From assembly GCA_004297735.1 (NCBI GenBank), contig SCTI01000001.1, forward strand, positions 51,467-115,466: DNA of 64,000 nt, written 5' to 3'. Under the pieces are notes generated by a model, which did not search any database, was not told the origin of the DNA, and saw only the letters and a program-made list of their open reading frames with translations. The DNA is from Patescibacteria group bacterium. GTDB taxonomy: Bacteria; Patescibacteriota; Saccharimonadia; UBA4664; SCTI01. How positions within the stretch are numbered: the stretch's first letter is position 1; every line of letters begins with the position of its first letter. The translations under genes were made by a program, and so were the position numbers. Below are positions 1-64,000 of the stretch, piece by piece.

Positions 1-67
1 CACCCAGTTTATGCACGAAGCGGCTCGCTACGTTATGGCTGAGCAGAAGAAAAATAATATTTCATAG
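1..67 (+). CDS. 3' end of an upstream gene truncated by the window edge (frame 2, ends TAG 65-67)
   Basis: Open frame from the window edge to a stop at 65-67. Too short to assign a function. Confidence 0.3.
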   Translation, partial: TQFMHEAARYVMAEQKKNNIS

Positions 68-82
68 TTAAAAACAGAGAAC

Positions 83-106
83 CCACCGAAGTGAGTCCTC
101 GGTGGG
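83..106 (-). terminator. intrinsic terminator hairpin (CCCACCGA/TCGGTGGG) for the minus gene ending at 108
   Basis: 8-bp GC stem. On the minus strand it is followed by a T-rich run (revcomp of aaaaacagagaa). Confidence 0.5.
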
Positions 107-107
107 T

Positions 108-557
108 CTAGGCGGTGGTGATGGTTGCTGCTGGGTCTGCGTTTGGCAGAGGGTCTTTCTTGCCGTCAACCCTAGCCTTGATTCGGGTGCATTTGTCGTC
201 GGCGTTGATGAACCAGTGACCGTGATGTAGGTCGGCGGCTCCCTTGCATAGCAGGGTATTGGTGGCATTGCCGCGCCGAACGTCGATCTTGTAGGTCACG
301 TAATCGTAATCCTCATGAGGATCGACGTCGTACCACCGTGGGTGATACTGCTCGATGAAGGCCAGCTTTTCGCGTTCATCGGCTTGAATCTGTGCTGCGT
401 GCTCTTGTTCGCTCGCCTCATCGCTGAGGTAGGGCGCGCGCATGATCAAGACGGCCATCACTATCGCTGTGCAAGCTACTCCAAACAGCAGGAGGATAGT
501 GCCCCTGTATTGACCCTGCGTATTCGGCTTTTGTCCGCTCGGATCCACTTTCACCAT
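108..557 (-). CDS. hypothetical membrane-anchored/secreted protein (149 aa)
   Basis: ORF with one N-terminal hydrophobic helix followed by a Cys-containing soluble domain. I recognise no family. Confidence 0.55.
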   Translation of the reverse strand: MVKVDPSGQKPNTQGQYRGTILLLFGVACTAIVMAVLIMRAPYLSDEASEQEHAAQIQADEREKLAFIEQYHPRWYDVDPHEDYDYVTYKIDVRRGNATNTLLCKGAADLHHGHWFINADDKCTRIKARVDGKKDPLPNADPAATITTA

Positions 558-653
558 AGCTATCTCAGTTTCTATCTCACTCGAGCGTGGAGATCAGACG
601 CATCTGTAAAAGATTAGTAACAATACCATTAAGTTATATATTTTACAAGTAGA

Positions 654-673
654 AGGCCCGCCGAAGCGGGCCT
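654..673 (-). terminator. GC hairpin (AGGCCCGC-GAAG-GCGGGCCT) downstream of the minus gene 678-1079
   Basis: Perfect 8-bp stem. The downstream T-run is weak. Confidence 0.35.
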
Positions 674-677
674 GTAA

Positions 678-1079
678 TCACTCAATGTGCCAGTTGGTCA
701 GTAGGCCGGTGTACCACTCATCGTTGTCGACAATCCACTTGGCGAACGTAACAATGTCGATGTGGCTGAAGTCCATGGTGTCAACAATTGGGGACAAGGT
801 GCTCAGTACGGCAAACCGAAGGAAGTCCTTGATCACCTCTCGGCAGGCCGGGTGGGCAAAGAAGGCTTTCAGCTCCTCCTCGCGCGGATGAAACTCGGTG
901 ACTTCTGGTGGCGACAGAATGCTGACTTCTTGCTCCGGGTGCTCCTTGGCGACCCGAATTGCGTCTTTCGCTCGATTGAGGGCCTCTTCCCCGCCTTCCG
1001 GGAACTGAGCCGGGTGAGTCTCGGCTCGTCGAATCAGTAGCTCAAGATCTTCAACCGAAATAGTGACAGCTTCAGTCAT
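678..1079 (-). CDS. hypothetical protein (about 133 aa)
   Basis: ORF 678-1112. I chose the internal ATG (MTEAVTISVEDL...) as start; the upstream start would be TTG. Confidence 0.5.
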   Translation of the reverse strand: MTEAVTISVEDLELLIRRAETHPAQFPEGGEEALNRAKDAIRVAKEHPEQEVSILSPPEVTEFHPREEELKAFFAHPACREVIKDFLRFAVLSTLSPIVDTMDFSHIDIVTFAKWIVDNDEWYTGLLTNWHIE

Positions 1080-1464
1080 TGTTATCGTCTTTCTGTGGGT
1101 ATTGGCTTTCAATTAGCTGATCAAGCTGGGCTATCTCGCCTTGGAGCTGTGTGGACGGCACGAGAAAGTAGACCCAGACGCCATGGCCCTTTTGGGCGCT
1201 TGAACGACCAAACTCCTTACGTCGGTCAAGAATCCCTTTGTGACGAAGCAGTTCAAGGGTTTGATAGGTGGTTTGCCAGCTCCATACCTTAAAGCCGGTC
1301 TCTCCATAGATGACATCGGTTTCTTCGTTTGGGTAGCCGCGGTTGCTGCCGTGTAGGACTGGGACTTCAGCGTGCAGTTCTGAGGCGGTCATATCCCGGC
1401 CATCCATCATTTCTAGAATGATGCTGCTCCGCTCTTCACTCGACATGCTCTGACGGCTTGCCAT
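1072..1464 (-). CDS. winged-helix transcriptional regulator, PadR/BlaI-like
   Basis: Start chosen at M39 of the ORF, with GAGG 5 nt upstream. The motif W-x-TTYQTLELLRHKGILD resembles the PadR/BlaI recognition-helix and wing region. Confidence 0.45.
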   Translation of the reverse strand: MASRQSMSSEERSSIILEMMDGRDMTASELHAEVPVLHGSNRGYPNEETDVIYGETGFKVWSWQTTYQTLELLRHKGILDRRKEFGRSSAQKGHGVWVYFLVPSTQLQGEIAQLDQLIESQYPQKDDNND

Positions 1465-1531
1465 TTTGACCTCGGTGCTCGTAGTTGTACGCACATCTGT
1501 TATAACACGCTTAAATGGTAGAATATAGTCA

Positions 1532-3019
1532 ATGAAAGTTACCGAAGCGGTTAAGGAAAAGTTAAAACAACTTCCCAAGGAGCCCGGCGTCTACTTTATG
1601 AAGGACGAGGCGGGGAAGATTATTTACATTGGCAAGGCGGCGATTTTAAAGAACCGAGTCAGTTCATATTTCCAGACTCGCAAGGATCGTGACGTAAAGA
1701 CCGAGATCTTGGTAGGCAAGATTGCCAACTTGGACTGGATAACGGTTGATAGTGAGGTTGAGGCGCTCTTTTTGGAGTCCGAGTTCATTAAGCGCTACAT
1801 GCCGCAGTACAACATCGACCTGCGTGATGATAAGCATTTTTTGTACATCCGGATTCCGATGAAGGATGAGTGGCCGGTGATTAGTTTTGTGCGCCGCCCG
1901 CTGGATGATGGAGCCGATTACTTTGGGCCGTACACTGGTGGCGGTGACGCGATCCGCAAGGCGATGCGTCAGCTGCGCAAGGTGTTCCCGTACGTGACTC
2001 ACCCAGTGAGCCCAATGCCTAAGCGGGGTTGCTTGCAGTTCCATTTGGGATTGTGTCCGGGGCCGGAGGAGAACGCAATTAGCTCGAGTGATTATAAGCG
2101 TAGTCTACGCCGGCTAATGATGTACTTTCGCGGTGAGAAAACCAAGTTGATGAAAGATCTTGAAAAGGAGATGCAGCAGGCGGCCAAAAAGAAGGATTTT
2201 GAGTTGGCCGGGGAGCGGCGAGATCAGCTGCGGAATTTGGAAGCGCTGGGTAGGCAGATGATATTTGGTGACAAGGAGACCTTTGATCTGACGCTGGACC
2301 AGGCTCTGGTTGGCTTGTCGGATCGATTGGGCCTTAAAGGGATGCCACGGCGGATGGAGGCCTATGATATCTCGCATTTTCAGGGCACCGACAACGTGGC
2401 CAGTATGGTGGTGTTTCAAGATGGGGTGCCGAACAAGGAGGAGTATCGTCGGTTCAAGATGCGAGTTCCCGGTAATGACGATTTTGCTCACATGCGCGAG
2501 GTGATTCGGCGGCGGTTTAGCGGTAAGAACCTGGAGAAATGGCCAAAGCCCGATTTGGTGTTAATTGACGGTGGTAAGGGGCAGCTGGGGGCTGCACTGG
2601 GTGTGATGGATGAGCTGGGAATTGATATTCCGGCAATTGGTTTAGCTAAGCGCGAGGAAGAGATTATTCGCCGAGGCGATGGTTCTCGGATTGATCCGGA
2701 TAAGGCCGGTGACGAAAGGTGGGTGGAGCAGCATGTTAAGTACGAGCTGATTGTGTTGCCGCATAGTTCGCACGTGTTGCAGTTGCTACAGCGGATTCGC
2801 GACGAAGCGCACCGGTTTGCGGTGACCTACCATAGCCTGCTGCGTGGTAAGCGGCAGACCAGCTCGCTACTAGATGGTATCCCGGGCGTGGGGCCGGCAA
2901 CTCGAAAACTACTAGTTAAACGATTTGGCAGCGTGGCTGGGGTTAAGCAGGCTAGTTTTGAGGAGTTGGTCGCGGCGGTTGGTCGATCGCGAGCCGAGTC
3001 AATATCGCGCCATTTATGA
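1532..3019 (+). CDS. uvrC: excinuclease ABC subunit C (UvrC), short form
   Basis: N-terminal GIY-YIG motif (GVYFMKDEAGKIIYIGKA). UvrC-type central endonuclease region. C-terminal HhH (LLDGIPGVGPATRKLL). TAGAAT -10 box 7 nt before the ATG, so leaderless. Confidence 0.9.
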   Translation: MKVTEAVKEKLKQLPKEPGVYFMKDEAGKIIYIGKAAILKNRVSSYFQTRKDRDVKTEILVGKIANLDWITVDSEVEALFLESEFIKRYMPQYNIDLRDDKHFLYIRIPMKDEWPVISFVRRPLDDGADYFGPYTGGGDAIRKAMRQLRKVFPYVTHPVSPMPKRGCLQFHLGLCPGPEENAISSSDYKRSLRRLMMYFRGEKTKLMKDLEKEMQQAAKKKDFELAGERRDQLRNLEALGRQMIFGDKETFDLTLDQALVGLSDRLGLKGMPRRMEAYDISHFQGTDNVASMVVFQDGVPNKEEYRRFKMRVPGNDDFAHMREVIRRRFSGKNLEKWPKPDLVLIDGGKGQLGAALGVMDELGIDIPAIGLAKREEEIIRRGDGSRIDPDKAGDERWVEQHVKYELIVLPHSSHVLQLLQRIRDEAHRFAVTYHSLLRGKRQTSSLLDGIPGVGPATRKLLVKRFGSVAGVKQASFEELVAAVGRSRAESISRHL

Positions 3020-3032
3020 TATTATTAAAGCC

Positions 3033-3404
3033 ATGAGCGCACCTGTAGTTTACGTAATTGATGATGATACCGCCCTGCGCACAGCTTACGCTTCGGCGTT
3101 ACACAAGCTGGGTCTGGAGGTTGAGACCGGTACCGATGGTCTTGAGGCTAAGGAGCTGGTTCAAAAGGCGACACCCGACATCATGCTTCTTGATATGTTG
3201 ATGCCAAACATGGACGGTTTAACCTTTTTGCATTATTTGCGGGAACACGCTAAATATGACGATGTTTTGGTAGTGGTGGCCAGTAATTTTCCGACCATGC
3301 CAGAACTGGACGGCTTGAGGGTATCGAAGTTTCTGCCAAAGCAAAAACACACACCAGAACAGGTGGCCGAAGCCGTAGCGGAAATTGTAAAGGCCAAGGT
3401 ATGA
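3033..3404 (+). CDS. single-domain response regulator (CheY-like receiver)
   Basis: Acidic pocket VIDDD... and LLDMLMP phospho-acceptor Asp region with a conserved K. No output domain. Confidence 0.7.
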   Translation: MSAPVVYVIDDDTALRTAYASALHKLGLEVETGTDGLEAKELVQKATPDIMLLDMLMPNMDGLTFLHYLREHAKYDDVLVVVASNFPTMPELDGLRVSKFLPKQKHTPEQVAEAVAEIVKAKV

Positions 3405-3769
3405 TTCGAACCTTCTTGCTGCGCTGGATGATAAACTTTTTAGGTTTGTGGGCGGCCGCCTCAATCCTTTCGGGAGTGAACTACCAGGGGGAGATTCAGG
3501 TGGTGGTAATTGCGGCTCTAATTTTTTCGATCATCAATGCTTTTATTCGCCCTTTGGTGGTTTTACTGGCGCTACCGGCCATTGTGTTGACATTAGGGCT
3601 CTTTACCTTGGTGGTAAATGCCTTTATGCTGTATCTGGTTACAGTATTTTACGATTCGTTCCAGGTTAGCTCGTTCTGGCAGGCCCTAGTGGCTGTTGGC
3701 ATTGTCTGGATCGTCAACTATCTGTTCACTGATTTAATTGAAGGAGGCAAGCGTGCGAACGCTGTTTAA
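3401..3769 (+). CDS. phage holin family 4 / YvlD-like 4-TM membrane protein
   Basis: Motif INAFIRPLVVLLALPAIVLTLGLFTLVVNAFML is typical of the Phage_holin_4_2 family. Four TM helices. Confidence 0.6.
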   Translation: MIRTFLLRWMINFLGLWAAASILSGVNYQGEIQVVVIAALIFSIINAFIRPLVVLLALPAIVLTLGLFTLVVNAFMLYLVTVFYDSFQVSSFWQALVAVGIVWIVNYLFTDLIEGGKRANAV

Positions 3770-3977
3770 CTACATTAGCGTTATTTCGGGGCTATTGATG
3801 ATTGCGACCATTTTGTTGCAACAGCGTGGCTCAAGCCTGGGAGCTGGTTTTGGTGGTGGCGATACCGCTCTTTACCAAACCAAGCGAGGCGCCGAGAAGG
3901 TGTTTTATTACAGCACCATCTTTTTAGCGGTTATCTTTGTGGTATCGGTAGTGTTAAGTATTTTGGCTAAACGCTAA
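3753..3977 (+). CDS. secG: preprotein translocase subunit SecG
   Basis: GTG start after a GGAGG RBS. LLQQRGSSLGAGFGGG...RG...T..LA..F pattern of SecG. Two TM helices. Confidence 0.7.
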   Translation: MRTLFNYISVISGLLMIATILLQQRGSSLGAGFGGGDTALYQTKRGAEKVFYYSTIFLAVIFVVSVVLSILAKR

Positions 3978-3986
3978 AACCAAGCT

Positions 3987-5744
3987 ATGCTCACCTATCT
4001 CAAGTTTAAATGGCAACGAGTGGCTCGTAGGTGGTGGCGCAACGGCTTAAAGTCGATCACCACCGGTCGGGCCTACCTGCGATATCGAGTGTGGGGACGC
4101 TGGCAGCAGCTAGCCATGATTCGCCGCTTTGTGGTGGTTTGGTGGGCGATAGTTTTGGTTTGCGGCGTGGGTCTGTTGTGGCAGACGCGTCACGTGGTGG
4201 CCGAAAGCGCGGTGTTAAAGCCGTTAGCCGGCGGACGCTATACCGAGGCGGTGTTTGGGGATATGACAACAATCAATCCGATTCTGCCAACCACTAGCGC
4301 TGGGTCTGATGCCAGTCGCTTGGTGTTTAACGGCTTGACCGCTTTTAACACGCAGGGGGAGCTTAAGGGTGACTTAGCCGAACGCTGGGATGTTAGCCCG
4401 GACGGCAAAACCTATACCTTCCACTTACGCCAGGGCGTAACTTGGCACGATGGGGTGCCGTTTACATCGCAAGATGTGTTGTTTACACTAACCGCGATTC
4501 AGAACCCCGATACGCGTTCGCCGCTGGCCCCAACCTGGAAGGGTGTTACCGCCGAGGCGCCCGATGATCAAACGGTGGTGTTTAAGCTGCCCAAGCCGTA
4601 TACGCCTTTTGTTAACGCTACTACCGTTGGTATTTTGCCGCGGCATAGCTTGGAGCGGACCGAACCGCGGCTGCTGCGAATCAGTGATTTTAATCAGCAC
4701 CCAATCGGAACCGGTCCGTACCGAGTCCGCCAGCTGTATGCCGAGCGAGGAGAGCTAGAGCTGCAGGCTAATGGTGATTACTTTAAGGGTCAGCCCTACA
4801 TCCAAGCCATAGTCCTGCGTAGCTATGAGAGTTCTGATGATGCGCTCCAGGCCTACCGCCGCCGTCAGGTTATGGGCATTGCTCAGCTGCGCCCCGGACA
4901 GGTGTCAGAGGCCGCCGAAACAGGTACGCTTAAGCTGCACGAAGCCGGTGTTCCCGACAGAGTGGGAGTCTTCTTTAAAACTAAAAGCGGTATTACGTCA
5001 GATAAGGCGGTGAGAGCGGCATTAGCGCTGGCTACCGACCGGGGAGAGATCGTTAAGAACGAGTTTGACGGCTACGCCAGTACGGCTAGCAGCCCTTTAA
5101 TTGCTCCTAAAATGAGCTCGGTTGGCTTGGCTCAGCCTTCTCGCACCAATATTGAGGCGGCCAAAGCCAGTTTAGAGGCGGCCGGCTGGAAGGTTGGTGC
5201 CGATGGTGTAAGAACCAAAAACGGTCAGCCTTTGACGCTTAAGCTGGTTACTCAGTCACAAACCGCCTATGGCGCGGTAGCTCATCGGCTGCAAGAGCAG
5301 TGGCGGGCGGCAGGAGTAAAGCTGGAGGTAGAGGAGGTGTCGGCCGAAACCCTGCAACAAAGCCATATCCGCCCGCGCAACTACGATGTTTTACTCTACG
5401 CCATTAATCTTGGTGCCGACCCCGATGTTTATGCTTTTTGGCACAGCTCGCAGGCGGCTGACCCGGGCCTCAACCTGTCGACCTACAATTCGAAAACCGC
5501 CGATGCGGCCCTGGAGGCCGGCCGGATCGTGCGCGACGGCCCAACCCGCGCGGCCAAATACCGCAACTTTATTCAAGCTTGGGTCCAAGACACGCCGGCG
5601 ATTATGCTGTACACGCCTACATACATATACGCGGTTGATCGGGAGGTTAGGGGGATCGACATCAAGCGATTGGTCTACCCGTCGGATCGGTTTGACCAAG
5701 TTGAGCGGTGGTCGGTTCGGGTTCAGCCGGTCGCAGCCCGTTAG
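3987..5744 (+). CDS. ABC transporter substrate-binding protein, family 5 (peptide/nickel type), N-terminally membrane-anchored
   Basis: 585 aa with a DppA/OppA-like SBP_bac_5 architecture. Single N-terminal TM. Confidence 0.8.
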   Translation: MLTYLKFKWQRVARRWWRNGLKSITTGRAYLRYRVWGRWQQLAMIRRFVVVWWAIVLVCGVGLLWQTRHVVAESAVLKPLAGGRYTEAVFGDMTTINPILPTTSAGSDASRLVFNGLTAFNTQGELKGDLAERWDVSPDGKTYTFHLRQGVTWHDGVPFTSQDVLFTLTAIQNPDTRSPLAPTWKGVTAEAPDDQTVVFKLPKPYTPFVNATTVGILPRHSLERTEPRLLRISDFNQHPIGTGPYRVRQLYAERGELELQANGDYFKGQPYIQAIVLRSYESSDDALQAYRRRQVMGIAQLRPGQVSEAAETGTLKLHEAGVPDRVGVFFKTKSGITSDKAVRAALALATDRGEIVKNEFDGYASTASSPLIAPKMSSVGLAQPSRTNIEAAKASLEAAGWKVGADGVRTKNGQPLTLKLVTQSQTAYGAVAHRLQEQWRAAGVKLEVEEVSAETLQQSHIRPRNYDVLLYAINLGADPDVYAFWHSSQAADPGLNLSTYNSKTADAALEAGRIVRDGPTRAAKYRNFIQAWVQDTPAIMLYTPTYIYAVDREVRGIDIKRLVYPSDRFDQVERWSVRVQPVAAR

Positions 5745-5796
5745 GGTATAGCTCTAGCCGACAAAATAGGGTATAGTGGTGAGTCGTAGCCACCAA

Positions 5797-5882
5797 GGGC
5801 GAGTGGTGAAATGGTAGACACGCTAGATTCAGGTTCTAGTGAGCGCAAGCTCGTGGAGGTTCAAGTCCTCTCTCGCCCACCA
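5797..5882 (+). tRNA. tRNA-Leu(CAG)
   Basis: Acceptor GGGCGAG/CTCGCCC. Anticodon arm CTAGA-TTCAGGT-TCTAG. Long variable arm. T-arm GGAGG-TTCAAGT-CCTCT. Encoded CCA. Confidence 0.9.
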
Positions 5883-5936
5883 TTGCACTTATGCTTACCG
5901 TGTGAGATTATTTGAAATAATAAACATGGTTGCCAA

Positions 5937-6641
5937 ATGCTAAGAAAACAAAATGGGTTTACGGCCGTAGAAGGCGTCTTAGTAGTGTTGCTAATTGTAG
6001 CGATCGGCGCCGCCGGCTACTTTGCTTACCAAGTCAGAACTCAATCATCCGATCCAACCAGCCAGTCGCAGCCAAAAGCTAAAGCGGCACCCAAGGTCGA
6101 GCTAACGACTTATAGCTCAAAAACAATGCCTGGTGTCAGCTTTCAATATCCGCAAAACTGGAAGGTTGAGGAGAAAGTTGCCGGCGACCCAGGGAATGAG
6201 GGTGATGTTCCGTCTGCCGAAAAACTTACTCTAAGTAGTCCATCAGGAGCGGTTAAACTTACTTGGACTTCTGGGCTTGTTGGTATCGGCGGAGCTTGTA
6301 ATGATGGCTCCTATCCCGGTGATGATTTAGCTCTGTGCACCCTATATGAAGTTATTAACAGCCATAAGCTAAAAAATGCCAACCTATACTCTGTATCAGG
6401 TGTTTACACGCAGGTTGGCGATAGCCCGACGGCCTACCTGGCCATACAGGCAAGTGATGGCGTCATTAAGACGCGCCGCAGCTTTTCGGGCGAGTTAGTT
6501 AGCGGCGGCGAGGCGGGGGCTTACATGCTGGTAGTGTCACCTGTAGCAAAGTCTGCTACCAAGGCCGAGGCAGAGGCTGCACTCAAGAGTAGCGACATGG
6601 TTACCGGCCAAGCCATTATCGATTCATTTACTAAAAAGTAA
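5937..6641 (+). CDS. type IV pilin-like protein (class III signal peptide)
   Basis: N-terminus MLRKQNG|FTAVEG with a G at the prepilin cleavage site, F+1 and E+5, followed by a hydrophobic helix. Confidence 0.55.
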   Translation: MLRKQNGFTAVEGVLVVLLIVAIGAAGYFAYQVRTQSSDPTSQSQPKAKAAPKVELTTYSSKTMPGVSFQYPQNWKVEEKVAGDPGNEGDVPSAEKLTLSSPSGAVKLTWTSGLVGIGGACNDGSYPGDDLALCTLYEVINSHKLKNANLYSVSGVYTQVGDSPTAYLAIQASDGVIKTRRSFSGELVSGGEAGAYMLVVSPVAKSATKAEAEAALKSSDMVTGQAIIDSFTKK

Positions 6642-6733
6642 ATTTTAAAAGGCCCGACCTCCAAAAAGACTTGACACCACAAATAGTGGGTGTAGGGTAA
6701 ACGTAAGCACTATAAAATAAAAAGTTGCTATAA

Positions 6734-9076
6734 ATGCCCAAAAAATCAACAGGACTACTTAGAAGACGGCGATTTCGCAAGCGTGATCTGTTGTTCGTGG
6801 CGGCATTATTTTCGCTGGTTGGCATGCTGGCAATTATTAGCACCTTTGCAGCCACCTTTACTACGGTTGAGGCCGGCACTCTAAAGTACAACAAAGTAGC
6901 TAATATTGCTGGTCAAAACGGCGGCAGAGCGGCAGCCATGTACTGGGGCGCTACCGGCACCGGCAATGTTAGTTTGCCCACCAAAACTACCAGTGTAACG
7001 GTTTACGCTCGCGGCGATCAGTGTCAGGGCGCTCCGCAGATGACGTTAACGATTGACGGTCAACAGGTGGCTAACCAGGCGGTTACCGCCACCGGGTGGA
7101 AGGCTTACACCGTACCGGTAAATATTGAGGCCGGCAGTCATGCGCTAGCGGTTGGGTTTACCAATGATGCGGTGGTGGCAAATGGCAACAAAAACAACGT
7201 CACGACCTACTGCGATCGTAACCTGTACGTTGACCGTTTAGTATTTACCGGCCTGGACAAGCCGGCCACCTTAAGCACCAATGTAGAGGCGGAAATAATG
7301 AGCTCAAACTTGAGTCAGGTGGTAGATGGCTCGGTTAAGGACGGTAAGGCTCGAGCCTTTTACCAAAACGCGACTGCCAGTACCGGTGTGATACTGCCAA
7401 ACGCGGTCAACCAGATCAAGCTGGTAGCTAAGGGTGATCAGTGCCAGGGCGCACCAAACGTAAAGGTGACGGTTGATGGTAAGTCGGTGGTTAGTCGAGC
7501 CGTTACGGGGCGAAACTGGGGTGAGTATGTCTCGACGGTTAACATTCCAGCCGGTAGCCACAAGGTTGGCATTGAGTTTACCAATGATGTTTATATTGCC
7601 GCCACGCGCTGTGATCGCAACCTGTACGTTGACCGCTTGGTACTAACCGGACCGGCACCGGCACCAAAACCTCCAGTGGCTCAACCAGCCGCTAGTAAGC
7701 CGCCGACACCAACGGTGCCAACCACTCCAGCCGCTCAATCGGTAGCAACCTACAGCCCAACGGCACCGTATACCATCATCATGATTGGTTGGCGGCCGTA
7801 CGAAAAAGAGTATGCCCAGCTGGCGAATACCAAGACCAACTTGGTTTATCGATCGATTGAACGTACACCAAACGGCCAAGGCAAGTGGCCCAAGCTGGAT
7901 CAGTGGGAGGCAGCCAACTACCGTTACTACAACAATGTGGCTGGATCCGACTGGGCTTCGAGCGGGGCCGGTGGTGCCTGTAAGAACATCAACCTGGCCT
8001 ACATGGACCAGCGTTACAGCGACGAGTTGCTCCAGCGTAAAGGCAATATTGGCTACTATATGCACGAGATGGTGGCGCTGAATGCGGCTTGTAACGGCTG
8101 GAACTGGACGGCGGCGGCTCAATCAATCGACTGGGCCAGGATTAACAACTGGATGCTGCAAGCTAAGGCGCAAAACAAAAAGGTGATATGGTCGGAGCCG
8201 GCTCAGGGCTGGAACGCCATCCGCTCAAACCCGACCTTCCAGGCGGTAGCGCCGTACTGGAAAGAGTCAATGGTGCCAATGTTTGCCACCAACTTCCGCA
8301 CCCCATCTTTCAATCATGTGCCATACGCTCGCGATGGAGCCACGGCGGTGGCGCGACAGTTTGGCACCCCAGTAGGTGAAAGCGTGCAGTCCTGGTACTT
8401 CCGTGAAGGCTACAACGACTTAACCACCAGTGCTACGGTCGGCTTGGCCAACTACGGGCTAGAGGTTGGTTCAACCTATTACCAAATTGAAGGTACCTAT
8501 GGCGATATGGCTTGGGGCACCGACTACATGAAGGGCATTCTGGCCTTTAGCAAAACATTAGGTCCGGCCGGCAGCCCGGTGCCTGCTCCCGTGGTGGTTG
8601 TGCCTCCGGTGGCGGCGTCGCAGTCAACCGTCGCTAAAAAGCCGCTCTACCAGCTTTGGAACAACGTTACTTCGGACCACATGTACACCACTAGCGAGAC
8701 CGAAAAGAATCAACTTATTGCCACTAAAGGTTACGTCGACCAAGGTATCGCCGGGTACGTTTACGAAAAATCGGTACCAGGCAGCGTACCGCTATATCGC
8801 CTTTATTCGGCTAATTTAACCGATCACTTTTACACCAACAGCGAAACCCAGCGCAGCCAGGCTAAAGCCGGCGGCGGCCGGTATGTCGATGAGGGTATAA
8901 CCGGGTACGTTATGACCAGCCAGGTATCTGGTACCACACCACTGTACCAACTTTATAGCGGCGGGTATCCGGATCACTTTTACACCACTCAAACCTGGTC
9001 GCGTGATAGCGCCAAAGCCTCGTTCCGCAAGTATGTTGAGCAGGGCAATGCCGGCTACGTCTTTGTTAAACCCTAG
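6734..9076 (+). CDS. large secreted multidomain protein: two duplicated beta-sandwich (CBM-like) modules, a Pro-rich linker, a central domain and three C-terminal DUF5648-like repeats
   Basis: An internal module of about 130 aa containing CDRNLYVDRLV is duplicated. Linker PAPAPKPP. Three repeats of PLYxLYS...DHFYTTS...GYV. Signal anchor at the N-terminus. Confidence 0.7.
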   Translation: MPKKSTGLLRRRRFRKRDLLFVAALFSLVGMLAIISTFAATFTTVEAGTLKYNKVANIAGQNGGRAAAMYWGATGTGNVSLPTKTTSVTVYARGDQCQGAPQMTLTIDGQQVANQAVTATGWKAYTVPVNIEAGSHALAVGFTNDAVVANGNKNNVTTYCDRNLYVDRLVFTGLDKPATLSTNVEAEIMSSNLSQVVDGSVKDGKARAFYQNATASTGVILPNAVNQIKLVAKGDQCQGAPNVKVTVDGKSVVSRAVTGRNWGEYVSTVNIPAGSHKVGIEFTNDVYIAATRCDRNLYVDRLVLTGPAPAPKPPVAQPAASKPPTPTVPTTPAAQSVATYSPTAPYTIIMIGWRPYEKEYAQLANTKTNLVYRSIERTPNGQGKWPKLDQWEAANYRYYNNVAGSDWASSGAGGACKNINLAYMDQRYSDELLQRKGNIGYYMHEMVALNAACNGWNWTAAAQSIDWARINNWMLQAKAQNKKVIWSEPAQGWNAIRSNPTFQAVAPYWKESMVPMFATNFRTPSFNHVPYARDGATAVARQFGTPVGESVQSWYFREGYNDLTTSATVGLANYGLEVGSTYYQIEGTYGDMAWGTDYMKGILAFSKTLGPAGSPVPAPVVVVPPVAASQSTVAKKPLYQLWNNVTSDHMYTTSETEKNQLIATKGYVDQGIAGYVYEKSVPGSVPLYRLYSANLTDHFYTNSETQRSQAKAGGGRYVDEGITGYVMTSQVSGTTPLYQLYSGGYPDHFYTTQTWSRDSAKASFRKYVEQGNAGYVFVKP

Positions 9077-9363
9077 TTAGTTTTATCGGAGTCTTTCGGT
9101 TTGTCTTTGTCTGGACGATGGATTTGTACGTCTTGCTTTAACGCCTTGGTGGCCTGCTGGGCCATACGTTCAATATGGTTGCGTGTGTGATGCAGCCAGC
9201 GCCGGGCCCATTCAAACTCAAGCGCTAAAATAGCCAAGCCGGCAGCTATCACCACAAAGCCGGGACCGGGCAGGGGGATTAGGGCAATTCCGATGGCAAT
9301 AACCGGTATGCCAATGGTTAAAATTAGGATTCGCTTGCTAAACTGATAAATTCGCCTGCGCAT
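9073..9363 (-). CDS. PGPGW-motif small transmembrane protein
   Basis: LIPLPGPGFVVI motif between two TM helices. Start MRRRIYQF. Confidence 0.55.
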   Translation of the reverse strand: MRRRIYQFSKRILILTIGIPVIAIGIALIPLPGPGFVVIAAGLAILALEFEWARRWLHHTRNHIERMAQQATKALKQDVQIHRPDKDKPKDSDKTN

Positions 9364-9391
9364 AGCTGTATTGTATCGTATAATACAGCTT

Positions 9392-10957
9392 ATGCAGCCA
9401 CTACCATTATCTTCTGACGGCGATAAGCTAGTTTCACTTTTGCAGTCGGCCCCACCCGAACCGACCACCGCGCGTGATGTGGTGCATGTGGACGGAGTGG
9501 CCGGTCGCATCTATTTTGCCTATGAACAGCTTCGTAATGCCGCCGAGTACGGAGAACAGCACTTACTGTTACGCCGATCGATTGAGCGCTTTTTGCAGCG
9601 CAGCCTAAACTTTAATCATCCCGAAAAGCTAGCATTGGAGCTGGTGATTGAGCTAACACAAGCTCGTTACCTTAAAAACGATAGCGTGCCGCGTGAGGTG
9701 CTTAAGCAAATCGATGAGACCATTGCTGGTTTTTGTGAGGTTTATAAGCATACGCTGGCTGGTGGCCACCGCGAGCGGGCGACGGTGCGCATCTGGGTGT
9801 TGCAATCGGCCTCGGTTTACATTGAGCAGTTGATTTCGCCACAGCCGCGGACTCGGGCTTTTGTCGACTTTGCCTTCCAGCACTACCTGGAGTCGATTGA
9901 AGGCACCGACATCCGCCAAGGTTTAAGTGATCAGCAGTATGAAATCGCGGTGTACTGCGCCACTCACCGGGCCATCATGAAGTCCGACATTGCCACCGCT
10001 CGGGCCTATGCCGCGGCCAGTCGGATCGCCGCCGACACCAAGCAGGGTGATATGGAGTATTTTGTAACGATTAACAGCTATATCGACGAGCTGTTTAACG
10101 GCAAGGAAACCAACCGAATTATGCGCATGATTGGCCAGTATGGCGCCCCGATGCGCATTTTACGCGAAATGGTGGTGCCAAACCCGCAAGCCGAGAGTCT
10201 GTTGCATGATCGACCAAGCTTAATTGGCCGTTCGCGAGCGACATTGCAAGAGCAGTACTCGCTGACTCGCTCTCGCTTAAATAACGGTATTGTTCGTAGT
10301 GTGGCGTTTGTGGCCATTACTAAAATCTTAATTGGGCTGGTTTTGGAAATCCCGTATGACTTAATTCGCCACGGCGCCATCGTCTGGCCACCATTGATCA
10401 TGAACGTGCTGTTTCCGCCACTATACATGGCAACGTTGGGTCTGAGCATTCGCCCGCCGTCGCAAAAGAACTCCGAGATTGTGGTGGGGTATATCGACCG
10501 CATTTTGTACCAAACCGGCCGTTCACCCATAAAGTACCGCTTACGACGACGGGTGAGCTCAGCCGCGCTTAACCGCACCTTCAACCTGCTTTACGGTGTG
10601 GTAGTGGTTAGCTGGGTGGTTATTTTAACCTGGATTTTGGCCCAACTTGGGTTTAACTTAATGAGCGGCATCATCTTCTTTGTCTTCCTGTCGACGGTCA
10701 GCTTCTTGGGCTTCCGCTTAACTCAAACCGCTCGCGAGTTCGAAATGATTGAGGGCCGCCGCAGCTTCTTTGGCCTATTATCCGACTTCTTTTACACTCC
10801 GTTTATTCGGATTGGTCACTGGCTGTCCGACCGCTACGCTAGGGTCAACGTGGTGGCGCGAATCCTCGACATCTTAATTGAGATGCCCTTAAAGTTTGGT
10901 CTGCGCTTCTTGCGTGAGTGGATGGGCTTTTTACGCGACAAGCAGGAAGAGCTTTAA
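9392..10957 (+). CDS. hypothetical polytopic membrane protein (522 aa)
   Basis: Soluble N-terminal half followed by several TM helices. TATAAT box 7 nt upstream of the ATG, so leaderless. Confidence 0.65.
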   Translation: MQPLPLSSDGDKLVSLLQSAPPEPTTARDVVHVDGVAGRIYFAYEQLRNAAEYGEQHLLLRRSIERFLQRSLNFNHPEKLALELVIELTQARYLKNDSVPREVLKQIDETIAGFCEVYKHTLAGGHRERATVRIWVLQSASVYIEQLISPQPRTRAFVDFAFQHYLESIEGTDIRQGLSDQQYEIAVYCATHRAIMKSDIATARAYAAASRIAADTKQGDMEYFVTINSYIDELFNGKETNRIMRMIGQYGAPMRILREMVVPNPQAESLLHDRPSLIGRSRATLQEQYSLTRSRLNNGIVRSVAFVAITKILIGLVLEIPYDLIRHGAIVWPPLIMNVLFPPLYMATLGLSIRPPSQKNSEIVVGYIDRILYQTGRSPIKYRLRRRVSSAALNRTFNLLYGVVVVSWVVILTWILAQLGFNLMSGIIFFVFLSTVSFLGFRLTQTAREFEMIEGRRSFFGLLSDFFYTPFIRIGHWLSDRYARVNVVARILDILIEMPLKFGLRFLREWMGFLRDKQEEL

Positions 10958-11724
10958 TTTTTAGCGATTAGGACCGGTTCGGGTAGCTCAATCACCTTTG
11001 CTACGCCATTGGTGTAGTAGGAGTCTCCATTTGGGTCTTTAGCTGGCTTATCTTTATGAATTGGCTGGTTGAACTGGTAGCTCTCGCCTAGAATGCCACC
11101 ATGCTTTAGTAGCTCTTCAACAATATAATCGCGTTCCCAGTCGATGTCGGGGTCCTTAAAGTGGTGCACAAACGGCGGGCGAAACTTAAACTTAAACGAT
11201 TTTTCGAAGGTGGCGGCACCAACCCATACCCGCTGACCACTGCGTAGCACATGCCGCGTCCGCCACAGCCGAATATGATGCCGCTGGGCATAGCCATTAT
11301 CGGTTATTTTTTGAAAGGATATATCCTGCAGTCCAACGCTAATAAACAGCGGCATAAAGGGGCCCTTGCGGTAGTTTTTATTAAACAGGCTAGAAGCAAA
11401 ACCCAGCGTTACGTGGATTGGGGTGGAGGGGTGAGCCCCATCCCAGCCGGCTTCGGCAAAGGCGTGATTAATGGCTTTTTCTGAACCCACAAAAACCAGG
11501 TTGATTGGATCCATTTTGCGGCCAAAAATGGTTTGGCAGTAGCGCGGTAGCCGGTCAACAATATCCTGGCTAATGACGTGATGCTTGGTTTGGCGAAAAT
11601 CACGGGGCTTATACAGTTTTTCGAGGGTGGTAACGTGGAATAAGGTGGATAACAATCGGGCCGAAGTGATGGCCGCAAACCCAATGGTGATTCGAACTAA
11701 CCAGTTTTTATATACGCGTTTCAT
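10954..11724 (-). CDS. membrane-anchored hypothetical protein, possibly LssY C-terminal-domain-like
   Basis: N-terminal TM helix. The family assignment is by recollection only, so low confidence on the name. Confidence 0.55.
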   Translation of the reverse strand: MKRVYKNWLVRITIGFAAITSARLLSTLFHVTTLEKLYKPRDFRQTKHHVISQDIVDRLPRYCQTIFGRKMDPINLVFVGSEKAINHAFAEAGWDGAHPSTPIHVTLGFASSLFNKNYRKGPFMPLFISVGLQDISFQKITDNGYAQRHHIRLWRTRHVLRSGQRVWVGAATFEKSFKFKFRPPFVHHFKDPDIDWERDYIVEELLKHGGILGESYQFNQPIHKDKPAKDPNGDSYYTNGVAKVIELPEPVLIAKN

Positions 11725-11799
11725 GTGGATGTATTATGCCTGATAACCTCGCAGTAGTCGAGGCTAGCGACAGGGAAACAAAGCTGTTATGCTAATACC

Positions 11800-13434
11800 A
11801 TGAAGCAAGCTCAAATCAAGGAACTACGATCACAGATTCACGGGGAGGTTACCGACAGCAAGGAGGCTCGTGAATATTTTTCGACCGACGGCAGTATTTT
11901 TAAGATTATGCCCAGCGCGGTGGTTTACCCAAAATCTACCACCGACGTGCAGCATACGGTAGCGCTAGCGGCTAAATCGGCCGACAAGCCAAGCAAACGG
12001 TTTAACATTGTTGCTCGCGGCAAGGGCACCGATCAGGGTGGAGCGGCGTTGGGCGACGGCGCCATGGTGGTGTTCCCGGCCCACATGAACAAGCTGCTCC
12101 GCCTCACCAAGGATACCGTCACGGTGCAGCCGGGCATGCTGTTTGGCACCCTGCAAAAGATTCTGCACAGCCATGGCCGCTTTTTGCCGCCTTACCCTTC
12201 GTCAATCGATTACGCCACTATGGGTGGAGCGGTGGCCAACAACACCTGTGGCGAGATGACCTACAAGTATGGTTCAACCGCCGACTGGGTAGAAAGTATG
12301 AAAGTTGTTTTAGACGACGCCTCGGTAATTGAGACCAAGCGACTCAGCCGCCGTGAGCTCAACCGCAAAAAGGGCCAGATGACCCGTGAGGGCGATATTT
12401 ACCGCGGTATCGACGGCTTGTTGCACGATAATGCGGCTCTAATCGCTTCGAGCCAGCCTCGCACTAGTAAAAACTCGGCCGGTTACCGACTCAGCCACAT
12501 TAAGGGTAAGGGAGGCTCGTTTGATCTGAGCCAACTGTTTATTGGCGCTCAGGGCACCCTGGGAACGGTTACGCAAATCACCTTCCGTACCGCTCCGTAC
12601 CAGGCCCATACCACCCTAACGGTAGGCTATTTTGATAACCTTGATAAGGCCAGCGAGGCGGTGCTTAAAATCCAAAAGCATAAACCGGCCGCCATGGAGG
12701 TGGTCGACTATTATCTGCTCAAATTCCTCAAGGAGCATCAACCCGAAACGCTAGAAGGCCTGGTGCCCGAAGGCGACCTGCCGAAGGCGGTGATCCTGAT
12801 TGAGTACGACAACCAGTCGCATCTGCGCCAAAACATTCTTAGCCGCCGTACCGAAAAGATTCTGTCTAAACTAGCCACCAGCCACGTTACCACCACCAAT
12901 CCGCGAACCGAACACCGCTTGTGGGCGATCCGCCATAGTGCGGCCGCGGTTATATGGATGAACAATGGCCCCAAAAAAGCTCTACCAATCATCGAAGACA
13001 GCTGTGTGCCGGTTGAAAAAATGCCGGAATTCCTTGATGGCGTCTACAAAATTCTCAACAAGCATAAACTGGAGATTGCGGTTTGGGGTCATGCCGGTGA
13101 TGCCAACTTCCACATGCAGCCGTTTATGGATCTGTCAAAATCCAAGGATCGCAAAAAGGTTTTCCAGGTAATGGATGAGTTTTACACCCTGGCGATTAAG
13201 ATGGGCGGCACCACCGCCGGCGAACACAACGACGGTTTACTTCGCGCCCCTTATCTCGAAAAGTTGTATGGTAGAGATATGTACGACTTGTTTAAAGAGG
13301 TTAAAAAAATCTGCGATCCCAAGGGTATCTTTAATCCACGAATCAAGCTTGATGTTAAAAAGAAAGATTTGGAGTCGATCGTGCGTCATGAATATTCGAT
13401 GAAGCACCTGTACGATCACATGCCAACCACCTAA
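11800..13434 (+). CDS. FAD-binding oxidoreductase (GlcD/D-lactate dehydrogenase-like, PCMH-type FAD domain)
   Basis: FAD_binding_4-like N-terminus (VVYPKSTTDVQHTVALA...RGKGTDQGG) plus a C-terminal FAD-oxidase domain. Confidence 0.85.
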   Translation: MKQAQIKELRSQIHGEVTDSKEAREYFSTDGSIFKIMPSAVVYPKSTTDVQHTVALAAKSADKPSKRFNIVARGKGTDQGGAALGDGAMVVFPAHMNKLLRLTKDTVTVQPGMLFGTLQKILHSHGRFLPPYPSSIDYATMGGAVANNTCGEMTYKYGSTADWVESMKVVLDDASVIETKRLSRRELNRKKGQMTREGDIYRGIDGLLHDNAALIASSQPRTSKNSAGYRLSHIKGKGGSFDLSQLFIGAQGTLGTVTQITFRTAPYQAHTTLTVGYFDNLDKASEAVLKIQKHKPAAMEVVDYYLLKFLKEHQPETLEGLVPEGDLPKAVILIEYDNQSHLRQNILSRRTEKILSKLATSHVTTTNPRTEHRLWAIRHSAAAVIWMNNGPKKALPIIEDSCVPVEKMPEFLDGVYKILNKHKLEIAVWGHAGDANFHMQPFMDLSKSKDRKKVFQVMDEFYTLAIKMGGTTAGEHNDGLLRAPYLEKLYGRDMYDLFKEVKKICDPKGIFNPRIKLDVKKKDLESIVRHEYSMKHLYDHMPTT

Positions 13435-13445
13435 AAGGAGTCAGT

Positions 13446-13784
13446 ATGTTATTTATTCACCGCCGCACACCCAAAGCCAGATTTGTTAGCTGGGCCTTCT
13501 TTTGTCTGCTAATCTTGTTTCTTGCCATCGCTACGCAGCGACCGCAGGTTGGCTTAGCCGGTGCCGGCGCTATTTTAATTTTGCTGGCCCTAACCGTTGA
13601 GGCCAACAAGGAGCGAATCTGGAAGGATTACAAAAAGGGCTATAAGTACAAAAAGGGGAGCTGGTTGCCAAAAGCTTGGACCGAGCCAACTCAAACCTAC
13701 TACAACCTCAACGTTTACGTCTTGTGGCCAGCGGTGTTTGTGGTTGGATTTGTTGCAATCGCCACCGCCTACTTTATTAGCTAG
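13446..13784 (+). CDS. small membrane protein (3 TM)
   Basis: AAGGAG RBS. Hydrophobic segments. Confidence 0.5.
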   Translation: MLFIHRRTPKARFVSWAFFCLLILFLAIATQRPQVGLAGAGAILILLALTVEANKERIWKDYKKGYKYKKGSWLPKAWTEPTQTYYNLNVYVLWPAVFVVGFVAIATAYFIS

Positions 13785-13819
13785 ATTAGGCGTGCTACAA
13801 TTTGACGGTTCAAACCCAC

Positions 13820-13906
13820 GCGGATGTGGTGGAATGGTAGACACGCCAGCTTGAGGGGCTGGTGGCCGTATAGGTCGTGGAGGTTCAAGTCCTCTCATCC
13901 GCACCA
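13820..13906 (+). tRNA. tRNA-Leu(GAG)
   Basis: Acceptor GCGGATG/CATCCGC. Anticodon arm CCAGC-TTGAGGG-GCTGG. Long variable arm. Encoded CCA. Confidence 0.9.
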
Positions 13907-14039
13907 GGAATTATTAAGATCGAACCAATGTGATTATGCTTGCAAAGCAGCTTAAAATGCCTCATAACTAATGCAACTTCTCGTGTCCGCAAATCTGCGT
14001 GCTGCTCAGTACGCAGCGAGCGACCACGAGGAGACGCAC

Positions 14040-14489
14040 ATGCCGCAGCACACTATCTTTCTTGCCAAGATCACACAGCTGAACCATCTCAGTAAGTCGG
14101 AGACGGTCGAGGTTGAGATCGATGCTCTCGATCCCGAGGCCGTGGAGTGGGACAACAACACGATTCACTTCACGCTCCATGCCCTGCAGTTCGCCGTCCC
14201 GGATGGACCCAAGCCTGAGAGCGTTGAATACGCCAACGGTCAGCTGCGTTGGGGTAGCTACAGCTGCTTCCCGTTCGCCCGCCACGATCCAGCTGAGGTC
14301 TACTTCACCGAACCGCTGATGTGGACGCTCAAGAAGGCCATGTGCGAAGGAACGGCTTCGTATGCTCAGGCCCGGGCCTGGATGAGGGAACATGGTCTCA
14401 CTGAGGCACTACAGGCCGGGGACCGCACTTTCTACGACCCTGCCAATCCTCGGTTCATCATTCTCCAGCCCGTGACCACCTTCGCGTAG
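14040..14489 (+). CDS. hypothetical protein on a GC-rich islet (149 aa)
   Basis: GAGGAG RBS 8 nt upstream of the ATG. Composition is clearly GC-richer than the flanks. Immediately downstream of tRNA-Leu(GAG). Confidence 0.5.
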   Translation: MPQHTIFLAKITQLNHLSKSETVEVEIDALDPEAVEWDNNTIHFTLHALQFAVPDGPKPESVEYANGQLRWGSYSCFPFARHDPAEVYFTEPLMWTLKKAMCEGTASYAQARAWMREHGLTEALQAGDRTFYDPANPRFIILQPVTTFA

Positions 14490-14508
14490 ATCACCCGTGT
14501 TGTACTTA

Positions 14509-14544
14509 GACCCCGTCTCGTCAAGAGGCGGGGTCCCTCGTTTT
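14509..14544 (+). terminator. intrinsic terminator (GACCCCGTCTC...GAGGCGGGGTC plus TTTT)
   Basis: 11-bp stem followed by a T-run. Confidence 0.6.
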
Positions 14545-14589
14545 GCTACTCGATTTTACCCCCATTTTATGGTACTCTTATCCATTGCC

Positions 14590-15483
14590 ATGAATATCAA
14601 ACATATTGCCATCATCTATAACCCCAAGAGCACCGGCGACTCGACCGCAGCCTCGCAGCAGCTTTACCACGACGTCCGCGAGCACCTGCCACATACCGGC
14701 GTGGAGCTAATGCCCACCAAATATCGTGGTCATGCCGCCGACTTAACCGAGATTTTGGGTCAAACCCGCACTGGCGTGGTGGTGGTTTCGGTTGGTGGAG
14801 ACGGAACTTATAACGAGGTGATCAACGGGGCGATGCGAGTGGCGCCAAGCCGCCGCCCTGTTTTGGTGCCATTTGCGGCTGGTAACGCCAACGATCACAG
14901 TCGCGAGCTACTAGGTGACGCCAAGGTGATGAGCCAGTTGATTGCCGGTGACACTCAGGTTATCGATTTGCTGCGCTTGTCGGTTCACAACCCTACCGGC
15001 GACGATGTTTTGCTGCACGCCCATTCTTACATCGGCTTTGGTGCCAGTGGGCGAGTGGCGCGCCTGTTGGATGAGCGCAACTTTGGGCCGATTAGCGAAA
15101 AGCTGATAGCGCTGGGTGAGATCTTGAGCCCGAGCGAGTTTAGCGCGGTGGTTAACGGGCACAGTAAAAAGCTGTATAGCATCGTGTGTAGCAACGTGTC
15201 GGTAATGGGCAAGTACTTAAAGGTAAGCCACCAAGCCGACTTGAGTGACGGCCACTTTGAGGTGGTTGAAACCGAGGCCCATTCACGTTTGGAGCTACTA
15301 AAAGAGGTTAGTCAGACCGCTACCGGTCAGCCGGCCGCAACCAAGAGAGTGCAAAGTTACAGCATGATGCTGATGGACGGAGTTCAGGCTCAGTTGGACG
15401 GCGAGCCAATCAGTTTGTCTAAGGCCTCAACGGTGTTTGTTACGGTTGAGCGCGAGGCGATTCGAACCTTAGCGGGTGAGTAA
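14590..15483 (+). CDS. diacylglycerol/lipid kinase catalytic-domain protein (YegS/BmrU family)
   Basis: IAIIYNPKSTGD...GGDGTYNEV DAGK_cat signature. Confidence 0.75.
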   Translation: MNIKHIAIIYNPKSTGDSTAASQQLYHDVREHLPHTGVELMPTKYRGHAADLTEILGQTRTGVVVVSVGGDGTYNEVINGAMRVAPSRRPVLVPFAAGNANDHSRELLGDAKVMSQLIAGDTQVIDLLRLSVHNPTGDDVLLHAHSYIGFGASGRVARLLDERNFGPISEKLIALGEILSPSEFSAVVNGHSKKLYSIVCSNVSVMGKYLKVSHQADLSDGHFEVVETEAHSRLELLKEVSQTATGQPAATKRVQSYSMMLMDGVQAQLDGEPISLSKASTVFVTVEREAIRTLAGE

Positions 15484-15543
15484 ATTACCAATTTTAGCCA
15501 CAAGTGTTTACACGTTAACTAATGCGTCTTATAGTGGTTATAT

Positions 15544-16302
15544 ATGTCAAAAGCATTAATAACAGTAGATGATGTCCGTAAGGATTATGATGATTTTCAG
15601 GCAGTCCGTGGCGTTAGCTTTGAGGTAAAGCGCGGCGAGGTGTTTGGTATTTTGGGGCCAAACGGCGCCGGCAAAACCACCACGCTGGAAATGATGGAGG
15701 GCCTACGCGAGATTTCGAGTGGTAGCGTAGTGCTAGATGAAATAGATGTTAAAAAGCACCCATACGATGTTCGCAAGATTATTGGCGTGCAGCTGCAGTC
15801 CTCATCCTTTTTTGAAAACAGTACGCTGGTTGAGCTGCTAACCGCTTTTGCCGCCATGTACAATCAGCGGGTTGAGCCAATCAAGTTGCTAGAGAGAGTC
15901 GGACTGGCCGAGAAAGCCAAGAGCTACCCGGAGCACCTGTCGGGTGGCCAGCGCCAACGCTTTAGTATCGCGGTGGCCTTGGTGCACGAACCGAAGGTGC
16001 TGTTTTTGGATGAGCCAACCACCGGTCTTGACCCGCAGGCTCGTCGCAACCTGTGGGAGCTGGTGCAGGAGATCCAAAAAGATGGCATTACCGTTATTTT
16101 GACCACTCACTATATGGAGGAGGCGCAGGTGCTGTGCGACCGCATTGCCATCATGGATGAGGGCAAGATAATTGCGCTAGATACACCGGACAAGCTAATA
16201 AAAGATCTGCTCAAGCGTGGCTTTAAGCCGCACGTCGAGGTGCAAAAGGCCACGCTTGAAGACGTCTTTATTGATTTAACCGGCAAGGATTTAAGGGATT
16301 AA
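15544..16302 (+). CDS. ABC transporter ATP-binding protein
   Basis: Walker A GPNGAGKTT, signature LSGGQRQR and Walker B LFLDEPT. Confidence 0.9.
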   Translation: MSKALITVDDVRKDYDDFQAVRGVSFEVKRGEVFGILGPNGAGKTTTLEMMEGLREISSGSVVLDEIDVKKHPYDVRKIIGVQLQSSSFFENSTLVELLTAFAAMYNQRVEPIKLLERVGLAEKAKSYPEHLSGGQRQRFSIAVALVHEPKVLFLDEPTTGLDPQARRNLWELVQEIQKDGITVILTTHYMEEAQVLCDRIAIMDEGKIIALDTPDKLIKDLLKRGFKPHVEVQKATLEDVFIDLTGKDLRD

Positions 16303-16303
16303 T

Positions 16304-17410
16304 ATGCGCGGGTACCTGTTTACAATCAGCCAGCTAACCAAGCTACTGGTGCGGCGCTACTTCCGTAGTCGCATAGCCATCTTCTTTTCGGTGTTCTTCC
16401 CGCTATTACTCTTGTTTGTGTTTGGCTTTTTATACAGCAACAACAAAGACGTGTCGTTTAAGGTGGCGCTATTTAATAACTCAAACACCGAGTTCGCTAA
16501 ACAGTTTGCTACCAACTTAGACCAAGTAAAGGCCTTGAGCATCCAAAAAGATCTCACCGATATGGACGCGGCTAAAGAAAAAATGAACCGCAGCGAAATC
16601 GATGCCATTATTGAGCTGCCACCCGAGTTTGGCCAGATCAACAGTCAGAACTTCCCCAGCGGACAGGTTAAGGTGCTGTACTCGCAGAACAGCCAGCAAG
16701 CTGGGCAGACCATTGGCTCGGTACTGCAGGGCATTCTGGATGGCGTAAACGTGCAGCTAACCAAGATACAGCCGCCGCTTACAGTTAAGGCGGAGTCTAC
16801 AGCCGACCAGGGCCTCACCGCCTTCGACTACGCCTTCCCTGGGCTGATTGGGTTCTCGTTGCTGGGTCTGGGCATCTTTGGTCCGCTCAACATGCTCCCG
16901 GCCGAAAAGAAGACCGGGGCGCTAACTCGTTTGCGGGTGACGCCGCTTCGCCCATCTCAGTTCATCATCTCGTACATGTTCTCATCGCTAGCAACCGGAG
17001 TGCTATCCATTACGGCCATGTTCTTGGTGGCGATTACCTTGTTTGAGTTCCACCTGGTCGGTAATCTGCTGGTCTTTGCTCTGTTCACCATCTTTGGCGC
17101 GATCATGATCTTTGGTATCGGTGTCGGCGTCGGCGGCTGGGCCAGTGACGAAAAGCAGGCGGCTCCACTAGGGAACATCATAACCTTCCCAATGATGTTC
17201 CTGTCCGGTATTTTCTTCCCCCGTTACCTAATGCCGGAGTGGCTACAGGGCGTAACGCAGTTTATTCCGCTAACTCCGGTGATTGATGGCATGCGCCTGA
17301 TCTTAACCGAGGGCAAAACCTTTATTGATCTTGGTCCCCAGTTGGGCTTGATGGCCATCTGGACGGTGGTGGTTTACACCATTGCCTTCCGCGTCTTCCG
17401 CTGGGATTGA
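16304..17410 (+). CDS. ABC-2 family transporter permease
   Basis: Translationally coupled to the ATPase. Six TM helices in the C-terminal half. Confidence 0.8.
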   Translation: MRGYLFTISQLTKLLVRRYFRSRIAIFFSVFFPLLLLFVFGFLYSNNKDVSFKVALFNNSNTEFAKQFATNLDQVKALSIQKDLTDMDAAKEKMNRSEIDAIIELPPEFGQINSQNFPSGQVKVLYSQNSQQAGQTIGSVLQGILDGVNVQLTKIQPPLTVKAESTADQGLTAFDYAFPGLIGFSLLGLGIFGPLNMLPAEKKTGALTRLRVTPLRPSQFIISYMFSSLATGVLSITAMFLVAITLFEFHLVGNLLVFALFTIFGAIMIFGIGVGVGGWASDEKQAAPLGNIITFPMMFLSGIFFPRYLMPEWLQGVTQFIPLTPVIDGMRLILTEGKTFIDLGPQLGLMAIWTVVVYTIAFRVFRWD

Positions 17411-17427
17411 AAACTCAGTAAAAGGCG

Positions 17428-17805
17428 CTACTTTACCATGATGGTGTCGTTGCCATCGCGGTTGGGTGCACCGGTAATCAACACCTCCAAGCCATCATCG
17501 CCGGCTGTAAGCGTGCGAACCACCTCTGGGCCAACTCGTACCGCATCAAGCGGTTTAAGCTCAACCACCTCATCATCCAGTAGCATCTGGCCGCTACCAC
17601 TCAGCACAATAAACACCTCTTCTTGGTATTCGTGTTTGTGCTTAAATGGGATGTTGCGATTAGGCAAAACCTTTTGATACCCCAGTCCCGACTCCGTTAG
17701 GTTGAGCGGCTTGGTAGCAAACCGCGCCTCCATGTCTTTATCGTGACCATACTTAGGTGACATGTTTTCGAGTTCGGCGAGATTGAGATGAGTGTAGTTA
17801 GACAT
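17428..17805 (-). CDS. cupin domain protein
   Basis: Cupin_2-like motifs H-x-H...E and G...P. Confidence 0.65.
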   Translation of the reverse strand: MSNYTHLNLAELENMSPKYGHDKDMEARFATKPLNLTESGLGYQKVLPNRNIPFKHKHEYQEEVFIVLSGSGQMLLDDEVVELKPLDAVRVGPEVVRTLTAGDDGLEVLITGAPNRDGNDTIMVK

Positions 17806-17873
17806 ATGACGATTTTAGCACGCGGTTCAAAACAGGCGTATAATAGAGGTATAGCTTAGCGAAAGGTCTTGCC

Positions 17874-18572
17874 ATGGCCGACCAGAACATTACAACCACC
17901 AAAACCAACACACTCGCAATTGCGGGCTTAATAACGGCCTTCTTTTTACCACTGGTCGGTCTGATCTGTTCAATAATTGGCCTGACGCAAATTAACAAAC
18001 GTAAAGAACGTGGTAGGGGTTTAGCGATCTCGGGCATTGTGGTGTCGATTTTGGTTGGTATAGCCCAGCTAATCACACTGGTTATCGTTGTGGCGGCGAT
18101 GAACTCCGGCGTAACGCTTACGACCTACCGCGACAACACCATTGGTTACAGCGTAAAGTACCCTGAAGGCTGGAATATTGCCCCGCAAAATGTAGAGGGC
18201 GTTCAGGGCATAATCATAAAAAAAGAGTATAAGCAGACCGGCAAATCTTACGGCCAGATTGAGGTTGGCTACTTTGCTCCGCCGGCCAACGGATACAGCC
18301 AAGACATCTTACAAGCCACCGCTGACGGAATTAAAAAGAGCAACAAAAACACCACCGTACTGTACGAAAACAAAAGTAGCGCGAACGGTTTAAGCACGCT
18401 AACATTGCTGACGACTTACGATGGCGAGACCGGAAAGATAAAGGCTAAGACCACAATTATGCTCAAAAAAGACAACGCCTTGTTTGTAATATCAACGCAG
18501 GCGCCAGAGGAAAACTGGGATAAGTACTCAGATAGCTTTGACGAGATTCATAACACCTTTACGCCAAATTAA
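17874..18572 (+). CDS. membrane protein with a DUF4190-like N-terminal TM pair and an extracytoplasmic domain
   Basis: Two TM helices, then a soluble domain. Confidence 0.55.
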   Translation: MADQNITTTKTNTLAIAGLITAFFLPLVGLICSIIGLTQINKRKERGRGLAISGIVVSILVGIAQLITLVIVVAAMNSGVTLTTYRDNTIGYSVKYPEGWNIAPQNVEGVQGIIIKKEYKQTGKSYGQIEVGYFAPPANGYSQDILQATADGIKKSNKNTTVLYENKSSANGLSTLTLLTTYDGETGKIKAKTTIMLKKDNALFVISTQAPEENWDKYSDSFDEIHNTFTPN

Positions 18573-18655
18573 ACTAAATAATAACTAAAGTGAGAACGGG
18601 GCGGTGCGTATAGTGCACCACCCCGTTTGACAGCGTCGGCGCTAGGCGCCTAGGC

Positions 18656-18976
18656 TTACGACCAGCGGTCGAGAGCCGACTGGGCGGCCTGCTGGACCCG
18701 TGGGTCCAAGTCCTCCTTGGCCATCTTGCGCAGCTCGACCTTGTATTCCGGTCGGCAGCGCGGGATGCGCTCCTTGATTCGGATGCAGGTGTTCAGGCGC
18801 AGAACGGAACTGCCATCGCGCAACCACTTCAGAGAAGTAATTGTGCCGGAAACCGCGTCGAAGCTGGAGTCCTCGAGCTCCACAATGCCCTCGAAGAGGT
18901 CATCGAGCTCCTTGTCGGTCAGCGGCTCCTGCCAGTCGTCGAACTTCCGAGCGAGCGCTTCGATACGATCGTTCAT
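18656..18976 (-). CDS. hypothetical protein on a GC-rich islet (106 aa)
   Basis: ORF. GC-rich composition. Divergent from the ORF at 19191. Confidence 0.5.
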   Translation of the reverse strand: MNDRIEALARKFDDWQEPLTDKELDDLFEGIVELEDSSFDAVSGTITSLKWLRDGSSVLRLNTCIRIKERIPRCRPEYKVELRKMAKEDLDPRVQQAAQSALDRWS

Positions 18977-19024
18977 GTCTCTCCCTGATGGGTCGAAGAT
19001 GGACTAAAGTCTTAAGCTGTCAAT

Positions 19025-19046
19025 ATCCTCATCTATTTCTGAGGAT
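19025..19046. promoter_or_regulatory. 7-bp perfect inverted repeat ATCCTCA-N8-TGAGGAT in an AT-rich divergent promoter region
   Basis: Read directly. Candidate operator. Confidence 0.3.
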
Positions 19047-19190
19047 GTTACATAATAGCATAAGTAGTATAAAAAGTCAATAGTACCTTGAATATTATGA
19101 TCTGTTGAGGCATTAATGCCATCTGGAATTGTAAAAACTGATCTGAAGTCGTATACTGGGCCCACGTTCCAGATACGAAAGGACGTTGAC

Positions 19191-19997
19191 ATGAGTCAGC
19201 AGAAGACCAGCCGTCTGATCATTCAGGGTCAGCCGGATGACATTCGTCGTCGGTATCACCTCGATATCGACTTCCCGTTCGGCCACATCAACTTGAGCCC
19301 AGGGAAGCCAGACTCCGGCGGGTTGGTCCACTTCACCTACGGCTCCTTCGTTGGCTACTGGGCCAGTGCTTACCCAAGTCATTCCCAGATTCCGGGTCGC
19401 TTGCATCACATCATCAGCCAGATCGCTCGGGCCAGGTGGAGCAGCAACCTGCCGCTAGCTGGTGGGATTGCGGTACGTACCAATCACATGCGCGTGTTCA
19501 TCAACAAGCGCATTCCCGCTAATAAGCGCCGCTCCGCTCTCCACCATCTCGACAATGTTGTCATCAAGGCGCTCGGCGCAGATCTGCGGCCGGATTACGA
19601 CAGCGGGCAGATGTGGTACAACGACCCAGGGCCTCAGGTCGATGTGGTTCGCCCGGACTGGCAAGCTGGGGTTAACGTGTCCGATCCGGAAGGGGATCGT
19701 CGGATCAGGCTTGACCCTGACGTCAACTGGAAGACCTTCAGCGGCGAGCGTTTCGTCAACGTCAAGGAGCAGTTCTCGATCCATCGGATCCGTAGCTGGC
19801 CGAAGGAACAGATTGAGCTTCTGCATACGCTGTTCTGGTCGCAGGGGAGCGAGTCGTGCGACATCTTTCCTCCGCTCACTGGCAGCGGCATGGAGTTGAC
19901 GTTGCGCAAGGGCTTGGCCTGGACGTGGGCGGACGTCAACCGCGAGTGGACCAATCGGTTCGCCACCGGCGTTGACCTGCGCGCCCTCGCGGCTTAG
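19191..19997 (+). CDS. hypothetical protein on a GC-rich islet (268 aa)
   Basis: ORF 19116-19997. I chose the internal ATG (MSQQKTSRL...) after an AAAGGA RBS. Confidence 0.5.
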   Translation: MSQQKTSRLIIQGQPDDIRRRYHLDIDFPFGHINLSPGKPDSGGLVHFTYGSFVGYWASAYPSHSQIPGRLHHIISQIARARWSSNLPLAGGIAVRTNHMRVFINKRIPANKRRSALHHLDNVVIKALGADLRPDYDSGQMWYNDPGPQVDVVRPDWQAGVNVSDPEGDRRIRLDPDVNWKTFSGERFVNVKEQFSIHRIRSWPKEQIELLHTLFWSQGSESCDIFPPLTGSGMELTLRKGLAWTWADVNREWTNRFATGVDLRALAA

Positions 19998-20011
19998 CCG
20001 TATCTAGAACA

Positions 20012-20050
20012 AAGAGGCCGAGCGTCATGCTCGGCCTCTAAGCGTTTTTA
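20012..20050 (+). terminator. strong intrinsic terminator (AGAGGCCGAGC-GTCAT-GCTCGGCCTCT plus TTTTTA)
   Basis: 11-bp perfect stem followed by a T-run. Confidence 0.75.
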
Positions 20051-20066
20051 TTACTGGTAGCTAGTG

Positions 20067-20255
20067 TTACTTCCAGCCGAAGGTCTGGCCTAATATCCAC
20101 ACGGTAATCGCAATGGAAATAAAGAACAGACCTAGACCTACTGGGCTACCCCAGCTGAACCACGAGCCCCACGAGCGCCAGTGCTTGAGGCTCTCGACGT
20201 GGCTCCAGTCGTACTCTTTTTCGTAGTCTCTGGGACTTTTACTTTCGTTTGCCAT
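20067..20255 (-). CDS. small membrane protein (62 aa)
   Basis: W-rich N-terminus and one TM helix. Confidence 0.4.
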   Translation of the reverse strand: MANESKSPRDYEKEYDWSHVESLKHWRSWGSWFSWGSPVGLGLFFISIAITVWILGQTFGWK

Positions 20256-20466
20256 GGTTTTCTTTGTTATTTAATGAGAGTCTGTCGCCAAACGGAGTCG
20301 ACTATGTCCGTGCGGTGCAGGCTTACCCATTCATTTGCAGGGGTCTTTGCGTCCGTCCATGGTGTTCGCCGAATGAGTGGCGCATGGATGCAAGGGACGA
20401 CCCGATGCTGATATTTAAGCAAGAAAGTAGGGGAGTTTCAAGCGTTTACGGGTATAAGCGCAATAG

Positions 20467-20703
20467 CTAGTCACTAACTGTATGTATTGGCGGAATCGTT
20501 AGAGTAACGTCCATTAGGCTTGCGTACAGAATGGCAGTACGGAGTAGTTCTGGCTCATGAGCGAATGCGCCAAAGGTAAACATTGCGTAATCTAGCTTAT
20601 TTTTCCTGGCGTCTTGAATGAAGTCAATGTAGGTCCCAGCGTCATTTTCTTTTAGGTAGGCTTCACAGTCTTCTATGTTGTTGGGTAAATCAATTGAGCT
20701 CAT
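20467..20703 (-). CDS. hypothetical protein (78 aa)
   Basis: ORF with an upstream GGATAAC RBS-like sequence. Confidence 0.4.
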   Translation of the reverse strand: MSSIDLPNNIEDCEAYLKENDAGTYIDFIQDARKNKLDYAMFTFGAFAHEPELLRTAILYASLMDVTLTIPPIHTVSD

Positions 20704-20723
20704 ACTACTAGTTATCCTTTCGG

Positions 20724-21326
20724 TTAAAACGACCCTGTTTCTACCTTACCAGCCCGCTTGTAATTGGCAAAAATTACACCTTTGGGCGAGATCTTGGAAT
20801 CGGTCAGCTTAAACGCCGCCGGCATGGTGCCCTCGGCAAATAAACGCTTGCCTTCACCAAGGGTAATGGGGAAGACCTTGAGCCAGAACTCATCTACCAG
20901 GTCGTGTTTCAATAACGTCTGAATCATGTTCCCGCTACCGTGAACCTGCAGTACCGGTCCATTGCTCTGCTTCAGCTTCTTAAGCTTAGCAACCACATCG
21001 CCAGCAACCAGCACCGAGTTTTCCCATTCCAGTTTGGGCTTAGAAGCTGATAGTACGTACTTGGTCGCCTTATTAAAGGGCGCACCCAGCGTGTCCGGAC
21101 CCTGCTTCGGCCAATAATTGGCAAAAATATCGTAGGTCTTCCGGCCAAGCAGTAGATCATACGATCCATTCATTTGCTGGCTCATAACCTCACCAGAAAA
21201 ATCGTCCCAGTATGGAACAGTCCAGCCACCATACTTAAAGCCGCCACTGGTATCTTCGTCTGGCCCGCCCGGTGCCTGCATAACCCCGTCGAGGCTAAGA
21301 AAGGTGAGTACAATAATCTTTCTCAT
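20724..21326 (-). CDS. dihydrofolate reductase family protein (RibD C-terminal domain, YwjB-like)
   Basis: MRKIIVLTFLSLDGVMQAPGGPDED...VHGSGNMIQTLL pattern. GGAAGGAG RBS. Confidence 0.8.
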   Translation of the reverse strand: MRKIIVLTFLSLDGVMQAPGGPDEDTSGGFKYGGWTVPYWDDFSGEVMSQQMNGSYDLLLGRKTYDIFANYWPKQGPDTLGAPFNKATKYVLSASKPKLEWENSVLVAGDVVAKLKKLKQSNGPVLQVHGSGNMIQTLLKHDLVDEFWLKVFPITLGEGKRLFAEGTMPAAFKLTDSKISPKGVIFANYKRAGKVETGSF

Positions 21327-21330
21327 ATAC

Positions 21331-21753
21331 TTACTCCTTCCATAATATCTTGCTGATAGGCCCGTTTTTAGACAGTAACTTAATATGGTCATACGACTGC
21401 TGCAAAATCTGCTCTAAGATTGGCAGCTCTACATCGCTCAGCTGCTTAATGTACAAACAGTACCCAGTAGAGGCATGCTTACCGAGCTTAGCCAGTAATT
21501 CGGAGTAGCGAGCAGTTCCGTCCATAAGGTAAACTGTAATCTTATTTTTTCTGGGGTAGAAGCCAATGACCAAGCCGTCACCTTCGCGCCCGCTGTCGTA
21601 CTTGTAATGATAGGTATCAAACCCGAGCGTGCCGGCATTCCATAGCTTAGGCTCATGTCCACTTATCCGTTGCATCATATCAGCTAGAACCGCGGAATCT
21701 TTGGCGGTCTGCTCATTAAGCGCCGCGAAGTACTTTTCGACTTTATCCTTCAA
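21331..21753 (-). CDS. DUF1801 (YdhG-like) domain protein
   Basis: KLWNAGTLGFDTYHYKYDSGREGD core resembles DUF1801. Assigned by recollection only. Confidence 0.45.
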   Translation of the reverse strand: MKDKVEKYFAALNEQTAKDSAVLADMMQRISGHEPKLWNAGTLGFDTYHYKYDSGREGDGLVIGFYPRKNKITVYLMDGTARYSELLAKLGKHASTGYCLYIKQLSDVELPILEQILQQSYDHIKLLSKNGPISKILWKE

Positions 21754-22123
21754 CTGCTACCTCAAACCCTCCATATGCCATTTTCTTCATATCAACCGGC
21801 ATGGAAAAATCGTTTTGTTCTTTATATTTTTCGCTCATTTCTTCCATTGCCTTTTTGTTTACTTCGTCGCGGTGCTCCTTGGAGTTGAAAACAATAAAAG
21901 AGAACCATACATTTTCATCATCACCGGCGTCGGCCATGTCGGCAAAAGCGCGTGATTTTTCGTCACCCACCACTTGCTGCTTGAGGTCATCACCGCGACA
22001 CTCAAAATACTGAAGCGCACCATGCTTCATCCAAGCGTCACGCCCATCCTCGGCCATTTTCTCATACTCTGTTTCTTTGCCCTTAGGCACTACCAGTACA
22101 AAACCATCAACATATTTAGCCAT
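21743..22123 (-). CDS. DUF1428 family protein
   Basis: N-terminus YVDGFVLVVPKGKETEY...HGALQYFECRGDD matches the DUF1428 (YbaA-like) pattern. Confidence 0.65.
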   Translation of the reverse strand: MAKYVDGFVLVVPKGKETEYEKMAEDGRDAWMKHGALQYFECRGDDLKQQVVGDEKSRAFADMADAGDDENVWFSFIVFNSKEHRDEVNKKAMEEMSEKYKEQNDFSMPVDMKKMAYGGFEVAVEG

Positions 22124-22213
22124 CCCCACACTCCTTTTTTATAAAGTGACCTTCTTAAATAAGTTTAACATTTACTCCATATACTTTGCATATTGGAGGT
22201 AAACAAAAAGAGT

Positions 22214-22239
22214 ACCGAAGTGCTCGATAATTCCTGGTG
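22214..22239. repeat. left copy of a 26-bp imperfect direct repeat (ACCGAAG-N6-ATAATTCCTGGTG) bounding the AT-rich islet
   Basis: 21 of 26 nt identical to 23993-24018. The last 13 nt are identical to the tRNA-Gly 3' trailer. Confidence 0.6.
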
Positions 22240-22371
22240 TTAGCGACTCAGTAAGCGAGGCGTCATTGCCTTTGGCTGAAGTTTATTTTGAGTAGCTGTG
22301 TTCGTGGGCCAATTGTACGCCCGTGACAATCGTGTTGTGCATGGAGGTAAAAATTAACAAAATATTTCAGC

Positions 22372-23448
22372 TTATGCTTGTGCTGGTCCTCTCCATCGAT
22401 AAGCTCGTCTAAATCCAGCATCCTCAGCCTCCTTAACCGTCTTGGCATAGAATTCACCTCGTTTTGGGGTGATTTTTGCCTTGTCATATTGTTGGTCAAA
22501 CGGCAAGTGGTATATCTTGTCTCGCTTATTAGATATATTGCACTTGATGCAGGGGTAGTTCTTGTTCATTTTAAAGTTTTCTTTTAATTCAATTTTTAGC
22601 TCTTTTGCAAATCTTTTTGCTAAATCCGATAGTGTTGTCGATGTTGCGAAAACAGCTTTAACGGACCTGCCCTTATTTGCATCTCGATACTGGAAAACTG
22701 TGCCAAAAAACTGAAATATATGCTTTTCATAAATGACTTTGAATTTTGACCAATTCTTGCATTGTACGACTACTATTTCATTTTCCTTGCTTGCAATAAT
22801 ATCCCTGCCCAAATCTTCCAGCCCCTTGAATATGCCGACATATTCAACCTCATATCCTTTAGATTCGTAAGTATAGCCTACGTATCTTTCATACATCTTC
22901 CCGATTTGCCATTTGCTTTTTGGCCTGCTCCAATATCTATCAAGAGCCAATTGATTCCTCTCCGTGGTGCTTAGTTTTCTGTACTCCTTTTTTGAAACAT
23001 AATTAGTAACCTTATCTTCCAGCTCCTCCTCGCTGTAGTCCGCAAGAATCCTCCTATCTTCTTCGGATATATTGTCAACCTCTTCCTTGAGGTCGATAAG
23101 AAAAGGGGCAACACTTTCATAGTACGCAACAAGGTACTCAAGAATCTTTTTGTCTGAGATTGCCCTTCTCCTTTCCCGCGCCATATTTGCGACTACCTCG
23201 CTTGCCCGAACTGCGGGTACGTGCTTGTATTTTAAGAAGTCAACCAAATTTTGATCTTGAAGTTGCTGGTAATACTCAAATGCACTTGCTAAAGTAGGAA
23301 AACCAATCTGCCTCTCCTTTATAATTTGCTCTAAGTCTTTCTTTTGGTCTCGGATATGCTCTAAGTATTCTTGTGCTTGTTCGCGAACTTCATGCCATTC
23401 ACTTATTGTCTGCTGCAATTCTGCCCGTACATCTTCGTAGTACCCCAT
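22372..23448 (-). CDS. coiled-coil protein with a C-terminal Mrr-like PD-(D/E)xK restriction-endonuclease domain
   Basis: The N-terminal 170 aa or so are heptad-rich. C-terminal GYEVEYVGIFKGLEDLGRDIIASKENEIVVVQCKNWSK is an Mrr_cat-type D...D-x-K/QCK core. AT-rich codon usage. Confidence 0.7.
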   Translation of the reverse strand: MGYYEDVRAELQQTISEWHEVREQAQEYLEHIRDQKKDLEQIIKERQIGFPTLASAFEYYQQLQDQNLVDFLKYKHVPAVRASEVVANMARERRRAISDKKILEYLVAYYESVAPFLIDLKEEVDNISEEDRRILADYSEEELEDKVTNYVSKKEYRKLSTTERNQLALDRYWSRPKSKWQIGKMYERYVGYTYESKGYEVEYVGIFKGLEDLGRDIIASKENEIVVVQCKNWSKFKVIYEKHIFQFFGTVFQYRDANKGRSVKAVFATSTTLSDLAKRFAKELKIELKENFKMNKNYPCIKCNISNKRDKIYHLPFDQQYDKAKITPKRGEFYAKTVKEAEDAGFRRAYRWRGPAQA

Positions 23449-23903
23449 TATTTATATGCCTTTTCGAAATCTTCAATAAATAAGTCATTATAATAGGCTT
23501 TAATGTCCTTTTTAGCAGTAACGTTTACCCATTCCTTGTCTCTGGTGCATGAGCAATTAGGGTATCTGTTGCAACCCAAGAATTCACCATACATCCCGTC
23601 CCTTTTAACCATATAGCCTGTCTTACATTCAGGACAACTCCTATTTATCCTATGTATGCTTTTAGCAATTTTGGCTTCCTCGTATTCGTACGAATTTACA
23701 TATTCGTCACGCATTGATTCAATCTCTTTTTTAAGCTCCGCTAGAGATGTTGATGAAATGAAATTAGTTTTCAATAACTCTCTAGTAAGAAGTGACTTCT
23801 TTTTTTCATGGCGCCTTTTAGCATACTCGTCGAATAAGTCTATTAGCCAGCCTATTATTGTTAGGATTAGGAAAATACCTATAAGTATGATAAAAGGCTC
23901 CAT
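23448..23903 (-). CDS. membrane-anchored protein with a C-terminal topoisomerase-type C4 zinc ribbon
   Basis: Start at MEPFIIL with GGAGG 7 nt upstream. One TM helix. CPECKTGYMVKRDGMYGEFLGCNRYPNC is a zf-C4_Topoisom pattern. The stop overlaps the start of the downstream nuclease gene (TAATG). Confidence 0.65.
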   Translation of the reverse strand: MEPFIILIGIFLILTIIGWLIDLFDEYAKRRHEKKKSLLTRELLKTNFISSTSLAELKKEIESMRDEYVNSYEYEEAKIAKSIHRINRSCPECKTGYMVKRDGMYGEFLGCNRYPNCSCTRDKEWVNVTAKKDIKAYYNDLFIEDFEKAYK

Positions 23904-23992
23904 ACCGCTTCCTCCAAGATAAATATACCACTGTATCACGCTTTAAAGTTGGTTTTTAAGCAAGATTAACCGGTGGAATACTAGATGTAATC

Positions 23993-24018
23993 ACCGAAGC
24001 GTCAAATAATTCCTGGTG
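23993..24018. repeat. right copy of the 26-bp direct repeat, overlapping the 3' end of tRNA-Gly
   Basis: See 22214-22239. Confidence 0.6.
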
Positions 24019-24089
24019 CGGGTACAGGGACTCTAACCCTGGGCCTCTTCCTTGGCAAGGAAGCGCTCTAACAGCTGAGCTACACCCGC
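24014..24089 (-). tRNA. tRNA-Gly(GCC)
   Basis: Revcomp GCGGGTG TA GCTC AGCTGTTA GAGC G CTTCC TTGCCAA GGAAG AGGCC CAGGG TTAGAGT CCCTG TACCCGC A CCA. Confidence 0.85.
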
Positions 24090-24097
24090 ATGTAATT

Positions 24098-24173
24098 TGG
24101 TGGCGAGACTCGGACTCGAACCGAGGACACGAGGCTCTTCAGGCCACTGCTCTACCAACTGAGCTATCTCGCC
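24098..24173 (-). tRNA. tRNA-Phe(GAA)
   Basis: Revcomp GGCGAGA TA GCTC AGTTGGTA GAGC A GTGGC CTGAAGA GCCTC ...TTCGAGT... TCTCGCC A CCA. Confidence 0.9.
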
Positions 24174-24235
24174 AGGGCTGGTATGACCTCAGTATTCTAG
24201 AGGAAAAAACGGTTTAATTCAACAGTTTTGGGAGA

Positions 24236-24637
24236 CTAGCTAACCTTAACGCCGCAGTGCTTACAGCGCTTAGCTTTGGCTGGGATCATACTCAGGCATT
24301 CGGGGCACTCTTTTTCGCCCGTACCGACCTCCTGGCCGCGCTTGGCTCGGTTGATTAGGTGATTCATTGGCTTAACCACGCCAAAAAAGATAACAGCGGC
24401 AATTATAAGGAAGGCGATGAGGGCGTTGAGGAACTTGCCGTACATGATGGCGCTGCCGTTAATGGTGAGCTTGAGGGCGGAGAAGTCGGGTTGGCCGCCA
24501 ACCGCGGCGATCAGCGGGGTGATGACGTCTTCGACCAGGCTGGTCACGATGGTGCCAAAGGCGGCACCAATAACGACACCGACGGCTAGGTCGACCACGT
24601 TGCCACGGAGTAAGAACTGTTTGAACTCTTTAAGCAT
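24236..24637 (-). CDS. mscL: large-conductance mechanosensitive channel MscL with a C-terminal Cys4 zinc-ribbon extension
   Basis: MLKEFKQFLLRGNVVDLAVGVVIGAAFG is the canonical MscL N-terminus. C-terminus ...CPEC...CKHCG. Confidence 0.8.
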   Translation of the reverse strand: MLKEFKQFLLRGNVVDLAVGVVIGAAFGTIVTSLVEDVITPLIAAVGGQPDFSALKLTINGSAIMYGKFLNALIAFLIIAAVIFFGVVKPMNHLINRAKRGQEVGTGEKECPECLSMIPAKAKRCKHCGVKVS

Positions 24638-24664
24638 GAGTTTAGTATAGCGCAAAATAAGGAC

Positions 24665-24741
24665 TGGTGGGCGCTGAGGGACTCGAACCCCCGACCCTCT
24701 CGGTGTAAACGAGATGCTCTAGCCAACTGAGCTAAGCGCCC
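24665..24741 (-). tRNA. tRNA-Val(TAC)
   Basis: Revcomp GGGCGCT TA GCTC AGTTGGCTA GAGC A TCTCG TTTACAC CGAGA ... TTCGAGT ... AGCGCCC A CCA. Confidence 0.9.
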
Positions 24742-24853
24742 GGGTCGATTACGACCAGGGAATAGTAGCAAATATTGGGGCAATAATCAATCCTGGCTGG
24801 TTAAAATGAAGCGCCACCCTCCGAATCCGTTCAGAGGGTGGCGTGAGCCGCGG

Positions 24854-25258
24854 TTAGGCGGCGACGAGTTCGGCCTCGAGCTTCTTGTTGCGGGGAGGGT
24901 GGGCCGCGGTGATCAGCTTGCGGAACATCTGTTCGATGCTACGCCGGTTGCTGGTGTCGCTGCAGCGGTCGAAGAGATCGGCGGTCATCAGGAACTGGGG
25001 GCGGTTACCCCGGTGTAGACGCACCGGCATGCCGTCGGCGCGAGTCAGGGTGCCAGAGACGAGAATTTCGTCACCTGGCACTCCCACAATGATGCGGCCA
25101 GTCCCTCGGCCCGCGATTTCGAAAACGAAGCTGACTTGGTTGTCGGTACCGCTCGCTTCATCTGGCTTGATCTCCGTCTGGAGATCCTCGGCGGCCAGAA
25201 TGGCCAGCCGGATGAGGCGTTCGCTACGGGTTTCTGCTTTGCTCGTCGGTGTGGGCAT
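24854..25258 (-). CDS. hypothetical protein on a GC-rich islet (134 aa)
   Basis: Start MPTPTSK with an AGGAGG RBS 5 nt upstream. GC-rich. Confidence 0.5.
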   Translation of the reverse strand: MPTPTSKAETRSERLIRLAILAAEDLQTEIKPDEASGTDNQVSFVFEIAGRGTGRIIVGVPGDEILVSGTLTRADGMPVRLHRGNRPQFLMTADLFDRCSDTSNRRSIEQMFRKLITAAHPPRNKKLEAELVAA

Positions 25259-25388
25259 GTTGCCTCCTGGCGAGTTGGGAACAGTATCTGTATAATGACA
25301 TATTGACTCAAATTGCGCAAGTCGATTTGGGGTTGCTGACAACAGGTTAGAACCCATGTATAATTTGGGAGTTCCTCGAAAAGCTTAT

Positions 25389-25462
25389 GGCACCTTGGCG
25401 GAGTGGTTACGCAGAGGTCTGCAAAACCTTTTACACCGGTTCAATTCCGGTAGGTGCCTCCA
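25389..25462 (+). tRNA. tRNA-Cys(GCA)
   Basis: Acceptor GGCACCT/AGGTGCC. Anticodon loop CTGCAAA. Discriminator U73. Encoded CCA. Confidence 0.85.
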
Positions 25463-25487
25463 TTAATTATATTGTCCGGGAGAGTGG

Positions 25488-25563
25488 TGGAATGGTATAC
25501 ACGACGGACTTAAAATCCGTTGCCTTTACGGGCTTGAGGGTTCGAGTCCCTCCTCTCCCACCA
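25488..25563 (+). tRNA. tRNA-Leu(TAA)
   Basis: Acceptor GGGAGAG/CTCTCCC. Anticodon arm ACGGA-CTTAAAA-TCCGT. Long variable arm. Encoded CCA. Confidence 0.9.
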
Positions 25564-25598
25564 GGAATTATTCATTAATTGCGATTGCAGGCTGCATA

Positions 25599-25653
25599 TA
25601 TTAAGGTAGAGCTACTTCTAACATTCTAGGTGAGAGAAAGTTGGTGGAGCACA
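25599..25653 (+). repeat. copy 1 of a perfect 55-bp direct repeat (TATTAAGGTAGAGCTACTTCTAACATTCTAGGTGAGAGAAAGTTGGTGGAGCACA) ending at the start codon of ORF 25653
   Basis: Identical to 27485-27539. Contains a putative promoter and RBS (GGTGGAG). Confidence 0.9.
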
Positions 25654-26210
25654 TGAGCTACCGGCTCACGGAAGATCAGTGGCGCATTGTGCTGCTGATT
25701 TGGGATCGCAAAAAGAAGGGTCGGCATCCAGCGCAACCCTTTGACTTGGCCGCCCAGCTTGGCCTGAGCCGAATGAGCGTGTTACGCGATCTTGGATATC
25801 TGGTAAGTCTCGAAATCGTAAAACAAGATGTCGGCTATCAGTGTCACCCAGCAAAGCGTTGGCCTTCCGAAGAGATGTTGTGCCTCATGGAGGCTTGGCG
25901 AGTTGGAGTGAGCATTGACGAACAGGGCGAGGCCGACGTGGTCGCGGTGTATCTCACACAGCAAAATCAACTTCGGTTTCAAAATGGGCAAAAAATGTTT
26001 CGAGGATTTGTCGCTCAAGCTATAGGCGAAACTAAACGGGCTGAAAATCCACTCGAACATCTTGTCCAGCAGGCGGCCATTCAGCCATCATGCCCGGCTG
26101 ACATTGTTCGTCGAGCAGCTTACCAGGCGGCGATTGAGTACTGGCAGATTAGGCCGCTGCCTAATGGCACGGTTTTTGACAGCGCGGAAGGTGGAGCACA
26201 TGGCGTTTAA
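25653..26210 (+). CDS. winged-helix DNA-binding protein (hypothetical, GC-rich islet)
   Basis: FDLAAQLGLSRMSVLRDLGYLVSLEIV HTH-like segment. Start ATG immediately after the 55-bp repeat. Confidence 0.5.
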   Translation: MSYRLTEDQWRIVLLIWDRKKKGRHPAQPFDLAAQLGLSRMSVLRDLGYLVSLEIVKQDVGYQCHPAKRWPSEEMLCLMEAWRVGVSIDEQGEADVVAVYLTQQNQLRFQNGQKMFRGFVAQAIGETKRAENPLEHLVQQAAIQPSCPADIVRRAAYQAAIEYWQIRPLPNGTVFDSAEGGAHGV

Positions 26211-26793
26211 GCTGAATAAGGGTTACGAAGCAATCCTGGTAGCGATAGATCAGCAGCGCCGACCACTAAGCTTAAAAGAGCTTGAACTGCTGACAAACTT
26301 AAAGCCTCAGTCTCTCAGGGCGTACTGCAAGAAGCTGGTTAGAGAGAAGTACCTGGTGTATAACCACGCAACCCTTCGCTACTCAGAGGGTGAGCTCTTT
26401 CCACCCGTTATCAAGATGGAAAAAATAACGAAGCGGTTGGAGGCTTGGCGGGAGCAGGACCCCAGCTTCCATCCCGTAGCCTTTGAGCTGATGTTCAAGC
26501 ACGGTGGTGGATACGACTACGACTTGCGTCAGGATTTTCTGCGGCGACTGCGCGAACTGCTGCGTCCAGCGGAGGTGGCCGGATATGAGCCTGATTCGCT
26601 AGGCGAACCGCTCGTGCCGGCAGGCTGCAGTCCAGAGACCGAGCTGGTTTACCGGCGCGCTCACGAAGTGGTAAGCGATTGGCTGAGTCAGCGAATTGAC
26701 GTGGGTTCCGGGTTAGATCATGACCCCGGGCCGGAAGACGCGCCGCTGCGTGACGACGAGCCATGGTTCCCGGTTCCGCTGGAAGAAGAGTGA
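26200..26793 (+). CDS. winged-helix (MarR-like) hypothetical protein with an acidic C-terminal tail
   Basis: Start context GGTGGAGCACATG shared with the repeat genes. LSLKELELLTNLKPQSLRAYCKKLVREKYLV. Confidence 0.45.
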   Translation: MAFKLNKGYEAILVAIDQQRRPLSLKELELLTNLKPQSLRAYCKKLVREKYLVYNHATLRYSEGELFPPVIKMEKITKRLEAWREQDPSFHPVAFELMFKHGGGYDYDLRQDFLRRLRELLRPAEVAGYEPDSLGEPLVPAGCSPETELVYRRAHEVVSDWLSQRIDVGSGLDHDPGPEDAPLRDDEPWFPVPLEEE

Positions 26794-26887
26794 CGAAAGG
26801 CGGCCTCGCATAGTCTGTGAGGCCGCCAGGATTGCAATTATTTTATTTGATGGTACTTTATAAAGCATCAGTATCAACCTTCTACAG

Positions 26888-27202
26888 ATGGGTAAGAAGA
26901 TGATTCGACGACTGATTGACAACGTGTTGGTGCATGTCTTTTGCACCGCGGCGGTCGAGGTTTGCTTGGAGGCTTACGACGGGCGCGCACACCCCGACTA
27001 CTTGGGCCCGCTGCAGGCCAGGCTGCTGCGCCCGATGACCCGCTTGAATCTGCTTGTCTACGAGATGAACTGCAGCAACGAGCGCATGGAGTGGTCCCAG
27101 GCGGAGTTCCCGTACGGCAACGAGGAGCTGCGAAGGCGCCTCTTTGATTCCAGCTTCTGGGCTAAGGATCTGGCGTTTCGGGTTCGCTTGGCGTTCGCAT
27201 GA
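26888..27202 (+). CDS. hypothetical protein (104 aa)
   Basis: ORF in the GC-rich islet. Confidence 0.4.
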   Translation: MGKKMIRRLIDNVLVHVFCTAAVEVCLEAYDGRAHPDYLGPLQARLLRPMTRLNLLVYEMNCSNERMEWSQAEFPYGNEELRRRLFDSSFWAKDLAFRVRLAFA

Positions 27203-27417
27203 GTGTGCCGGAGTTGGCCGAAGGACATCAGCTCATCCTTAATGAGCTTAAAGAAGCGGGCAGCTGCGGCCGTCGGCTTACCGAGCTCGTTAAGTTGTTC
27301 GACGGTGATTTTGAGACGCTTGTTCGGTGCCGAGACCAGCTTATTGAATGGGGGCTGGTAAGGCGAGAAGGTGACTGCTCCACATCGAGCTTCGTACTGT
27401 CGGATAACGGCAAGTGA
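27199..27417 (+). CDS. small winged-helix-like protein (72 aa)
   Basis: Start overlaps the upstream stop (ATGA). LTELVKLFDGDFETLVRCRDQLIEWGLV. Confidence 0.4.
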   Translation: MSVPELAEGHQLILNELKEAGSCGRRLTELVKLFDGDFETLVRCRDQLIEWGLVRREGDCSTSSFVLSDNGK

Positions 27418-27484
27418 CCCCGGCGATTGGGCCGGGGTCGTTTTACGGAATTATATGGTTTTTGTTGTTTGCATCCAGTAGTTG

Positions 27485-27539
27485 TATTAAGGTAGAGCTA
27501 CTTCTAACATTCTAGGTGAGAGAAAGTTGGTGGAGCACA
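27485..27539 (+). repeat. copy 2 of the perfect 55-bp direct repeat, ending at the start codon of ORF 27540
   Basis: Identical to 25599-25653. Confidence 0.9.
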
Positions 27540-28370
27540 ATGCAGGAACGACTTTGGCTCAAGGTTACGCATCTGCGTCTCTTCGACTGGCTGCTGCATG
27601 ACTACGGGGGCGGGGCGACCCACATCCTGTTCACGCTCAGCCTGGGAGACTTCCAGACCAGGAAATTCCATCTGACGCCGTCCGGAGTCGGGGTGGACGC
27701 CTTTGGCACTCCGAACACCGGTGGTTCAGGCGATCACATCGGTGCTGTGCCGGCGGACTACAAGCTCGCGGGTGTGCCGGTGCCAGATCTCATTCTCGGC
27801 GACCTTCTTGTCGAGGCGATCTGGAGACACTTCAGGCAGCCCCAGAATTGGGGTCAGCTACGGGAGTACTACAACGGTGGCCAGACGCCTTACGAGGTCA
27901 TCATCGCGCCAGAGCAGTGGGGCGGCCAGGCGTTGTGGATTCCGGTCGACTTCGTCGAGATCTTCAACCTGTTGCCGGCTTCGACCGGCTTGTATGCCGA
28001 TATTCGAATGGGTCATCACCTGCTCTTCCGGGAGCAGCTGCTTGACCGCCGCTACAAGTCGACGGTGATGGAACGGCCGCATCCGGGCGACTGGCAGACG
28101 ATCGATCGGCTGGCCCGCAGCGAAGAGGAGCTTTTTGAGGAGGCTCTTTTGCGCCGAACCTTCACGAATCCTCGAGTCAATGAGCTGATCGAGGCGGCGA
28201 CACAGCACGCCTGGGACAGTGGTATGTGGCGGGAATACAACCGTCTACGGTTCGGTCACAGCAAGGGTCGTGAGCACTACCTCTACGGTGTGCCGGGTGT
28301 CGATCCTGGTTCGGTGGCCCCGGGTCTGGTCATGAACCTCAGTCCGCCCCCGTCGGTCGTGGCGGCGTAG
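27540..28370 (+). CDS. hypothetical protein (276 aa, GC-rich islet)
   Basis: ORF 27516-28370. The ATG at 27540 follows the duplicated leader. I recognise no family. Confidence 0.5.
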   Translation: MQERLWLKVTHLRLFDWLLHDYGGGATHILFTLSLGDFQTRKFHLTPSGVGVDAFGTPNTGGSGDHIGAVPADYKLAGVPVPDLILGDLLVEAIWRHFRQPQNWGQLREYYNGGQTPYEVIIAPEQWGGQALWIPVDFVEIFNLLPASTGLYADIRMGHHLLFREQLLDRRYKSTVMERPHPGDWQTIDRLARSEEELFEEALLRRTFTNPRVNELIEAATQHAWDSGMWREYNRLRFGHSKGREHYLYGVPGVDPGSVAPGLVMNLSPPPSVVAA

Positions 28371-28482
28371 TTCAATCTTTCGGGCGGCTCTGGCTTAACG
28401 GTCAGGGCCGCCGAGTTCGCAATTATCTCTCCCAAAAACCAATCAAAAATGCTACAATAGAGCCAAAATAAAGGGTAGCCGA

Positions 28483-29037
28483 ATGACACTTTGGATTATT
28501 TTAGGAATTGTGGCGGTTGTGGTGATCGCATTGATCTTGATTTATAACGGTTTGGTTACCGCCAAGCAGCGAGTTGAAGAGGCTTGGAGTGATATTAACG
28601 TGCAGCTTAAGCGCCGCTATGATTTGATCCCAAACCTGGTATCAACGGTCCAGGGCTACGCCAAGCACGAGTCAAAGGTGTTTGAGGACGTAACCAAGGC
28701 GCGCACCGCGGCTATGGGCGCACAAGACGTTCACGCCAAGGCCGAGACCGAAAACCAGTTGGCCGGTACGCTCAAAAGCTTGTTTGCGGTAGCCGAGGCC
28801 TACCCGGATTTGAAGGCCAACCAGAACTTTAAGGCGCTGCAGGATGAGCTAGTGGATACAGAAGATAAGATCCAGGCGTCACGTCGGTTCTACAATACCA
28901 ACGTGCGAGACTTTAATATCAAACTGGGAGTGTTCCCCAACAACTTAATTGCCGGCATGCTTGGGTTTAAGCCACGCGAGTTTTTTGAGGCCGATAATCA
29001 AGCCGAAATTAATGAACCGGTGGCGGTTAAGTTTTAA
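28483..29037 (+). CDS. lemA: LemA family protein
   Basis: N-terminal TM followed by the LemA pattern (NGLV...W...RRYDLIPNLV...YAKHE). Confidence 0.85.
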   Translation: MTLWIILGIVAVVVIALILIYNGLVTAKQRVEEAWSDINVQLKRRYDLIPNLVSTVQGYAKHESKVFEDVTKARTAAMGAQDVHAKAETENQLAGTLKSLFAVAEAYPDLKANQNFKALQDELVDTEDKIQASRRFYNTNVRDFNIKLGVFPNNLIAGMLGFKPREFFEADNQAEINEPVAVKF

Positions 29038-29062
29038 CTAAAAGTTAAGGAACGGTTAAGCA

Positions 29063-29494
29063 GTGCTCGAAAACGTTACTAAAACCTACGCCTGGCAAGA
29101 AGCGATGGAGCTGTCGCGCGAGCTGACACGGTTGTGCGAGGAGTTTAGCGACGGTGATCGTAATGTGCTGGTTGGCCATCTACGCCAAGCGGTGGTTGAG
29201 ATTCCGGCAACGGTAGCGGTTGATATTACGCTGGGCCGGCCGGCAACGCTGGAGCCGGCCATTCGTTTGGCAACCGAGCTGGAGCTGGTGCATCGAATTT
29301 ACCCAGCCATTGAGACCGGTACCGCGCCGCAGAAGCTAGAGGATTTATTGCGGCGGATGCGCTCAAACAATTTTACAGAGCAGGAGCCAGCCTCAGTCGA
29401 TGAGGCTGAAGAAGAGCAGCCCGCGCCCGAGCCAAACGAGGCTAGTCCAGCCGCCCCAACCTCAATTCCGGTTACCCCACAGCAAGAGGATTAA
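29063..29494 (+). CDS. four-helix-bundle protein (23S rRNA-intervening-sequence protein family-like) with an acidic tail
   Basis: YAWQEAMELSRELTRLCEEFSDGDRNVLVGHLRQAVVEIPATVAV resembles the TIGR02436-type motif. GTG start. Confidence 0.5.
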   Translation: MLENVTKTYAWQEAMELSRELTRLCEEFSDGDRNVLVGHLRQAVVEIPATVAVDITLGRPATLEPAIRLATELELVHRIYPAIETGTAPQKLEDLLRRMRSNNFTEQEPASVDEAEEEQPAPEPNEASPAAPTSIPVTPQQED

Positions 29495-29496
29495 AT

Positions 29497-30381
29497 ATGT
29501 ACACCGCCGTTAGTTCGAACAAGCGTAAAACCGTGCTATTAATGGCTCTGTTTGTGGCCTTTATCGCGACTTTGGGTTATGTGGTCGGGGTGATTAGCGA
29601 TAGTCCCGGGCTGCTTTACTTTTTTGGGATTGGGGCATTGGTGTACTCGATCGTAACCTACTTTTTGTCGGCTAAAATAGCGCTGGGAATGTCGGGCGCC
29701 CGCGAGATTAAAAAGTCGCAAGCTCCTGAGCTGTATCGGCTGGTCGAGAACTTGAGTATTACCGCCGGTTTACCAATGCCAAAGGTGTACATTATTGAAG
29801 ATAGCTCGCCCAACGCCTTTGCGACCGGGCGCGACCCCAAGCATGCCGCGGTTGCGGTGACCAGTGGGTTGCTAGAACGCCTGGAAAAGGATGAGCTGCA
29901 GGGAGTCTTGGCGCACGAGATGGCCCATGTTGGTAACTATGATATTCGGCTAATGAGCGTGGTAACCGCGCTGGTGAGTATTGTGTCGATTATTAGCGAC
30001 CTGCTGTTTCGAGTGAGTTTGTTTAACGGAGATGACGATAGCCCCAATCCATTGATGCTGGCAGTGGGGATTGTCCTAGCGATCCTAGCGCCGTTAATTG
30101 CTCTGGTGATTCAGCTGGCAATTTCGCGTCGGCGTGAGTATTTAGCAGATGCTACCGCGGTGCAGCTAACCCGTTACCCCGATGGTTTGGCCAAGGCGCT
30201 AGAAAAAATATCGCACGGCGAGCCAATGCACCGGACCTCGTCGGCCACCGCTCATTTATACATCGCTAATCCGCTAGGTGGTGGCAAGGGTATTGGCGGA
30301 GCGGTAGCAGGACTGTTTAGTACTCATCCACCAATCGAGGATCGAGTGGCACGCTTAAGACAGATGGGAGATGTGGTATGA
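29497..30381 (+). CDS. htpX: zinc metalloprotease HtpX (M48)
   Basis: HEMAHV zinc-binding motif. Four TM helices. Confidence 0.9.
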   Translation: MYTAVSSNKRKTVLLMALFVAFIATLGYVVGVISDSPGLLYFFGIGALVYSIVTYFLSAKIALGMSGAREIKKSQAPELYRLVENLSITAGLPMPKVYIIEDSSPNAFATGRDPKHAAVAVTSGLLERLEKDELQGVLAHEMAHVGNYDIRLMSVVTALVSIVSIISDLLFRVSLFNGDDDSPNPLMLAVGIVLAILAPLIALVIQLAISRRREYLADATAVQLTRYPDGLAKALEKISHGEPMHRTSSATAHLYIANPLGGGKGIGGAVAGLFSTHPPIEDRVARLRQMGDVV

Positions 30382-31127
30382 GTCAAAAGTTTAGTAGTCC
30401 GTTGCAGCTGGCCAAGGCCAGTTGGCAGCAAGGTCGCCAGCATTTAAAGCTGTTGTTGGGTATATCGGCGGTGGTCGGCATTCCTTCAACCCTTGCCAGC
30501 ACTTACCTGGTTGACCCAACCGCCGATAGTTCAATTTCGGCCTATATCGCCTTTGCTCAGCTGGCAATGAACGCGGCTTTAATCTATGCCGCAATCCAGC
30601 TGGCCAAAAGTAAGAAGGTGACGATTCGGCAGGCCTACTACCAGGGTTCCACTTTGTTGGTGCGCCTGGTGTTGTTCTCATTCTTGATGTTGCTATACGC
30701 TATTCCGCTGATGCTTGGTTTGCTGATGTTGTCGTTTGGGGTGTTTGCGCCCGGTTCAACCCTAACTTCGGTTGAATCACTGATTATTGGCGGCGTGGCT
30801 CTATTGATTACCATTCCTGGGCTGGTGCTACTGGTCAAGGGGATGTGGGGTGCCTTTGTGATTGGTGAGGGCAAGGCAGGCCCGATTGAGGCCTTGATTC
30901 AAAGTCATCGCCTAACCAAGGGTAAGGTCCGCAAAAGCTTGGCTCGCCTCTTAGCCTTGGCGGCAATTTTGGCGGTAAGCGTGGCAATACCGGCTGGGTT
31001 GCTGGTCGCTCTGGCGGCGCTGACCGGGATTCAAGCGCTGTCGGCCTTGGTGCAGTTTTTGGTGGTGGTAACGGTTGTACCTTACAGTACGCTGTACCTG
31101 TATAAGATGTACGTGGAACTTAAGTAG
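30378..31127 (+). CDS. hypothetical polytopic membrane protein
   Basis: About six TM helices. Overlaps the htpX stop. Confidence 0.6.
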   Translation: MSQKFSSPLQLAKASWQQGRQHLKLLLGISAVVGIPSTLASTYLVDPTADSSISAYIAFAQLAMNAALIYAAIQLAKSKKVTIRQAYYQGSTLLVRLVLFSFLMLLYAIPLMLGLLMLSFGVFAPGSTLTSVESLIIGGVALLITIPGLVLLVKGMWGAFVIGEGKAGPIEALIQSHRLTKGKVRKSLARLLALAAILAVSVAIPAGLLVALAALTGIQALSALVQFLVVVTVVPYSTLYLYKMYVELK

Positions 31128-33140
<2,013 letters not shown>

Positions 33141-33554
33141 TCGCGCAATTTATAAGGCCTAAATAGCTAAGCGGCGACGCAAATGGTATGAACTCTTCCC
33201 ACCGAAGTGGGCAACTGTTACCATTCGCGCCGCCGCATCTCGCCCGGATTGTCGCGAGGAGGGACTAGGCGAGAAGTTGAAAGCTGTCGGTTGTCTAGGG
33301 GGTAGACCTGACTGTGCGTGGTGGGTCAACCGGCGACCTGCGCCCGCAACCCTACGTCTCGCTCAGCAAGCAGCTCCGACAGCAAGAGACCCGATGGGTT
33401 TTGCCCTGGCATTCTCTTTCCCTTGGCTGCACAAGGATTTTGGGGACGTCCGCTTGATGGGTGGGGGTTCCCTCGCACGGAAGTATTTTTACAATAGGCT
33501 TATTGATTGATGTTGTCAATTGGTGGTAACTATATAAATTATTGTAATAATGCA

Positions 33555-33580
33555 CAAAAAAGCGCTACCGAAGTAGCGCG
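33555..33580 (-). terminator. intrinsic terminator on the minus strand (GCGCTAC-CGAA-GTAGCGC followed by TTTTTTG)
   Basis: Hairpin with a run of six T's when read on the minus strand. This implies a minus-strand transcript crossing 33580-33850 where no ORF is credible. Confidence 0.5.
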
Positions 33581-33899
33581 TAGCTTAAGCGAAGCCTAGG
33601 CTGTAAGTTGGTGACCCGGGTGGTGCCGGCGATGCAAGGACAAGTCCAAGAATCGACCGACACCACCTGAGCGTCTCCCTCCCCTGGGAGGCCCGCTGGG
33701 CGGGCACGCTTGTGAAGTTTTGTGCACCCCGGGGCGGCTCTTGGGAGAGGCTCCCCGGGGTGCTGATCGAGGTGTCGGGCGAGTGGCCGGGAGCTGTTCA
33801 AGAACTCGGTGCTCGCTCGAGACTCACTCATTTTGCCTCTAAGTGCCATTTACTGTCAACCCTTTGCTCAATCTGGCTGCCATCAGGTACAATATGTTT

Positions 33900-34187
33900 A
33901 TGTCGAAAATTACCCCGGACGAGGTTCGCCGCGTCGCTGAATTAGCCCATATTGGCTTGGCCGAGGATCAAATTGATCACTTTGCGCGCGAGTTAGATCA
34001 AATCGTTGGCTTCGTTGAACAGTTACAAAAAGTTGATGTTAGTGGCATAGAACCAACCGACCAGGTTACCGGTTTAGTGGATGTATGGCGTGAGGACGAG
34101 GTTAAACCCGGTCTGTCTCATGATGACCTCAAGCTCAATGCTCCCGATTGGAAAGACGGACAGTTTAAGGTAAAGAGGGTGCTATAG
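33900..34187 (+). CDS. gatC: Asp/Glu-tRNA amidotransferase subunit C
   Basis: MSKITPDEVRRVAELAHIGL... is a GatC pattern. TACAAT 6 nt before the ATG. Confidence 0.8.
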   Translation: MSKITPDEVRRVAELAHIGLAEDQIDHFARELDQIVGFVEQLQKVDVSGIEPTDQVTGLVDVWREDEVKPGLSHDDLKLNAPDWKDGQFKVKRVL

Positions 34188-35638
34188 TGGCCGATCTTAA
34201 GCGACCAATTGCCGAGTTGGCCGGTGAGGTGCAAGCCGGCAAGCTAACAGCGGTTGAGTTGGTCAAAGCCAGCCTGTCAGCGATTGACGGCGCCGAAGAT
34301 CATCACGCCATCCTCGAAAAGAACGAGGAGGCGTTGGCGCGCGCCCAAGAGATTGATGAGCGTGTTAAAAAGGGCGACAAGGTCGGCCGCTTAGCCGGTA
34401 TTCCCTATATCGCCAAGGATAACTTTTTAACTAAGGGTACGCATACCACCGCTTCTAGCAACATCCTAAAGCCATTCAAGGCGCCATATCAGTCAACCGT
34501 TATAGAGAGGTTGGAGGATGAGGGAGCAGTCATGGTTGGTAAGGCCAACCTGGATGCGTTTGCGCACGGCTCTTCAACCGAAAATAGCGATTTTGGCCCC
34601 ACCAAAAACCCGCACGATGCAACGCGAACTCCGGGCGGTTCCTCCGGTGGCTCAGCTGCCGCCGTGGCCTTGGGTCTGGCCTGCTTTGCGCTGGGTACCG
34701 ATACCGGTGGTTCAATCCGTCAGCCAGCGGCCTTTACCGGCACGGTTGGGCTCAAGCCAACCTATGGCTTGGTTAGTAGGTATGGAGTTGTGGCGATGGG
34801 TAGCTCGGTAGACGTAATTGGTCCGCTGACCAACTCGGTCGCAGACGCGGCGCTGGTGCTAGATGTTATGGCCGGCCAAGATTCAGCCGATGCCACTACC
34901 ATTGAGCGTGATTCGGAATCCTACACTCGGATCAAAGGCGACCTTAAGGGTAAAAAAGTCGGTTTGATAAAGGAGTATCTGGGTGAAGGAATTGATCCAA
35001 AGGTAAAGGCTTCAATTATGCAGGCCGCCGAGCAGATGAAGCAGGCGGGAGCCGTAGTCGAGGAGGTTTCGCTGCCATCGACCGATTTGGGCCTGGCTGC
35101 ATACTATATTTTGGTTCCAGCCGAGGTTAGCTCAAACCTGGCCAGATACGATGGGATTCGTTATGGTCACAGCTCAAAGGATGCTACCACCATGCACGAC
35201 ACCTTTCTTAAAAGTCGCAATGAGGGATTTGGCGACGAGGCTAAGCGCCGCATTATGATCGGCACCTATGTGCTATCTAGCGGTTACTATGATGCCTACT
35301 ACAAACGGGCGCAAAAGGTTCGCACCGTGCTACGAAATGAGTTTAACCAGGCGTTTGAGCGCTACGATTTGCTGCTTGGGCCAACCACGCCAACACCGGC
35401 CTTTAAGCTGGGCGAAAAAAACCACGATCCGCTATCGATGTATCTGTCGGATGTTTACACCGTGGTGGTGAACCTGGTCGGTTGTTGCTCGATCAGTCTA
35501 CCAAGCGGCTTGGTTGATGGCCTACCGGTGGGCTTACAGCTGATTGGCCCACAACTGGGCGAGCGAGAGCTACTTGGCTCAGCCGTAGGGGTTGAAGAGC
35601 TATTGGGTGAAAACTCCGCTAAGGAGGTGACGCTATGA
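34187..35638 (+). CDS. gatA: Asp/Glu-tRNA amidotransferase subunit A
   Basis: Amidase signature (GGSSGGSAAAVA), Ser-cisSer-Lys triad context. Confidence 0.9.
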   Translation: MADLKRPIAELAGEVQAGKLTAVELVKASLSAIDGAEDHHAILEKNEEALARAQEIDERVKKGDKVGRLAGIPYIAKDNFLTKGTHTTASSNILKPFKAPYQSTVIERLEDEGAVMVGKANLDAFAHGSSTENSDFGPTKNPHDATRTPGGSSGGSAAAVALGLACFALGTDTGGSIRQPAAFTGTVGLKPTYGLVSRYGVVAMGSSVDVIGPLTNSVADAALVLDVMAGQDSADATTIERDSESYTRIKGDLKGKKVGLIKEYLGEGIDPKVKASIMQAAEQMKQAGAVVEEVSLPSTDLGLAAYYILVPAEVSSNLARYDGIRYGHSSKDATTMHDTFLKSRNEGFGDEAKRRIMIGTYVLSSGYYDAYYKRAQKVRTVLRNEFNQAFERYDLLLGPTTPTPAFKLGEKNHDPLSMYLSDVYTVVVNLVGCCSISLPSGLVDGLPVGLQLIGPQLGERELLGSAVGVEELLGENSAKEVTL

Positions 35639-36078
35639 TTTGGATGCTAATCGCGGCCTTAGCGCTTGGCTTGTTGCTGATTGCTGTAATCAGTGCCGAC
35701 CAGTCTAAAAAGCCGAAAAAGCGCAACGGTAAACGTCGTTACGCCAACCGGATCGGGTCGGTCGACAAAGAGTTTGTGCAAACTCGTTGGGTGGCCATCG
35801 AGGGTATGGCCAGCGGCGGGGGCAGCTTGCGCGACGCCGTCAGCGAGGCCGATAAGCTGGTTGATTATGTGCTCAAGCAGTCTGGAGTACCTGGTGAGAC
35901 TATGGGCGAACGGCTTAAGAGCGGTGGCGACCGGTTTAGCGACATTAATGCTATCTGGCGGGCTCATAAGCTGCGCAATGCCTTGGCGCACGAGGCCAAG
36001 TTCGACCTGGTTCCAAGCATGGCCCGCGAGGCCATTGCCGACTTCCGCCAAGGCCTTAAAGATCTGGGGGCACTATGA
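35635..36078 (+). CDS. hypothetical membrane-anchored protein inserted between gatA and gatB
   Basis: N-terminal TM, basic stretch, then a soluble domain. Confidence 0.5.
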   Translation: MIWMLIAALALGLLLIAVISADQSKKPKKRNGKRRYANRIGSVDKEFVQTRWVAIEGMASGGGSLRDAVSEADKLVDYVLKQSGVPGETMGERLKSGGDRFSDINAIWRAHKLRNALAHEAKFDLVPSMAREAIADFRQGLKDLGAL

Positions 36079-37520
36079 GTAAATACGAAGTCGTTATCGG
36101 CATTGAGACTCACGTGCAGTTGAGAACTAAGACTAAGTTGTTTTGTAGTTGTAATAACGACGCCCGAGATGAAGCTCCAAATAAGTATGTCTGCCCGGTA
36201 TGTACCGGTATGCCTGGAGCGCTACCGGTGCTCAATAAGCGAGCGGTGGATCTCTCGTTGCAGGCCGGCCATGCACTCAATGCGTATGAGAACACTACAG
36301 AGTTCCACTCTAAGTTCGACCGCAAGAACTACTTTTATCCCGACAGTCCAATGAACTACCAGATAACTCAGTTCGATGAGCCAATCGTGGGGAAGGGTTA
36401 CGTTGAGTTCCCAGTCAACGGTGAAACCAAGCGAGTTGGCATTACGCGAGCTCATCTGGAGGCCGATGCCGGTAAGTTGACTCACCCAGCCGGCACCGAC
36501 TACTCCTTGGTCGACCTCAACCGCGCCGGTACTCCACTGCTCGAGATTGTCAGCGAGCCGGATATGCGCAGTGCGGCTGAGGCTAAGGCTTACGCCCAGG
36601 AGCTGTATAACCTGATGCGCTACGCCGGCGTGAGCGACGCCAACTTGTATTACGGCAACATGCGTTTTGACGTAAACGTTAGCTTACGCCCGATTGGTAG
36701 CAAAGAGTTTGGCACTCGCACCGAGAGCAAGAACCTTAACTCCTTCCGCGCTGTCGCCGGAGTGGTTGAGTATGAGACCAAGCGCCAAACCGAGCTGCTG
36801 GATAAGGGTGAGAAGATCATTCAGGAAACTCGCGGCTGGGATGAGAATAAAAATGTGACCTTCAGCCAGCGCTCCAAAGAAGAGGCACATGACTACCGTT
36901 ACTTCCCAGAGCCGGATATCCCACCGCTCGTGGTTACGGAGAAGATGCTCGGTGAGGCTAAGGGAGGTTTCAATATAATGCCAAAAGATATACGTGAAGC
37001 TCTCGCGGAAGCTAAAATTAAATCAAATGAGATGGAGGCGCTTATTGGCGACCCTGAGGCCTCTCGCTTTTGGCTACAAGTTGTGGCTGAAAATCCTGCC
37101 TACGCCCATTTCGCATTTAATTGGTTGATTGGAGATCGTATTAGGCTCGAGGATGATAAAAATGAAAGCCTCGCCGAATCCGCAGTTGATGTAACGACGT
37201 TGACGGGAGTTGCTAAGCTGATCGATTTAGGCAAGATTAGCTCGACCAACGCTAAGATTTTACTCGAGAGGTTATGGGATATAGATGAAGACCCTCTTGT
37301 AGTTGCGGATCAAAACGACCTCCTCCAAAACTCCGATACCGGTGAGCTCGAGAAGATCGTGGATGAGGTTATTGCCGCCAATCCCGGTCCGTGGGAGCAG
37401 CTTAAAGCTGGCGAGACAAAAGTCCTGGGCTTTCTGGTAGGTCAGGTTATGAAGGCCTCAAAAGGACAGGCCAATCCGCCAATGGTTAATGATATACTAA
37501 AGAAAAAGTTAGGAAGCTAG
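36075..37520 (+). CDS. gatB: Asp/Glu-tRNA amidotransferase subunit B
   Basis: GatB N-terminal (VIGIETHVQL) and C-terminal GatB/YqeY domains. Confidence 0.9.
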   Translation: MSKYEVVIGIETHVQLRTKTKLFCSCNNDARDEAPNKYVCPVCTGMPGALPVLNKRAVDLSLQAGHALNAYENTTEFHSKFDRKNYFYPDSPMNYQITQFDEPIVGKGYVEFPVNGETKRVGITRAHLEADAGKLTHPAGTDYSLVDLNRAGTPLLEIVSEPDMRSAAEAKAYAQELYNLMRYAGVSDANLYYGNMRFDVNVSLRPIGSKEFGTRTESKNLNSFRAVAGVVEYETKRQTELLDKGEKIIQETRGWDENKNVTFSQRSKEEAHDYRYFPEPDIPPLVVTEKMLGEAKGGFNIMPKDIREALAEAKIKSNEMEALIGDPEASRFWLQVVAENPAYAHFAFNWLIGDRIRLEDDKNESLAESAVDVTTLTGVAKLIDLGKISSTNAKILLERLWDIDEDPLVVADQNDLLQNSDTGELEKIVDEVIAANPGPWEQLKAGETKVLGFLVGQVMKASKGQANPPMVNDILKKKLGS

Positions 37521-38078
37521 GTGACTTCACTCGATCTATCATTTGAAAGCTTACTTGATCCGGTTACGCAGGCCTTAAACGAGATTTTACCCAAAATACC
37601 GCTAGCTATTTTGATATTGCTAGCTGGTGTTGTAGCTATTCGAATTATTTCTTGGGTGATGCGGTGGCTGATAAATCAGTTTAATGTACCCAAGGGCCTG
37701 CAGGGCATTATCATGTCGCTGTTTAACTCCCTGCTGCTCATCTTTTTGGTGATTGTCTTCCTGCAATCGCTGGGCTTGAGCAATGTCGCCTTTATCTTTT
37801 CGGCAGCGGTGGCCGCTACCGGCTTGGCGATCGGTAATGGTTCGGTAACCTTAATCAGCGACATCATATCTGGTATTTATTTGGCGCGTGATCGTAACTT
37901 TTCGATTGGCGACATTGTTCGCGCCGGTGAGGAGCCGGTTGAGGGGGAGATTATTGGTATGGATATGCGCCGGACTCGGATTAAGGACGCTAGCGGGCAC
38001 GTTCATAGTCTGCCCAACTCAGTCGTTGAGCGTAAGGCATACGTACTGATTACTAAAAAACGCGACCGCAAGCTGTAA
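37521..38078 (+). CDS. small MscS-family mechanosensitive channel-like protein
   Basis: TM helices followed by the MscS beta-domain pattern (SIGDIVRAGE...GEIIGMDMRRTRIKDASGHVHSLPNS). Confidence 0.65.
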   Translation: MTSLDLSFESLLDPVTQALNEILPKIPLAILILLAGVVAIRIISWVMRWLINQFNVPKGLQGIIMSLFNSLLLIFLVIVFLQSLGLSNVAFIFSAAVAATGLAIGNGSVTLISDIISGIYLARDRNFSIGDIVRAGEEPVEGEIIGMDMRRTRIKDASGHVHSLPNSVVERKAYVLITKKRDRKL

Positions 38079-38145
38079 GTAACGGTATCCAGGCTTGCCA
38101 GCCACCCAAAAAAGCGGGATAATAAGGTTATAACGGGTACCAATT

Positions 38146-38403
38146 ATGCAAGATGTACAAGCGGTTTTGGTTACGATTCTAGGTATTGGCTTTGCCGTAT
38201 TTTTAATCATGGCCATTATTACCGTTTCGATTGCGATTAAGATTTTAACCAACATCCGCCACATCACTCAGCGCTTGGACGAAACCACCACCAGTGCCAG
38301 CGAGTTTATGAAGTACTTTGGTAAGAGCGTCGGACCGGCGGCGGCTTCGGCAGTAGCGTCGGTAGTGGCTCGTAGCATTAAGAACGGTTTTAAGAGGAAA
38401 TAG
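38146..38403 (+). CDS. small membrane protein (DUF948-like)
   Basis: One TM then a helical region. Family recalled, not verified. Confidence 0.45.
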   Translation: MQDVQAVLVTILGIGFAVFLIMAIITVSIAIKILTNIRHITQRLDETTTSASEFMKYFGKSVGPAAASAVASVVARSIKNGFKRK

Positions 38404-38405
38404 CG

Positions 38406-38894
38406 ATGGCAAAGGAGGTAAAGGTGAAGGATCATAGCAAGGGATTTTTAAAGGGCAGTATGATTGGCGCCGCGATCGGAGCGGTAGCGGCGTTGCTGCT
38501 GGCGCCCAAGAGTGGCAAAGAGACGCAGGCCGATATTAAAAACACCGCTAAAAAGGTGGTGCGTGACGCCGATGTTAAGATTGCAGATCTTGAGCGAGAG
38601 CTTGATGGGCGGATCGACAACCTTAAGATTGCCGCCAAGGAGCTGCACGGCGAGGCTTACGAAGAAAGCCAGCGCCTAATTACGCGAGCCGAGCTGCTCA
38701 AGCAGGACCTACAGGATTCGGCAACACGTATCGCCAAAGAGGGCAAAGAGGTTCATAGCGACGCCATGACCGACGCCAAGCGACTGTTAAATGAAGGAAG
38801 TGCGGTGTTGAGCGAGCTAGAGCGAACCACCAAAAAGATTGTTGGCTCAGCTAAGAATAAGGCAAGTGATCAGTTCAAAAACAATGACCGATAA
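38406..38894 (+). CDS. YtxH-like stress protein
   Basis: GFLKGSMIGAAIGAVAALLLAPKSGKETQADIKN is a YtxH N-terminal pattern. Coiled coil follows. Confidence 0.55.
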   Translation: MAKEVKVKDHSKGFLKGSMIGAAIGAVAALLLAPKSGKETQADIKNTAKKVVRDADVKIADLERELDGRIDNLKIAAKELHGEAYEESQRLITRAELLKQDLQDSATRIAKEGKEVHSDAMTDAKRLLNEGSAVLSELERTTKKIVGSAKNKASDQFKNNDR

Positions 38895-39156
38895 GCCGCA
38901 AAAACCAACCGCTGCCGATTACGAAAAACTGGGTCGAACCATTGAAGGAATGTTGATCAACGATTATTTGGATCTGCTGGGCAATCCGCGCCGTCAGCTA
39001 CGCAGCGCTTTTGTACGCGGGATTTTTACCGGCTTAGGCACGGTTTTGGGCGCGACCTTGATTGTAGCCTTTGTGGTGTGGGTGCTGCATATGCTGGGTG
39101 GTTTACCGGTGGTCGGTGAGTATCTGCAAGGCGCCGGTAACACCATTCAGCAGTGA
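38884..39156 (+). CDS. hypothetical small membrane protein
   Basis: ATG within ORF 38839-39156. One TM helix. Confidence 0.45.
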   Translation: MTDKPQKPTAADYEKLGRTIEGMLINDYLDLLGNPRRQLRSAFVRGIFTGLGTVLGATLIVAFVVWVLHMLGGLPVVGEYLQGAGNTIQQ

Positions 39157-39231
39157 CACAATAGCGGCTCATTTCAAGACTTAACCGCTTATGCTAAGCG
39201 GTGGTATACTTAGGTCAGATAGGGGAGATAC

Positions 39232-42200
39232 GTGAGTACAAAAACTGCCGAGGCGGCACCTAAATCAGTGTCGTCAGCCACGCAATTTGTGCATTTGCAT
39301 AACCATGGCCATTACAGCTTACTGGATGGCCTGCAAAAGGTGCCGCAGATGCTGGATCGCGCTAAAGAATTAGGTATGAACGCGATTGCGATGACCGATC
39401 ATGGCACGTTGTCGGGCATTGTAGAGTTTTACAGCGAGGCCAAAAAACGCGACATCAAGCCAATAATTGGACTTGAGGCGTATGTGGCTCCGCGGCGAAT
39501 GCACGATAAAACCGGCAAGGCCGACGCCAATCCGTATCACTTGATCCTGCTCGCCAAAAACCAAAAAGGCTACCAAAACTTGATGCGGCTGTCGACCAAG
39601 GCTCACCTAGAGGGGTTTTATTACAAGCCACGAGTTGACCGCGAGCTACTTGAGGAACTGCATGAAGGTATTATTGCGCTGTCCGGCTGTGCTAGCGGCG
39701 AGGTAGCGCGCCACATTTTGAATGGCGCTATGGATGAGGCTCAGGCCACCATTGAGTGGTACCGCGACACCTTTGGCAAGGATAACTACTACTTGGAGCT
39801 GCAGGACCACGAGGAGTGGGAGCCGCAAATCCGGATCAACAAGGCCCTGATTGAGCTCAGTAAAAAAACCGGAGTGCCACTGGTGGTGACCGCCGACTCT
39901 CACTACACCTGCCGCGACGATCGCGAGGCCCACGAGATCCTACTGTGTGTTCAAACCGGCAAAACCATTGGTGATACCGACCGGATGGAGATGGACATGG
40001 CGCTGTTTATCTCTCCCCCCGAAGAGATAGCTAAGCGCTGGGAGCACGTGCCGGAAGCGGTTAGCAATACGGTAAAGATTGCTGAGGCTTGTGAGGTCGA
40101 GTTGGAGTTAGGCAAGATTTTGATTCCGACCTTCCCGACCCCCGATGGCAAGACCGAAAAGCAGTACCTGCACGAGCTGTGCTGGCAGGGAATGATGTGG
40201 CGTTACGGCGACATTCCTAAAGAAGACATGCACCTGGTAGAAGAGGCTAAGGCGCGCAAACAGCTTGATTCGACGTTGATAGAACGGCTTGACTACGAGC
40301 TTGAGGTTATCGACAAGATGGGCTACGAGGGCTACTTCTTGATTGTGGCCGACTTTATTAACTGGGGTAAGAACCAGGGCATTATTTTTGGTCCAGGGCG
40401 TGGCTCGGCGGCCGGTTCAATTGTGGCCTACGTGATGAACATCACCGATCTTGACCCGATGAAGTATGACTTGCTGTTTGAGCGCTTCCTCAACCCCGAT
40501 CGTATTAGCATGCCGGATATTGATATTGATATCCAAGATACTCGTCGAGGCGAGGTGATTGATTACGTTACCGAAAAGTATGGGCAGGACAGAGTGGCTC
40601 AAATCATCACCTTTGGCACCATGGCGGCTCGCAACGCCGTGCGTGATACCGGTCGGGCGCTGGGCATGAGCTACGCTGAGGTTGATGCAATCGCTAAAAA
40701 GGTGCCACAGCCGGTTCAGGGGCGGCACATACCGCTTAAAAAGTCGGTGGTTGATGATCCGGAGTTGCGCGAAGAGTACAACAGCAACCCTCGTGCTAAA
40801 AATCTGATCGATCTGGCCCAAAAGCTCGAAGGTACCATCCGCAGCAACGGCGTTCATGCCGCCGGCGTGGTGATCGCGCCCGATGAGATTGTAAAGTTTA
40901 TTCCGTTGCAGCGCGCTCAAAAGGGCGGTATCTGTACTCAGTACTCAATGAACCCGGTTGAGGACTTGGGGCTGCTTAAGATGGACTTCTTGGGTCTATC
41001 CAACCTGACCATCATTAATGACGCGCTAAGAATTATTAAAAAGGTATACGGCAAAAACATTGACATCGCCGACATCCCGCTAGACGACCCCAAAACCTAT
41101 GAGCTGTTTAGCCGTGGCGATACTACCGGCGTGTTCCAGCTGGAGTCGGCCGGCATGAAGCGCTACCTTAAAGCCCTACAGCCGAGCAAGTTCGATGATA
41201 TCGTGGCGATGGTGGCGCTGTATCGTCCCGGCCCAATGCAGTTTATTGATGACTTTATTGACCGCAAACATGGTCGCAAGGAGGTTCGGTACGATCACCC
41301 AGGCATGGAGGCGGCGTTGGGTAATACCTACGGCATCTTGGTCTACCAGGAACAGTTTATGCAGATCAGTAAGGATATGTGTGGCTTTACCGGTGGTCAG
41401 GCCGATACCTTGCGTAAGGCCATTGGTAAGAAAAAGCGCGACGTGATGGCCAAAATGAAGACCGCCTTCATTGATGGCATGGTTGAGCATAGCCAGGTGA
41501 GTCAGGCCTTTGCCGAAAAGTTTTGGGGCCAGCTCGAAGCTTTTGCCGATTACTGTTTTAACAAGAGTCACTCGGCCTGCTACGCGCTAATCGCGGTGTG
41601 GACCGCCTACCTTAAGGCAAACTACCCCAGCGCCTTTATGGCCGCGCTCATGACCAGCAACTCCGACAACATCGATAAGATCTCAATGGAGATCAACGAG
41701 TGCCGCCGCATGGGTATTAAGGTGTTGCCGCCGGACGTTAACCACAGCTTTCTTGAGTTTAGCGTCATGCCGGAAACCAACGACATTCGCTTTGGCTTGA
41801 GCGCGGTTAAGAACCTGGGAGTTGGCCCGATCGAAGCAATCATTGCCGCGCGCGAAACCAAGGGTTCATTTAAGACCGCCGAGGACTTTGCCAAGCGGGT
41901 TAACGCCCAAGAGGTCAATCGTAAGGGATGGGAGGCCTTAATTAAGGTGGGCGCCATGGATAGCTTTGGCGCCGAACGCGGCACCCTACTCTACAACCTC
42001 GACACCATCACCGGATATGCCTCTAAAGCCCAAAAGCATGCTCTTAGCGGCCAGATCGACATTTTTGGTTCGCTCGGCATGGAGGATGACATGCCTGGTT
42101 TGCGGCTGGACATTCCGCCAACCACCGTTAGTAACCGCGAGCAGCTGGCCTGGGAGAAGGAGCTAATTGGTCTATACCTGTCGAGCCATCCGTTAGACGA

Positions 42201-42927
42201 TTATGCCGCCTACTTAAACGACAAGGTGGTACCCCTGGGCTTAATTACCGGCAAGCATGAGGGCAAGTCGGTTCAGGTTGGCGGTTTAATCACCACGGTG
42301 CGTAAGATCACCACCAAAAACAACGCTATGATGGCCTTTGTTGGGATCGAAGACAAAAGTGGTGATTTGGAGCTAATCGTCTTCCCCAAGGCTTACGAAA
42401 AAAACCCCGAGCTATGGCAGCCCGACACAGTGGTTGAGGTTAATGGCAAAATCAACACCAAAGATCGTGACGGCAAGCCCGGCGGCGAGATTAAGATTAT
42501 GGTTGATGAGGCCAAGGTGATCGACTACGACAAGGCCAAGGCCTACAAGCCAAGTGGTAAGCCCAACGCGCTTAAGATCGTATTTGAGCGCAGCGCCGGG
42601 GTGCCAAAGGAGGAGGTAGAGGGTGAGATGATTGGGGCCGTACCGCTAGGCGCACCGGAGCTGGCATCGGTTGTGAGCGAGGCTCCAGCTAAGAATACTG
42701 CGCTGATGATTAAGCTAAATAAGATTTCAAGTACCGAGGTGCTGACTAGTATTAAAACGATTATTGCCGGCGCCCCGGGAACCGATCCAGTATTCCTAAT
42801 CATGCCTGGCGAGCCACCCAAGAAAATTAAGCTACCGGTCACCGTGCAGGTTGATGACGACCTGATTAGCCGACTCAAACAGGTGGTTAATGAAGGTGTG
42901 GTTGCCCGCGCGACATACAGCGTTTAG
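39232..42927 (+). CDS. dnaE: DNA polymerase III alpha subunit
   Basis: PHP domain (HLHNHGHYSLLDG), palm and fingers, OB fold. 1231 aa. GTG start after a GGGGAG RBS. Confidence 0.95.
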   Translation: MSTKTAEAAPKSVSSATQFVHLHNHGHYSLLDGLQKVPQMLDRAKELGMNAIAMTDHGTLSGIVEFYSEAKKRDIKPIIGLEAYVAPRRMHDKTGKADANPYHLILLAKNQKGYQNLMRLSTKAHLEGFYYKPRVDRELLEELHEGIIALSGCASGEVARHILNGAMDEAQATIEWYRDTFGKDNYYLELQDHEEWEPQIRINKALIELSKKTGVPLVVTADSHYTCRDDREAHEILLCVQTGKTIGDTDRMEMDMALFISPPEEIAKRWEHVPEAVSNTVKIAEACEVELELGKILIPTFPTPDGKTEKQYLHELCWQGMMWRYGDIPKEDMHLVEEAKARKQLDSTLIERLDYELEVIDKMGYEGYFLIVADFINWGKNQGIIFGPGRGSAAGSIVAYVMNITDLDPMKYDLLFERFLNPDRISMPDIDIDIQDTRRGEVIDYVTEKYGQDRVAQIITFGTMAARNAVRDTGRALGMSYAEVDAIAKKVPQPVQGRHIPLKKSVVDDPELREEYNSNPRAKNLIDLAQKLEGTIRSNGVHAAGVVIAPDEIVKFIPLQRAQKGGICTQYSMNPVEDLGLLKMDFLGLSNLTIINDALRIIKKVYGKNIDIADIPLDDPKTYELFSRGDTTGVFQLESAGMKRYLKALQPSKFDDIVAMVALYRPGPMQFIDDFIDRKHGRKEVRYDHPGMEAALGNTYGILVYQEQFMQISKDMCGFTGGQADTLRKAIGKKKRDVMAKMKTAFIDGMVEHSQVSQAFAEKFWGQLEAFADYCFNKSHSACYALIAVWTAYLKANYPSAFMAALMTSNSDNIDKISMEINECRRMGIKVLPPDVNHSFLEFSVMPETNDIRFGLSAVKNLGVGPIEAIIAARETKGSFKTAEDFAKRVNAQEVNRKGWEALIKVGAMDSFGAERGTLLYNLDTITGYASKAQKHALSGQIDIFGSLGMEDDMPGLRLDIPPTTVSNREQLAWEKELIGLYLSSHPLDDYAAYLNDKVVPLGLITGKHEGKSVQVGGLITTVRKITTKNNAMMAFVGIEDKSGDLELIVFPKAYEKNPELWQPDTVVEVNGKINTKDRDGKPGGEIKIMVDEAKVIDYDKAKAYKPSGKPNALKIVFERSAGVPKEEVEGEMIGAVPLGAPELASVVSEAPAKNTALMIKLNKISSTEVLTSIKTIIAGAPGTDPVFLIMPGEPPKKIKLPVTVQVDDDLISRLKQVVNEGVVARATYSV

Positions 42928-43194
42928 CTACGCAGCTTGAGGAGTTAAAGCTCTAATACTCCAACTTTGGGATGATTTTCTTGCTTCAACCAGAGGCCGC
43001 CTCGCTTTCCGCAGGAAGCCAATCCGAAGGCTTTCTGCGTTAAATTCCTGATCGTCGTCAACCGTAATTACAACAGTAGCCTTGTTTGGAATGTCGTCAT
43101 AAAGTTCCGGATGATCAAGGAGGTATGTATCAAATTCCTTGATTAGGCGGATGTTTTTATCGATGTATTCTCGTGTGCTCATTTTCATTCTCAT
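42928..43194 (-). CDS. hypothetical protein (AT-rich two-gene cassette, downstream gene)
   Basis: ORF of 88 aa in an AT-rich segment. Confidence 0.45.
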   Translation of the reverse strand: MRMKMSTREYIDKNIRLIKEFDTYLLDHPELYDDIPNKATVVITVDDDQEFNAESLRIGFLRKARRPLVEARKSSQSWSIRALTPQAA

Positions 43195-43201
43195 AGTATA
43201 C

Positions 43202-43537
43202 CTACTTTCTCTTTAATGCTAACTCGTAGATTCTTCTAAAATCTCGAAAACTTTCCTCTATGTTTTCTTGGCCCCAAGTTAGAGCCTCATTGGCATTTAT
43301 ATGGGGCAAATTATGTACAGTTTCACCACGCCTTGGATGGTATCTGTGGATGTGAGGAGCTTGGCCATGAGCGTTATCAATTTTGATGATTAACCGCCAT
43401 TTACCCTCAATGAGCGCCTCGTACATAATCGCGAACTCCTTAACGACTCCCCTGTAGGTAACGATGCGGCGAATCTCGCGATCTTGCACTGTTAGGGTTA
43501 CATTGAACTTTCTGCTCCGCAGATTCGTGCCACTCAT
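43202..43537 (-). CDS. hypothetical protein (AT-rich two-gene cassette, upstream gene), His-rich motif HIHRYHPRRGETVH
   Basis: ORF of 111 aa. Family not recognised. Confidence 0.45.
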   Translation of the reverse strand: MSGTNLRSRKFNVTLTVQDREIRRIVTYRGVVKEFAIMYEALIEGKWRLIIKIDNAHGQAPHIHRYHPRRGETVHNLPHINANEALTWGQENIEESFRDFRRIYELALKRK

Positions 43538-43661
43538 TTATCGCAACTTACTTTTGAGCATAAGCCGAACTGTAACAGACTTACATTAACAAAAGATTAA
43601 CGCCCGTTAGCCACTTTAACTTCTTGATCTGTTCAACAGATTGTGTTACATTACTTGGGTT

Positions 43662-44303
43662 ATGCATCCCGCAATTACCAAATTAGAAGCAGCATCGCGT
43701 AAGCCGGCCATCGCCCAAGTGCAGTCCGGTGATACCGTGCGTGTTCATCAACTGATTCGCGAAGGCAGCAAGCAGCGCGTTCAGGTTTTTGAAGGCGTGG
43801 TTATCCGTACCGACCGTATGGGCAGCACCACCGCTTCGATTACCGTTCGCCGAATCGCCAGTGGTGTTGGTGTCGAAAAGAGCTTTTTAATGCATTCACC
43901 AAACGTCGAAAAGGTTGAGGTAATTCGCCGCAGTAAGGTGCGCCGCAACTTTATGAGCTTTTTACGTGATCGCCGCGGTAAGTCGGCCCGCCTCAAGGAG
44001 GTTTCGTTTGATCGTACCGCCGCTAACGTCCAGCCGGTTAAGGATGAGGTGGTAGCTGAGGATCCCCTAGCTAGCGACGAAGAGCTTGATGCCGAGGTGA
44101 CTGAGTTGAACGTTGAGGAGACCCAAGAGGTTCACCCAGAAACCTCAACCGAGGAGATTGCCAAAGAAGAGGAAAAGGCCGCCGCTGCCGATGAGCCAAG
44201 CGCTGATGATGGTGATGGCGACGAGTCGGTAGCCGAGCAAGAAGAGGCCGAGAGTGGTGCCGACCGCGCTGAGGCCGAGGAAGACCGCGAGTCGACCAAG
44301 TAA
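43662..44303 (+). CDS. rplS: 50S ribosomal protein L19 with an acidic C-terminal extension of about 100 aa
   Basis: L19 core (TVRVHQLIREGSKQRVQVFEGVVI...). Tail rich in E/D/A. Confidence 0.85.
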   Translation: MHPAITKLEAASRKPAIAQVQSGDTVRVHQLIREGSKQRVQVFEGVVIRTDRMGSTTASITVRRIASGVGVEKSFLMHSPNVEKVEVIRRSKVRRNFMSFLRDRRGKSARLKEVSFDRTAANVQPVKDEVVAEDPLASDEELDAEVTELNVEETQEVHPETSTEEIAKEEEKAAAADEPSADDGDGDESVAEQEEAESGADRAEAEEDRESTK

Positions 44304-44325
44304 TTTATTACCGATAAAAAAATAA

Positions 44326-44347
44326 GCCGCCCGAAAGGGCGGTTTTT
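44326..44347 (+). terminator. intrinsic terminator GCCGCCC-GAAA-GGGCGG plus TTTTT
   Basis: Read directly. Confidence 0.7.
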
Positions 44348-44361
44348 GGTATGCTGGGATA

Positions 44362-44991
44362 ATGAAAGCGCTACCAACCAACCAGCTTGAACTCGAGATT
44401 CAGACTCAGGGTTACAATCTGGTCGCCGGTATCGATGAGGTTGGTCGTGGTCCGGCGGCTGGGCCGGTAACAATAGCGGCGGTGATCTTGCAGCCAGATG
44501 CGAAGTTTGAGGGCCTGCAAGATTCCAAGCTGGTTTCGCCTAAACGCCGGCTTGATCTGGATCGCCAAATTAGGCAGCAGGCCATAGCGATTGGTATTGG
44601 CTGGGCTAGTAGTCGTTATATCGATGAAAAGGGAGTTACTGCTGCATTAAGATTTGCTGGTTCTCAAGCCATAAATCAGCTTTCTGTGTCACCAAATGCC
44701 CTAATCTTAGATGGAGTACATAATTATTTAATGTTGCCGTGTCACACTGTAACTATGGCAAAAGCAGATCAAACCTCAACCTGTGTGGCCGCGGCTTCAA
44801 TTATTGCTAAGGTGGCGCGCGATCGTTATATGGAGCTACTCCATGAGTCTTATCCGCAGTATGGCTTTGCCGGTCATAAGGGCTACTTGGCGGCTAGTCA
44901 CATGGAAGCGTTAAGGCAATATGGTCCATCCCCTCATCACCGCTACAGCTGGGCGCCGGTGAGGGAGGTGGCGCGTGCCTTCGACCACTGA
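44362..44991 (+). CDS. rnhB: ribonuclease HII
   Basis: GIDEVGRGPAAGPV is the RNase HII DE...D active-site N-terminus. Confidence 0.9.
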   Translation: MKALPTNQLELEIQTQGYNLVAGIDEVGRGPAAGPVTIAAVILQPDAKFEGLQDSKLVSPKRRLDLDRQIRQQAIAIGIGWASSRYIDEKGVTAALRFAGSQAINQLSVSPNALILDGVHNYLMLPCHTVTMAKADQTSTCVAAASIIAKVARDRYMELLHESYPQYGFAGHKGYLAASHMEALRQYGPSPHHRYSWAPVREVARAFDH

Positions 44992-45340
44992 GACCGGCCG
45001 TTGGGCCGAACAACAGGTTGCCAATCTGATAGTTAGGCGGGGTGGAGTTATTTTAGCGCAAAACTGGCGCACCAGATGGAGCGAGATCGATATTGTAGCC
45101 ACCGGTCGCTACGGAATTAGATTTATTGAGGTAAAATACCGTCGTTCAACCCTGTATGGGAGTGGTTTTGAGGCAATCCTGCCAGACAAACGGCAAAGAC
45201 TTGTTCGCGCTGCCCGAGCCTGGCTGATGATTAATGGCCGGTCGGATGGCTGGGCGATTGATGTAGTCTCGGTTTTTGGCTCAACCAAGCAGTTTGAGAT
45301 CGAATATATGGCTAACGCGATTCAGGGCGATACGCTATAA
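44975..45340 (+). CDS. yraN: YraN family (UPF0102) PD-(D/E)xK endonuclease-like protein
   Basis: GR-x-AE...EIDIV...FIEVKYR is the UPF0102 pattern. Overlaps the rnhB stop. Confidence 0.75.
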   Translation: MPSTTETGRWAEQQVANLIVRRGGVILAQNWRTRWSEIDIVATGRYGIRFIEVKYRRSTLYGSGFEAILPDKRQRLVRAARAWLMINGRSDGWAIDVVSVFGSTKQFEIEYMANAIQGDTL

Positions 45341-45348
45341 TACCCAAG

Positions 45349-47145
45349 ATGACTAAACTCGATACCAGTAAAACCGAATGGGACCTGTCGCCGTTACTAG
45401 CGGGCGATGATGACCCTAAGATCGAGGAATACCGCAAGGCAGTTACCGAAAAGGTTGATGCGTTTGTTGAGAAATGGCGCGATCGGGACGACTACCTGAA
45501 AGATCCCAAGGTGCTACGCGAGGCACTGGATGAGTATGAGAGGCTTCATGCCATGCCTGGTCTTGCCTATGATGATCTTTATTTTCATTTACGCACCCGA
45601 GTGGAAACTCAAAACAAAGACTTAACCGCAAAGCTTCAGTTAGCAGAAGATTTTGCACTTAGTATCTGGAATAAAATGCAATTTTTCTCGCTAAAAATTG
45701 GTCAAATACCTGAAGACGTGCAGAAGTCGTTACTGCGAGCCGATGAGTTAAAGACGTATTATCACTGGCTAGATAAGGTTTTTAGGGCTGCTCGCTACAA
45801 ACTCAGCGAAAAAGAGGAAGCAATTTTAAACCTCACATCAACTGCCAGTTATAGCAACTGGGTAAAAATGCTTCAGCGATTTATCAGCAAAGAGGAACGG
45901 AAAGTGCTCTTTGCCGATGGATCAACTGGGAAGGCTAACTGGGAGATGCTATCCTCGCTAGCTGGCGACGATTCTGTCAAGGTTCGCCAAGCGGCTAAAG
46001 TAGCGATTGAGGATATTCAGAACAAATATGTAGACGTCGCTGAGGCTGAGCTTAATTCTGTGTTACAGAATCAAAAGGTAGGAGACGAGCTGCGGGGTCA
46101 CAAGAGGCCAGATCAGCATCGTCATATGAATGATGACATCGATAGCGATGTCGTGGATGCAGTAGTCAAGACGGTTGAGTCGCGTAATGACCTTTCAAGG
46201 CGCTTCTTTGATTTAAAGGCTAAGTTGCATAAGGTGGATCATCTTGCCTATAGCGAACGCGCGGTTGGGTATGGAGAGGCCACCGCCGAGTACCCTTATG
46301 ATCAAGCCGCGAACCTGGTAGGCGAGGTATTCCAAGAGCTCGATCCAGATTTCTATGACATTTACAGTAATATGTTGGCGACAGGCAGAGTGGACGCTTT
46401 GGCGCGCAAAAACAAAAGTGGAGGGGCTTTTTGCATTAGTATAGGCCCTCAACATCCAGTGTATGTGATGCTCAATCACACCAACACAATGCGAGATGTT
46501 GCTACCATCGCTCACGAGATGGGTCATGCTATTCATAGCACCTTAAGTATTCGGGCTCAAAACGCCCTCAACTGCGACTACCCTACTTCTGTAGCCGAAG
46601 TGGCCAGCACCTTTATGGAAGACTTTATCTATCAGCGGCTTCTCGAAGAGGCAGATGAAGAAACTGAGCTAAGTTTGCGCGTAGGCCTGCTGAATGATCT
46701 TATTGCTAGTTGTCACCGTCAAATTGCTTGTTATCAGTTTGAGCAAGATATTCATCAAGGATACAGACAAAAGGGGTATCTCTCTAAGGACGAAATAAAC
46801 GATCTATTTAATGCCCGTATGGAGGGGTATCTTGGAAAGCATGCTGAGGGTTCTGATAACTTCTGGGTGGCTTGGCCTCATATTCGTAACTACTTTTATG
46901 TCTATTCATATGCCAGTGGGATATTAATTTCTAAAGCGCTTCAGTCTAAAGTGAAGAAGGATAAAGCGTTTATTTCAAAGGTAAAAGAGTTCCTTTCCGC
47001 TGGCTCGTCAAAGTCGCCAAAAGAGATCTTTGCTGATATGGGGATAGATATTACCGATAAGGCGTTTTGGCAAGAGGGCTTAAAAGAGATTGAGCAGCAG
47101 CTCGATGAAACCGAAAAGCTAGCCAAAAAGCTCGGCAAAATTTAG
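45349..47145 (+). CDS. pepF: oligoendopeptidase F (M3B family)
   Basis: HEMGHAIH zinc motif. About 600 aa. Confidence 0.85.
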   Translation: MTKLDTSKTEWDLSPLLAGDDDPKIEEYRKAVTEKVDAFVEKWRDRDDYLKDPKVLREALDEYERLHAMPGLAYDDLYFHLRTRVETQNKDLTAKLQLAEDFALSIWNKMQFFSLKIGQIPEDVQKSLLRADELKTYYHWLDKVFRAARYKLSEKEEAILNLTSTASYSNWVKMLQRFISKEERKVLFADGSTGKANWEMLSSLAGDDSVKVRQAAKVAIEDIQNKYVDVAEAELNSVLQNQKVGDELRGHKRPDQHRHMNDDIDSDVVDAVVKTVESRNDLSRRFFDLKAKLHKVDHLAYSERAVGYGEATAEYPYDQAANLVGEVFQELDPDFYDIYSNMLATGRVDALARKNKSGGAFCISIGPQHPVYVMLNHTNTMRDVATIAHEMGHAIHSTLSIRAQNALNCDYPTSVAEVASTFMEDFIYQRLLEEADEETELSLRVGLLNDLIASCHRQIACYQFEQDIHQGYRQKGYLSKDEINDLFNARMEGYLGKHAEGSDNFWVAWPHIRNYFYVYSYASGILISKALQSKVKKDKAFISKVKEFLSAGSSKSPKEIFADMGIDITDKAFWQEGLKEIEQQLDETEKLAKKLGKI

Positions 47146-47176
47146 TCTATAATCTGTAACAACAATCATAAGCGCA

Positions 47177-47205
47177 TTGACAAAATTGACATTTGATGCT
47201 ATTAT
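47177..47205 (+). promoter_or_regulatory. near-consensus sigma70-type promoter: TTGACA-N17-TATTAT
   Basis: -35 at 47177-47182, -10 at 47200-47205. Followed by a hairpin leader at 47218-47241 and a GGAGGAG RBS. Confidence 0.5.
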
Positions 47206-47282
47206 GGCGCTTATATCCTGATGAGGCGAAATCCTCATTAGAACCCTCTGACAATCTATCACTACAATCTCCGGGAGGAGAT

Positions 47283-47735
47283 ATGAAGAGCATGAAGCGC
47301 AATGCAGCACGTCTGCTGCTGTTCGCCTTCTTCGTGGCGGGACTCGTTTTCGTCGCACTGCAGGTGCCGAAGGAAGCAGTCTTCGTGACGATTCTGGCCG
47401 CCATCACCGTCTTCGGGGTGATCAGTGCAATCATCTCGCACAAGCGGTTCGGCGCGGGCGCGGAAGTCGTTCGGGAGACGAAGAGTCTCCAAATCGATCA
47501 CGATGATTTGATCGACCAGATCAAGGCGTACAGCAACGCCGCCCGTCGGGCTGACGCCCGGAGCGACCTCGCCTACAAGCAGCGTTCGCATCCGGGCCGC
47601 TGGTTCGCCCGTGCGTTTGGGCTGCCGGACTCGAGCTCCTTGTCTATCGCCGATGGCGACATCAGGGAGTACAGGTCTCGGCGACCCATCGCCGTCACTC
47701 GGCTGACCGAGGCCGGGCCGGAGGTCGTCCGGTGA
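47283..47735 (+). CDS. hypothetical membrane protein (GC-rich islet)
   Basis: ATG after GGAGGAGAT. Two TM helices then a soluble tail. Confidence 0.5.
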   Translation: MKSMKRNAARLLLFAFFVAGLVFVALQVPKEAVFVTILAAITVFGVISAIISHKRFGAGAEVVRETKSLQIDHDDLIDQIKAYSNAARRADARSDLAYKQRSHPGRWFARAFGLPDSSSLSIADGDIREYRSRRPIAVTRLTEAGPEVVR

Positions 47736-48064
47736 CCCGGCGGCGCTGGATTCCGATCCTGATGCCGTTCGCGGTTGTCGGCGGGCTTCTGCTCGCTCGG
47801 AGGCTGCTCACCCCGGTCCCGTGGCACGAAGTGCCGCAGGAGTGGGTGCCCGGTGTATCCGATTATGGCGATTCGTCGACCATCGTCGAGGATCCGGCTC
47901 GCTCGGGGGAACCGGATCCGGATGCGCCCTGGGTGTCATTCGGGCCTCCTCTCAAGCCGACCACCCTTGGGGGTCATCGAGTTCTGGATTCCCGCCGACC
48001 CGGCGGCGTGATCTGGCTCGAAGATGCCGAGATGCCGAGAGGCCACGGCCTCGATCGGCCCTAA
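47732..48064 (+). CDS. hypothetical membrane-anchored protein (GC-rich islet)
   Basis: GTGA stop-start overlap with the upstream gene. One TM helix. Confidence 0.45.
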   Translation: MTRRRWIPILMPFAVVGGLLLARRLLTPVPWHEVPQEWVPGVSDYGDSSTIVEDPARSGEPDPDAPWVSFGPPLKPTTLGGHRVLDSRRPGGVIWLEDAEMPRGHGLDRP

Positions 48065-48230
48065 GGGCCACACTCGTCCGTTCGGACGGATCTCACTGTA
48101 AAAGGTGGGGTCCGTCCGGCGGGCGGTTTTACTTTTTAGCCATTATTTGCTAGTATAAGCGTATTCGGTCGACTGGTTGTCGGCCATTTTGTTAGAAAAA
48201 TTGAATAACAACTGAATAGAGAGAAACAAT

Positions 48231-49568
48231 ATGAACGCACAATTTTTACCAGCTATTAATCAAATTGCTGACGAAAAAGGCCTACCTCGAGATACCATTA
48301 TCGAGGCGGTTGAGGCTGCCCTGGCCGCTGCCTACAAAAAGGATTATGGCGAGAAGGATCAAGACGTCCGCGTATCGCTCAACCAAGATAGCGGTGACAT
48401 CCGCGTATTCATCCGCAAAGAGGTGGTAGCCGACGCGGACGCTAACGACGAGGAGTTTAATGAAAACGCCCAAGTGACGCTTAAGGAAGCCAAAAAAACC
48501 GATAAGGACGCCAAGGTTGGTACCGAGGATGAGCCGTACGTAGTGGAATACGAGGTTGATCCGGGCGAAGGTTTTGGACGTGTCGCCGCTCAAACCGCCA
48601 AGCAAGTGATCATCCAGCGTTTGCGCGAAGCCGAGCGCGAAATCATCTTTAACGAGTACACCGATAAGGTCGACACGTTGCTTAACGGTACGGTCCAGCG
48701 CATTGACGGTAATGTGGTTTACGTTGATATTGGCAAGACCAACGGAGTGCTGTTCGGTGGCGAGCAGATCCCGCACGAGCGCTACTACATTGGTCAGCGT
48801 CTTAAAGTGTACTTGGTGCGAGTTGAGCAGACCGCTCGTGGCCCACAGGTGGTACTAAGCCGGGCTCATGCCACGATGGTAGAGCGCTTGTTTGAGCTAG
48901 AAGTACCCGAGATTGAGACCGGTATGGTTGAGATTAAGGGCGTATCGCGCGAGGCCGGTACCCGCAGCAAGGTGGCGGTCAAGTCCAACAGCGACAGTGT
49001 TGATCCAGTGGGCACCTTTGTTGGTGGGCGCGGAGCTCGCGTCCAGGCCGTTATGGGTGAACTGGGCGAAGAGAAGATCGACATCATTCTATACAGTGAT
49101 GACCCAGAGACCTACATTATTAACGCGCTATCACCAACCAAGGTTATAAGTGTTGAGCTAGATGAAGATGAGCACAAAGCGGTGGTTAAGGTTCCGGAAG
49201 ATCAGCTGAGTCTGGCAATTGGTAAGCAGGGGCAGAACGTGCGCTTAGCCGCCAAGCTAACCGGTTGGAATATCGATATTGTAAGCGCGGATGAGTCCAA
49301 GGTTGAGGCGGTAGCCGAGGCCGCTGATGGTGATGAAACCGAGGCCGGTGAGCCTAAGTTGGCCCCTAAGAAGGGTAACAATCTTGAGGATTCGCTAATT
49401 GCCGCGGTGCAAAAGCAGGAAGGCGACAGCGACCCAGTTGAGACCGCTAAGGACGTGGCCGACGAGGTGGTTGCCTCCGGTGATACCACCGAGACTCCCG
49501 ATGACGAAACGGCGGGTGACGACGGCGAGACCGAGGCCGGCGACTCAGCCGATCCCGACGCAGCTTAA
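48231..49568 (+). CDS. nusA: transcription termination/antitermination factor NusA
   Basis: N-terminal NusA domain, S1 and KH domains. Acidic C-terminal tail. Confidence 0.9.
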   Translation: MNAQFLPAINQIADEKGLPRDTIIEAVEAALAAAYKKDYGEKDQDVRVSLNQDSGDIRVFIRKEVVADADANDEEFNENAQVTLKEAKKTDKDAKVGTEDEPYVVEYEVDPGEGFGRVAAQTAKQVIIQRLREAEREIIFNEYTDKVDTLLNGTVQRIDGNVVYVDIGKTNGVLFGGEQIPHERYYIGQRLKVYLVRVEQTARGPQVVLSRAHATMVERLFELEVPEIETGMVEIKGVSREAGTRSKVAVKSNSDSVDPVGTFVGGRGARVQAVMGELGEEKIDIILYSDDPETYIINALSPTKVISVELDEDEHKAVVKVPEDQLSLAIGKQGQNVRLAAKLTGWNIDIVSADESKVEAVAEAADGDETEAGEPKLAPKKGNNLEDSLIAAVQKQEGDSDPVETAKDVADEVVASGDTTETPDDETAGDDGETEAGDSADPDAA

Positions 49569-49603
49569 ACGCTTAAGTTCATTAGCAATCGCTCTATGAG
49601 CCA

Positions 49604-49630
49604 AAAAACCACTCTTTTGGGTGGTTTTTT
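49604..49630 (+). terminator. intrinsic terminator AAAAAACCAC-TCTTTTGG-GTGGTTTTTT
   Basis: Read directly. Confidence 0.7.
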
Positions 49631-49714
49631 GATGGATTCACACCCAGCCGGTGCTACAATACGATTAAGCAACCATGCGGCTGAGTGCACTCACATCTGG
49701 GATCGGTAAAACTA

Positions 49715-49741
49715 TTGGCACTCTATGCATGAGAGTGCTAA
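49715..49741. promoter_or_regulatory. CIRCE-like inverted repeat TTGGCACTC-N9-GAGTGCTAA upstream of clpC
   Basis: One mismatch to the CIRCE consensus TTAGCACTC-N9-GAGTGCTAA. 60 nt upstream of the clpC ATG. Confidence 0.5.
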
Positions 49742-49802
49742 AATAGTAATAATATGACCAAAAGCATAGGGTACAGCTAAGTTAAGGGAAGGAGCTGCGT
49801 TT

Positions 49803-52286
49803 ATGGCAGTTGAGTTTGGTCCAGAGTTTGACCGTTTTACCGAAAATGCAAAACAAAGCCTGGTGCAGGCCGATGCAATTGCGCGGTCGATGTCGTCAAG
49901 TTATATTGGCACCGAACACATTTTGATGGGGGTGTTGCAGCAAGAGGGCTCAATTGGCTCAAAGATCTTGCGTAACGCCGGCGTGACCATGGACAAAGCC
50001 CACATGGTACTGAGTTTTTCACCCAAGATTATCACCCACGGACATAAAGGGTTGAGCCAGCTGGCCAAGAATACCTTGACGTTGTCGTGGCGAATCGCCC
50101 GCGAGTTTGGTCAGCCCTACTCCGGTACCGAACACATTCTATACGCTTTACTAAGCCAAAAAACCGCTCGATCAAACACAATTTTGCGCGAAATGCAGGT
50201 TGACCCTAACGTGATTCGCTCCGAGCTGGAAGGCTTTTTAAGTAGCCAGCAGTTTGCCGCCGAAGAGGCTCAATCTAGTAGTCGACGGTCAAACTCTAAG
50301 ACTCCAGCGTTGGACAGCTTTGGCGTGGACATGACAGCTAAGGCGGAGGCTGGTAATCTCGACCCAGTAGTGGGGAGAGAGCGTCAGATCGGCCGAGTTA
50401 TTGCGATTTTGAACCGTCGTTCTAAAAACAATCCGGTCTTAATTGGCGAGCCCGGTGTCGGTAAAACCGCCATCGTGGAGGGCTTGGCTCAAAAGATTGT
50501 GGCCGACGAGGTACCCGAGATGCTGCAGGATAAGCGCATCATCATGCTTGATCTTGCTAGCGTGATCGCTGGGACCAAATATCGTGGTGAGTTTGAGGAG
50601 CGACTGAAGAAGCTGCTTGACGAAGTGAAGGCCAATAAAGAGGTTATCTTGTTTATTGACGAGCTACATACGGTGGTTGGCGCCGGCGCGGCCGAAGGTG
50701 CAATTGACGCAGCCAACATCTTAAAGCCGGCTTTGAGCCGCGGCGAAATTCAAGTTATTGGCGCCACCACCTTAGAGGAATACCGCAAGCATATCGAAAA
50801 AGATTCGGCTTTAGAGCGGCGTTTTCAGTCGGTTCAGGTGCCCGAAGCAACGGTCGAGGAGACGATTCAGGTTTTGTACGGCTTGCGACCACGCTATGAG
50901 GATCATCACCGGGTTGAAATTACCGATGAGGCGATTGAGCAGGCGGCTAAGCTGGCCAAGCGCTACGTGGCCGATCGTTTTCTGCCCGACAAGGCGATCG
51001 ATCTAGTCGACGAGGCGGCAAGTTTGGTGCGGATTAAGCGGGGTGCCAGCAGTAAGCAGTTGCGCAACTTGCAGCGCCAGCTTTCGAGTATCCAGGAACG
51101 GATTGAAGATTCGGTGAACGAGCAGGACTTTGAGGAGGCTGCCCGGCTTAAAACGCGGGCTAGCGTACTCGAACAAAAGATCACCGCGGCCAAGGTGCGT
51201 GAAGGTCTAAATGATAATGATCTTAAGATTACAGCTGAGGATATTGCCAATGTTATTAGCGTAATGACCGGCATCCCGGTAACTCGCTTGATTGGTGTCG
51301 AAATGGAGCGCTTGATGCAGTTGGAGCGCCGTTTAAGTCAGCGCGTGGTGTCGCAACCCGAAGCGGTGTCGGCCATTGCTAAGGCGATTCGTCGTAGCCG
51401 AACCGGTATTAGTGATAGCCGCCGGCCAATTGGCTCATTCATCTTTTTGGGGCCGACCGGAGTGGGTAAGACCGAGCTCGCCAGAGTGTTGAGTGAGGAG
51501 ATGTTCCATAGTCGCGATGCGATGATTAAAATCGACATGAGCGAGTTCATGGAAAAACACAACGTTGCTCGATTGGTAGGCGCGCCAGCTGGATACGTGG
51601 GTTATGACGATGGCGGGCAGCTAACCGAGCGAGTGCGACGTAACCCGTACAGCTTGATCCTGTTTGACGAGATCGAGAAGGCTCATCCAGATGTATTCAA
51701 CATGCTGCTGCAGATACTAGAAGACGGCTACGCCACCGACGCCAAGGGTAAGCGGGTTGATTTTCGAAACACCATCATTATTATGACCAGCAATGTTGGT
51801 GCCGAAACCATGTACAAGCAGGCCAAGCTTGGGTTCCAGGCCGAAACCAAGAAAGAGGAGCAGGAACTGGATCGTCACCACGAACACGTTAAAGAGCAGG
51901 TTATGGGGTCACTTAAAAAGACCTTTCGCCCCGAGTTTTTAAACCGGATTGACGATGTGGTGGTGTTCCGCCCGCTGAGCAAGCTTGATATTAGGGAGAT
52001 CCTTAATTTACAGTTAAGCGATCTAGCCGGCCGCCTCGGTGAGCAAGGCTTAAGTATCCGCGTGTCTTCAACCGCTAAAAGTCTATTGATTGATAAGGGC
52101 TACAATGTCGATCAGGGCGCTCGTCCGATGCGTCGAGCGATTCAAGATATGATCGAGGATCCGCTGGCCATTGGCGTTCTTAAGGGTGAGTACAAAGAGG
52201 GCGATACCGTTAGTATTACTGCCAAGGGTGACGAGCTGGTGCTAAAAACGCTAGCGCCAAAGCCAAAAAGCGCCAAAGTCGCCTAG
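49803..52286 (+). CDS. clpC: ATP-dependent Clp protease ATP-binding subunit ClpC
   Basis: Two Clp_N repeats. Two AAA+ modules ([15 protein letters not shown]; [12 protein letters not shown]). Short UVR-type middle domain ([18 protein letters not shown]), which argues ClpC rather than ClpB. Confidence 0.9.
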
Positions 52287-52364
52287 CTTACTTTTAGGTA
52301 GTTAGAATTAAGAATTTTTTAATCTTTAGCTGCTATGCTGATAAAAATAAAGAGGGAGTTTAGC

Positions 52365-52640
52365 ATGGCAGGATTTACAAAAGAACAAAAACAAGAGTTG
52401 GTAGACATCGTAAAGCCCATGATCGATGAGCTAGCTCTCCAGATGGGGAAAGGCTTTAATGAGGTAACCGAACGATTCGCACGAATGGATGACCGGTTTG
52501 ACCGAATCGAGATTCGATTAGATAGGGTAGAGGGACGACTCGATAGTCTGGAATATAAGTTTGATCTAATGGACCAAAGGGTAACAAAGACCGAGGCAGC
52601 CGTAATTCACCATCGGCTGGTAGCTCAGGCAAAAGCTTAG
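52365..52640 (+). CDS. hypothetical small coiled-coil protein
   Basis: AGGGAG RBS. Heptad-repeat sequence. Confidence 0.4.
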   Translation: MAGFTKEQKQELVDIVKPMIDELALQMGKGFNEVTERFARMDDRFDRIEIRLDRVEGRLDSLEYKFDLMDQRVTKTEAAVIHHRLVAQAKA

Positions 52641-52688
52641 TTCGCTTTTTGTTCGCTTTTAAATTCAAGCTATGCTAGCATAGAAACA

Positions 52689-54029
52689 ATGGCAAAAACG
52701 GTTACTCAGTATGTTTGTCAAAACTGCGGCGCTACTTATTCTAAGTGGGCGGGTAAGTGTGATCAGTGCGATAGCTGGAACAGCTTGGTGGAATCGGTAG
52801 CGACGGTAGCCGGTGCAACCACCAAGAAGGGTAATGCGGTTGCCGCCCTGCGCCCCGAAAAGCTAAGTGAGGTGGCCACTAAAAAGCTGCCACGAATTAG
52901 TGCCGGCGTCGAAGAGGTTGATCAGGTTTTGGGTGGCGGAATTGTACCTGGTTCGGTACTGCTGCTTTCGGGGGATCCAGGAATTGGTAAGTCAACGCTG
53001 GTGCTACAGGTTGCTGCCGCCATCGCCGCAAATAAATCGGTACTGTATGTTAGCGGCGAGGAGTCAACCAGCCAGGTCAAGTTGAGAGCTGATCGCTTAG
53101 GAGTTGCCGCCGAGCAGCTGGCTTTGCTGTCCGAAACCAACGTCGATGGTATCGCGGCAACTATGGCTAGCGGTGAATACGACCTGGTTATTATCGACTC
53201 AATTCAAACCATGGCAACCGACGATCTGACCGGTAGCCCAGGTACGGTGGGTCAGATTACAGCCTCGGCGCAGCGGTTACAGCAGGTGGCTAAGGCGCAG
53301 CACGTGGCAACAATTATTATCGGTCACGTTACCAAGGAGGGGACAATTGCCGGGCCTAAGATTTTGGAGCACCTGGTTGACGTTGTACTCTATCTGGAGG
53401 GTGACCGGTATGGCTCGTTTAAGGCTTTGCGTGGCATAAAAAACCGGTTTGGTTCAACCAGCGAGGTGGGTATTTTTGAGATGGGCGATAAGGGTTTAAT
53501 ACCGGTACCGAACCCCTCCGCCGCTCTTCTGGCTGAACGCCAGGAGGCGCCCGGATCGGCGGTACTGGCTACAGTTGAGGGAACGCGTCCGATTTTGGTC
53601 GAGGTTCAAGCTTTGGTGTCAAAATCGGTATTTGGTTATCCCAAACGAACCGCCTCCGGATTTGACCTTAATCGCCTTAATTTACTGGTGGCGGTGCTTA
53701 CTAAACGAGCTGGTTTAAACTTGAGTGATCAAGACATTTATGTTAATATAATAGGCGGATTGAAAATCACTGAACCGGCAGCTGATCTAGCAATTATTCT
53801 GGCGATCGCCTCGGCGTTTAAGAATACGCCCATCGCTCATAATCTTATTGCTTTTGGCGAAGTTGGCCTAAGTGGTGAGATCCGTTCGGTGAGTAATGTA
53901 TCAGCCCGACTGGCTGAGGCAAAAAAGCTCGGTTTTCGATATGCAGTTGGCCCATCGCGCCAACCAACCAAAGATATGAGTCAAGTTAAGACCATTAAAC
54001 AAGCAATCGAAGCCGCCTTACCGGCATAA
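52689..54029 (+). CDS. radA: DNA repair protein RadA
   Basis: C4 zinc finger (CQNCG...CDQC). RecA-like Walker [15 protein letters not shown] motif. Lon-like C-terminal domain. Confidence 0.9.
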
Positions 54030-54091
54030 CAATAGGAACTTATAACATAATAGCGGCTGACCTATTGCAGCCAAGGAGATATATTGTACCT

Positions 54092-55009
54092 ATGATTTTT
54101 AAACGTAATTCTGATAAATCCGACGAACCGAGCTCTATCCCATCCGCTCAAAGCGGTGCCGCTTTGGTTGATACCTCGGTTATTATTGACGCCCGTATCG
54201 CTGACATCGCCAAAGCCGGTTTTGCTCCAGGCAAGCTACTGATCCCACGCTTTGTATTAGCTGAGCTGCAGAACATTGCCGACTCAAGTGACGCCATGCG
54301 TCGTGGACGCGGTCGTCGCGGGCTAGAGACGCTCAACACCATGCGCGACAACGGTGTAGACATGGAAGTGATTGAGGATGATGTTTCGGATATCCCCGAA
54401 GTTGACGCTAAGTTGGTGCGACTTGGTCGTACTCATGGCGTGAGCGTCCTTACCACCGACTACAACCTTAACCGCGTGGCCAGCATTGAAGGTGTGCGAG
54501 TGCTTAACATTAACGAGCTAGCTAATGCGGTGCGACCGGTTATTTTGCCAGGAGAGCATATGCAGATCAAGGTGGTTCAGCCGGGCAAGGAGCGCGGCCA
54601 GGGTGTTGGCTACCTAGCCGACGGTACCATGGTGGTGGTTGATAGCGGCGATAAGCTGATCGGCCAGGAGGTTGATGTCGAGATCACCCGGGTGTTCCAA
54701 ACCGTTGCTGGGAAGATGCTGTTTTCGGTACCTCAGGGTGTTAAGCCCCAGGGTGACGGCAAGGCTTCGCGCAAGCTAACTAAGGCCGAGATTCCGCAGC
54801 AACCAAGCAATGGCCGCAGTAATGGAGATCGCCCCAAGCGTGGCCCCAAGCCAGATAATGGCAAAAACGGTCGCCCACAGGGACCTAAGGCACAGACAGA
54901 CTCAAGGCCACAACCAAACAAGGATCGAGCAGAACGTCGTCCGCGTAAACGAGTTAGCCCAACTCAGCGGCTAGAAGATAGCTTGCTTGAGATGACCAAG
55001 GCCGAGTAA
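54092..55009 (+). CDS. PIN and TRAM domain protein (YacL-like) with a long basic disordered tail
   Basis: PIN ([11 protein letters not shown]...) plus TRAM ([12 protein letters not shown]...). The radA-yacL order matches Firmicutes synteny. Confidence 0.75.
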
Positions 55010-55052
55010 ATAATCTGGCTGTCCAAAGCCGAAACCATTCAAGCCATAAAGC

Positions 55053-55316
55053 TTATTGCACCACAAATATTCGAGTAGGCGTGGTGGACCCGCCAGAATC
55101 TACGTTCCAAGTATAAGTCCCTTTGGTGAGGGGCGCGTTAACTGTGACCGAGGTACTTTTGAGGTTTGGGTAGCTCGGGCTGCCTCCGGGACCGCTAATA
55201 TGTAGACGGTATACGCCATTACCCCCGGGCGACCAGCTAAAGGTCGTTGCTGCGCCGCTATGGAGTTTGGCCTGGTTGGCAGGGCTGATTACCACAAAAG
55301 GAGGCGCCGCCGGCAC
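55053..55316 (-). other. possible frameshifted continuation of the PBP1A C-terminal Ig-like region (second Ig-like module in another frame)
   Basis: The alternate frame encodes a beta-sandwich-like sequence (TFSWSPGGNGVYRLHISG...TYTWNVD) resembling the preceding module. The overlap is at a G/C-rich run. Confidence 0.3.
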
Positions 55317-57912
55317 TACCCCCAGAGGCCACGGTTACGGTTGTTTCACTACTGCCGCTATAAAGTGCGGCGTCGGTTACGACTGCTCGCAGCGTGTAGC
55401 TGCCGGCTGGTGGAGAGTTGGTAAAGTTGTAGGTGGTTGAGCCGCTAATCTCCTGGGTGGAAATTATTTGGTCGTTAAGATACACCGTTAAGCTTTTAAG
55501 CGGGTGTGTCCCCTGGACCACGTTCACGCTAATTTGAATTGGTCCGGTTCCGGTAGCGCTAATCTGGGCGGTCGGTTTAATATCGGTACATTTGTGGACG
55601 TCATCTTTGTCGACTGGGATGGCTCCACCGCTGGTGTAACCGAGCGTACGCGCCAGGGCAGCAATCGGAGGAAACCACTTACTGTACTGTGGGTCGCTGG
55701 GCGGAACCTCGGCGCTAATCTGGGCGGTCGTAACGGTCTCAACCGCTTCGGGTGGGGTACATTCGGTTGCGAGCTTGCCGCTAACTTTATCAACCTGACC
55801 GGTTTGGGTGCCCGCAACGTTTTCTGGTCGATACCAGCTAGGGAAGATGTCGGTGCGGCGCTGCTTGGTTGAGGCGGTTGGGAGCTTACCGGTATTGGCA
55901 TCCAGGGTTACCTCTTTAATACCGCTTGGTTTGGTGAACTCCTTGTTAGGGTACCCCTGCAGGGCTGACTTCATATAGGTGTTCCAAATCGGCGCCGATA
56001 CCGTGCTGGCCGACGAGGTCATTGGTTTGTTGTTGTTATTTCCGGCCCAAACGCCTGTTACTAAATCGGGGGTATAGCCCATAGTCCAGGCATCATTGTA
56101 GTTTTCGGTGGTACCGGTTTTAGCTGCCACGGTCCGCCCCGGAATAACCAGCGGGTTGTTGGCGCCAAAGATGTAGCTGCGAGCTTTGTTGTCGCTCAGG
56201 ATACTAGAGATCAAGTAAGGAATTTGAGGATCAAGCGCTTTTTTACCCTTTGGCTTTTCGTTATCTTCAACCACCTTATTGTTGGGGTCGGTTACCTTTA
56301 GGATTGGGGTGGCATCGTAATGGGTGCCGCCGTTAGCGAAACTTTCGTAGGCATTAACCATCTCGTTCAGCTTAACCTCGCCCGAACCAAGTACCAAGCT
56401 CAAGCCGTAGGTGCTTGGGGACTCATTGAGCGTGGTGATGCCCAGGTCTTTAGCGGTTTTAAGCGATTCAGGAATACCGGCCAGCCAGAGCATCTTAACC
56501 GCTGGGATGTTGAGCGAGCCAGCCAGCGCGGTACGAACCGACTGGACCCCATAAAACTTGCCGGTGTAGTTTTTTGGCTTATAGTTACCAAAGTCGGTTT
56601 GAACGTCGTAGATGGTACTGCCGGGCCCCCAGTTCTTTTTAAAGCCGGTGGCGTAAACAATTGGCTTAAAGCTAGAACCAGGCTGGCGCTTGGCCAGAGC
56701 GACGTTAAAGTCTCCATAATCCGGGTCGTTATAGTCATACGAGCCAACCATGGCTAAGACCTGGCCGGTCTTAGGGTCGGCCGAGACCAAAGCAGCATTT
56801 GATCCGCCGAGCCGCCGCACATTGGTCATATTCTTTTTAATAGCTTCCTCGGCCTGCTTTTGCTTTTCGATATCAAGTGAGGTGATTACCTTGAGCCCAC
56901 CATCCTCTACCTGCCGAACGCCATACTTGGCCTCCAGATACTCTTGAGCGTAGCGGGCAAAGTGAGGGAAGTCGGTTTTTTGGGTGGCAATCTTGGGGAC
57001 CGGCGATAGGTTCAGTTTGGCAACCAGGTTGTCCAAAGATGGCCCGCCCTGAATCTTGGCGGCATCGGCCTCCTGCTGGCTAATCTTCTTTTGCTCCACC
57101 ATGCGATCCAGTACGGTGTGCTGGCGAGCAATTAAGGCGTCACGGTTCTGGCCGTAAGGTGAGTAGTAGGTGGGCAGCTGCGGTATCGAAGCTAGGGTAG
57201 CCGATTGGGCTAAAGTCAGGTTTTTGGCACACTTGTCACCTTGAATATTTTGAGGGAAGTAGGTGCGACAGGCCGACTCAACCCCGTAGGCCTGTGAGCC
57301 GTAAGGGATCTCATTGAGGTATAGCTTAAGGATGTCATCTTTTTTATAGAGCTGTTCAATCTCGAAGGCTAAAATTAGCTCTTTGATCTTGCGAGTATAG
57401 GATCGCTCAGGTGTAAGCAGAGCGTTCTTAACGTACTGCTGGGTGATGGTTGAGCCACCGCCCCTAGTTGGATCGCGGAACAAAATCCCAGTAAAGGCGC
57501 GACCAACTCCCATAAAACTAAAGGCACCGTGCTTGTAAAAATCCTTGTCCTCAATTGCTACGGTGGCGTCCTTAATGCTCTGCGGCATTTCCTGGAACTC
57601 GATTACCTTACGGTTCTTGTCGCCGTGGACCTCAAAAATCTTGGTCTGACCGGTGCGATCATAAAAAACGGTGTTTTGGGAGCCGATCCGAGCGTTAATT
57701 TTTCCGGGGCTAGGAAGATCTTTGGCAAAGTAAGCCAAAACCAGGAACATAGCCAAAAAACCGGCCCCGGCAATCTTGCCGGCCCGCTTGGCGCCCTCAG
57801 CGTTTAGCCAATAGCGCTTAAAGTTACTAGGAGTTAAGAAAGACGCCCCGAAGCGCTTGGCGCGGCCGGCAAAGCTGCGATCACTGGAGCGGATAACCCG
57901 TCGTTTAGCCAT
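55258..57912 (-). CDS. penicillin-binding protein 1A (bifunctional glycosyltransferase/transpeptidase) with a C-terminal Ig-like extension
   Basis: GT51 motifs (EDKDFYKHGAFS; RGGSTITQQ). Transpeptidase SxxK (SSFKP), SxN and KTGT. N-terminal TM. Confidence 0.9.
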   Translation of the reverse strand: MAKRRVIRSSDRSFAGRAKRFGASFLTPSNFKRYWLNAEGAKRAGKIAGAGFLAMFLVLAYFAKDLPSPGKINARIGSQNTVFYDRTGQTKIFEVHGDKNRKVIEFQEMPQSIKDATVAIEDKDFYKHGAFSFMGVGRAFTGILFRDPTRGGGSTITQQYVKNALLTPERSYTRKIKELILAFEIEQLYKKDDILKLYLNEIPYGSQAYGVESACRTYFPQNIQGDKCAKNLTLAQSATLASIPQLPTYYSPYGQNRDALIARQHTVLDRMVEQKKISQQEADAAKIQGGPSLDNLVAKLNLSPVPKIATQKTDFPHFARYAQEYLEAKYGVRQVEDGGLKVITSLDIEKQKQAEEAIKKNMTNVRRLGGSNAALVSADPKTGQVLAMVGSYDYNDPDYGDFNVALAKRQPGSSFKPIVYATGFKKNWGPGSTIYDVQTDFGNYKPKNYTGKFYGVQSVRTALAGSLNIPAVKMLWLAGIPESLKTAKDLGITTLNESPSTYGLSLVLGSGEVKLNEMVNAYESFANGGTHYDATPILKVTDPNNKVVEDNEKPKGKKALDPQIPYLISSILSDNKARSYIFGANNPLVIPGRTVAAKTGTTENYNDAWTMGYTPDLVTGVWAGNNNNKPMTSSASTVSAPIWNTYMKSALQGYPNKEFTKPSGIKEVTLDANTGKLPTASTKQRRTDIFPSWYRPENVAGTQTGQVDKVSGKLATECTPPEAVETVTTAQISAEVPPSDPQYSKWFPPIAALARTLGYTSGGAIPVDKDDVHKCTDIKPTAQISATGTGPIQISVNVVQGTHPLKSLTVYLNDQIISTQEISGSTTYNFTNSPPAGSYTLRAVVTDAALYSGSSETTVTVASGGSAGGASFCGNQPCQPGQTP

Positions 57913-58054
57913 GTAATGGTGTGCTCATAATTGTAGAGCTATTATACCGTTTTGGCGCTCACCAGCCAAGCCAATATGCTTAAGGTTGCAATCGGGTGCA
58001 GAGATTGTAAAATTGGTCCAAGTTCTTCAACAACTACCTAGGGGATAATCTTCC

Positions 58055-58393
58055 TTGAGCCATACGACAAGTATTGATCTTTCGGCAGGCCCGACCGAGA
58101 TTCGCCAACATCACGTCAACACCGAGGTGGCCGGCTGGACAGTTCGAGTCTGGGCATTCGGCTCCGATGCAGTTACGCCGCGATGTGTTGCCCTGCTCAT
58201 CGAGTCCGCGAACGGTGATCGGGAGGTTCTCGATTTCACTCAGCCGGGCATGCGCCGGGCAATTCAGCTGGCGTCAGCTCCGACTCAGGCTTTCACCGAA
58301 GAGGCCTTCAACGAGTGGCGCGATAACACGCGGCGGCTCCCGGGTGTCACTCCGCTCGATGTCATCCTCCCATCCACCGCCTCTCAGCGCTAG
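58055..58393 (+). CDS. hypothetical protein on a GC-rich islet (TTG start uncertain)
   Basis: ORF. GC-rich. Hairpin plus TTTT downstream. Confidence 0.35.
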   Translation: MSHTTSIDLSAGPTEIRQHHVNTEVAGWTVRVWAFGSDAVTPRCVALLIESANGDREVLDFTQPGMRRAIQLASAPTQAFTEEAFNEWRDNTRRLPGVTPLDVILPSTASQR

Positions 58394-58446
58394 CTGAGGG
58401 GCGGTTGCCCTTTTAACCCAAGAAGATCAAAGTCAACCGCTATGCT

Positions 58447-59643
58447 ATGATAAAAACCATGAAAGACGTTATTTTAAGCCGCGCCCAAGACATTATCGTC
58501 AAATCAGAAGTCGAACAGGCATTATCCAGCGACCAAAAACTTCGTATTAAACTTGGTATCGACCCAACCGGTCCGGTACTTCATTTGGGGCGGGCATCAG
58601 TTGTTCGCCGCCTAAAGAACCTACAAGATATGGGTCACCAGATCGTTCTGATCGTGGGCGATTTTACCGCTAAGATCGGTGATGCTTCCGATAAAACCAG
58701 CGAGCGTCAGGTACTCAGTGACGATGTCATTAAGGCCAACATGGCCGACTATAAGGCTCAGCTCGGCCAAATTCTCGATATGAGCAAGGTTGAGTTTCAT
58801 TACAACTCGGAGTGGCTGAGCAAAATCCCGCTCGATAAGTTTATTGAGTTGGCCCAGCAGTTTACGGTGGCGCAGATGATTGAGCGCGAAAACTACGCCA
58901 TTCGGTTTAAAGAAAATCGACCGATTGGCCTACATGAGTTTCTCTACCCAATTCTGCAGGGTTATGACTCGATTGCGGTTAAGGCGGATATTGAAATTGG
59001 CGGCACCGATCAGCTGTTTAACCTAATGGCTGGGCGCACCATGCAAAAGAACGCCGGCCAAAAGCCTCAAAGCGTGCTCACCTTTGAGCTGCTGACCGGT
59101 CCAGACGGCCGCAAGATGTCGACCAGTTGGGGTAACGCCATCTATATTACCGACGAGCCAAACGACATGTACGGCAAGTTGATGCGTATTAATGATGAGT
59201 TAATTGCCGAGTACTATCGGATCTGTACCGATGTGCCACTTGATGTGATTGAACAGGTGGTAGACGATATTGCCGGTGGCGCCAACCCGCGTGACACCAA
59301 GGCCTCGCTCGCGCGCGAGATCGTGACGATTTACCACGGCGAAAAGGCCGCGTTTGCAGCTGAGGAGGCGTTTAACGCTCAGTTCCGCGAGGGCAAGTTG
59401 CCTGAGGATATGGCCGAGGAGACCGTCAGTAAGAGTAAATGGCAGCCGATAGAGTTGTTAGTGGCGCTGAAATTAGCTGAGAGTAAATCTGATGCTAGAC
59501 GATTATTGGAACAAGGAGGAGTTCGCCTGAATGGCGTGCAGATCAAGCAGGAGCGTACGAAAACCTCTGAAATTACTGTTGAGCCGGATGACGTCATCCA
59601 GGTTGGTAAACGCCGTTTCGTGAAGCTTCGGGTTAAGGGCTAG
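58447..59643 (+). CDS. tyrS: tyrosine--tRNA ligase
   Basis: HLG-type motif (VLHLGRA), KMSTS, C-terminal S4 domain (RLLEQGGVRLNGVQI). Confidence 0.85.
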   Translation: MIKTMKDVILSRAQDIIVKSEVEQALSSDQKLRIKLGIDPTGPVLHLGRASVVRRLKNLQDMGHQIVLIVGDFTAKIGDASDKTSERQVLSDDVIKANMADYKAQLGQILDMSKVEFHYNSEWLSKIPLDKFIELAQQFTVAQMIERENYAIRFKENRPIGLHEFLYPILQGYDSIAVKADIEIGGTDQLFNLMAGRTMQKNAGQKPQSVLTFELLTGPDGRKMSTSWGNAIYITDEPNDMYGKLMRINDELIAEYYRICTDVPLDVIEQVVDDIAGGANPRDTKASLAREIVTIYHGEKAAFAAEEAFNAQFREGKLPEDMAEETVSKSKWQPIELLVALKLAESKSDARRLLEQGGVRLNGVQIKQERTKTSEITVEPDDVIQVGKRRFVKLRVKG

Positions 59644-59650
59644 TTTTTCT

Positions 59651-60055
59651 TTGGGGGTTAAAAATCGTACCGGTACGATTATTATTCCGCCTGGGGTTTT
59701 TGTAGATGTTCATGAGAAAATGACGGCTGATTTTCTTGCCACCAAGTTAAGTTATGACGTGACATTCCTTGTGCCGAATAGGAGAAGGGGAGCAAAAACT
59801 CCAGATATTGAAATGAATAATCTACGCTGGGAAATTAAAAGCCCGTCTGGTAAAAGTTCTCGCACAATAGAAAATAATTTACGTACTGCTCTCCGGCAGT
59901 CCCCAAATATCATACTTGATGTGCGCCGTATGGACGGTCGAATTCCAGGTAAAAAGTTATTGGATGAAGTTGAGCGCCAATTTAATCACGCAGCGGCAAT
60001 AAAGCGTATAATTGTCATTCTTCGGCAAGATGTACACATTGAATTTAAGCGTTAA
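59651..60055 (+). CDS. small hypothetical protein with a PD-(D/E)xK-like motif (TPD...EIK)
   Basis: Motif spacing P-D-x8-E-I-K typical of the restriction-endonuclease fold. The TTG start is uncertain. Confidence 0.45.
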   Translation: MGVKNRTGTIIIPPGVFVDVHEKMTADFLATKLSYDVTFLVPNRRRGAKTPDIEMNNLRWEIKSPSGKSSRTIENNLRTALRQSPNIILDVRRMDGRIPGKKLLDEVERQFNHAAAIKRIIVILRQDVHIEFKR

Positions 60056-60170
60056 ATTTGCTATCTTAATTATAGAAACGCGGGACGCCGACACTGGATA
60101 GAGTCGGCCAGCCCGCTTTCTTCCTTTATGGGGGGCGAGAAAGCTATTATTTTTAGGGTACAATAGGGTG

Positions 60171-62207
60171 ATGAATGTGGATGTCAGAGTTGAAACGCTC
60201 AAGGGCGTGGGGGCGGCGATGGCGAGCAAGTTGGAGCGCCTGGGGATTGTGACGGTTGCTGATCTGCTCAATCATTATCCGCGTAGATATGATGATTTCT
60301 CGGAAATTATTTCAATTCGCCAAATGAAGCCGGGCGCGGTGACCTTTAGGGGTAAGGTAGTTAACATCGCCTCGCGCCGGGCGCGTGGTCGCAAGTTGAC
60401 CATTACCGAGGCGGTGATAGCCGATGGAACCGGCACGGTTAAGGCAATTTGGTTTAATAATCCTTATTTGGTTAAGCAGTATCCAGTTGAAACCTCGGTA
60501 ATGGTGTCGGGTAATCTAGAGTTTCGTAACAACGATTTGGCTTTGCGGGCTCCGGCAATCGAGCTGGACAGCGATGATTCGATGCATACCGGCCGGATCG
60601 TGGCGGTGTATCCTGAGACTCACGGGCTGACCAGTAAGCAGCTGCGCACCGTTATTCGGCCGGTATTGGAGCGCCTTGAGGGGTTACCGGAGACGCTGCC
60701 AAAGGAGATAATTAAAGAGGCGAGTTTGGTATCGCGGCAGCAAGCCTTGAGTGAGTTGCATCTGCCAACCAGTCGCCAGGCGCTAGATAAGGCGCGTCAC
60801 CGACTGGCTTTTGAGGAGCTGTTCTTTATTATTGCGGCTTCGTTACGACTTAAAAGCCAGCTGCAGGATGAATCGGCGCCGGAGATCGATTTTAACGTAG
60901 AGGTGGCGCAGGAGTTTGTTAAGTCTCTGCCGTTTGCGATTACCAATGCCCAGCGCCAGTCGGCCTGGCAGATTTTAAAAGATATGGCGCAGCCTCACCC
61001 CATGAATCGATTGCTCGAAGGTGATGTTGGTAGCGGTAAAACGGTGGTGGCCTTTATGGCGGCAACCATGGCGGTACGGGCCGGGTATCAAGCGGCGTTA
61101 ATGGTGCCAACCGATGTGTTGGCGCGTCAGCATTTTAAGAATGCAACTAGCTTGCTGGATGATCTTGGGGTGCCGGTGGAGCTGGTGTTGAGCAAGCAGC
61201 CGGCTGCGGATAAGGCGCCGGTGCTGGCGCGAATTAAGGCCGGTCAGCCGGGTTTAATTATTGGCACGCATGCACTACTTGGGGAGTCGGTTGAGTTTAG
61301 CAAGCTCGGTCTGGTAATTATTGATGAGCAACATCGCTTTGGTGTTAATCAACGCCAGCAGCTTAAAACCAAAAGTCGATTCTTCCCGCATTTGCTGAGC
61401 ATGACAGCTACTCCAATTCCGCGTAGCTTAGCGCTAACCGTTTATGGCGACCTGGATGTATCGATTATTGATGAGCTCCCGGCCGGTCGCAAGCCAATTG
61501 CTACCAAGGTAGTTAGTGGACGCGACAAGGAAGTGGCGTATGGTTTTATTGATGGCCAGATCAAGCTTGGCCGTCAGGTGTTTGTGGTTTGCCCGTTAAT
61601 TGATGATTCTGACAGCCTGGATGCCAAAAGCGTTAATACCGAAGTGGAGCGGCTGCGGTCGGGCCTGTTCCGCCATCGTCGGATTGAGGCGCTCCACGCC
61701 AGGCTGACTCCGCCAGAACGCCAAAAGATTATGGAGCGGTTTGTGGCTGGCGATATTGATATCTTGGTCTCAACCACTGTGGTCGAGGTGGGGGTGGACA
61801 TTCCCAACGCTACCGTCATGTTGGTTGAGGGGGCGGAGCGATTTGGTCTGGCAACTTTGCACCAGCTGCGCGGCCGAGTTGGTCGAAGCCAGCACGATTC
61901 GTACTGTTTTTTGGCAAGCGACAGCAGTGCCCCTGGCGCTAGAGAGCGGCTTGAGGCGATGGAGCGGACCCAAGATGGTTTTCGGCTGTCGCAAATCGAC
62001 CTGGAGCTGCGCGGACCCGGCCAGATTTATGGCAAGCGCCAGCATGGACTACTTGATCTGCGCCTAGCCAATCTAACCGATACCAAGTTGGTGAGCGAGG
62101 TGCGCGCAGCCGCCCGCCGCTTTGTTGATGATCCGGCGATCATGGTACAATATCCACAGATAACCGAGCGCATTCAGCGGCTTCAGGCGATTACCACTCT
62201 CGATTAA
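60171..62207 (+). CDS. recG: ATP-dependent DNA helicase RecG
   Basis: Wedge and OB N-terminus. Walker A GDVGSGKT. DEQHRFG. TACAAT 6 nt before the ATG, so leaderless. Confidence 0.9.
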   Translation: MNVDVRVETLKGVGAAMASKLERLGIVTVADLLNHYPRRYDDFSEIISIRQMKPGAVTFRGKVVNIASRRARGRKLTITEAVIADGTGTVKAIWFNNPYLVKQYPVETSVMVSGNLEFRNNDLALRAPAIELDSDDSMHTGRIVAVYPETHGLTSKQLRTVIRPVLERLEGLPETLPKEIIKEASLVSRQQALSELHLPTSRQALDKARHRLAFEELFFIIAASLRLKSQLQDESAPEIDFNVEVAQEFVKSLPFAITNAQRQSAWQILKDMAQPHPMNRLLEGDVGSGKTVVAFMAATMAVRAGYQAALMVPTDVLARQHFKNATSLLDDLGVPVELVLSKQPAADKAPVLARIKAGQPGLIIGTHALLGESVEFSKLGLVIIDEQHRFGVNQRQQLKTKSRFFPHLLSMTATPIPRSLALTVYGDLDVSIIDELPAGRKPIATKVVSGRDKEVAYGFIDGQIKLGRQVFVVCPLIDDSDSLDAKSVNTEVERLRSGLFRHRRIEALHARLTPPERQKIMERFVAGDIDILVSTTVVEVGVDIPNATVMLVEGAERFGLATLHQLRGRVGRSQHDSYCFLASDSSAPGARERLEAMERTQDGFRLSQIDLELRGPGQIYGKRQHGLLDLRLANLTDTKLVSEVRAAARRFVDDPAIMVQYPQITERIQRLQAITTLD

Positions 62208-62227
62208 CATTAAAGAATGATTAAATT

Positions 62228-63061
62228 ATGTATTCTGGCTTTGTAAGCTCAAAGCGAACCGTTTCGGCCCTTGGTGTGCACCAGCGATTTGATACGGTGG
62301 CCTATCGTTTAACTCAGTCTTATTTTCACCCCCAAACCTTTCCGAATCTGGCCCAAATACTGCATTTTGAGGGCATTAACGGTCCAGACGGCATGAAGGT
62401 TAAGTCGCCCGGTAAGGGGGAGGTGGGTCACCTTTATGATCCATTAACCGAGCGCGGTGCCATACCTGATTTGATCGAGCAGCATTACCAGGGGCTGGTG
62501 CTAGCACTGCAAAAAAACAATCAGGTGCGGGCGGCGTTTGAGGCGGCCTGGTTGGCTCACTACGTTTGTGACGGCTTAACACCAGCTCATCACTTTCCGC
62601 TGGACGAAGAGCTGGCTAAGCACCGGTTAACTAAAACCGACAAGAACCGCTACAAGGTGCGCCAGGCCGGTGAGCCGGCGCGTGAAACGCTTAAAAAGGG
62701 GTGGGCTGTCTGGGGTGGTAAAGGTCTTTTGACCACTCACGTCAACTTTGAGATGGGCGTAATGGCGGCTTTGGTCGGGCAAAAAATTAAGGTACAGCTG
62801 GATGCTAGTAAGCTGGCTCATGCTCGCCAGGTTGGACCGGTTGAGTTCTTTAAGCAAGAGGCGCGCGAGATCGCCAACTTGCAGATGTATGAGCGCTTTT
62901 ATAAGCAGGGATGGAGTATGAGCCTGGGGCGCGAGGTTAAGTCGATTTTGGCGCCGGTTAGCGTCCAGGCTATCGCGATTATTTGGCTGCTTGCTTATTT
63001 AGAGAGCGGCCAACAGCTAGCCGAAGCGGCGCATCGGTCTAAAGCGGTTGCCGAACTGTGA
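62228..63061 (+). CDS. hypothetical protein (possible metal-dependent hydrolase; His/Asp-rich AHYVCDGLTPAHHFP)
   Basis: ORF. No family identified with confidence. Confidence 0.5.
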   Translation: MYSGFVSSKRTVSALGVHQRFDTVAYRLTQSYFHPQTFPNLAQILHFEGINGPDGMKVKSPGKGEVGHLYDPLTERGAIPDLIEQHYQGLVLALQKNNQVRAAFEAAWLAHYVCDGLTPAHHFPLDEELAKHRLTKTDKNRYKVRQAGEPARETLKKGWAVWGGKGLLTTHVNFEMGVMAALVGQKIKVQLDASKLAHARQVGPVEFFKQEAREIANLQMYERFYKQGWSMSLGREVKSILAPVSVQAIAIIWLLAYLESGQQLAEAAHRSKAVAEL

Positions 63062-63585
63062 GGATTGTTTCTGGATCACTTGGTGGCAGAACCTTGACTA
63101 TGCCGTCAACGCGCAATACTCGGCCAATGACGCATAAGGTGCGCGCGGCACTTTTTGATATGCTTGGTCCGATTGATGGCTTGCGCGTGCTCGATACCTA
63201 TGCCGGCAGTGGCGCACTTGGCTTTGAGGCGCTGAGTCGTGGTGCAGCACACGTTGATGCGGTTGAATTGGCAGGGCCAGCGCTCAAGGCGATTCAAACT
63301 AATATTGAGGCGCTCGGAGTGAAAAGTCAGTACAAGGTCTTTCCAGTGCGCGTGGAGTCATGGCTTGAAAGCTTCAAATCTATTTATGACCTTATCTTCG
63401 CAATGCCTCCATATAGTTTTATTGACAAGGAAATTTTAGCTAAAATTGGGGAGCGTCTAAAAAAAGATTCAATTATGGTTATTGAGTTTTCGCGTCACTC
63501 TCGGCCGATGGAGCTAAAAGGGCTGAACCTTATTAAGCAAAAAGACTATGGAGATCAAATTTTAGCAGTATACCGTAAGCTTTAG
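63058..63585 (+). CDS. rsmD: 16S rRNA (guanine966-N2)-methyltransferase RsmD
   Basis: SAM-binding VLDTYAGSGALGFEALSRGA. DPPY-like MPPY motif. Confidence 0.85.
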   Translation: MRIVSGSLGGRTLTMPSTRNTRPMTHKVRAALFDMLGPIDGLRVLDTYAGSGALGFEALSRGAAHVDAVELAGPALKAIQTNIEALGVKSQYKVFPVRVESWLESFKSIYDLIFAMPPYSFIDKEILAKIGERLKKDSIMVIEFSRHSRPMELKGLNLIKQKDYGDQILAVYRKL

Positions 63586-63648
63586 CTTGCAACCGGTATT
63601 AAAAATTGCTAATCTAGCTCTAGTTAAGTTTGGCGAGACTTGCTGCCA

Positions 63649-63670
63649 GGTGGCCATCGGGCCACCTTTT
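63649..63670 (+). terminator. intrinsic terminator GGTGGCC-ATCG-GGCCACC plus TTTT
   Basis: Read directly. Confidence 0.6.
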
Positions 63671-63675
63671 GCGTC

Positions 63676-63747
63676 TGGTGGAGCTATCGGGAATCGAACC
63701 CGACAGTCAAGTTTGGCGAGACTCAATGCCGCACCAGCGGTAGCCCC
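63676..63747 (-). other. tRNA-like element lacking a canonical anticodon arm (possible pseudo-tRNA or att remnant)
   Basis: Revcomp has acceptor GGGGCTA/TAGCTCC (one G-U pair), T-arm TCGGG-TTCGATT-CCCGA and encoded CCA. No 5-bp/7-nt anticodon stem-loop can be drawn. Confidence 0.3.
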
Positions 63748-63819
63748 CTGCCACTTAACGTGCTACACCAGACAAAACCGAGCTTAACAAACAAATATTA
63801 ACGAATTCTAAATCCACTT

Positions 63820-63905
63820 GGGCGAGTGGTGAAATGGTAGACACGCTAGCCTTAGGAGCTAGTGGGGGAAACCCCGTGGAGGTTCAAGTCCTCTCTCGCC
63901 CACCA
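63820..63905 (+). tRNA. tRNA-Leu(TAG)
   Basis: Acceptor GGGCGAG/CTCGCCC. Anticodon arm CTAGC-CTTAGGA-GCTAG. Long variable arm. Encoded CCA. Confidence 0.9.
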
Positions 63906-64000
63906 GGAATTATTGTAAAAACGCTAATTTGTGTTATAATTAAGTCATTGATACGCAGTCAAGCACGCAAATCGACTAGGGGGATGATGTCAGAGCAAGT

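Follow-up and report, generated by a model that had tools for sequence, protein, structure and literature searches.

Why should four tRNA genes of one bacterium, three for leucine and one for glycine, be followed by the same short sequence, and why should a further copy of it lie away from any tRNA gene? These questions were raised by a 64,000-nt stretch of DNA from a Patescibacteria group bacterium (GCA_004297735.1, contig SCTI01000001.1, positions 51,467-115,466 of the forward strand), the whole of which is referred to here as the window. The initial annotation had offered a choice between a conserved 3' signal and the core of an attachment site, and parts of each are supported: relatives that have no insertion carry the trailer, and the tRNA-less (orphan) copy has the appearance of a duplicated junction. 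The best explanation as a whole (probability about 0.7) is a conserved tRNA trailer that has also been the junction at which integrase-less cassettes were inserted.

The window contains eight tRNA genes, which ARAGORN and Rfam placed where the initial annotation had put them. The sequence CACCAGGAATTAT occurs in it five times without mismatch, four times at tRNA 3' ends and once without a tRNA (Table 1). When up to two mismatches were allowed, six matches were found in the window against 1.38 expected, and none of 100 shuffles reached six. An identity of 13-14 nt following the four tRNA genes had been claimed. All five exact copies are in place, but the first five bases, CACCA, are tRNA-internal (the final base of the acceptor stem, the discriminator A and CCA), and the remainder is a trailer of 8-9 nt, GGAATTAT(T). 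Outside the gene, all four tRNAs with the motif have nine nucleotides in common, GGAATTATT, whereas the trailer of the orphan copy, like that of two uninserted sites in relatives, is GGAATTATC. In RNA terms, GGAAUUAU(U) directly follows CCA in four of the eight tRNAs of this genome found in the window, and in four of the six that are followed by no other tRNA within 15 nt. Comparison of the trailers bore out that tRNA-Leu(CAG), Phe, Val and Cys do not have the motif. Searched for by itself, GGAATTAT was found six times in the window (1.9 expected); the sixth occurrence, missed in the initial annotation, forms the end of a second insertion.

Table 1. Features of the motif, the tRNA genes and the two islets (positions in the window)
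Feature	Position	Strand	Description and basis
CACCAGGAATTAT, exact copy	13902-13914	+	exact match
CACCAGGAATTAT, exact copy	25559-25571	+	exact match
CACCAGGAATTAT, exact copy	63901-63913	+	exact match
CACCAGGAATTAT, exact copy	24006-24018	-	exact match
CACCAGGAATTAT, orphan copy, attR-like junction	22227-22239	-	exact match, motif search; repeat family D16
tRNA-proximal copy, CACCA+GGAATTAT+T, attL-like junction	24005-24018	-	motif search; repeat family D16
GCAATTAT, one-mismatch variant	26834-26841	+	6 nt past strong hairpin, gap between ORF-B and ORF-C of islet 2; weak evidence
GCAATTAT, one-mismatch variant	28419-28426	+	past hairpin, interval between native gene and lemA; kept in L294; weak evidence
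tRNA-Leu(GAG)	13820-13906	+	ARAGORN; Rfam tRNA, 55.4 bits
Trailer GGAATTATT after Leu(GAG)	13907-13915	+	alignment with L010
tRNA-Gly(GCC)	24014-24089	-	last gene of Phe-Gly pair; ARAGORN, Rfam; 67.9 bits
tRNA-Leu(TAA)	25478-25563	+	tRNA-Cys upstream; ARAGORN, Rfam
tRNA-Leu(TAG)	63820-63905	+	ARAGORN, Rfam
Trailer GGAATTATT after Leu(TAG)	63906-63914	+	equivalent in L291 is GGAATTATC, then tig
Islet 1	22240-24004	-	1.77 kb, 35-44% GC, between tRNA-Gly and displaced motif with hairpin
Promoter-like site, TTGACG-16-TAGTAT	23978-24005	-	starts directly past motif; consensus match
Islet 1 gene 1, small protein with topoisomerase-I-type C4 zinc ribbon	23448-23903	-	Pfam PF01396, E 6e-11
Islet 1 gene 2, 358-aa Mrr_cat (PD-(D/E)xK) restriction-endonuclease-like protein	22372-23448	-	Pfam PF04471, E 4e-11
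Hairpin GAGCACTTCGGTACTC and TTTTT past orphan copy	22205-22225	-	resembles tRNA-Gly terminator of L010 (GAGCACctcaGTGCTC-T7)
Islet 2 left repeat	25564-25653	+	GGAATTATT, ~27 nt, then 55-nt exact repeat (25599-25653); repeat family D5
Islet 2	25654-27446	+	three ORFs without assigned function; absent in L294
Islet 2 ORFs	25653-26210; 26062-26793; 26888-27202	+	
Strong terminator hairpin of islet 2	27415-27445	+	
Islet 2 right repeat	27447-27539	+	GGAATTAT (27447-27454) directly past terminator, then 55-nt copy (27485-27539)

The comparison was made with genus-level relatives (~80-90% protein identity to the window). In L291, tRNA-Leu(TAG) is followed by GGAATTATC and then by tig, clpP, rpoB and rpoC with no insertion. 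The Leu(TAA) trailer of L294, GGAATTATTCATT, runs straight into the native gene and represents the empty site for islet 2; in both L294 and L006, tRNA-Gly is followed by GGAATTAT, a hairpin and a T-run, with no islet 1. Unoccupied sites were thus found in L006 and L294, which belong to the same genus and not to the same species. At Leu(GAG), homology with L010 spans the tRNA and exactly the 9-nt trailer (GGAATAATT in L010, one change from the window) and ends there. The Leu(TAG) trailers of L291 and the window are identical at eight of nine positions, which alone is no proof of selection, because the tRNA leader is also ~80% conserved (by eye). In three more distant relatives the variants GCAATTAT and GCAATAAT stand directly past the CCA of tRNA-Val; mscL comes next in L010, and in the other two Val and mscL are separated by an additional ORF. 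By the refutation test that the initial annotation had itself set, the four tRNA-adjacent copies are not in themselves marks of insertion, since the same trailer is present at uninserted orthologous tRNAs. The trailer GGAATTAT(T/C) is therefore a conserved sequence that predates the insertions and not an insertion scar, and within this Patescibacteria genus, which is probably Saccharibacteria-like, it is conserved directly past CCA at Gly(GCC), Leu(GAG), Leu(TAA) and Leu(TAG).

The function of the trailer in the host is probably 3'-end maturation: it would be an A/U-rich maturation site directly past the encoded CCA. Such a role would account for its conservation at uninserted sites, and insertions would thereby have a stable target. 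RNase E preferentially cleaves at R-N|W-U-U, and GA|AUU of the trailer fits this preference. We know of no studies of RNA processing in this lineage, for which a fixed 9-nt trailer past the encoded CCA is a candidate 3'-maturation signal. In E. coli, pre-tRNAs are cut endonucleolytically by RNase E 1-3 nt past the encoded CCA (PMC2190699). The trailer resembles those sites in being an A/U-rich single-stranded segment directly past CCA; in contrast, the E. coli trailers share no one fixed 9-mer.

Islet 1 lies behind an intact tRNA-Gly, inserted past its CCA and trailer, with a direct repeat of the target at its distal end. The AT-rich stretch that includes it (~22,100-24,000) has a foreign base composition, 35-44% GC vs ~52%. 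The orphan copy had been placed exactly at the far boundary of this stretch; its position holds, but the composition edge is gradual there and sharp on the tRNA-Gly side. The proximal and orphan copies are identical over 13 nt, of which only 5 nt belong to the tRNA, and their likeness extends to 26 nt at 81%. Past the orphan copy stands a weak hairpin (GAGCAC..GTACTC-T5, -6.5 kcal/mol). Because this hairpin and its T-run resemble the terminator directly behind tRNA-Gly in relatives, we read the orphan as a displaced module. A half-hairpin, GACGCTTCGGTG, similar to the same terminator of relatives, overlaps the promoter-like site at the tRNA-proximal end. The two islet genes encode zinc-ribbon and Mrr_cat proteins, and no tyrosine or serine recombinase was recognised in the islet. 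The product of gene 1 has an N-terminal hydrophobic segment (read from the translation, with no predictor), and the gene called in L001 codes for 151 aa.

Behind tRNA-Leu(TAA), a 1.9-kb block of three genes extends to the native downstream gene and is bounded on both sides by a ~90-nt repeat that begins with GGAATTAT. This had been described as a GC-rich islet. Its base composition does not differ from that of the native neighbour gene, but comparison with the relative confirmed a real insertion. The left 55-nt copy covers the -10 region, the 5'UTR and the start of the next ORF, and the right copy leads up to the native gene, whose ATG is at 27540. The repeat contains no CACCA, and its 55 nt are exact; its structure fits homologous (Campbell-type) as well as site-specific recombination.

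Relatives also showed that these sites are used repeatedly. L294 carries CACCAGGAATTATT at 7722 (the tRNA), 6323 and 3313, with a degenerate copy at 7047; the three extra copies are arranged in tandem behind tRNA-Gly, are intergenic, have one orientation and separate small gene blocks. The terminator is duplicated too, giving a repeat of 48 nt. In L002 a 4.9-kb copper-resistance block lies behind tRNA-Gly and ends with GCACCA-TTAG-GGAATTAT and a terminator; L002 and L005 are 99.99% identical over 10.4 kb, and their divergence begins 2 nt past the Gly CCA. Counting against insertion centred on the motif, an island behind Leu(TAG) in L296 has its junction at CCA without the motif. The trailer sequence is the duplicated, reused junction of small inserted gene blocks.

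From the anatomy of these junctions we infer site-specific recombination at the motif. The ORFs scanned in the 64-kb window, like the L294, L296 and L002 islets, yielded no recombinase domain, and no integrase-bearing element with the motif core was found in any collection searched. Because no islet encodes a recombinase, the catalyst would most likely be one encoded elsewhere in the genome. Circular cassettes with a copy of the core would recombine with the site formed by the tRNA end and trailer, and the circular junction of an excised cassette would read ...CGCTAACACCAGGAATTATTTGACGC... Each insertion would regenerate the tRNA-proximal copy and move the older copy outward, producing a tandem array such as that of L294. 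A stronger version can be proposed only tentatively and is on balance improbable, namely a cassette-capture system in which one unlinked recombinase recognises CACCAGGAATTAT(T) past at least four tRNAs and inserts, stacks and exchanges integrase-less cassettes for defence, metal resistance and toxins. If true, it would be integron-like in function but built on tRNA 3' ends, in an episymbiont genome of ~1 Mb.

Several other explanations were weighed against a conserved trailer used as an insertion junction. That the trailer is shared by chance or by ancestry, through duplication of tRNA-Leu paralogues with their flanks, is effectively refuted: leucine tRNAs make up three of the four carriers and Leu(CAG) is 88% identical to Leu(TAG), but the trailer is also present at tRNA-Gly and missing from the nearest paralogue of Leu(TAG), namely Leu(CAG), orphan and tandem copies exist, and none of the 100 shuffles matched the observed count. 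Target-site duplication by a transposon or casposon-like element is disfavoured and has very little probability. Casposons generate duplications of 14-15 bp at tRNA 3' ends, and the insertion at a tRNA 3' end, the 13-14 nt repeat and the tandem arrays recall them; however, no terminal inverted repeats were found in four islets, transposase, Cas1 and polymerase genes were not found, and insertions at the same site have repeats varying from 6 to ~50 nt, with copies imperfect past the core. It is also quite unlikely that GGAATTAT is an A/T-rich upstream element of downstream promoters that abut tRNA genes. A -35-like hexamer does lie 0-5 nt past the motif at Gly and, by eye, likewise at Leu(TAG), Leu(TAA), the 27447 copy, L291 and L294. 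Yet these promoter readings are consensus matches only, a terminator hairpin and not a promoter follows the motif in L006, L294 and at the orphan, and the fixed position directly past CCA would go unexplained.

The remaining two alternatives each take one half of the preferred explanation. If the trailer served solely as an RNA signal, for 3' maturation or termination, then the orphan and arrays would go back to homologous recombination following DNA uptake, which duplicated or exchanged modules of tRNA end, trailer and terminator without a dedicated recombinase. The persistence of the trailer at uninserted sites, the lack of a recombinase in the window ORFs and islets scanned, and repeats that often take in the terminator (48 nt in L294) or a 55-nt UTR, long enough for homologous recombination, agree with this. 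We nevertheless consider it unlikely: the orphans of four independent insertions start sharply at (G)CACCA, just 5-6 nt inside the tRNA; RecA-type recombination would not be efficient over an identity as short as the 13 nt in the window; and replacement by double crossover would leave no duplicate. Conversely, the motif might have no host function and be solely the attachment core of a mobile element, its identity at four tRNAs upheld by repeated integration and excision that copy the element's core into the chromosome. The regions beside all four motif tRNAs differ among relatives, L294 has tandem copies, and the tRNA-adjacent window copies differ from the displaced copy and two uninserted relative sites in the manner noted above. 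This explanation is doubtful, as the uninserted native Leu(TAA) site of L294 also has GGAATTATT, variants occur past the tRNA-Val CCA in three distant relatives, and no integrase element with the core was found in any collection searched.

A conserved trailer that doubles as an insertion junction is a case of tRNA-anchored island accretion, a kind of feature already known, but its form here, integrase-less and trailer-centred, is unusual. The Islander catalogue lists genomic islands put into tRNA and tmRNA genes by tyrosine integrases (PMC4383910). As in such islands, insertion occurred at the tRNA 3' end, the tRNA is intact, a displaced target duplicate lies at the far end, composition is foreign (islet 1) and site occupancy varies among relatives; unlike them, the duplication takes in just 5-6 nt of the tRNA, the repeat is mostly trailer, one core is found behind four tRNAs, and the islets, all of them integrase-less, span no more than 1.4-4.9 kb, which is very small. 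In Prochlorococcus, tycheposons integrate one after another at a single tRNA and displace older elements outward, with only partial tRNA copies left between them; they encode a tyrosine recombinase and replication genes of their own, and their attachment sites of ~40 nt lie within the tRNA (bioRxiv 10.1101/2020.12.28.424599). Outward stacking at one tRNA in streamlined genomes with few classical mobile elements is common to both systems, whereas here the hallmark genes were not found and the repeat lies mostly outside the tRNA. The tandem blocks of one to few genes, with a short recurring site beside a hairpin and no recombinase within the array, are also reminiscent of CALINs, integron cassette arrays that lack an integrase and are mobilised in trans (PMC11389934). 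The anchor is, in contrast, a tRNA end and not attI, and one or more of the cassettes have a promoter-like site of their own; attC R''/R' boxes (RYYYAAC ... GTTRRRY) and an imperfect palindrome were not seen at the junctions, where an ordinary terminator-type hairpin follows CACCAGGAATTAT(T), and no integron integrase (IntI) is encoded within the 64-kb window. Xer-exploiting elements (IMEX) use dif-like sites 28 bp long, with two 11-bp arms in partial dyad symmetry and a 6-bp centre; in the aligned motif copies, inspected by eye only, nothing is kept beyond the 14-mer and no dyad symmetry was noticed.

In bacteria of the candidate phyla radiation, genomes are tiny and recognised mobile elements few, and little is understood of the ways in which these bacteria gain genes for defence and resistance. 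The locus offers a concrete route, a reusable docking point at a tRNA trailer where blocks of one to six genes without their own integrase are inserted and stacked, and CACCAGGAATTAT away from a tRNA is a simple tag for cassette boundaries in related metagenome-assembled genomes.

Gene 2 of islet 1 has 374 relatives in metagenome contigs, with plasmid homologues annotated as 'restriction endonuclease', and the two-gene module (zinc ribbon and Mrr-like) was found at no fewer than 60 of 80 metagenome loci. The islet 1 cassette itself has the look of a mobile unit: in L229 a 26-nt repeat of the tRNA-Ser(GGA) 3' end flanks the module, and in L212 a 20-nt exact repeat does so.

The motif shared by the tRNA ends in the window comprises a tRNA-encoded part and a short trailer. 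Its first five bases belong to the tRNA (the last acceptor-stem base, the discriminator A and CCA), and the part beyond the tRNA, common to tRNA-Leu(GAG), Gly(GCC), Leu(TAA) and Leu(TAG), is the 9-mer GGAATTATT. An exact search of the window confirmed the five copies of CACCAGGAATTAT, at the positions reported in the initial annotation. With up to two mismatches, six matches were found versus 1.4 expected, and no shuffle scored as high. The shorter GGAATTAT occurs six times, the sixth copy being absent from the initial annotation. Four of the eight tRNA genes in the window lack the motif. Two of these, tRNA-Phe and tRNA-Cys, have the next tRNA within 8–15 nt, and the motif was therefore counted as present on four of the six tRNAs lacking a directly following tRNA; tRNA-Val, also without the motif, has mscL close downstream. 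SRR8426595 Logan contigs carrying identical proteins end at tRNA-Leu genes.

Coordinates of the features in the window and in related contigs
Feature	Sequence	Position	Strand
Zinc-ribbon/Mrr-like two-gene module	window	22372-23903	
Islet 1, AT-rich insertion	window	22240-24004	-
Orphan (tRNA-less motif copy)	window	22227-22239	-
tRNA-Cys/Leu(TAA) pair	window	25389-25563	
tRNA-Cys/Leu(TAA) pair	L002	8440-8598	
Islet 2	window	25654-27446	+
Sixth GGAATTAT copy	window	27447	
42-nt 5'UTR, two copies	window	25612-25653 and 27498-27539	
42-nt 5'UTR	L294	about 9959-10000	
Gene with L294 orthologue beyond islet 2	window	27540	
CACCAGGAATTATT copy, terminator and 16 more bases also repeated	L294	6323	
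CACCAGGAATTATT copy	L294	3313	
Degenerate motif copy	L294	7047	
134-aa ORF, CdiA C-terminal toxin domain	window	59651-60055	
Candidate structured RNA	window	~63,655-63,768	-
Gene starting ATGATGTCAGAGCAAG	window	63985-64000	
Region with tRNA-Leu(TAG) lacking the trailer	L296	10575-20531	

The trailer was also found at insertion-free tRNA genes of relatives. In contig L291 (core proteins 76–94% identical to those of the window), tRNA-Leu(TAG) is followed by GGAATTATC and then by tig, clpP, rpoB and rpoC, with no insertion. Contig L294 (~80–94%) carries the trailer at an unoccupied Leu(TAA) site, and in L010 (~38–84%) GGAATAATT follows tRNA-Leu(GAG), the homology with the window ending exactly past the nine trailer bases. 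More distant relatives have GCAATTAT or GCAATAAT right behind the CCA of tRNA-Val, and GAATTAT or GCAATTAT at most 10 nt behind tRNA-Gly and Leu(TAA). None of the other Patescibacteria loci examined had the motif at its tRNA flanks. Among the related contigs, many carry the label Saccharibacteria, and the closest MscL among the genome representatives searched was 76% identical. The presence of the trailer at insertion-free sites of relatives, together with its absence from the other Patescibacteria loci, shows that it is clade-specific and independent of insertions, which it predates.

The constant placement right behind CCA suggests an RNA-level role. In Escherichia coli, RNase E cuts 1–3 nt past the encoded CCA (PMC2190699), and by analogy we infer that the trailer is a putative 3'-maturation site. 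Of the two readings offered by the initial annotation, that of a conserved 3' signal finds support in the trailers kept without insertions in L291, L294 and L010, its processing role being drawn from this analogy. The tRNA leader is likewise ~80% conserved between L291 and the window (by eye), and therefore that comparison alone is no proof of selection on the trailer. Two further ideas, base pairing of the leader with the trailer (AATT with AATT) and the AGGA inside the motif acting as a Shine-Dalgarno sequence, were dropped by eye, owing to inconsistent spacing and no following ORF. A copy of GGAATTAT ahead of the mscL start in contig L007 is probably mere ribosome-binding-site context.

Islet 1, the 1.77-kb insertion between tRNA-Gly(GCC) and the orphan, has a GC content of 35–44% compared to ~52% elsewhere. 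Read from tRNA-Gly, CCA and GGAATTAT are followed by a promoter-like TTGACG-16-TAGTAT, genes for a 151-aa protein with a topoisomerase-type zinc ribbon and, judging from its translation, a hydrophobic N-terminus and for a 358-aa Mrr_cat nuclease-like protein, a non-coding stretch of 132 nt, and the second CACCAGGAATTAT, i.e. the orphan. Beyond it lie the hairpin GAGCACTTCGGTACTC with T5 and a DUF1428 gene. The two motif copies are similar over 26 nt (81%), and the hairpin is weak (-6.5 kcal/mol, z-score -0.9). In L006, with an identical tRNA-Gly and an 85% identical MscL, islet 1 is missing and Gly-CCA-GGAATTAT-C is followed by a hairpin and a T-run; the tRNA-Gly site of L294, also without islet 1, is arranged in the same way. 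The hairpin GAGCACctcaGTGCTC-T7 of L010 resembles that behind the orphan. L010 was rejected as an exact empty site, as an rsgA-like gene (identified by reading the sequence) separates the tRNA-Gly terminator from DUF1428. Given these Gly-trailer-hairpin sites of genus-level relatives, the orphan and its hairpin are most plausibly a tRNA-Gly trailer/terminator module pushed outward by the insertion.

In L002 and L294, unrelated cargo is delimited by the tRNA-Gly junction. In L294, the 4.4 kb following tRNA-Gly contain CACCAGGAATTATT at the tRNA and at two more positions as well as a degenerate copy, all intergenic and oriented like the tRNA. Behind tRNA-Gly, the copper-resistance block of L002 (CsoR-like, DUF305, P-type ATPase) spans 4.9 kb and ends with GCACCA-TTAG-GGAATTAT and a terminator. 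This contig is 99.99% identical to L005 across 10.4 kb, the two being unrelated from 2 bases past the Gly CCA; L005, having no match to the far flank of L002 either, was rejected as the empty site of the L002 island. In displaced copies, the left edge is always sharp at (G)CACCA, and the right edge of similarity lies at 8 to ~50 nt. The displaced module and the repeated use of the site in relatives support the other reading of the initial annotation, in which the orphan is an attachment-type (attL/attR) duplicate. The accretion of tRNA-anchored islands is already known as a kind of feature; the variant here lies in the mostly-trailer repeat, the single core for four tRNAs, the host lineage, and cassettes that are very small and carry no integrase. 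A block of ~20 nt, CTAATTT(C/G)AGGGG(T/C)GTAAAC, is found repeatedly close to the tRNA-Gly junctions of L006, L005, L002 and L294. It is located ~50 nt past the terminator in the first three (in L002 past the displaced copy) and ~20 nt ahead of the displaced copies in L294.

Neither the scanned ORFs of the window nor the L294, L296 and L002 islets yielded a recombinase, transposase or Cas1-type domain, and a transposon or casposon was rejected because the islets have no terminal inverted repeats. Since the same tRNA-Gly junction serves unrelated cargo, insertion machinery encoded by the cassette itself is unlikely. The best-supported mechanism is that an enzyme encoded elsewhere recombines DNA at the short core, through which successive inserts would accrete; the predicted junctions are ...CCCGCACCAGGAATTATCGAGCAC... 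for the empty site and ...GTCGCTAACACCAGGAATTATTTGACGC... for the excised circle. Accretion of successive inserts has likewise been described for tycheposons in Prochlorococcus, and integrase-less cassette arrays mobilised in trans are conceptually alike. A rival, above all for islet 2, is homologous recombination between modules of trailer and terminator. Behind tRNA-Leu(TAA), a segment made up of GGAATTAT, ~27 nt and an exact repeat of 55 nt is present twice, 1.9 kb apart; three ORFs of unknown function lie in between, along with a strong terminator. This repeat has no CACCA, and its length is compatible with homologous recombination. L294 provides the empty site: Leu(TAA)-GGAATTATTCATT and the same 5'UTR lead straight into an orthologue (80% identical) of the gene beyond islet 2. 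The ORFs behind the two 55-nt copies are not paralogous, and therefore gene duplication was rejected.

A search of viral sequences with CACCAGGAATTATT gave at least 120 matches, with none at tRNA ends among the matches listed; a 14-mer is too short for scans of whole sequence collections. Longer patterns, which joined the motif to the tRNA-Gly end, to a Leu T-arm or to a UUCG hairpin or were taken from the sequence downstream of Leu(TAG), gave zero matches or, for one 18-nt pattern, a single match (19 nt identical), which apparently lies inside a phage coding region and was judged to be due to chance.

The proteins of islet 1 form a conserved two-gene module, in which a transmembrane protein with a Top1-type zinc ribbon accompanies the Mrr_cat nuclease-like protein in at least 60 of 80 metagenome loci (L210–L289). 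In L229 a 26-nt repeat of the 3' end of tRNA-Ser(GGA) flanks the module, and in L212 a 20-nt exact non-tRNA repeat does so; the pair seems to behave as compact mobile cargo. A PADLOC search of the cassette matched no known defence system, PHROGs and NCBIfam gave weak domain matches only, and no PDB sequence relative or phage relative was found. For plasmid relatives, the sole annotation is 'restriction endonuclease', and homologues of 42% identity are present on Hymenobacter plasmids. The pair may represent a defence or selfish module that has yet to be described.

Several further observations concern neighbouring loci. The window and L294 share the 42-nt 5'UTR (ACTTCTAACATTCTAGGTGAGAGAAAGTTGGTGGAGCAC...) with 100% identity, the downstream protein being just 80% identical; the second copy in the window precedes the first islet 2 gene, and the element may represent a regulatory leader. 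Relative to Val-mscL and ligA, the tRNA-Cys/Leu(TAA) pair of L002–L005 has the opposite orientation to that of the window, L294 and L010. A conserved candidate structured RNA is located between rsmD and tRNA-Leu(TAG), with a tRNA-like T-arm and the 3' end ...AGCUCCACCA. It matches the Rfam tmRNA model at 26 bits, below the gathering threshold, in the tRNA-like domain only, with 34 nt in place of 328 in the model, and has no ARAGORN call. RNAalifold on three genomes gave a 12-bp closing stem with two compensatory pairs. The candidate is ~95% identical across genomes (neighbouring protein 66–76%) and absent in L296.

The CdiA-toxin ORF lies between tyrS and recG, which are directly adjacent in L291 and L296 and enclose a different 158-aa ORF in L293; it looks like another small variable insertion, not beside a tRNA. 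In L296, from the same contig as L294, a block of at least 10 kb replaces tig at tRNA-Leu(TAG) and encodes N6/N4 DNA methylase, GmrSD_N and HEPN_Swt1 proteins, making it a defence-like island at that tRNA. The window ends in a gene ~80 nt past tRNA-Leu(TAG), the start of which is unlike the tig start behind the L291 tRNA-Leu(TAG), and this genome may carry an insertion there too.

Follow-up and report, generated by a model that had tools for sequence, protein, structure and literature searches.

Probable hypervariable islets of GC-rich orphan genes at fixed slots in a Saccharimonadia subclade

Described islands and cassette systems

Flexible genomic islands of the replacement type, also called hypervariable regions, occupy fixed loci flanked by core genes, as in O-antigen clusters, envelope islands and marine metagenomic islands. 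The six GC-rich islets of the 64-kb window (the whole stretch of Saccharimonadia DNA analysed) resemble them in their fixed location between conserved genes, in the lack of mobility genes, in alleles of near-identical strains that are too divergent for alignment (25-42% identity at 98-100% for the backbone in two siblings), and in more divergent islet flanks, consistent with imports by homologous recombination. They differ in being tiny (one to five genes, 0.3-2.9 kb), in encoding only orphan proteins instead of glycosyltransferases and similar enzymes, and in being GC-richer than the core, with one common alien signature. Like tRNA-linked islands and integrative elements, three islets adjoin tRNA genes and show an atypical composition and their own promoter and terminator signals, but the GC-rich islets have neither an integrase nor a tRNA-derived att repeat; such a repeat is present at a low-GC Mrr islet nearby (22240-24005). 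With integron cassettes the islets share the organisation as small, promoter-proximal, swappable orphan-gene units and, at islet 4, a repeated junction sequence, whereas intI and attC-like imperfect inverted repeats are missing, the islets have promoter and terminator signals of their own, and they are dispersed across 45 kb. Within the same phylum, genomic islands of atypical composition have already been reported from 125 aquifer Patescibacteria MAGs by means of island predictors, with mostly intra-phylum transfer (PMC12455944); syntenic hypervariable slots, a shared GC-rich cassette signature and insertion at a leader are apparently not described in that study.

Composition of the six segments

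In a preliminary description of this DNA the segments were called much GC-richer than their flanks and devoid of recognisable genes. All six indeed exceed the mean GC of the whole window (0.56-0.62 vs 0.518), namely islet 1 (13915-14545; GC 0.566), islet 2 (18600-20050; 0.569), islet 3 (24800-25300; 0.609), islet 4 (25564-28420; 0.561), islet 5 (47170-48140; 0.615, peak 0.67) and islet 6 (58040-58400; 0.607). Ranked among windows of equal length, they fall between the 92nd and the 99.9th percentile (z 1.2-2.7). "Much" is appropriate for islets 3, 5 and 6, the others lying 4-5 points over the mean. Instead of a uniform k-mer signature, a departure from the backbone was found in dinucleotides as well as in codon usage. 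The GC-normalised dinucleotide distance of the six pooled segments to the backbone was 124 (x1000), a value reached by none of 500 same-sized backbone sets (30±10.5, maximum 71); this null was computed for the pooled segments and is given alongside the delta* of 185 for the eight ORFs with the strongest signature (I1, I2a, I2b, I3, I4e, I5a, I5b and I6). In these eight genes NTC/(NTC+NTT) is 0.65-0.88 vs 0.33±0.12 in the backbone, and the difference in this NTC index is significant for all 12 islet ORFs (Mann-Whitney p = 9e-6). Codon fractions of TTC (0.75 vs 0.26), GTC (0.35 vs 0.13) and CTC (0.27 vs 0.10) are raised in the islets, while ACC and GCC are lower than in the backbone. Correspondingly, rho* values of islets and backbone are 1.30 vs 0.86 for GA/TC, 0.46 vs 0.93 for TA and 0.96 vs 1.22 for AA/TT, and at the codon 3-1 junction 1.54 vs 0.91 for TC and 0.50 vs 1.09 for TA. 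In the sibling genome J (JGI 3300006790) the GC-rich genes lie at a delta* of 169 from their own backbone, with 37.5 between the islets of both genomes and 36.9 between the backbones. The eight genes, here and in the siblings, thus have one coherent signature far from that of the backbone (GC ~0.60, GC3 0.66-0.81, NTC preferred, TA depleted, GA/TC enriched). Intergenic DNA is AT-rich. Two backbone membrane-protein genes, MscL and an ABC permease, are likewise NTC-enriched.

The called islet frames are coding-like (pooled GC3 0.70 > GC1 0.63 > GC2 0.44), and homologues exist. As had been claimed, only hypothetical proteins are encoded: 12 of 12 islet ORFs gave no significant match to Pfam, PHROGs or PADLOC, with sub-threshold similarities of I4b to HTH_IclR/MarR_2 (E 0.04-0.06) and PsyrT (E 0.004) and of I5a to DUF7333 (E 0.09). 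An Rfam scan of the window returned tRNAs and nothing else. A placement beside tRNA genes or between convergent or divergent genes was confirmed in so far as islets 1, 3 and 4 adjoin tRNAs, but not for islet 5, located between the co-directional genes pepF and nusA (both +).

Islet genes and their counterparts in related genomes

The synteny comparison proposed in the preliminary description was performed with 5-6 metagenomic contigs, and five sibling or cousin genomes, all of them from unrelated samples, proved to carry islet homologues in the corresponding slots: J, S (SRR14570218), L090 (SRR24975958), L184 (ERZ23498390) and L181 (SRR28674887). L085, L003 and L004 were also consulted. The window itself comes from a Saccharimonadia MAG; its proteins bear the NCBI name "Patescibacteria group bacterium" and EPO04 locus tags, and the nearest NusA loci belong to Saccharimonadia or Saccharimonadales MAGs. 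Slots and several gene families are therefore common to the window and the sibling genomes.

In islet 1, the 149-aa orphan gene I1 (14040-14489, + strand, longest ORF from 13971; GC 0.588, GC3 0.72, NTC index 0.76) follows tRNA-Leu(gag) (13820-13906) and precedes a terminator-like hairpin (14509-14535, +; 11-bp stem with 8 GC pairs, then a T-run). Its homologue P0015 (56% identity) occupies the same slot in L181, after a FAD-oxidase gene. Islet 2 comprises the 106-aa orphan gene I2a (18656-18976, -; GC 0.607, GC3 0.81, NTC index 0.78), whose position in J is taken by a 105-aa gene unrelated in sequence, and the 268-aa orphan gene I2b (19191-19997, +, longest ORF from 19116), with a bidirectional terminator-like hairpin on its 3' side (20013-20039). 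I2b shares 73% identity with its syntenic orthologue in J and 52% with a homologue in another context in L085, all three copies being GC-rich (0.586, 0.607 and 0.634); its AF2 model is poor (pLDDT 40). Next to the orthologue, on its 3' side, J has a GC-rich block (0.56-0.61) that is absent from the window; its products, an AAA_25 ATPase and a zinc-ribbon protein of the DnaG type, resemble the pair of a replication module. Islet 3 consists of the 134-aa orphan gene I3 (24854-25258, -; GC 0.589, NTC index 0.74) in the gap between tRNA-Val (24665-24741) and tRNA-Cys, with a terminator at 24843-24812 and syntenic homologues in J (40% identity), S (42%) and L184 (47%). The terminators of these three islets, already pointed out before, match the consensus.

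Islet 4 adjoins tRNA-Cys and tRNA-Leu(taa) (25389-25563) and is heterogeneous. A 55-nt promoter/5'UTR/RBS module, the leader, forms a perfect direct repeat, copy 1 (25599-25653, +) ending at the ATG of I4a and copy 2 (27485-27539, +) immediately before the ATG of I4e, so that I4a-d are bracketed; it is conserved (89-93%) before I4e in L090 and before I4b in J. The operon I4a-I4b-I4c-I4d (25653-27417, +; 185, 197, 104 and 72 aa), of which I4a, I4b and I4d look like winged-helix-like proteins, is intermediate in composition (GC 0.55, delta* 98, NTC index 0.33-0.47), with codon usage near the backbone and, read by eye, a terminator-like hairpin at 27416-27445. The strong signature is confined to I4e (27540-28370, +; GC 0.61, GC3 0.74, NTC index 0.75), a 276-aa orphan gene immediately 5' of LemA. 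Its family has 11 aligned members; syntenic homologues are present in L184 (80% identity) and L090 (33-34%), while the gene is absent from J and S, and its AF2 model (pLDDT 66) matched no PDB fold. In L184, tRNA-Leu(taa), a single leader and I4e are contiguous without I4a-d, representing the empty site. Because of this empty site and the perfect flanking repeat, I4a-d are recognised as a 1.9-kb insertion which entered by recombination at the conserved leader. The cassette content of islet 4 also varies among J, S and L090.

Islet 5 begins with a promoter-like site (47177-47205, +; TTGACA-17-TATTAT with upstream TG, 11/12 matches) and ends with a terminator at 48110-48126; both match the consensus, in agreement with the preliminary description. 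I5a (47283-47735, +; 150 aa, GC 0.627, GC3 0.79, NTC:NTT 28:4) is predicted to have two TM helices, and the start of I5b (47732-48064, +; GC 0.67), a 110-aa single-TM protein, overlaps its stop. J has homologues of both in the same slot, of 165 aa with two TM helices (z 6.9) and of 86 aa (z 6.7), with starts overlapping in the same way. At this slot L003 and L004 encode small, unalignable TM proteins, likewise GC3- and NTC-rich. Between divergent PBP and tyrS genes, the 112-aa orphan gene I6 (58055-58393, +; GC 0.611, NTC index 0.65) has syntenic homologues in S (37-39% identity) and J (29-35%); L003 and L004 lack it, their PBP-tyrS gaps measuring only 104 and 77 nt.

J and S have backbone proteins of 98-100% identity, but I3, I4b and I6 share only 34%, 42% and 25%, and their nucleotide alignment is interrupted at I6 and over the I3 and I4 genes, with flanks of 89-91.6% identity close to the islets vs 94% farther off. 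For S and L090, I4c is 92%, I4d 77% and I4b 73% identical at a backbone identity of 85-88%. This incongruence between cassettes and backbone directly demonstrates the suggested horizontal exchange, here among related genomes, the cassette alleles being decoupled from the backbone phylogeny. Repeated independent recent acquisitions by this genome, as first envisaged, are contradicted by the same-slot homologues in five relatives and by I2b, whose fourfold-site divergence from J (0.46) equals that of the backbone (0.41-0.55). As I2b, and apparently I3, show this backbone-like synonymous divergence, at least some cassettes have been inherited vertically for long while keeping the foreign signature, which is unexpected under a plain model of recent import.

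Source of the cassettes

Seven of the twelve proteins were searched with HMMER against 1.84 billion representatives and in one word-indexed search. The former gave 22 matches at E<=1e-3 for six proteins, three being the window's own proteins and the sole named match an apparently spurious repeat protein. Confirmed homologues with examined context (seven families) are all on related Saccharimonadia contigs with a backbone GC of 0.50-0.55, all but one in the same slot, and no reservoir explaining the composition of the pool was found among these contexts. Records of phages (50,697) and plasmids (72,556) gave no match to any of the 12 proteins, and in IMG/VR there was nothing convincing for I2b (one 31-residue match, E 5e-4) and no relative of the AAA_25 protein of J.

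That a Saccharimonadia contig was wrongly joined with GC-rich fragments of another organism during assembly or binning, the alternative raised in the preliminary description, has a practically negligible probability. Same-run Logan contigs are interrupted at 13877, 20177 and 27510 of the window, as inferred from contig ranges and alignment, and the exact repeat of 55 nt equals a common assembler k-mer size. However, these breaks coincide with repeated sequence, namely the leader and a motif that follows the 3' end of the tRNA, the contig start at 27510 falling inside leader copy 2 as expected of a k=31 graph branch. Furthermore, in 100% identical contigs of a second assembler, islets 2, 5 and 6 are crossed at both borders and islet 1 at its right border, I4e is joined to LemA, and chimerism is excluded by the same-slot homologues assembled from five unrelated samples.

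Direct import from a donor of high GC, for instance an actinobacterial host, with a donor signature not yet ameliorated, would fit the growth of cultivated Saccharibacteria on Actinobacteria and their demonstrated natural competence (PMC10633639), the absence of I6 from the more distant L003 and L004, and a signature typical of GC-rich bacterial DNA (TA ~0.46, GA/TC ~1.3) that among nine arbitrarily chosen phages is closest to Mycobacterium phage L5 (delta* 60). As other actinophages are distant (phiC31 154, BFK20 176, PA6 172) and Pseudomonas and Myxococcus phages close (81 and 85), this signature is not diagnostic of a donor. With the seven proteins, the large collections yielded neither an actinobacterial nor any other named homologue, and best hits were to close relatives only, an outcome that the preliminary description itself had held against such a donor. 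Together with the same-slot siblings, the backbone-like divergence of I2b and the shared signature of the deeper-diverged pepF-nusA slot genes in L003 and L004, this makes a high-GC donor very unlikely. Quite unlikely, in either variant, is a composition generated in place, by GC-biased gene conversion raising GC3 at recombination hot spots or by relaxed selection exposing a GC-ward mutational bias. It would account for the constant GC3 (~0.72-0.81) that orthologues as well as positional analogues keep over widely differing depths of divergence, for I2b co-diverging with the backbone while GC-rich in three genomes, for the recombining islet loci and for the NTC-rich MscL and permease genes. 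Nevertheless, other fast-evolving or hypervariable genes of the backbone lack GC richness (30378-31127, 41-64% identity, GC 0.527; 52335-52640, GC 0.444), I4a-d recombines without strong GC richness, and intergenic DNA is AT-rich; moreover, only NTN and NAN codons contribute to the GC3 gain, with ACC and GCC dropping, which is no uniform GC drive. Decayed remnants of Saccharimonadia plasmids, phages or integrative elements GC-richer than their hosts are possible, if doubtful: the AAA_25/zinc-ribbon block in J, the I2b homologue of L085 in its different setting, the three tRNA-adjoining islets and the promoter- and terminator-like signals favour them, but no integrase, mobility gene, att repeat or phage or plasmid protein family was detected with the GC-rich islets in the window, IMG/VR held no convincing relatives, and the cassettes are small units of one or two genes (0.3-1.5 kb) with breakpoints tight to the ORFs.

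Therefore, the loci are probably replacement-type hypervariable islets fed by a clade-private pool of GC-rich cassettes, and we consider it likely that they represent small self-contained transcription units with lineage-restricted orphan genes at fixed slots of one Saccharimonadia (Saccharibacteria/TM7) subclade. Cassettes would be swapped by recombination in gaps between conserved core or tRNA genes, after uptake of DNA from relatives and homologous recombination via the conserved flanks or, alternatively, by single-crossover integration at the leader. The pool would be private to the clade with a composition of its own, possibly residing on an unsampled mobile element. As the alleles turn over rapidly, the cassettes may have roles under diversifying selection, e.g. 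in host interaction, immunity or the envelope.

Reality of the GC-rich islets and of their joins

Six segments of the window (islets 1 to 6; 13915-14545, 18600-20050, 24800-25300, 25564-28420, 47170-48140 and 58040-58400) have a GC content of 0.566, 0.569, 0.609, 0.561, 0.615 and 0.607, respectively, compared to a window mean of 0.518, and rank between the 92nd and 99.9th percentiles of windows of equal length. The preliminary description had called them much GC-richer than their flanks; the rise is real in all six, the wording is too strong for four of them, and extreme values are reached only at 47170-48140 (500-nt peak of 0.67). As described, tRNA genes (eight in the window by ARAGORN and Rfam) adjoin islet 1 (tRNA-Leu(gag)), islet 3 (tRNA-Val) and islet 4 (tRNA-Cys and tRNA-Leu(taa)); the neighbours of islet 5 are co-directional. 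The islets do encode only unrecognisable ORFs, namely 12 (I1, I2a, I2b, I3, I4a to I4e, I5a, I5b and I6, numbered by islet) without any significant match in Pfam, PHROGs or PADLOC. Pooled codon positions (GC3 0.70 > GC1 0.63 > GC2 0.44) indicated coding-like frames, and the same frames were picked by two independent gene-call sets (Logan and NCBI); together with conserved homologues and conserved TM helices, this ruled out shadow ORFs on the wrong strand. By consensus matching, a promoter-like site was confirmed at 47177-47205, and I1, I2b, I3 and I5b are each followed by a terminator-like hairpin. Therefore, from GC content, reading frames, tRNA adjacency, orphan status and signals, the original observation of GC-rich orphan islets is real.

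NCBI lists the islet proteins as hypothetical, from a 'Patescibacteria group bacterium' MAG (EPO04 locus tags, 273-kb contig), and the nearest NusA loci among GTDB representatives belong to Saccharimonadia or Saccharimonadales MAGs (79% and 76% identity). Assembly chimerism had been offered as an alternative origin of the islets. Logan contigs of run SRR8426595 match the window at 100% identity, span 13877-20177 and 27510-63702 (positions inferred from contig ranges) and run across both edges of islets 2, 5 and 6, across the right-hand edge of islet 1 and from I4e into LemA; their ends sit in repeats, either the 11-mer CCAGGAATTAT or a 55-nt leader of islet 4. As the joins are reproduced by these contigs and by same-slot homologues in other samples, chimerism is excluded. 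The 11-mer consists of the tRNA CCA end plus GGAATTAT, lies directly 3' of four tRNA genes (13904, 24006, 25561 and 63903) and occurs five times in the window with 0.86 copies expected; its role may lie in processing, termination or recombination, and it is the probable cause of the k-mer assembly break at 13877. These contig ends, at the leader and at the tRNA motif, give the sole hint of polymorphism of the slots within the sampled population.

Compositional signature beyond GC content

Comparison of eight islet ORFs (I1, I2a, I2b, I3, I4e, I5a, I5b and I6) with 55 backbone ORFs revealed a difference in synonymous codon choice for which a GC3 shift alone is an insufficient explanation. Codon fractions were raised in islet over backbone genes for TTC (0.75 vs 0.26), ATC (0.58 vs 0.33), GTC (0.35 vs 0.13), CTC (0.27 vs 0.10) and TCC (0.18 vs 0.07), with ACC and GCC being lower, and the 12 backbone genes of highest GC3 kept the backbone pattern. 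The codon fraction NTC/(NTC+NTT), used as NTC index, reached 0.65-0.88 in the eight signature genes, compared to 0.33±0.12 for the backbone, and also separated all 12 islet ORFs from the backbone (Mann-Whitney p = 9e-6). GC-normalised dinucleotide values for islets and backbone were 1.30 and 0.86 for GA/TC, 0.46 and 0.93 for TA, 0.96 and 1.22 for AA/TT, and 0.99 and 1.25 for GC. The resulting dinucleotide distance to the backbone (delta*, x1000) was 185 for the eight signature genes and 124 for the six segments taken together; same-sized backbone sets gave 30±10.5 and at most 71. The contrast is still present at the codon 3-1 junction, the position least constrained by protein coding. Thus, the k-mer signature is not uniform and the islets are compositionally foreign, as is typical of horizontally acquired DNA, with I4a-d (25653-27417; delta* 98, NTC index 0.33-0.47) alone giving an intermediate signal only.

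Related Saccharimonadia contigs from other samples were available as J (JGI 3300006790, Ga0098074_1000007), S (SRR14570218_1413), L090 (SRR24975958_44912), L184 (ERZ23498390 scaffold_30) and L181 (SRR28674887). The GC-rich genes of J have a delta* of 169 to the J backbone (window islets to their own backbone, 185), and window islets differ from J islets (37.5) about as much as window backbone from J backbone (36.9). Islet-slot genes are GC-richer than their surroundings in every genome compared and mostly NTC-preferring, and this coherent GC-rich signature, common to the signature cassettes across sibling genomes, is the notable point of the comparison.

Fast evolution alone was rejected as a cause of the high GC content, since GC-richness is not seen in other backbone genes that evolve fast. 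A small gene without Pfam match between clpC and radA (52335-52640) is hypervariable (64% identity to S and 35% to J, with J and S DNA not alignable there) yet GC-poor (0.444), and hypervariability and GC-richness are therefore separable. Outside the range of the islets, a 149-aa ORF without Pfam match at 108-557 (minus strand; GC 0.56, GC3 0.67, NTC index 0.76) bears the islet signature and may represent a seventh islet. The pepF gene beside islet 5 (oligoendopeptidase F, 45349-47145) is GC-poor (GC 0.454, GC3 0.47) and only 49-53% identical to every relative including J, its neighbours reaching 78-93%; possibly, a housekeeping gene was replaced here by a xenologue. Near uvrC, the backbone gene at 3401-3769 carries a strong Phage_holin_4_2 domain (E 1e-26); genes of this type are common outside prophages in many bacteria.

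Shared slots and allele exchange among relatives

Backbone proteins of J, S, L090 and L184 are about 80-93% identical to those of the window with conserved gene order, and those of L181 are 66-80% identical. Seven of the 12 islet proteins were put through a word-indexed search, and through a full HMMER scan against 1.84 billion representatives. Their families are small, and the confirmed homologues of these seven whose context was examined are all located on Saccharimonadia contigs and, with a single exception, occupy the same slot. A homologue of I1 follows the FAD oxidase gene in L181 (56% identity to the window) and one of I2b the ABC transporter gene in J (73%), and J, S and L184 each have an I3 homologue between MscL/tRNA-Val and tRNA-Cys (40-47%). 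For islet 4, homologues were found of I4b in J, S and L090 (40-54%), of I4c in S and L090 (35-36% overall, rising to 45-47% within the aligned N-terminal part) and of I4e directly before LemA in L184 and L090 (80% and 33%). I5a and I5b, predicted to be small membrane proteins, correspond to a gene pair (two-TM plus one-TM) before nusA in J (z about 6.7-6.9), and S and J carry I6 homologues between PBP and tyrS (37% and 29%). The more distant relatives L003 and L004 lack I6, with gaps of 104 and 77 nt there, and carry in the pepF-nusA slot small membrane proteins that are unalignable to those of islet 5. A Trp-rich membrane peptide of 59-62 aa (…HWRSWGSWFSWGSPVGLGL…) borders islet 2 in both the window (20067-20255, minus strand) and J (contig L083, 13227-13406), with 82% identity.

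The leader of islet 4 is a perfect 55-nt direct repeat including the RBS (25599-25653 and 27485-27539), with the first copy ending at the ATG of I4a and the second just before the ATG of I4e. As L184 has a single leader, in the order tRNA-Cys, tRNA-Leu(taa), leader and I4e, the window contains an insertion of 1,886 nt, comprising I4a-d, a terminator-like hairpin and the second leader. The leader is also 89-93% conserved ahead of I4e in L090 and ahead of I4b in J. The arrangement would be explained most simply by a single crossover at the leader with a circular or tandem intermediate, or by the reverse deletion in L184.

Fourfold-site similarity to J is 0.46 for I2b and 0.41-0.55 for backbone genes, and therefore some cassettes co-diverge with the genome; values for I3 (0.58, 33 sites only) and I4b (0.28, saturated) were also obtained. 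J and S are 98-100% identical in backbone proteins and 91-94% in backbone DNA, whereas their islet proteins are only 34% (I3), 42% (I4b) and 25% (I6) identical; the nucleotide alignment breaks off at I6 and over the I3 and I4 genes, and the flanks next to islet genes are 89-91.6% identical compared to about 94% further off. S and L090 share I4c, I4d and I4b with 92%, 77% and 73% identity, their backbone reaching only 85-88%. These two patterns rule out in-place divergence and indicate replacement by recombination with divergent alleles, the J/S pair being decisive for exchange. Islet genes are thus phylogenetically incongruent with the backbone, as expected for horizontal acquisition, and both vertical descent and horizontal exchange occur among the cassettes. 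The repeated horizontal acquisitions proposed initially are supported in part: the DNA is foreign-looking and horizontally exchanged, and close relatives both share it and exchange it at conserved slots. With the same slot occupied in relatives, non-alignable alleles and near-identical flanks, the islets are probably of the replacement type and represent a further example of hypervariable genomic islets.

Other known element classes differ from this arrangement. No integrase or mobility domain was found in the islet ORFs and no tRNA 3'-end direct repeats at both borders of the GC-rich islets, as classical tRNA-linked islands would have; their sole flanking repeat is the leader, which does not overlap a tRNA gene. 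The low-GC islet at tRNA-Gly, unlike the GC-rich ones, does have a tRNA-derived flanking repeat. It spans 22227-24016 (GC 0.36-0.40) and carries two minus-strand genes, one for an Mrr-type restriction endonuclease (22372-23448) and the other for a Top1-type zinc-ribbon protein (23448-23939); CCAGGAATTAT at the tRNA-Gly 3' end (24006-24016) and an orphan copy (22227-22237) form an att-like direct repeat around it, again with no integrase, and the dinucleotide signature of the region (21.7-24.0 kb) is indistinguishable from the backbone. Direct Pfam scanning took in about 42 of roughly 70 called ORFs, none of them within about 28.5-38.2 kb or 59.6-64 kb and not quite all of the short ones within 11.8-16.3 kb, and precomputed Pfam labels were used for 38.2-59.6 kb. 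Neither an integron integrase nor a reverse transcriptase was present among these scanned or labelled proteins, and the islets at 13-29 kb showed neither the common repeat family of an integron cassette array nor TR/VR-like repeats. Moreover, short A-specific tracts vary in targets of diversity-generating retroelements, whereas whole genes differ here.

Source of the cassettes and significance

An actinobacterial or other high-GC donor, as suggested before, is not supported, since for the seven proteins searched the confirmed homologues of examined context are all in Saccharimonadia contigs and tblastn with all 12 proteins found nothing in 50,697 phage and 72,556 plasmid records. The sole named match, a repetitive Chromobacterium protein, is probably spurious. 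Among nine arbitrarily chosen phages, mycobacteriophage L5 was closest in signature (delta* 60), three other actinophages were at 154-176, and non-actinobacterial GC-rich phages at 81-85, so that the panel is not diagnostic of a donor group. A GC-rich host might conceivably still be the ultimate source of the composition. As a rival, GC-biased conversion at recombining loci could produce GC-rich islets, but fits the codon-specific pattern poorly. J contains a further GC-rich block after its I2b orthologue (L083, 11009-13096; GC 0.56-0.61), missing from the window, with genes for a 342-aa AAA_25 ATPase and a DnaG-type zinc-ribbon protein and with two small ORFs. It is possibly the replication module of a cassette-carrying element, and its position by I2b suggests an unsampled GC-rich replicon as source of the pool composition. 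A viral origin was rejected; IMG/VR scans with I2b and the AAA_25 protein yielded no convincing match, and PHROGs and PADLOC were negative.

Natural competence has been shown in Saccharibacteria, and allelic exchange by homologous recombination is used to engineer them (PMC10633639); for Patescibacteria, genomic islands whose donors are mostly intra-phylum have been described (PMC12455944). The slots are probably replacement-type hypervariable islets supplied from a clade-private cassette pool. Tentatively, and with considerable doubt, we propose that a Saccharimonadales subclade maintains a private pool of orphan cassettes (GC about 0.60, TA-poor, NTC-preferring, each with its own promoter and terminator), shuffled at fixed slots partly via the leader as recombination handle, distinct through an unrecognised extrachromosomal element or ancestry in a GC-rich host, and encoding rapidly diversifying determinants of epibiont-host or epibiont-phage interaction. 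As to function, I4a, I4b and I4d appear winged-helix-like by eye, with weak HTH_IclR/MarR_2 matches for I4b only, and no analogue of the I4e model was found in the PDB.

Saccharibacteria combine tiny genomes with dependence on host bacteria, and to our knowledge little is known about their host-range determinants or about how such streamlined genomes keep flexible genes. Annotation calls for caution here, as the islets, judged by composition alone, would pass for repeated imports from a GC-rich host, for which homology and synteny give no support. With the J/S pair, recombination in a naturally competent CPR lineage can be followed as a clean natural experiment, and I3, I4, I5 and I6 are concrete candidate loci for strain-specific functions. 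In this window, a few very small slots account for part of such flexibility; their orphan genes have a far faster turnover than the backbone, and the signature of these genes points to a separate gene pool.

Follow-up and report, generated by a model that had tools for sequence, protein, structure and literature searches.

A segment located between positions 22240 and 23992 of the window, the whole 64-kb stretch of DNA analysed here, contains two genes (A and B) and is, on balance, probably an acquired cassette for a membrane-tethered Mrr-type nuclease that serves immunity at the point of DNA entry. It appears to have reached this Saccharimonadia-type (Patescibacteria) genome by horizontal transfer and to have inserted into the terminator region that directly follows tRNA-Gly(GCC). 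It would represent a widespread family of membrane-tethered Mrr-type PD-(D/E)xK nucleases in its split form. Its function, as far as we can infer it, is most likely anti-phage or anti-plasmid defence.

The segment is 1.75 kb long and follows the final gene in an array of tRNA-Val, mscL, tRNA-Phe and tRNA-Gly(GCC). Its GC content is 0.391 versus 0.518 for the window, the lowest among 32 two-kb bins. The initial annotation was therefore right in calling it a compositionally foreign, AT-rich islet, although the GC estimate of 36–38% given there was slightly low. GC at third codon positions is 0.37 in gene A and 0.42 in gene B versus 0.71 in the gene for MscL, and this sharp fall is limited to A and B. 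The left flank at 20–22 kb is likewise reduced in GC (0.477).

The segment is bounded by two copies of a direct repeat (Table 1), which agree at 21 of 26 nucleotides, just as first annotated. In each copy, a 13-nt core (CACCAGGAATTAT) and a 7-nt block (CTTCGGT) match perfectly and enclose 6 nt that diverge. None of 300 dinucleotide-preserving shuffles of the 2 kb on the left side reached this identity, the best shuffle giving 19 matches. The last five nucleotides of tRNA-Gly (CACCA) fall within the right copy, an overlap that had also been described correctly. No T-run follows this copy, and its half-hairpin GACGCTTCGG is similar to the site that a related locus (L085) has in single copy. The left copy and the next 13 nt together constitute a terminator-like hairpin of just modest stability and the T-run of the tRNA operon. 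Judged by its sequence, this hairpin appears to be the native-type flank of tRNA-Gly, displaced by 1.78 kb from the tRNA; the insertion point here is the terminator region. CTTCGG within the repeat is a widespread hairpin-loop motif, and convergence could account for some of this match. The divergent 6 nt of the right copy coincide with the −35-like hexamer of a weak promoter-like site. Neither a recombinase nor a methyltransferase was found in the segment, and 11 serine and tyrosine recombinases from related loci gave zero tblastn matches against the whole window.

Table 1. Features of the segment and its flanks, with positions in the window.
Feature	Position	Strand	Basis or remark
Terminator-like hairpin	22201..22225	-	GAGCAC-TTCG-GTACTC then TTTTTGTTT; sequence
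Left (distal) repeat copy	22214..22239	.	Minus-strand reading CACCAGGAATTAT-CGAGCA-CTTCGGT
Non-coding 3′ tail of inserted segment	22240..22371	-	Without credible ORF or recombinase remnant
Gene B, 358 aa	22372..23448	-	Pfam Mrr_cat
Sunset-like domain of B	22402..22548		Residues 301–349
Mrr_cat domain of B	22585..22899		Residues 184–288
Middle region of B	22909..23331		Residues ~40–180
Gene A, 151 aa from ATG	23448..23903	-	Pfam Zn_ribbon_Top1; identical call in L001
Zinc ribbon of A	23541..23642		Residues 88–121
Predicted TM helix of A	23835..23897		Residues ~3–23
Promoter-like site	23978..24005	-	TTGACG, 16 nt, TAGTAT; consensus scan, 9/12 match (weak)
Right (tRNA-proximal) repeat copy	23993..24018	.	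Minus-strand reading CACCAGGAATTAT-TTGACG-CTTCGGT
tRNA-Gly(GCC)	24014..24089	-	ARAGORN, Rfam

The same tRNA-Val / mscL / tRNA-Phe / tRNA-Gly synteny is present in four relatives (L085, L086, L089 and L092), where a spacer, a hairpin and TTTTTCTTT come directly after tRNA-Gly. The flank composed of spacer, hairpin and T-run exists in one copy, not two, in all four, and the genes beyond it differ: SIR2_2 in L085, metal resistance in L089 and glyoxalase in L092. The terminator site of tRNA-Gly is a locus that varies between relatives, and in one of them it harbours a SIR2-like gene. The CTTCGGT block recurs in L085 as a hairpin-loop motif. A strict empty site would have the tRNA-Gly terminator followed directly by the DUF1428 gene, with an expected junction at which tRNA-Gly is joined straight to ...CGAGCACTTCGGTACTCTTTTTG. 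The comparison of related genomes for such a site, suggested in the initial annotation, gave a divided answer, as relatives with the single-copy flank do exist but have other genes downstream, and the strict form was not found among the MscL relatives. Relatives of the DUF1428 gene lack tRNA-Gly and are preceded by other genes, and no contig joins the single-copy flank to the DUF1428 gene. Scanning of metagenomes with the pattern GCACCAGGAATTATN{6,8}CTTCGG returned two matches, which have no tRNA beside them and are taken as chance. Exact-sequence matches to A, B and the DUF1428 protein were limited to one 3.9-kb Logan contig, which ends inside tRNA-Gly.

As annotated initially, the segment carries two genes, and these overlap by 1 nt in the motif TAATG. 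Gene A has GGAGG located 7 nt upstream of its ATG. Its product starts with a predicted single-pass transmembrane (TM) helix in N-out/C-in orientation, and a positive-inside signature is found in 35 homologues of A, with 153 K/R in the 15 residues after the helix versus 13 before it. Past the TM helix, A consists of a basic, helical linker, a C4 zinc ribbon of the topoisomerase I type and a 30-aa tail; the motif KHREKIRDxVA marks the helix that comes after the TM segment. The ribbon matches Pfam Zn_ribbon_Top1 (E = 5.6e-11), which bears out the earlier description of one TM helix combined with a topoisomerase-type ribbon. It is missing from 4 of 34 A proteins.

The nuclease domain of B scores 43.6 bits with the Mrr_cat profile (PF04471), for which the cutoff is 21 (E = 3.6e-11), and the same profile is matched by 51 of 53 diverse relatives. 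Soluble restriction enzymes that depend on DNA modification are common among the Mrr_cat enzymes. In alignments of 21, 53 and 119 sequences, E187, D216 and K231 of B never vary and Q229 occurs in at least 90% of the members; from general knowledge of the Mrr motif, we take these residues to be the catalytic E...D...(E/Q)xK set. The predicted fold is a restriction-endonuclease-like alpha/beta fold matching Mrr-like restriction nucleases, and Foldseek gives its best matches to MspJI, with AspBHI listed too. The C-terminus contains a ‘sunset’-like domain, whose score of 25.4 bits is below the NCBIfam cutoff of 27.

The N-terminal half of B had been described as a coiled coil of about 170 aa. While the Mrr_cat core with intact catalytic residues stands as annotated, this part is better described as a variable helix preceding a highly conserved, family-specific helical middle region. 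The AF2 model built from 21 sequences is poor in this half. The model from 119 sequences shows a helical hairpin (residues 2–113), whose fold matches say nothing useful, and an acidic linker (residues 119–150) of low AF2 confidence. Pfam gives no annotated N-terminal domain for B and 53 relatives, and among PDB sequences the family profile gives just insignificant matches to TBC1D7. Searches of A, B and 53 relatives with Pfam, NCBIfam and PADLOC detected no modified-base reader (SRA, EVE/YTH or Mrr-N winged helix). The conserved, unannotated middle domain of B could conceal such a reader.

The B family comprises more than 6,300 clusters at 90% identity, and members from different CPR classes share 60–73% identity. 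Its distribution is patchy, covering 355 of about 185,000 species genomes and including non-CPR phyla and archaea. Members are also present on four Hymenobacter plasmids and on 121 IMG/VR viral contigs; among the 80 viral loci examined, the TM helix is fused to B in 70, and in 22 a recombinase is located less than or up to 1.5 kb away. A tblastn search of GenBank phage genomes gave no B-family match. Analysis of 80 genome loci, 77 of them complete, reveals two main architectures. In 34 of the 80, a separate A-like gene abuts B, mostly at a distance of −4 to +6 nt, which answers the earlier question of whether the pair co-occurs elsewhere; in 39 a TM helix is fused to B itself, without the ribbon. 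Predicted membrane tethering is therefore the conserved feature of the family, an anchor of either kind being present in 73 of the 77 complete loci. Long relatives have the order TM helix, coiled coil, SWIM zinc finger, middle domain and Mrr nuclease. The initial annotation had proposed a sensor and an effector split over two proteins; the coupled pair is indeed conserved, but it is the anchor and not the ribbon that persists, and ‘membrane-tethered nuclease’ describes the system better.

A serine recombinase accompanies 14 of the genome loci and a tyrosine recombinase nine, many of them directly downstream of the module, and a recombinase remnant is present at tRNA-Gly(GCC) in L014. The lack of an integrase noted initially holds for the islet and for the window, but it is peculiar to the present copy, as close relatives carry a large serine recombinase beside the A-B pair (L177, L002 and L024). 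Flanking repeats of at least 18 nt were found at 6 of 65 loci versus 2 of 196 shifted controls. They include L011 (90/90), L049 (108/120), L075 (59) and L016 (40); in L022 the duplication covers the first 20 nt of mutM, and mutM is precisely preserved. Convincing repeats were seen neither around the recombinase-bearing L177 nor around L178.

Immediate neighbours at the related loci include SoFic, PARIS AriA, PtuA, retron and DRT reverse transcriptases, DpnI, an AbiEii-type ATPase, DUF4238 and XRE and S24 regulators, the XRE regulators being upstream in several loci; ordinary genes make up the majority. The placement beside a tRNA had been read as the hallmark of a defence island. The family is patchy, mobile and often located beside recombinases or defence genes, but only about 8 of the 80 loci are just downstream of a tRNA. 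The novelty claimed for the module likewise stands in part. No model of PADLOC-DB v2 matches A or B at E ≤ 1, the 53 relatives give only weak generic matches (mREase_IV and coiled-coil), and literature searches on Mrr_cat in Patescibacteria, on the sunset domain and on Mrr combined with TM, zinc ribbon and anti-phage activity gave no account of the family, nor did we find a characterised member. However, databases hold thousands of B homologues under the NCBI name ‘restriction endonuclease’.

From these architectures, a mechanism may be proposed. A would act as an N-out/C-in anchor which holds B against the cytoplasmic side of the membrane, a task that would fall to the fused TM helix in about half of the relatives. 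Such a tether would keep the nuclease away from the chromosome and close to the entry point of phage, plasmid or transforming DNA, so that B could cut this DNA there. By analogy with SNIPE, a membrane-bound anti-phage nuclease of E. coli consisting of a TM helix, a middle domain and a nuclease (Nature 2026, PMC13190303), the outcome might be entry-point immunity or superinfection exclusion. The zinc finger, which is a Top1 ribbon here and a SWIM finger in the long fused relatives, may help to engage the incoming DNA or a partner protein. Expression of A and B would be driven by read-through from the tRNA operon or by a promoter at the junction, with the displaced tRNA terminator as its end point. 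A housekeeping role in repair or in scavenging of DNA taken up was also considered, and was rejected on account of the patchy spread, the foreign composition and the carriage on prophages and plasmids.

Other explanations of the segment have to be weighed. B might be a conventional Type IV (modification-dependent) restriction endonuclease working in the cytoplasm, with A as an accessory or regulatory protein and the anchoring incidental. The Mrr_cat score above the gathering threshold, the resemblance to MspJI and AspBHI, the weak mREase_IV matches of 7 of the 53 diverse members, the lack of a linked methyltransferase and the database name are all consistent with this, and the upstream XRE regulators are like the controller proteins of restriction-modification systems. 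We nevertheless consider it rather unlikely, given that the known modified-base readers were undetected in A or B and that the nearly constant anchor is no feature of known Type IV enzymes. A tethered nuclease could be modification-dependent too, and the two readings are compatible. It is still less probable that the pair works in the manner of an abortive-infection or toxin-antitoxin module, in which a toxic B, silenced by A or by confinement to the membrane, is freed upon infection or membrane perturbation and degrades the host chromosome, killing the cell or stabilising a mobile element. The tight, translationally coupled operon and the carriage on prophages, plasmids and recombinase-bearing elements would suit such a role, and release from a tether is physically plausible because SNIPE without its TM helix is highly toxic (PMC13190303). 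However, half of the family has anchor and nuclease joined covalently in one protein, so that release of B would require proteolysis, and in the loci examined A never occurs apart from B and no recurrent protease or antitoxin-like partner is seen.

Two further explanations concern the insertion itself. It is very unlikely that the segment is not a discrete insertion at all, the repeat being made of similar tRNA-terminator hairpins (C-UUCG-G loop) plus a short stretch that matches by chance, and the low GC marking an old variable accessory region. The hairpin-loop motif in L085, the reduced GC of the left flank and the failure to find an empty site or a recombinase are in its favour. Against it, the 13-nt perfect core includes the CACCA of the tRNA and is repeated 1.78 kb away at the exact far edge of the low-GC block, and no shuffle reached the identity of the whole repeat; moreover, the drop in GC3 is restricted to A and B, and the flank is single-copy in four relatives. 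The least probable explanation is that B is a selfish, homing-like nuclease which promotes its own insertion and brings no benefit to the host. Repeats at only about 9% of the loci, the many copies that ride with serine or tyrosine recombinases or prophages, and a conserved membrane anchor with no obvious role in homing all argue against this, even though locus-specific flanking repeats of 20–120 nt are enriched and the L022 duplication leaves mutM intact. ‘Insertion with long target duplication’ by restriction genes, Type IV included, is known to occur without a mobility gene, but those cases have been read as mobility of defence genes and not as their function (Kobayashi and colleagues, PMC2853133).

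The preferred reading, a tethered nuclease acting at the point of DNA entry, would bear on the biology of this phylum. Patescibacteria depend on DNA uptake. Very few defence systems are known in them (PMC12366544), and the B family is among the more widespread mobile nuclease families seen there. If the family acts at the membrane, then evolution would have arrived independently, with another nuclease fold and with a version split over two subunits, at the principle of SNIPE, the distinction of self from non-self by location and not by sequence or modification. More tentatively, it is possible that A and B and their fused relatives form an unrecognised, phylum-spanning class of entry-point immunity, a convergent PD-(D/E)xK counterpart of SNIPE that also occurs as two subunits. 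In this proposal, the zinc finger and the middle domain would detect DNA or the injection machinery crossing the membrane, and the class would serve as a main innate defence in genome-reduced Patescibacteria and as a superinfection-exclusion device of prophages in Firmicutes. The family is directly testable because members are present on prophages and plasmids of cultivable organisms, among them Flagellimonas lutimaris and Hymenobacter. The isolate F. lutimaris A26-3 (L032) has the split pair, and a fused gene is found on a Hymenobacter plasmid. The repeat-flanked, recombinase-free copies add further cases to the poorly understood route of ‘insertion with target duplication’ in the mobility of restriction genes.

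Comparison with known systems shows that SNIPE is the closest functional analogue. Its tether prevents self-cleavage, and phage DNA is cut during injection (PMC13190303). SNIPE shares with the present family, for which these features are predicted, an N-terminal single-pass TM helix with the N-terminus outside, an elongated helical middle part and a cytoplasmic C-terminal nuclease. In both, the N-terminal region is highly variable among homologues, some having 0, 1 or 2 TM helices; SNIPE homologues match DivIC/FtsB-like proteins, as does one B relative, and both families are carried by mobile elements. However, the nuclease of SNIPE is of the GIY-YIG type and not an Mrr-type PD-(D/E)xK enzyme, the anchor here is located on a separate subunit with a zinc ribbon, and B has an extra ‘sunset’-like domain. 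DUF4041 gave no match to B at E ≤ 0.1 or to 53 relatives at E ≤ 0.01. Because B has neither DUF4041 nor GIY-YIG similarity, the comparison is one of architecture only, and the likeness is analogy, not homology. With the Type IV enzymes Mrr, MspJI and AspBHI, in contrast, B shares a homologous catalytic domain (E...D...QxK and fold) and the lack of a methyltransferase, but it differs from them in its family-specific helical N-terminal and middle domain, in anchoring in cis or in trans, in its zinc-ribbon partner and in that no modified-DNA reader was found.

With regard to mobility, the insertions with long target duplication described by Nobusato, Furuta and Kobayashi (PMC2853133) are likewise nuclease cassettes with direct repeats of host DNA and no mobility gene, and repeats at related loci of the B family measure 20–120 nt. 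The definition used there asks for a duplication of more than 30 bp, a length exceeded in L011, L049, L075 and L016, whereas the repeat in the window is 26 nt long with a divergent centre. The segment also differs from tRNA-linked integrative islands in having no recombinase, in sharing only 5 nt of the tRNA with its repeat and in its size of just 1.75 kb. It nevertheless resembles them in its position at a tRNA 3′ end, in the direct repeats of which one overlaps the tRNA, in its foreign composition and in its defence-type cargo, and with its 13-nt core the repeat may equally well be likened to an attL/attR pair produced by site-specific recombination.

Two minus-strand genes, A and B, lie directly 3' of tRNA-Gly(GCC) on a segment bounded by a direct repeat (see table). 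In each copy a 13-nt core shared without mismatch (CACCAGGAATTAT, gene strand), with the terminal CACCA of the tRNA in it, precedes a divergent 6-nt stretch and then CTTCGGT, again a perfect match. The identity of the copies was reached in none of 300 dinucleotide-preserving shuffles, the best of which gave 19. The inter-repeat GC content, 0.391, is the lowest among 32 two-kb bins (whole window, 0.518), and GC3 is 0.37 in A and 0.42 in B against 0.71 in mscL. The islet holds no recombinase or methyltransferase, and recombinase-like sequence was not found across the whole 64-kb window. Because the gene pair, repeat, composition and missing enzymes all check out, the repeat-bounded, low-GC islet of two coupled genes, without integrase or methyltransferase, described in the initial annotation is confirmed.

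Features of the islet, its surroundings and related loci (window coordinates unless a locus handle is given)
Feature	Coordinates	Strand	Remarks
tRNA-Gly(GCC)	24014-24089	-	last in tRNA-Val / mscL / tRNA-Phe / tRNA-Gly array
Gene A	23448-23903	-	151 aa; GGAGG 7 nt ahead of ATG
Gene B	22372-23448	-	358 aa; one-base overlap with A in TAATG
Direct repeat, 26 nt	22214-22239 and 23993-24018		21/26 identical
RibD_C, DUF1801, DUF1428 genes	20724-22129	-	left flank; GC 0.44-0.49, bin 0.477, intermediate
MscL	24236-24655	-	C-terminal CxxC...CxxC zinc-ribbon tail, residues about 115-135 (Pfam UPF0547 / DZR)
Sizeable ORF beside tRNA cluster	19116-19997	+	no Pfam match
Sizeable ORF beside tRNA cluster	24854-25357	-	no Pfam match
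Two overlapping ORFs beside tRNA cluster	25641-26793	+	no Pfam match; winged-helix/HTH-like by eye
L085, SIR2_2-domain gene	2158-3227		past terminator; E 1e-10
L086, another unrelated gene	2660-3047		past terminator
L089, metal-resistance cluster	6519-11318		past terminator; CsoR-like, DUF305, P-type ATPase
L092, glyoxalase	6518-7092		past terminator
L011, 90-nt repeats	5362-5451 and 7656-7745		perfect
L011, third ORF	7116-7601		161 aa
L022, doubled mutM/fpg start	5518-5537 and 6961-6980		first 20 nt (MPELPEV)

Relatives of the site were found via MscL (76-89% identity), and four of these contigs (L085, L086, L089 and L092) keep the tRNA-Phe / tRNA-Gly order. Their tRNA-Gly is followed by a short spacer (GGAATTAT or ...GAATTAT in three of the four), a hairpin and TTTTTCTTT, together a terminator, past which each carries different genes; the site just 3' of the tRNA-Gly(GCC) terminator is a variable locus among relatives. 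The distal repeat copy in the window, with the next 13 nt, has the native layout, CACCA-GGAATTAT-C-GAGCAC-TTCG-GTACTC-TTTTTGTTT. The tRNA-proximal copy has half the hairpin only, GACGCTTCGG, nearest to the L085 allele, and no T-run; its divergent hexamer, TTGACG, resembles a -35 box, with TAGTAT following after 16 nt.

Two origins fit this arrangement. Site-specific recombination at the 13-nt core would have produced an attL/attR pair, the recombinase having since been lost or acting in trans; alternatively, an insertion would have duplicated about 26 nt of target. Under either origin, transcription of A and B can start at the putative junction promoter or arrive by read-through out of the tRNA operon, ending at the displaced terminator. 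The rival to both is that the repeat does not stem from insertion. A strict empty site was not found: the neighbours of DUF1428 relatives differ, and an empty-site pattern scan of metagenomes gave two matches, taken as chance. The DUF1428 protein, encoded by the left neighbour of the islet, has counterparts of 82-89% identity in many Saccharimonadales contigs, where its neighbours are different, so the RibD_C/DUF1801/DUF1428 block may likewise be a movable accessory unit. One other assembly of the locus exists, L001 (Logan SRR8426595 contig, 3917 nt), and it ends inside tRNA-Gly at the islet boundary, a break that strain heterogeneity at the insertion, or simply the tRNA repeat, could explain. 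The fusion of a zinc ribbon to the mechanosensitive channel MscL (PF10571) was also flagged in several Saccharimonadia-type relatives.

Protein A has a single N-terminal hydrophobic helix, then DLFDEYAKRRHEKKK, and its ribbon is of the Topo-I C4 type (Pfam Zn_ribbon_Top1, E 5.6e-11), as had been proposed. Because K/R residues near the helix number 153 in the 15 residues after it against 13 before it in 35 A homologues, the positive-inside rule places the zinc ribbon on the cytoplasmic side. In protein B, residues 184-288 match Mrr_cat (E 3.6e-11), and E187, D216 and K231 never vary, and Q229 hardly does, across alignments of 21, 53 and 119 members, which bears out the suggested PD-(D/E)xK nuclease; its catalytic domain is clearly an Mrr_cat member. 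A small C-terminal domain (residues 301-349) falls just under the threshold of NCBIfam 'sunset' (25.4 bits vs 27). An AF2 model built from 119 sequences (pLDDT 72.9) predicts a long helical hairpin (2-113) and, beyond an acidic linker modelled with low confidence (119-150), a nuclease core that is well predicted. The N-terminal part had been read as a coiled coil, but residues about 40-180 are no generic one: they are strongly conserved across the family and, as sole query against 1.84 billion representative proteins, retrieved 612 clusters. These have about 180 further residues C-terminal of the region, a part that matched Mrr_cat in the ten long members scanned.

The B family comprises >6,300 90%-identity clusters, already annotated 'restriction endonuclease' in databases, and its full-length identities are 60-73% between members from several CPR classes. 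Of about 185,000 species genomes, 355 have relatives, among them genomes of Bacteroidota, Chloroflexota, Clostridia, Planctomycetota, Actinomycetota and two archaea; four Hymenobacter plasmids and 121 IMG/VR viral contigs have them too, but none was found in GenBank phage genomes. Homologous pairs do co-occur elsewhere, since a separate A-like gene abuts B in 34 of 80 genome loci (usual gap -4 to +6 nt; C4 ribbon in 30). One or two TM helices are fused to the B N terminus, with the ribbon absent, in 39; four have neither and three are incomplete. On viral contigs, B was TM-fused in 70 of 80 examined. The fusions argue that A and B work as a single unit and show predicted membrane tethering as the conserved family feature, the zinc finger being optional. 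What the initial annotation observed stands, and its interpretation is supported in part; 'sensor-effector' is better replaced by 'anchor plus nuclease'. Long members begin with TM and coiled coil and end with middle domain and Mrr, a SWIM zinc finger lying between the two parts; others have KTSC (one), several TM helices or a duplicated middle domain (two). The proteins concerned are P0484, P0492, P0498, P0457, P0408, P0383 and P0409.

Clustering of the genes neighbouring the 80 genome loci revealed a large serine recombinase at 14 (directly downstream in L002, L010, L024, L037 and L073), a tyrosine recombinase at nine (directly downstream in six) and an XRE-type HTH at nine (directly upstream of A in several). 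In a Saccharimonadales relative (67% identical) the gene order is AAA_15/21 ATPase, A, B and a resolvase-type recombinase of 572 aa. In L014 (a Moraniibacteriota MAG, 5126-6004) the pair likewise follows a tRNA array whose last member is tRNA-Gly(GCC), with a 102-aa large serine recombinase remnant between this tRNA and A. tRNA targeting is a feature of the window copy and not of the family. Among the 147 proteins encoded immediately to either side, Pfam matches were to HTH_3, Phage_integrase, Resolvase, DUF4238, Peptidase_S24, GIY-YIG, Fic, AAA_21 and DpnI, and PADLOC matches to SoFic, AriA, PtuA, PDC candidates and reverse transcriptases of retron or DRT type; the rest were ordinary genes.

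Flanking direct repeats of at least 18 identical bases are enriched, at 6 of 65 loci vs 2 of 196 shifted controls. In L011, a Nealsonbacteria MAG, perfect repeats surround A, B and an extra ORF, the unit lying downstream of tRNA-Gln and dnaX; this ORF, translationally coupled to the pair, has no match in Pfam or PHROG, and L015, L017 and L018 may have comparable ORFs downstream. A 108/120 repeat flanks the fused gene of L049. In L022 the module sits at the very start of mutM/fpg, which is intact because its first 20 nt are duplicated; this locus reads as a clean case of insertion with target duplication. Such repeats match what has been reported for restriction genes, Type IV included, as 'insertion with long target duplication' in the absence of a mobility gene (PMC2853133).

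No PADLOC model, solved structure, characterised member or descriptive paper was found for the A-B architecture, in line with the earlier failure to recognise a named system. The pair is best filed as a mobile, putatively membrane-tethered nuclease of the Mrr family, split here into two proteins of which the anchor bears the zinc ribbon. Our best estimate is that A holds B at the membrane, on its cytoplasmic side. Such a tether would separate an otherwise dangerous, sequence-unspecific Mrr-type nuclease from the nucleoid and put it at the entry point of phage, plasmid or transforming DNA, where the zinc finger and conserved middle domain may engage incoming DNA or the injection machinery. Superinfection exclusion would fit, because the module often adjoins prophage integrases in viral contigs. 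A classical modification-dependent Type IV enzyme would be compatible with the tether, but no modified-base reader domain was found; an abortive-infection or toxin-antitoxin-like module and a selfish, homing-like nuclease are the other rivals.

For the tethered nuclease, SNIPE, a membrane-bound anti-phage nuclease of E. coli, offers, by analogy, experimental precedent for every proposed step. It combines a TM helix and a DUF4041 middle domain with a GIY-YIG nuclease; without the TM helix it is toxic and cleaves host DNA, and intact SNIPE cleaves phage DNA during injection (PMC13190303). As B resembles neither DUF4041 nor GIY-YIG proteins in sequence, the likeness between SNIPE and A-B is one of architecture only.
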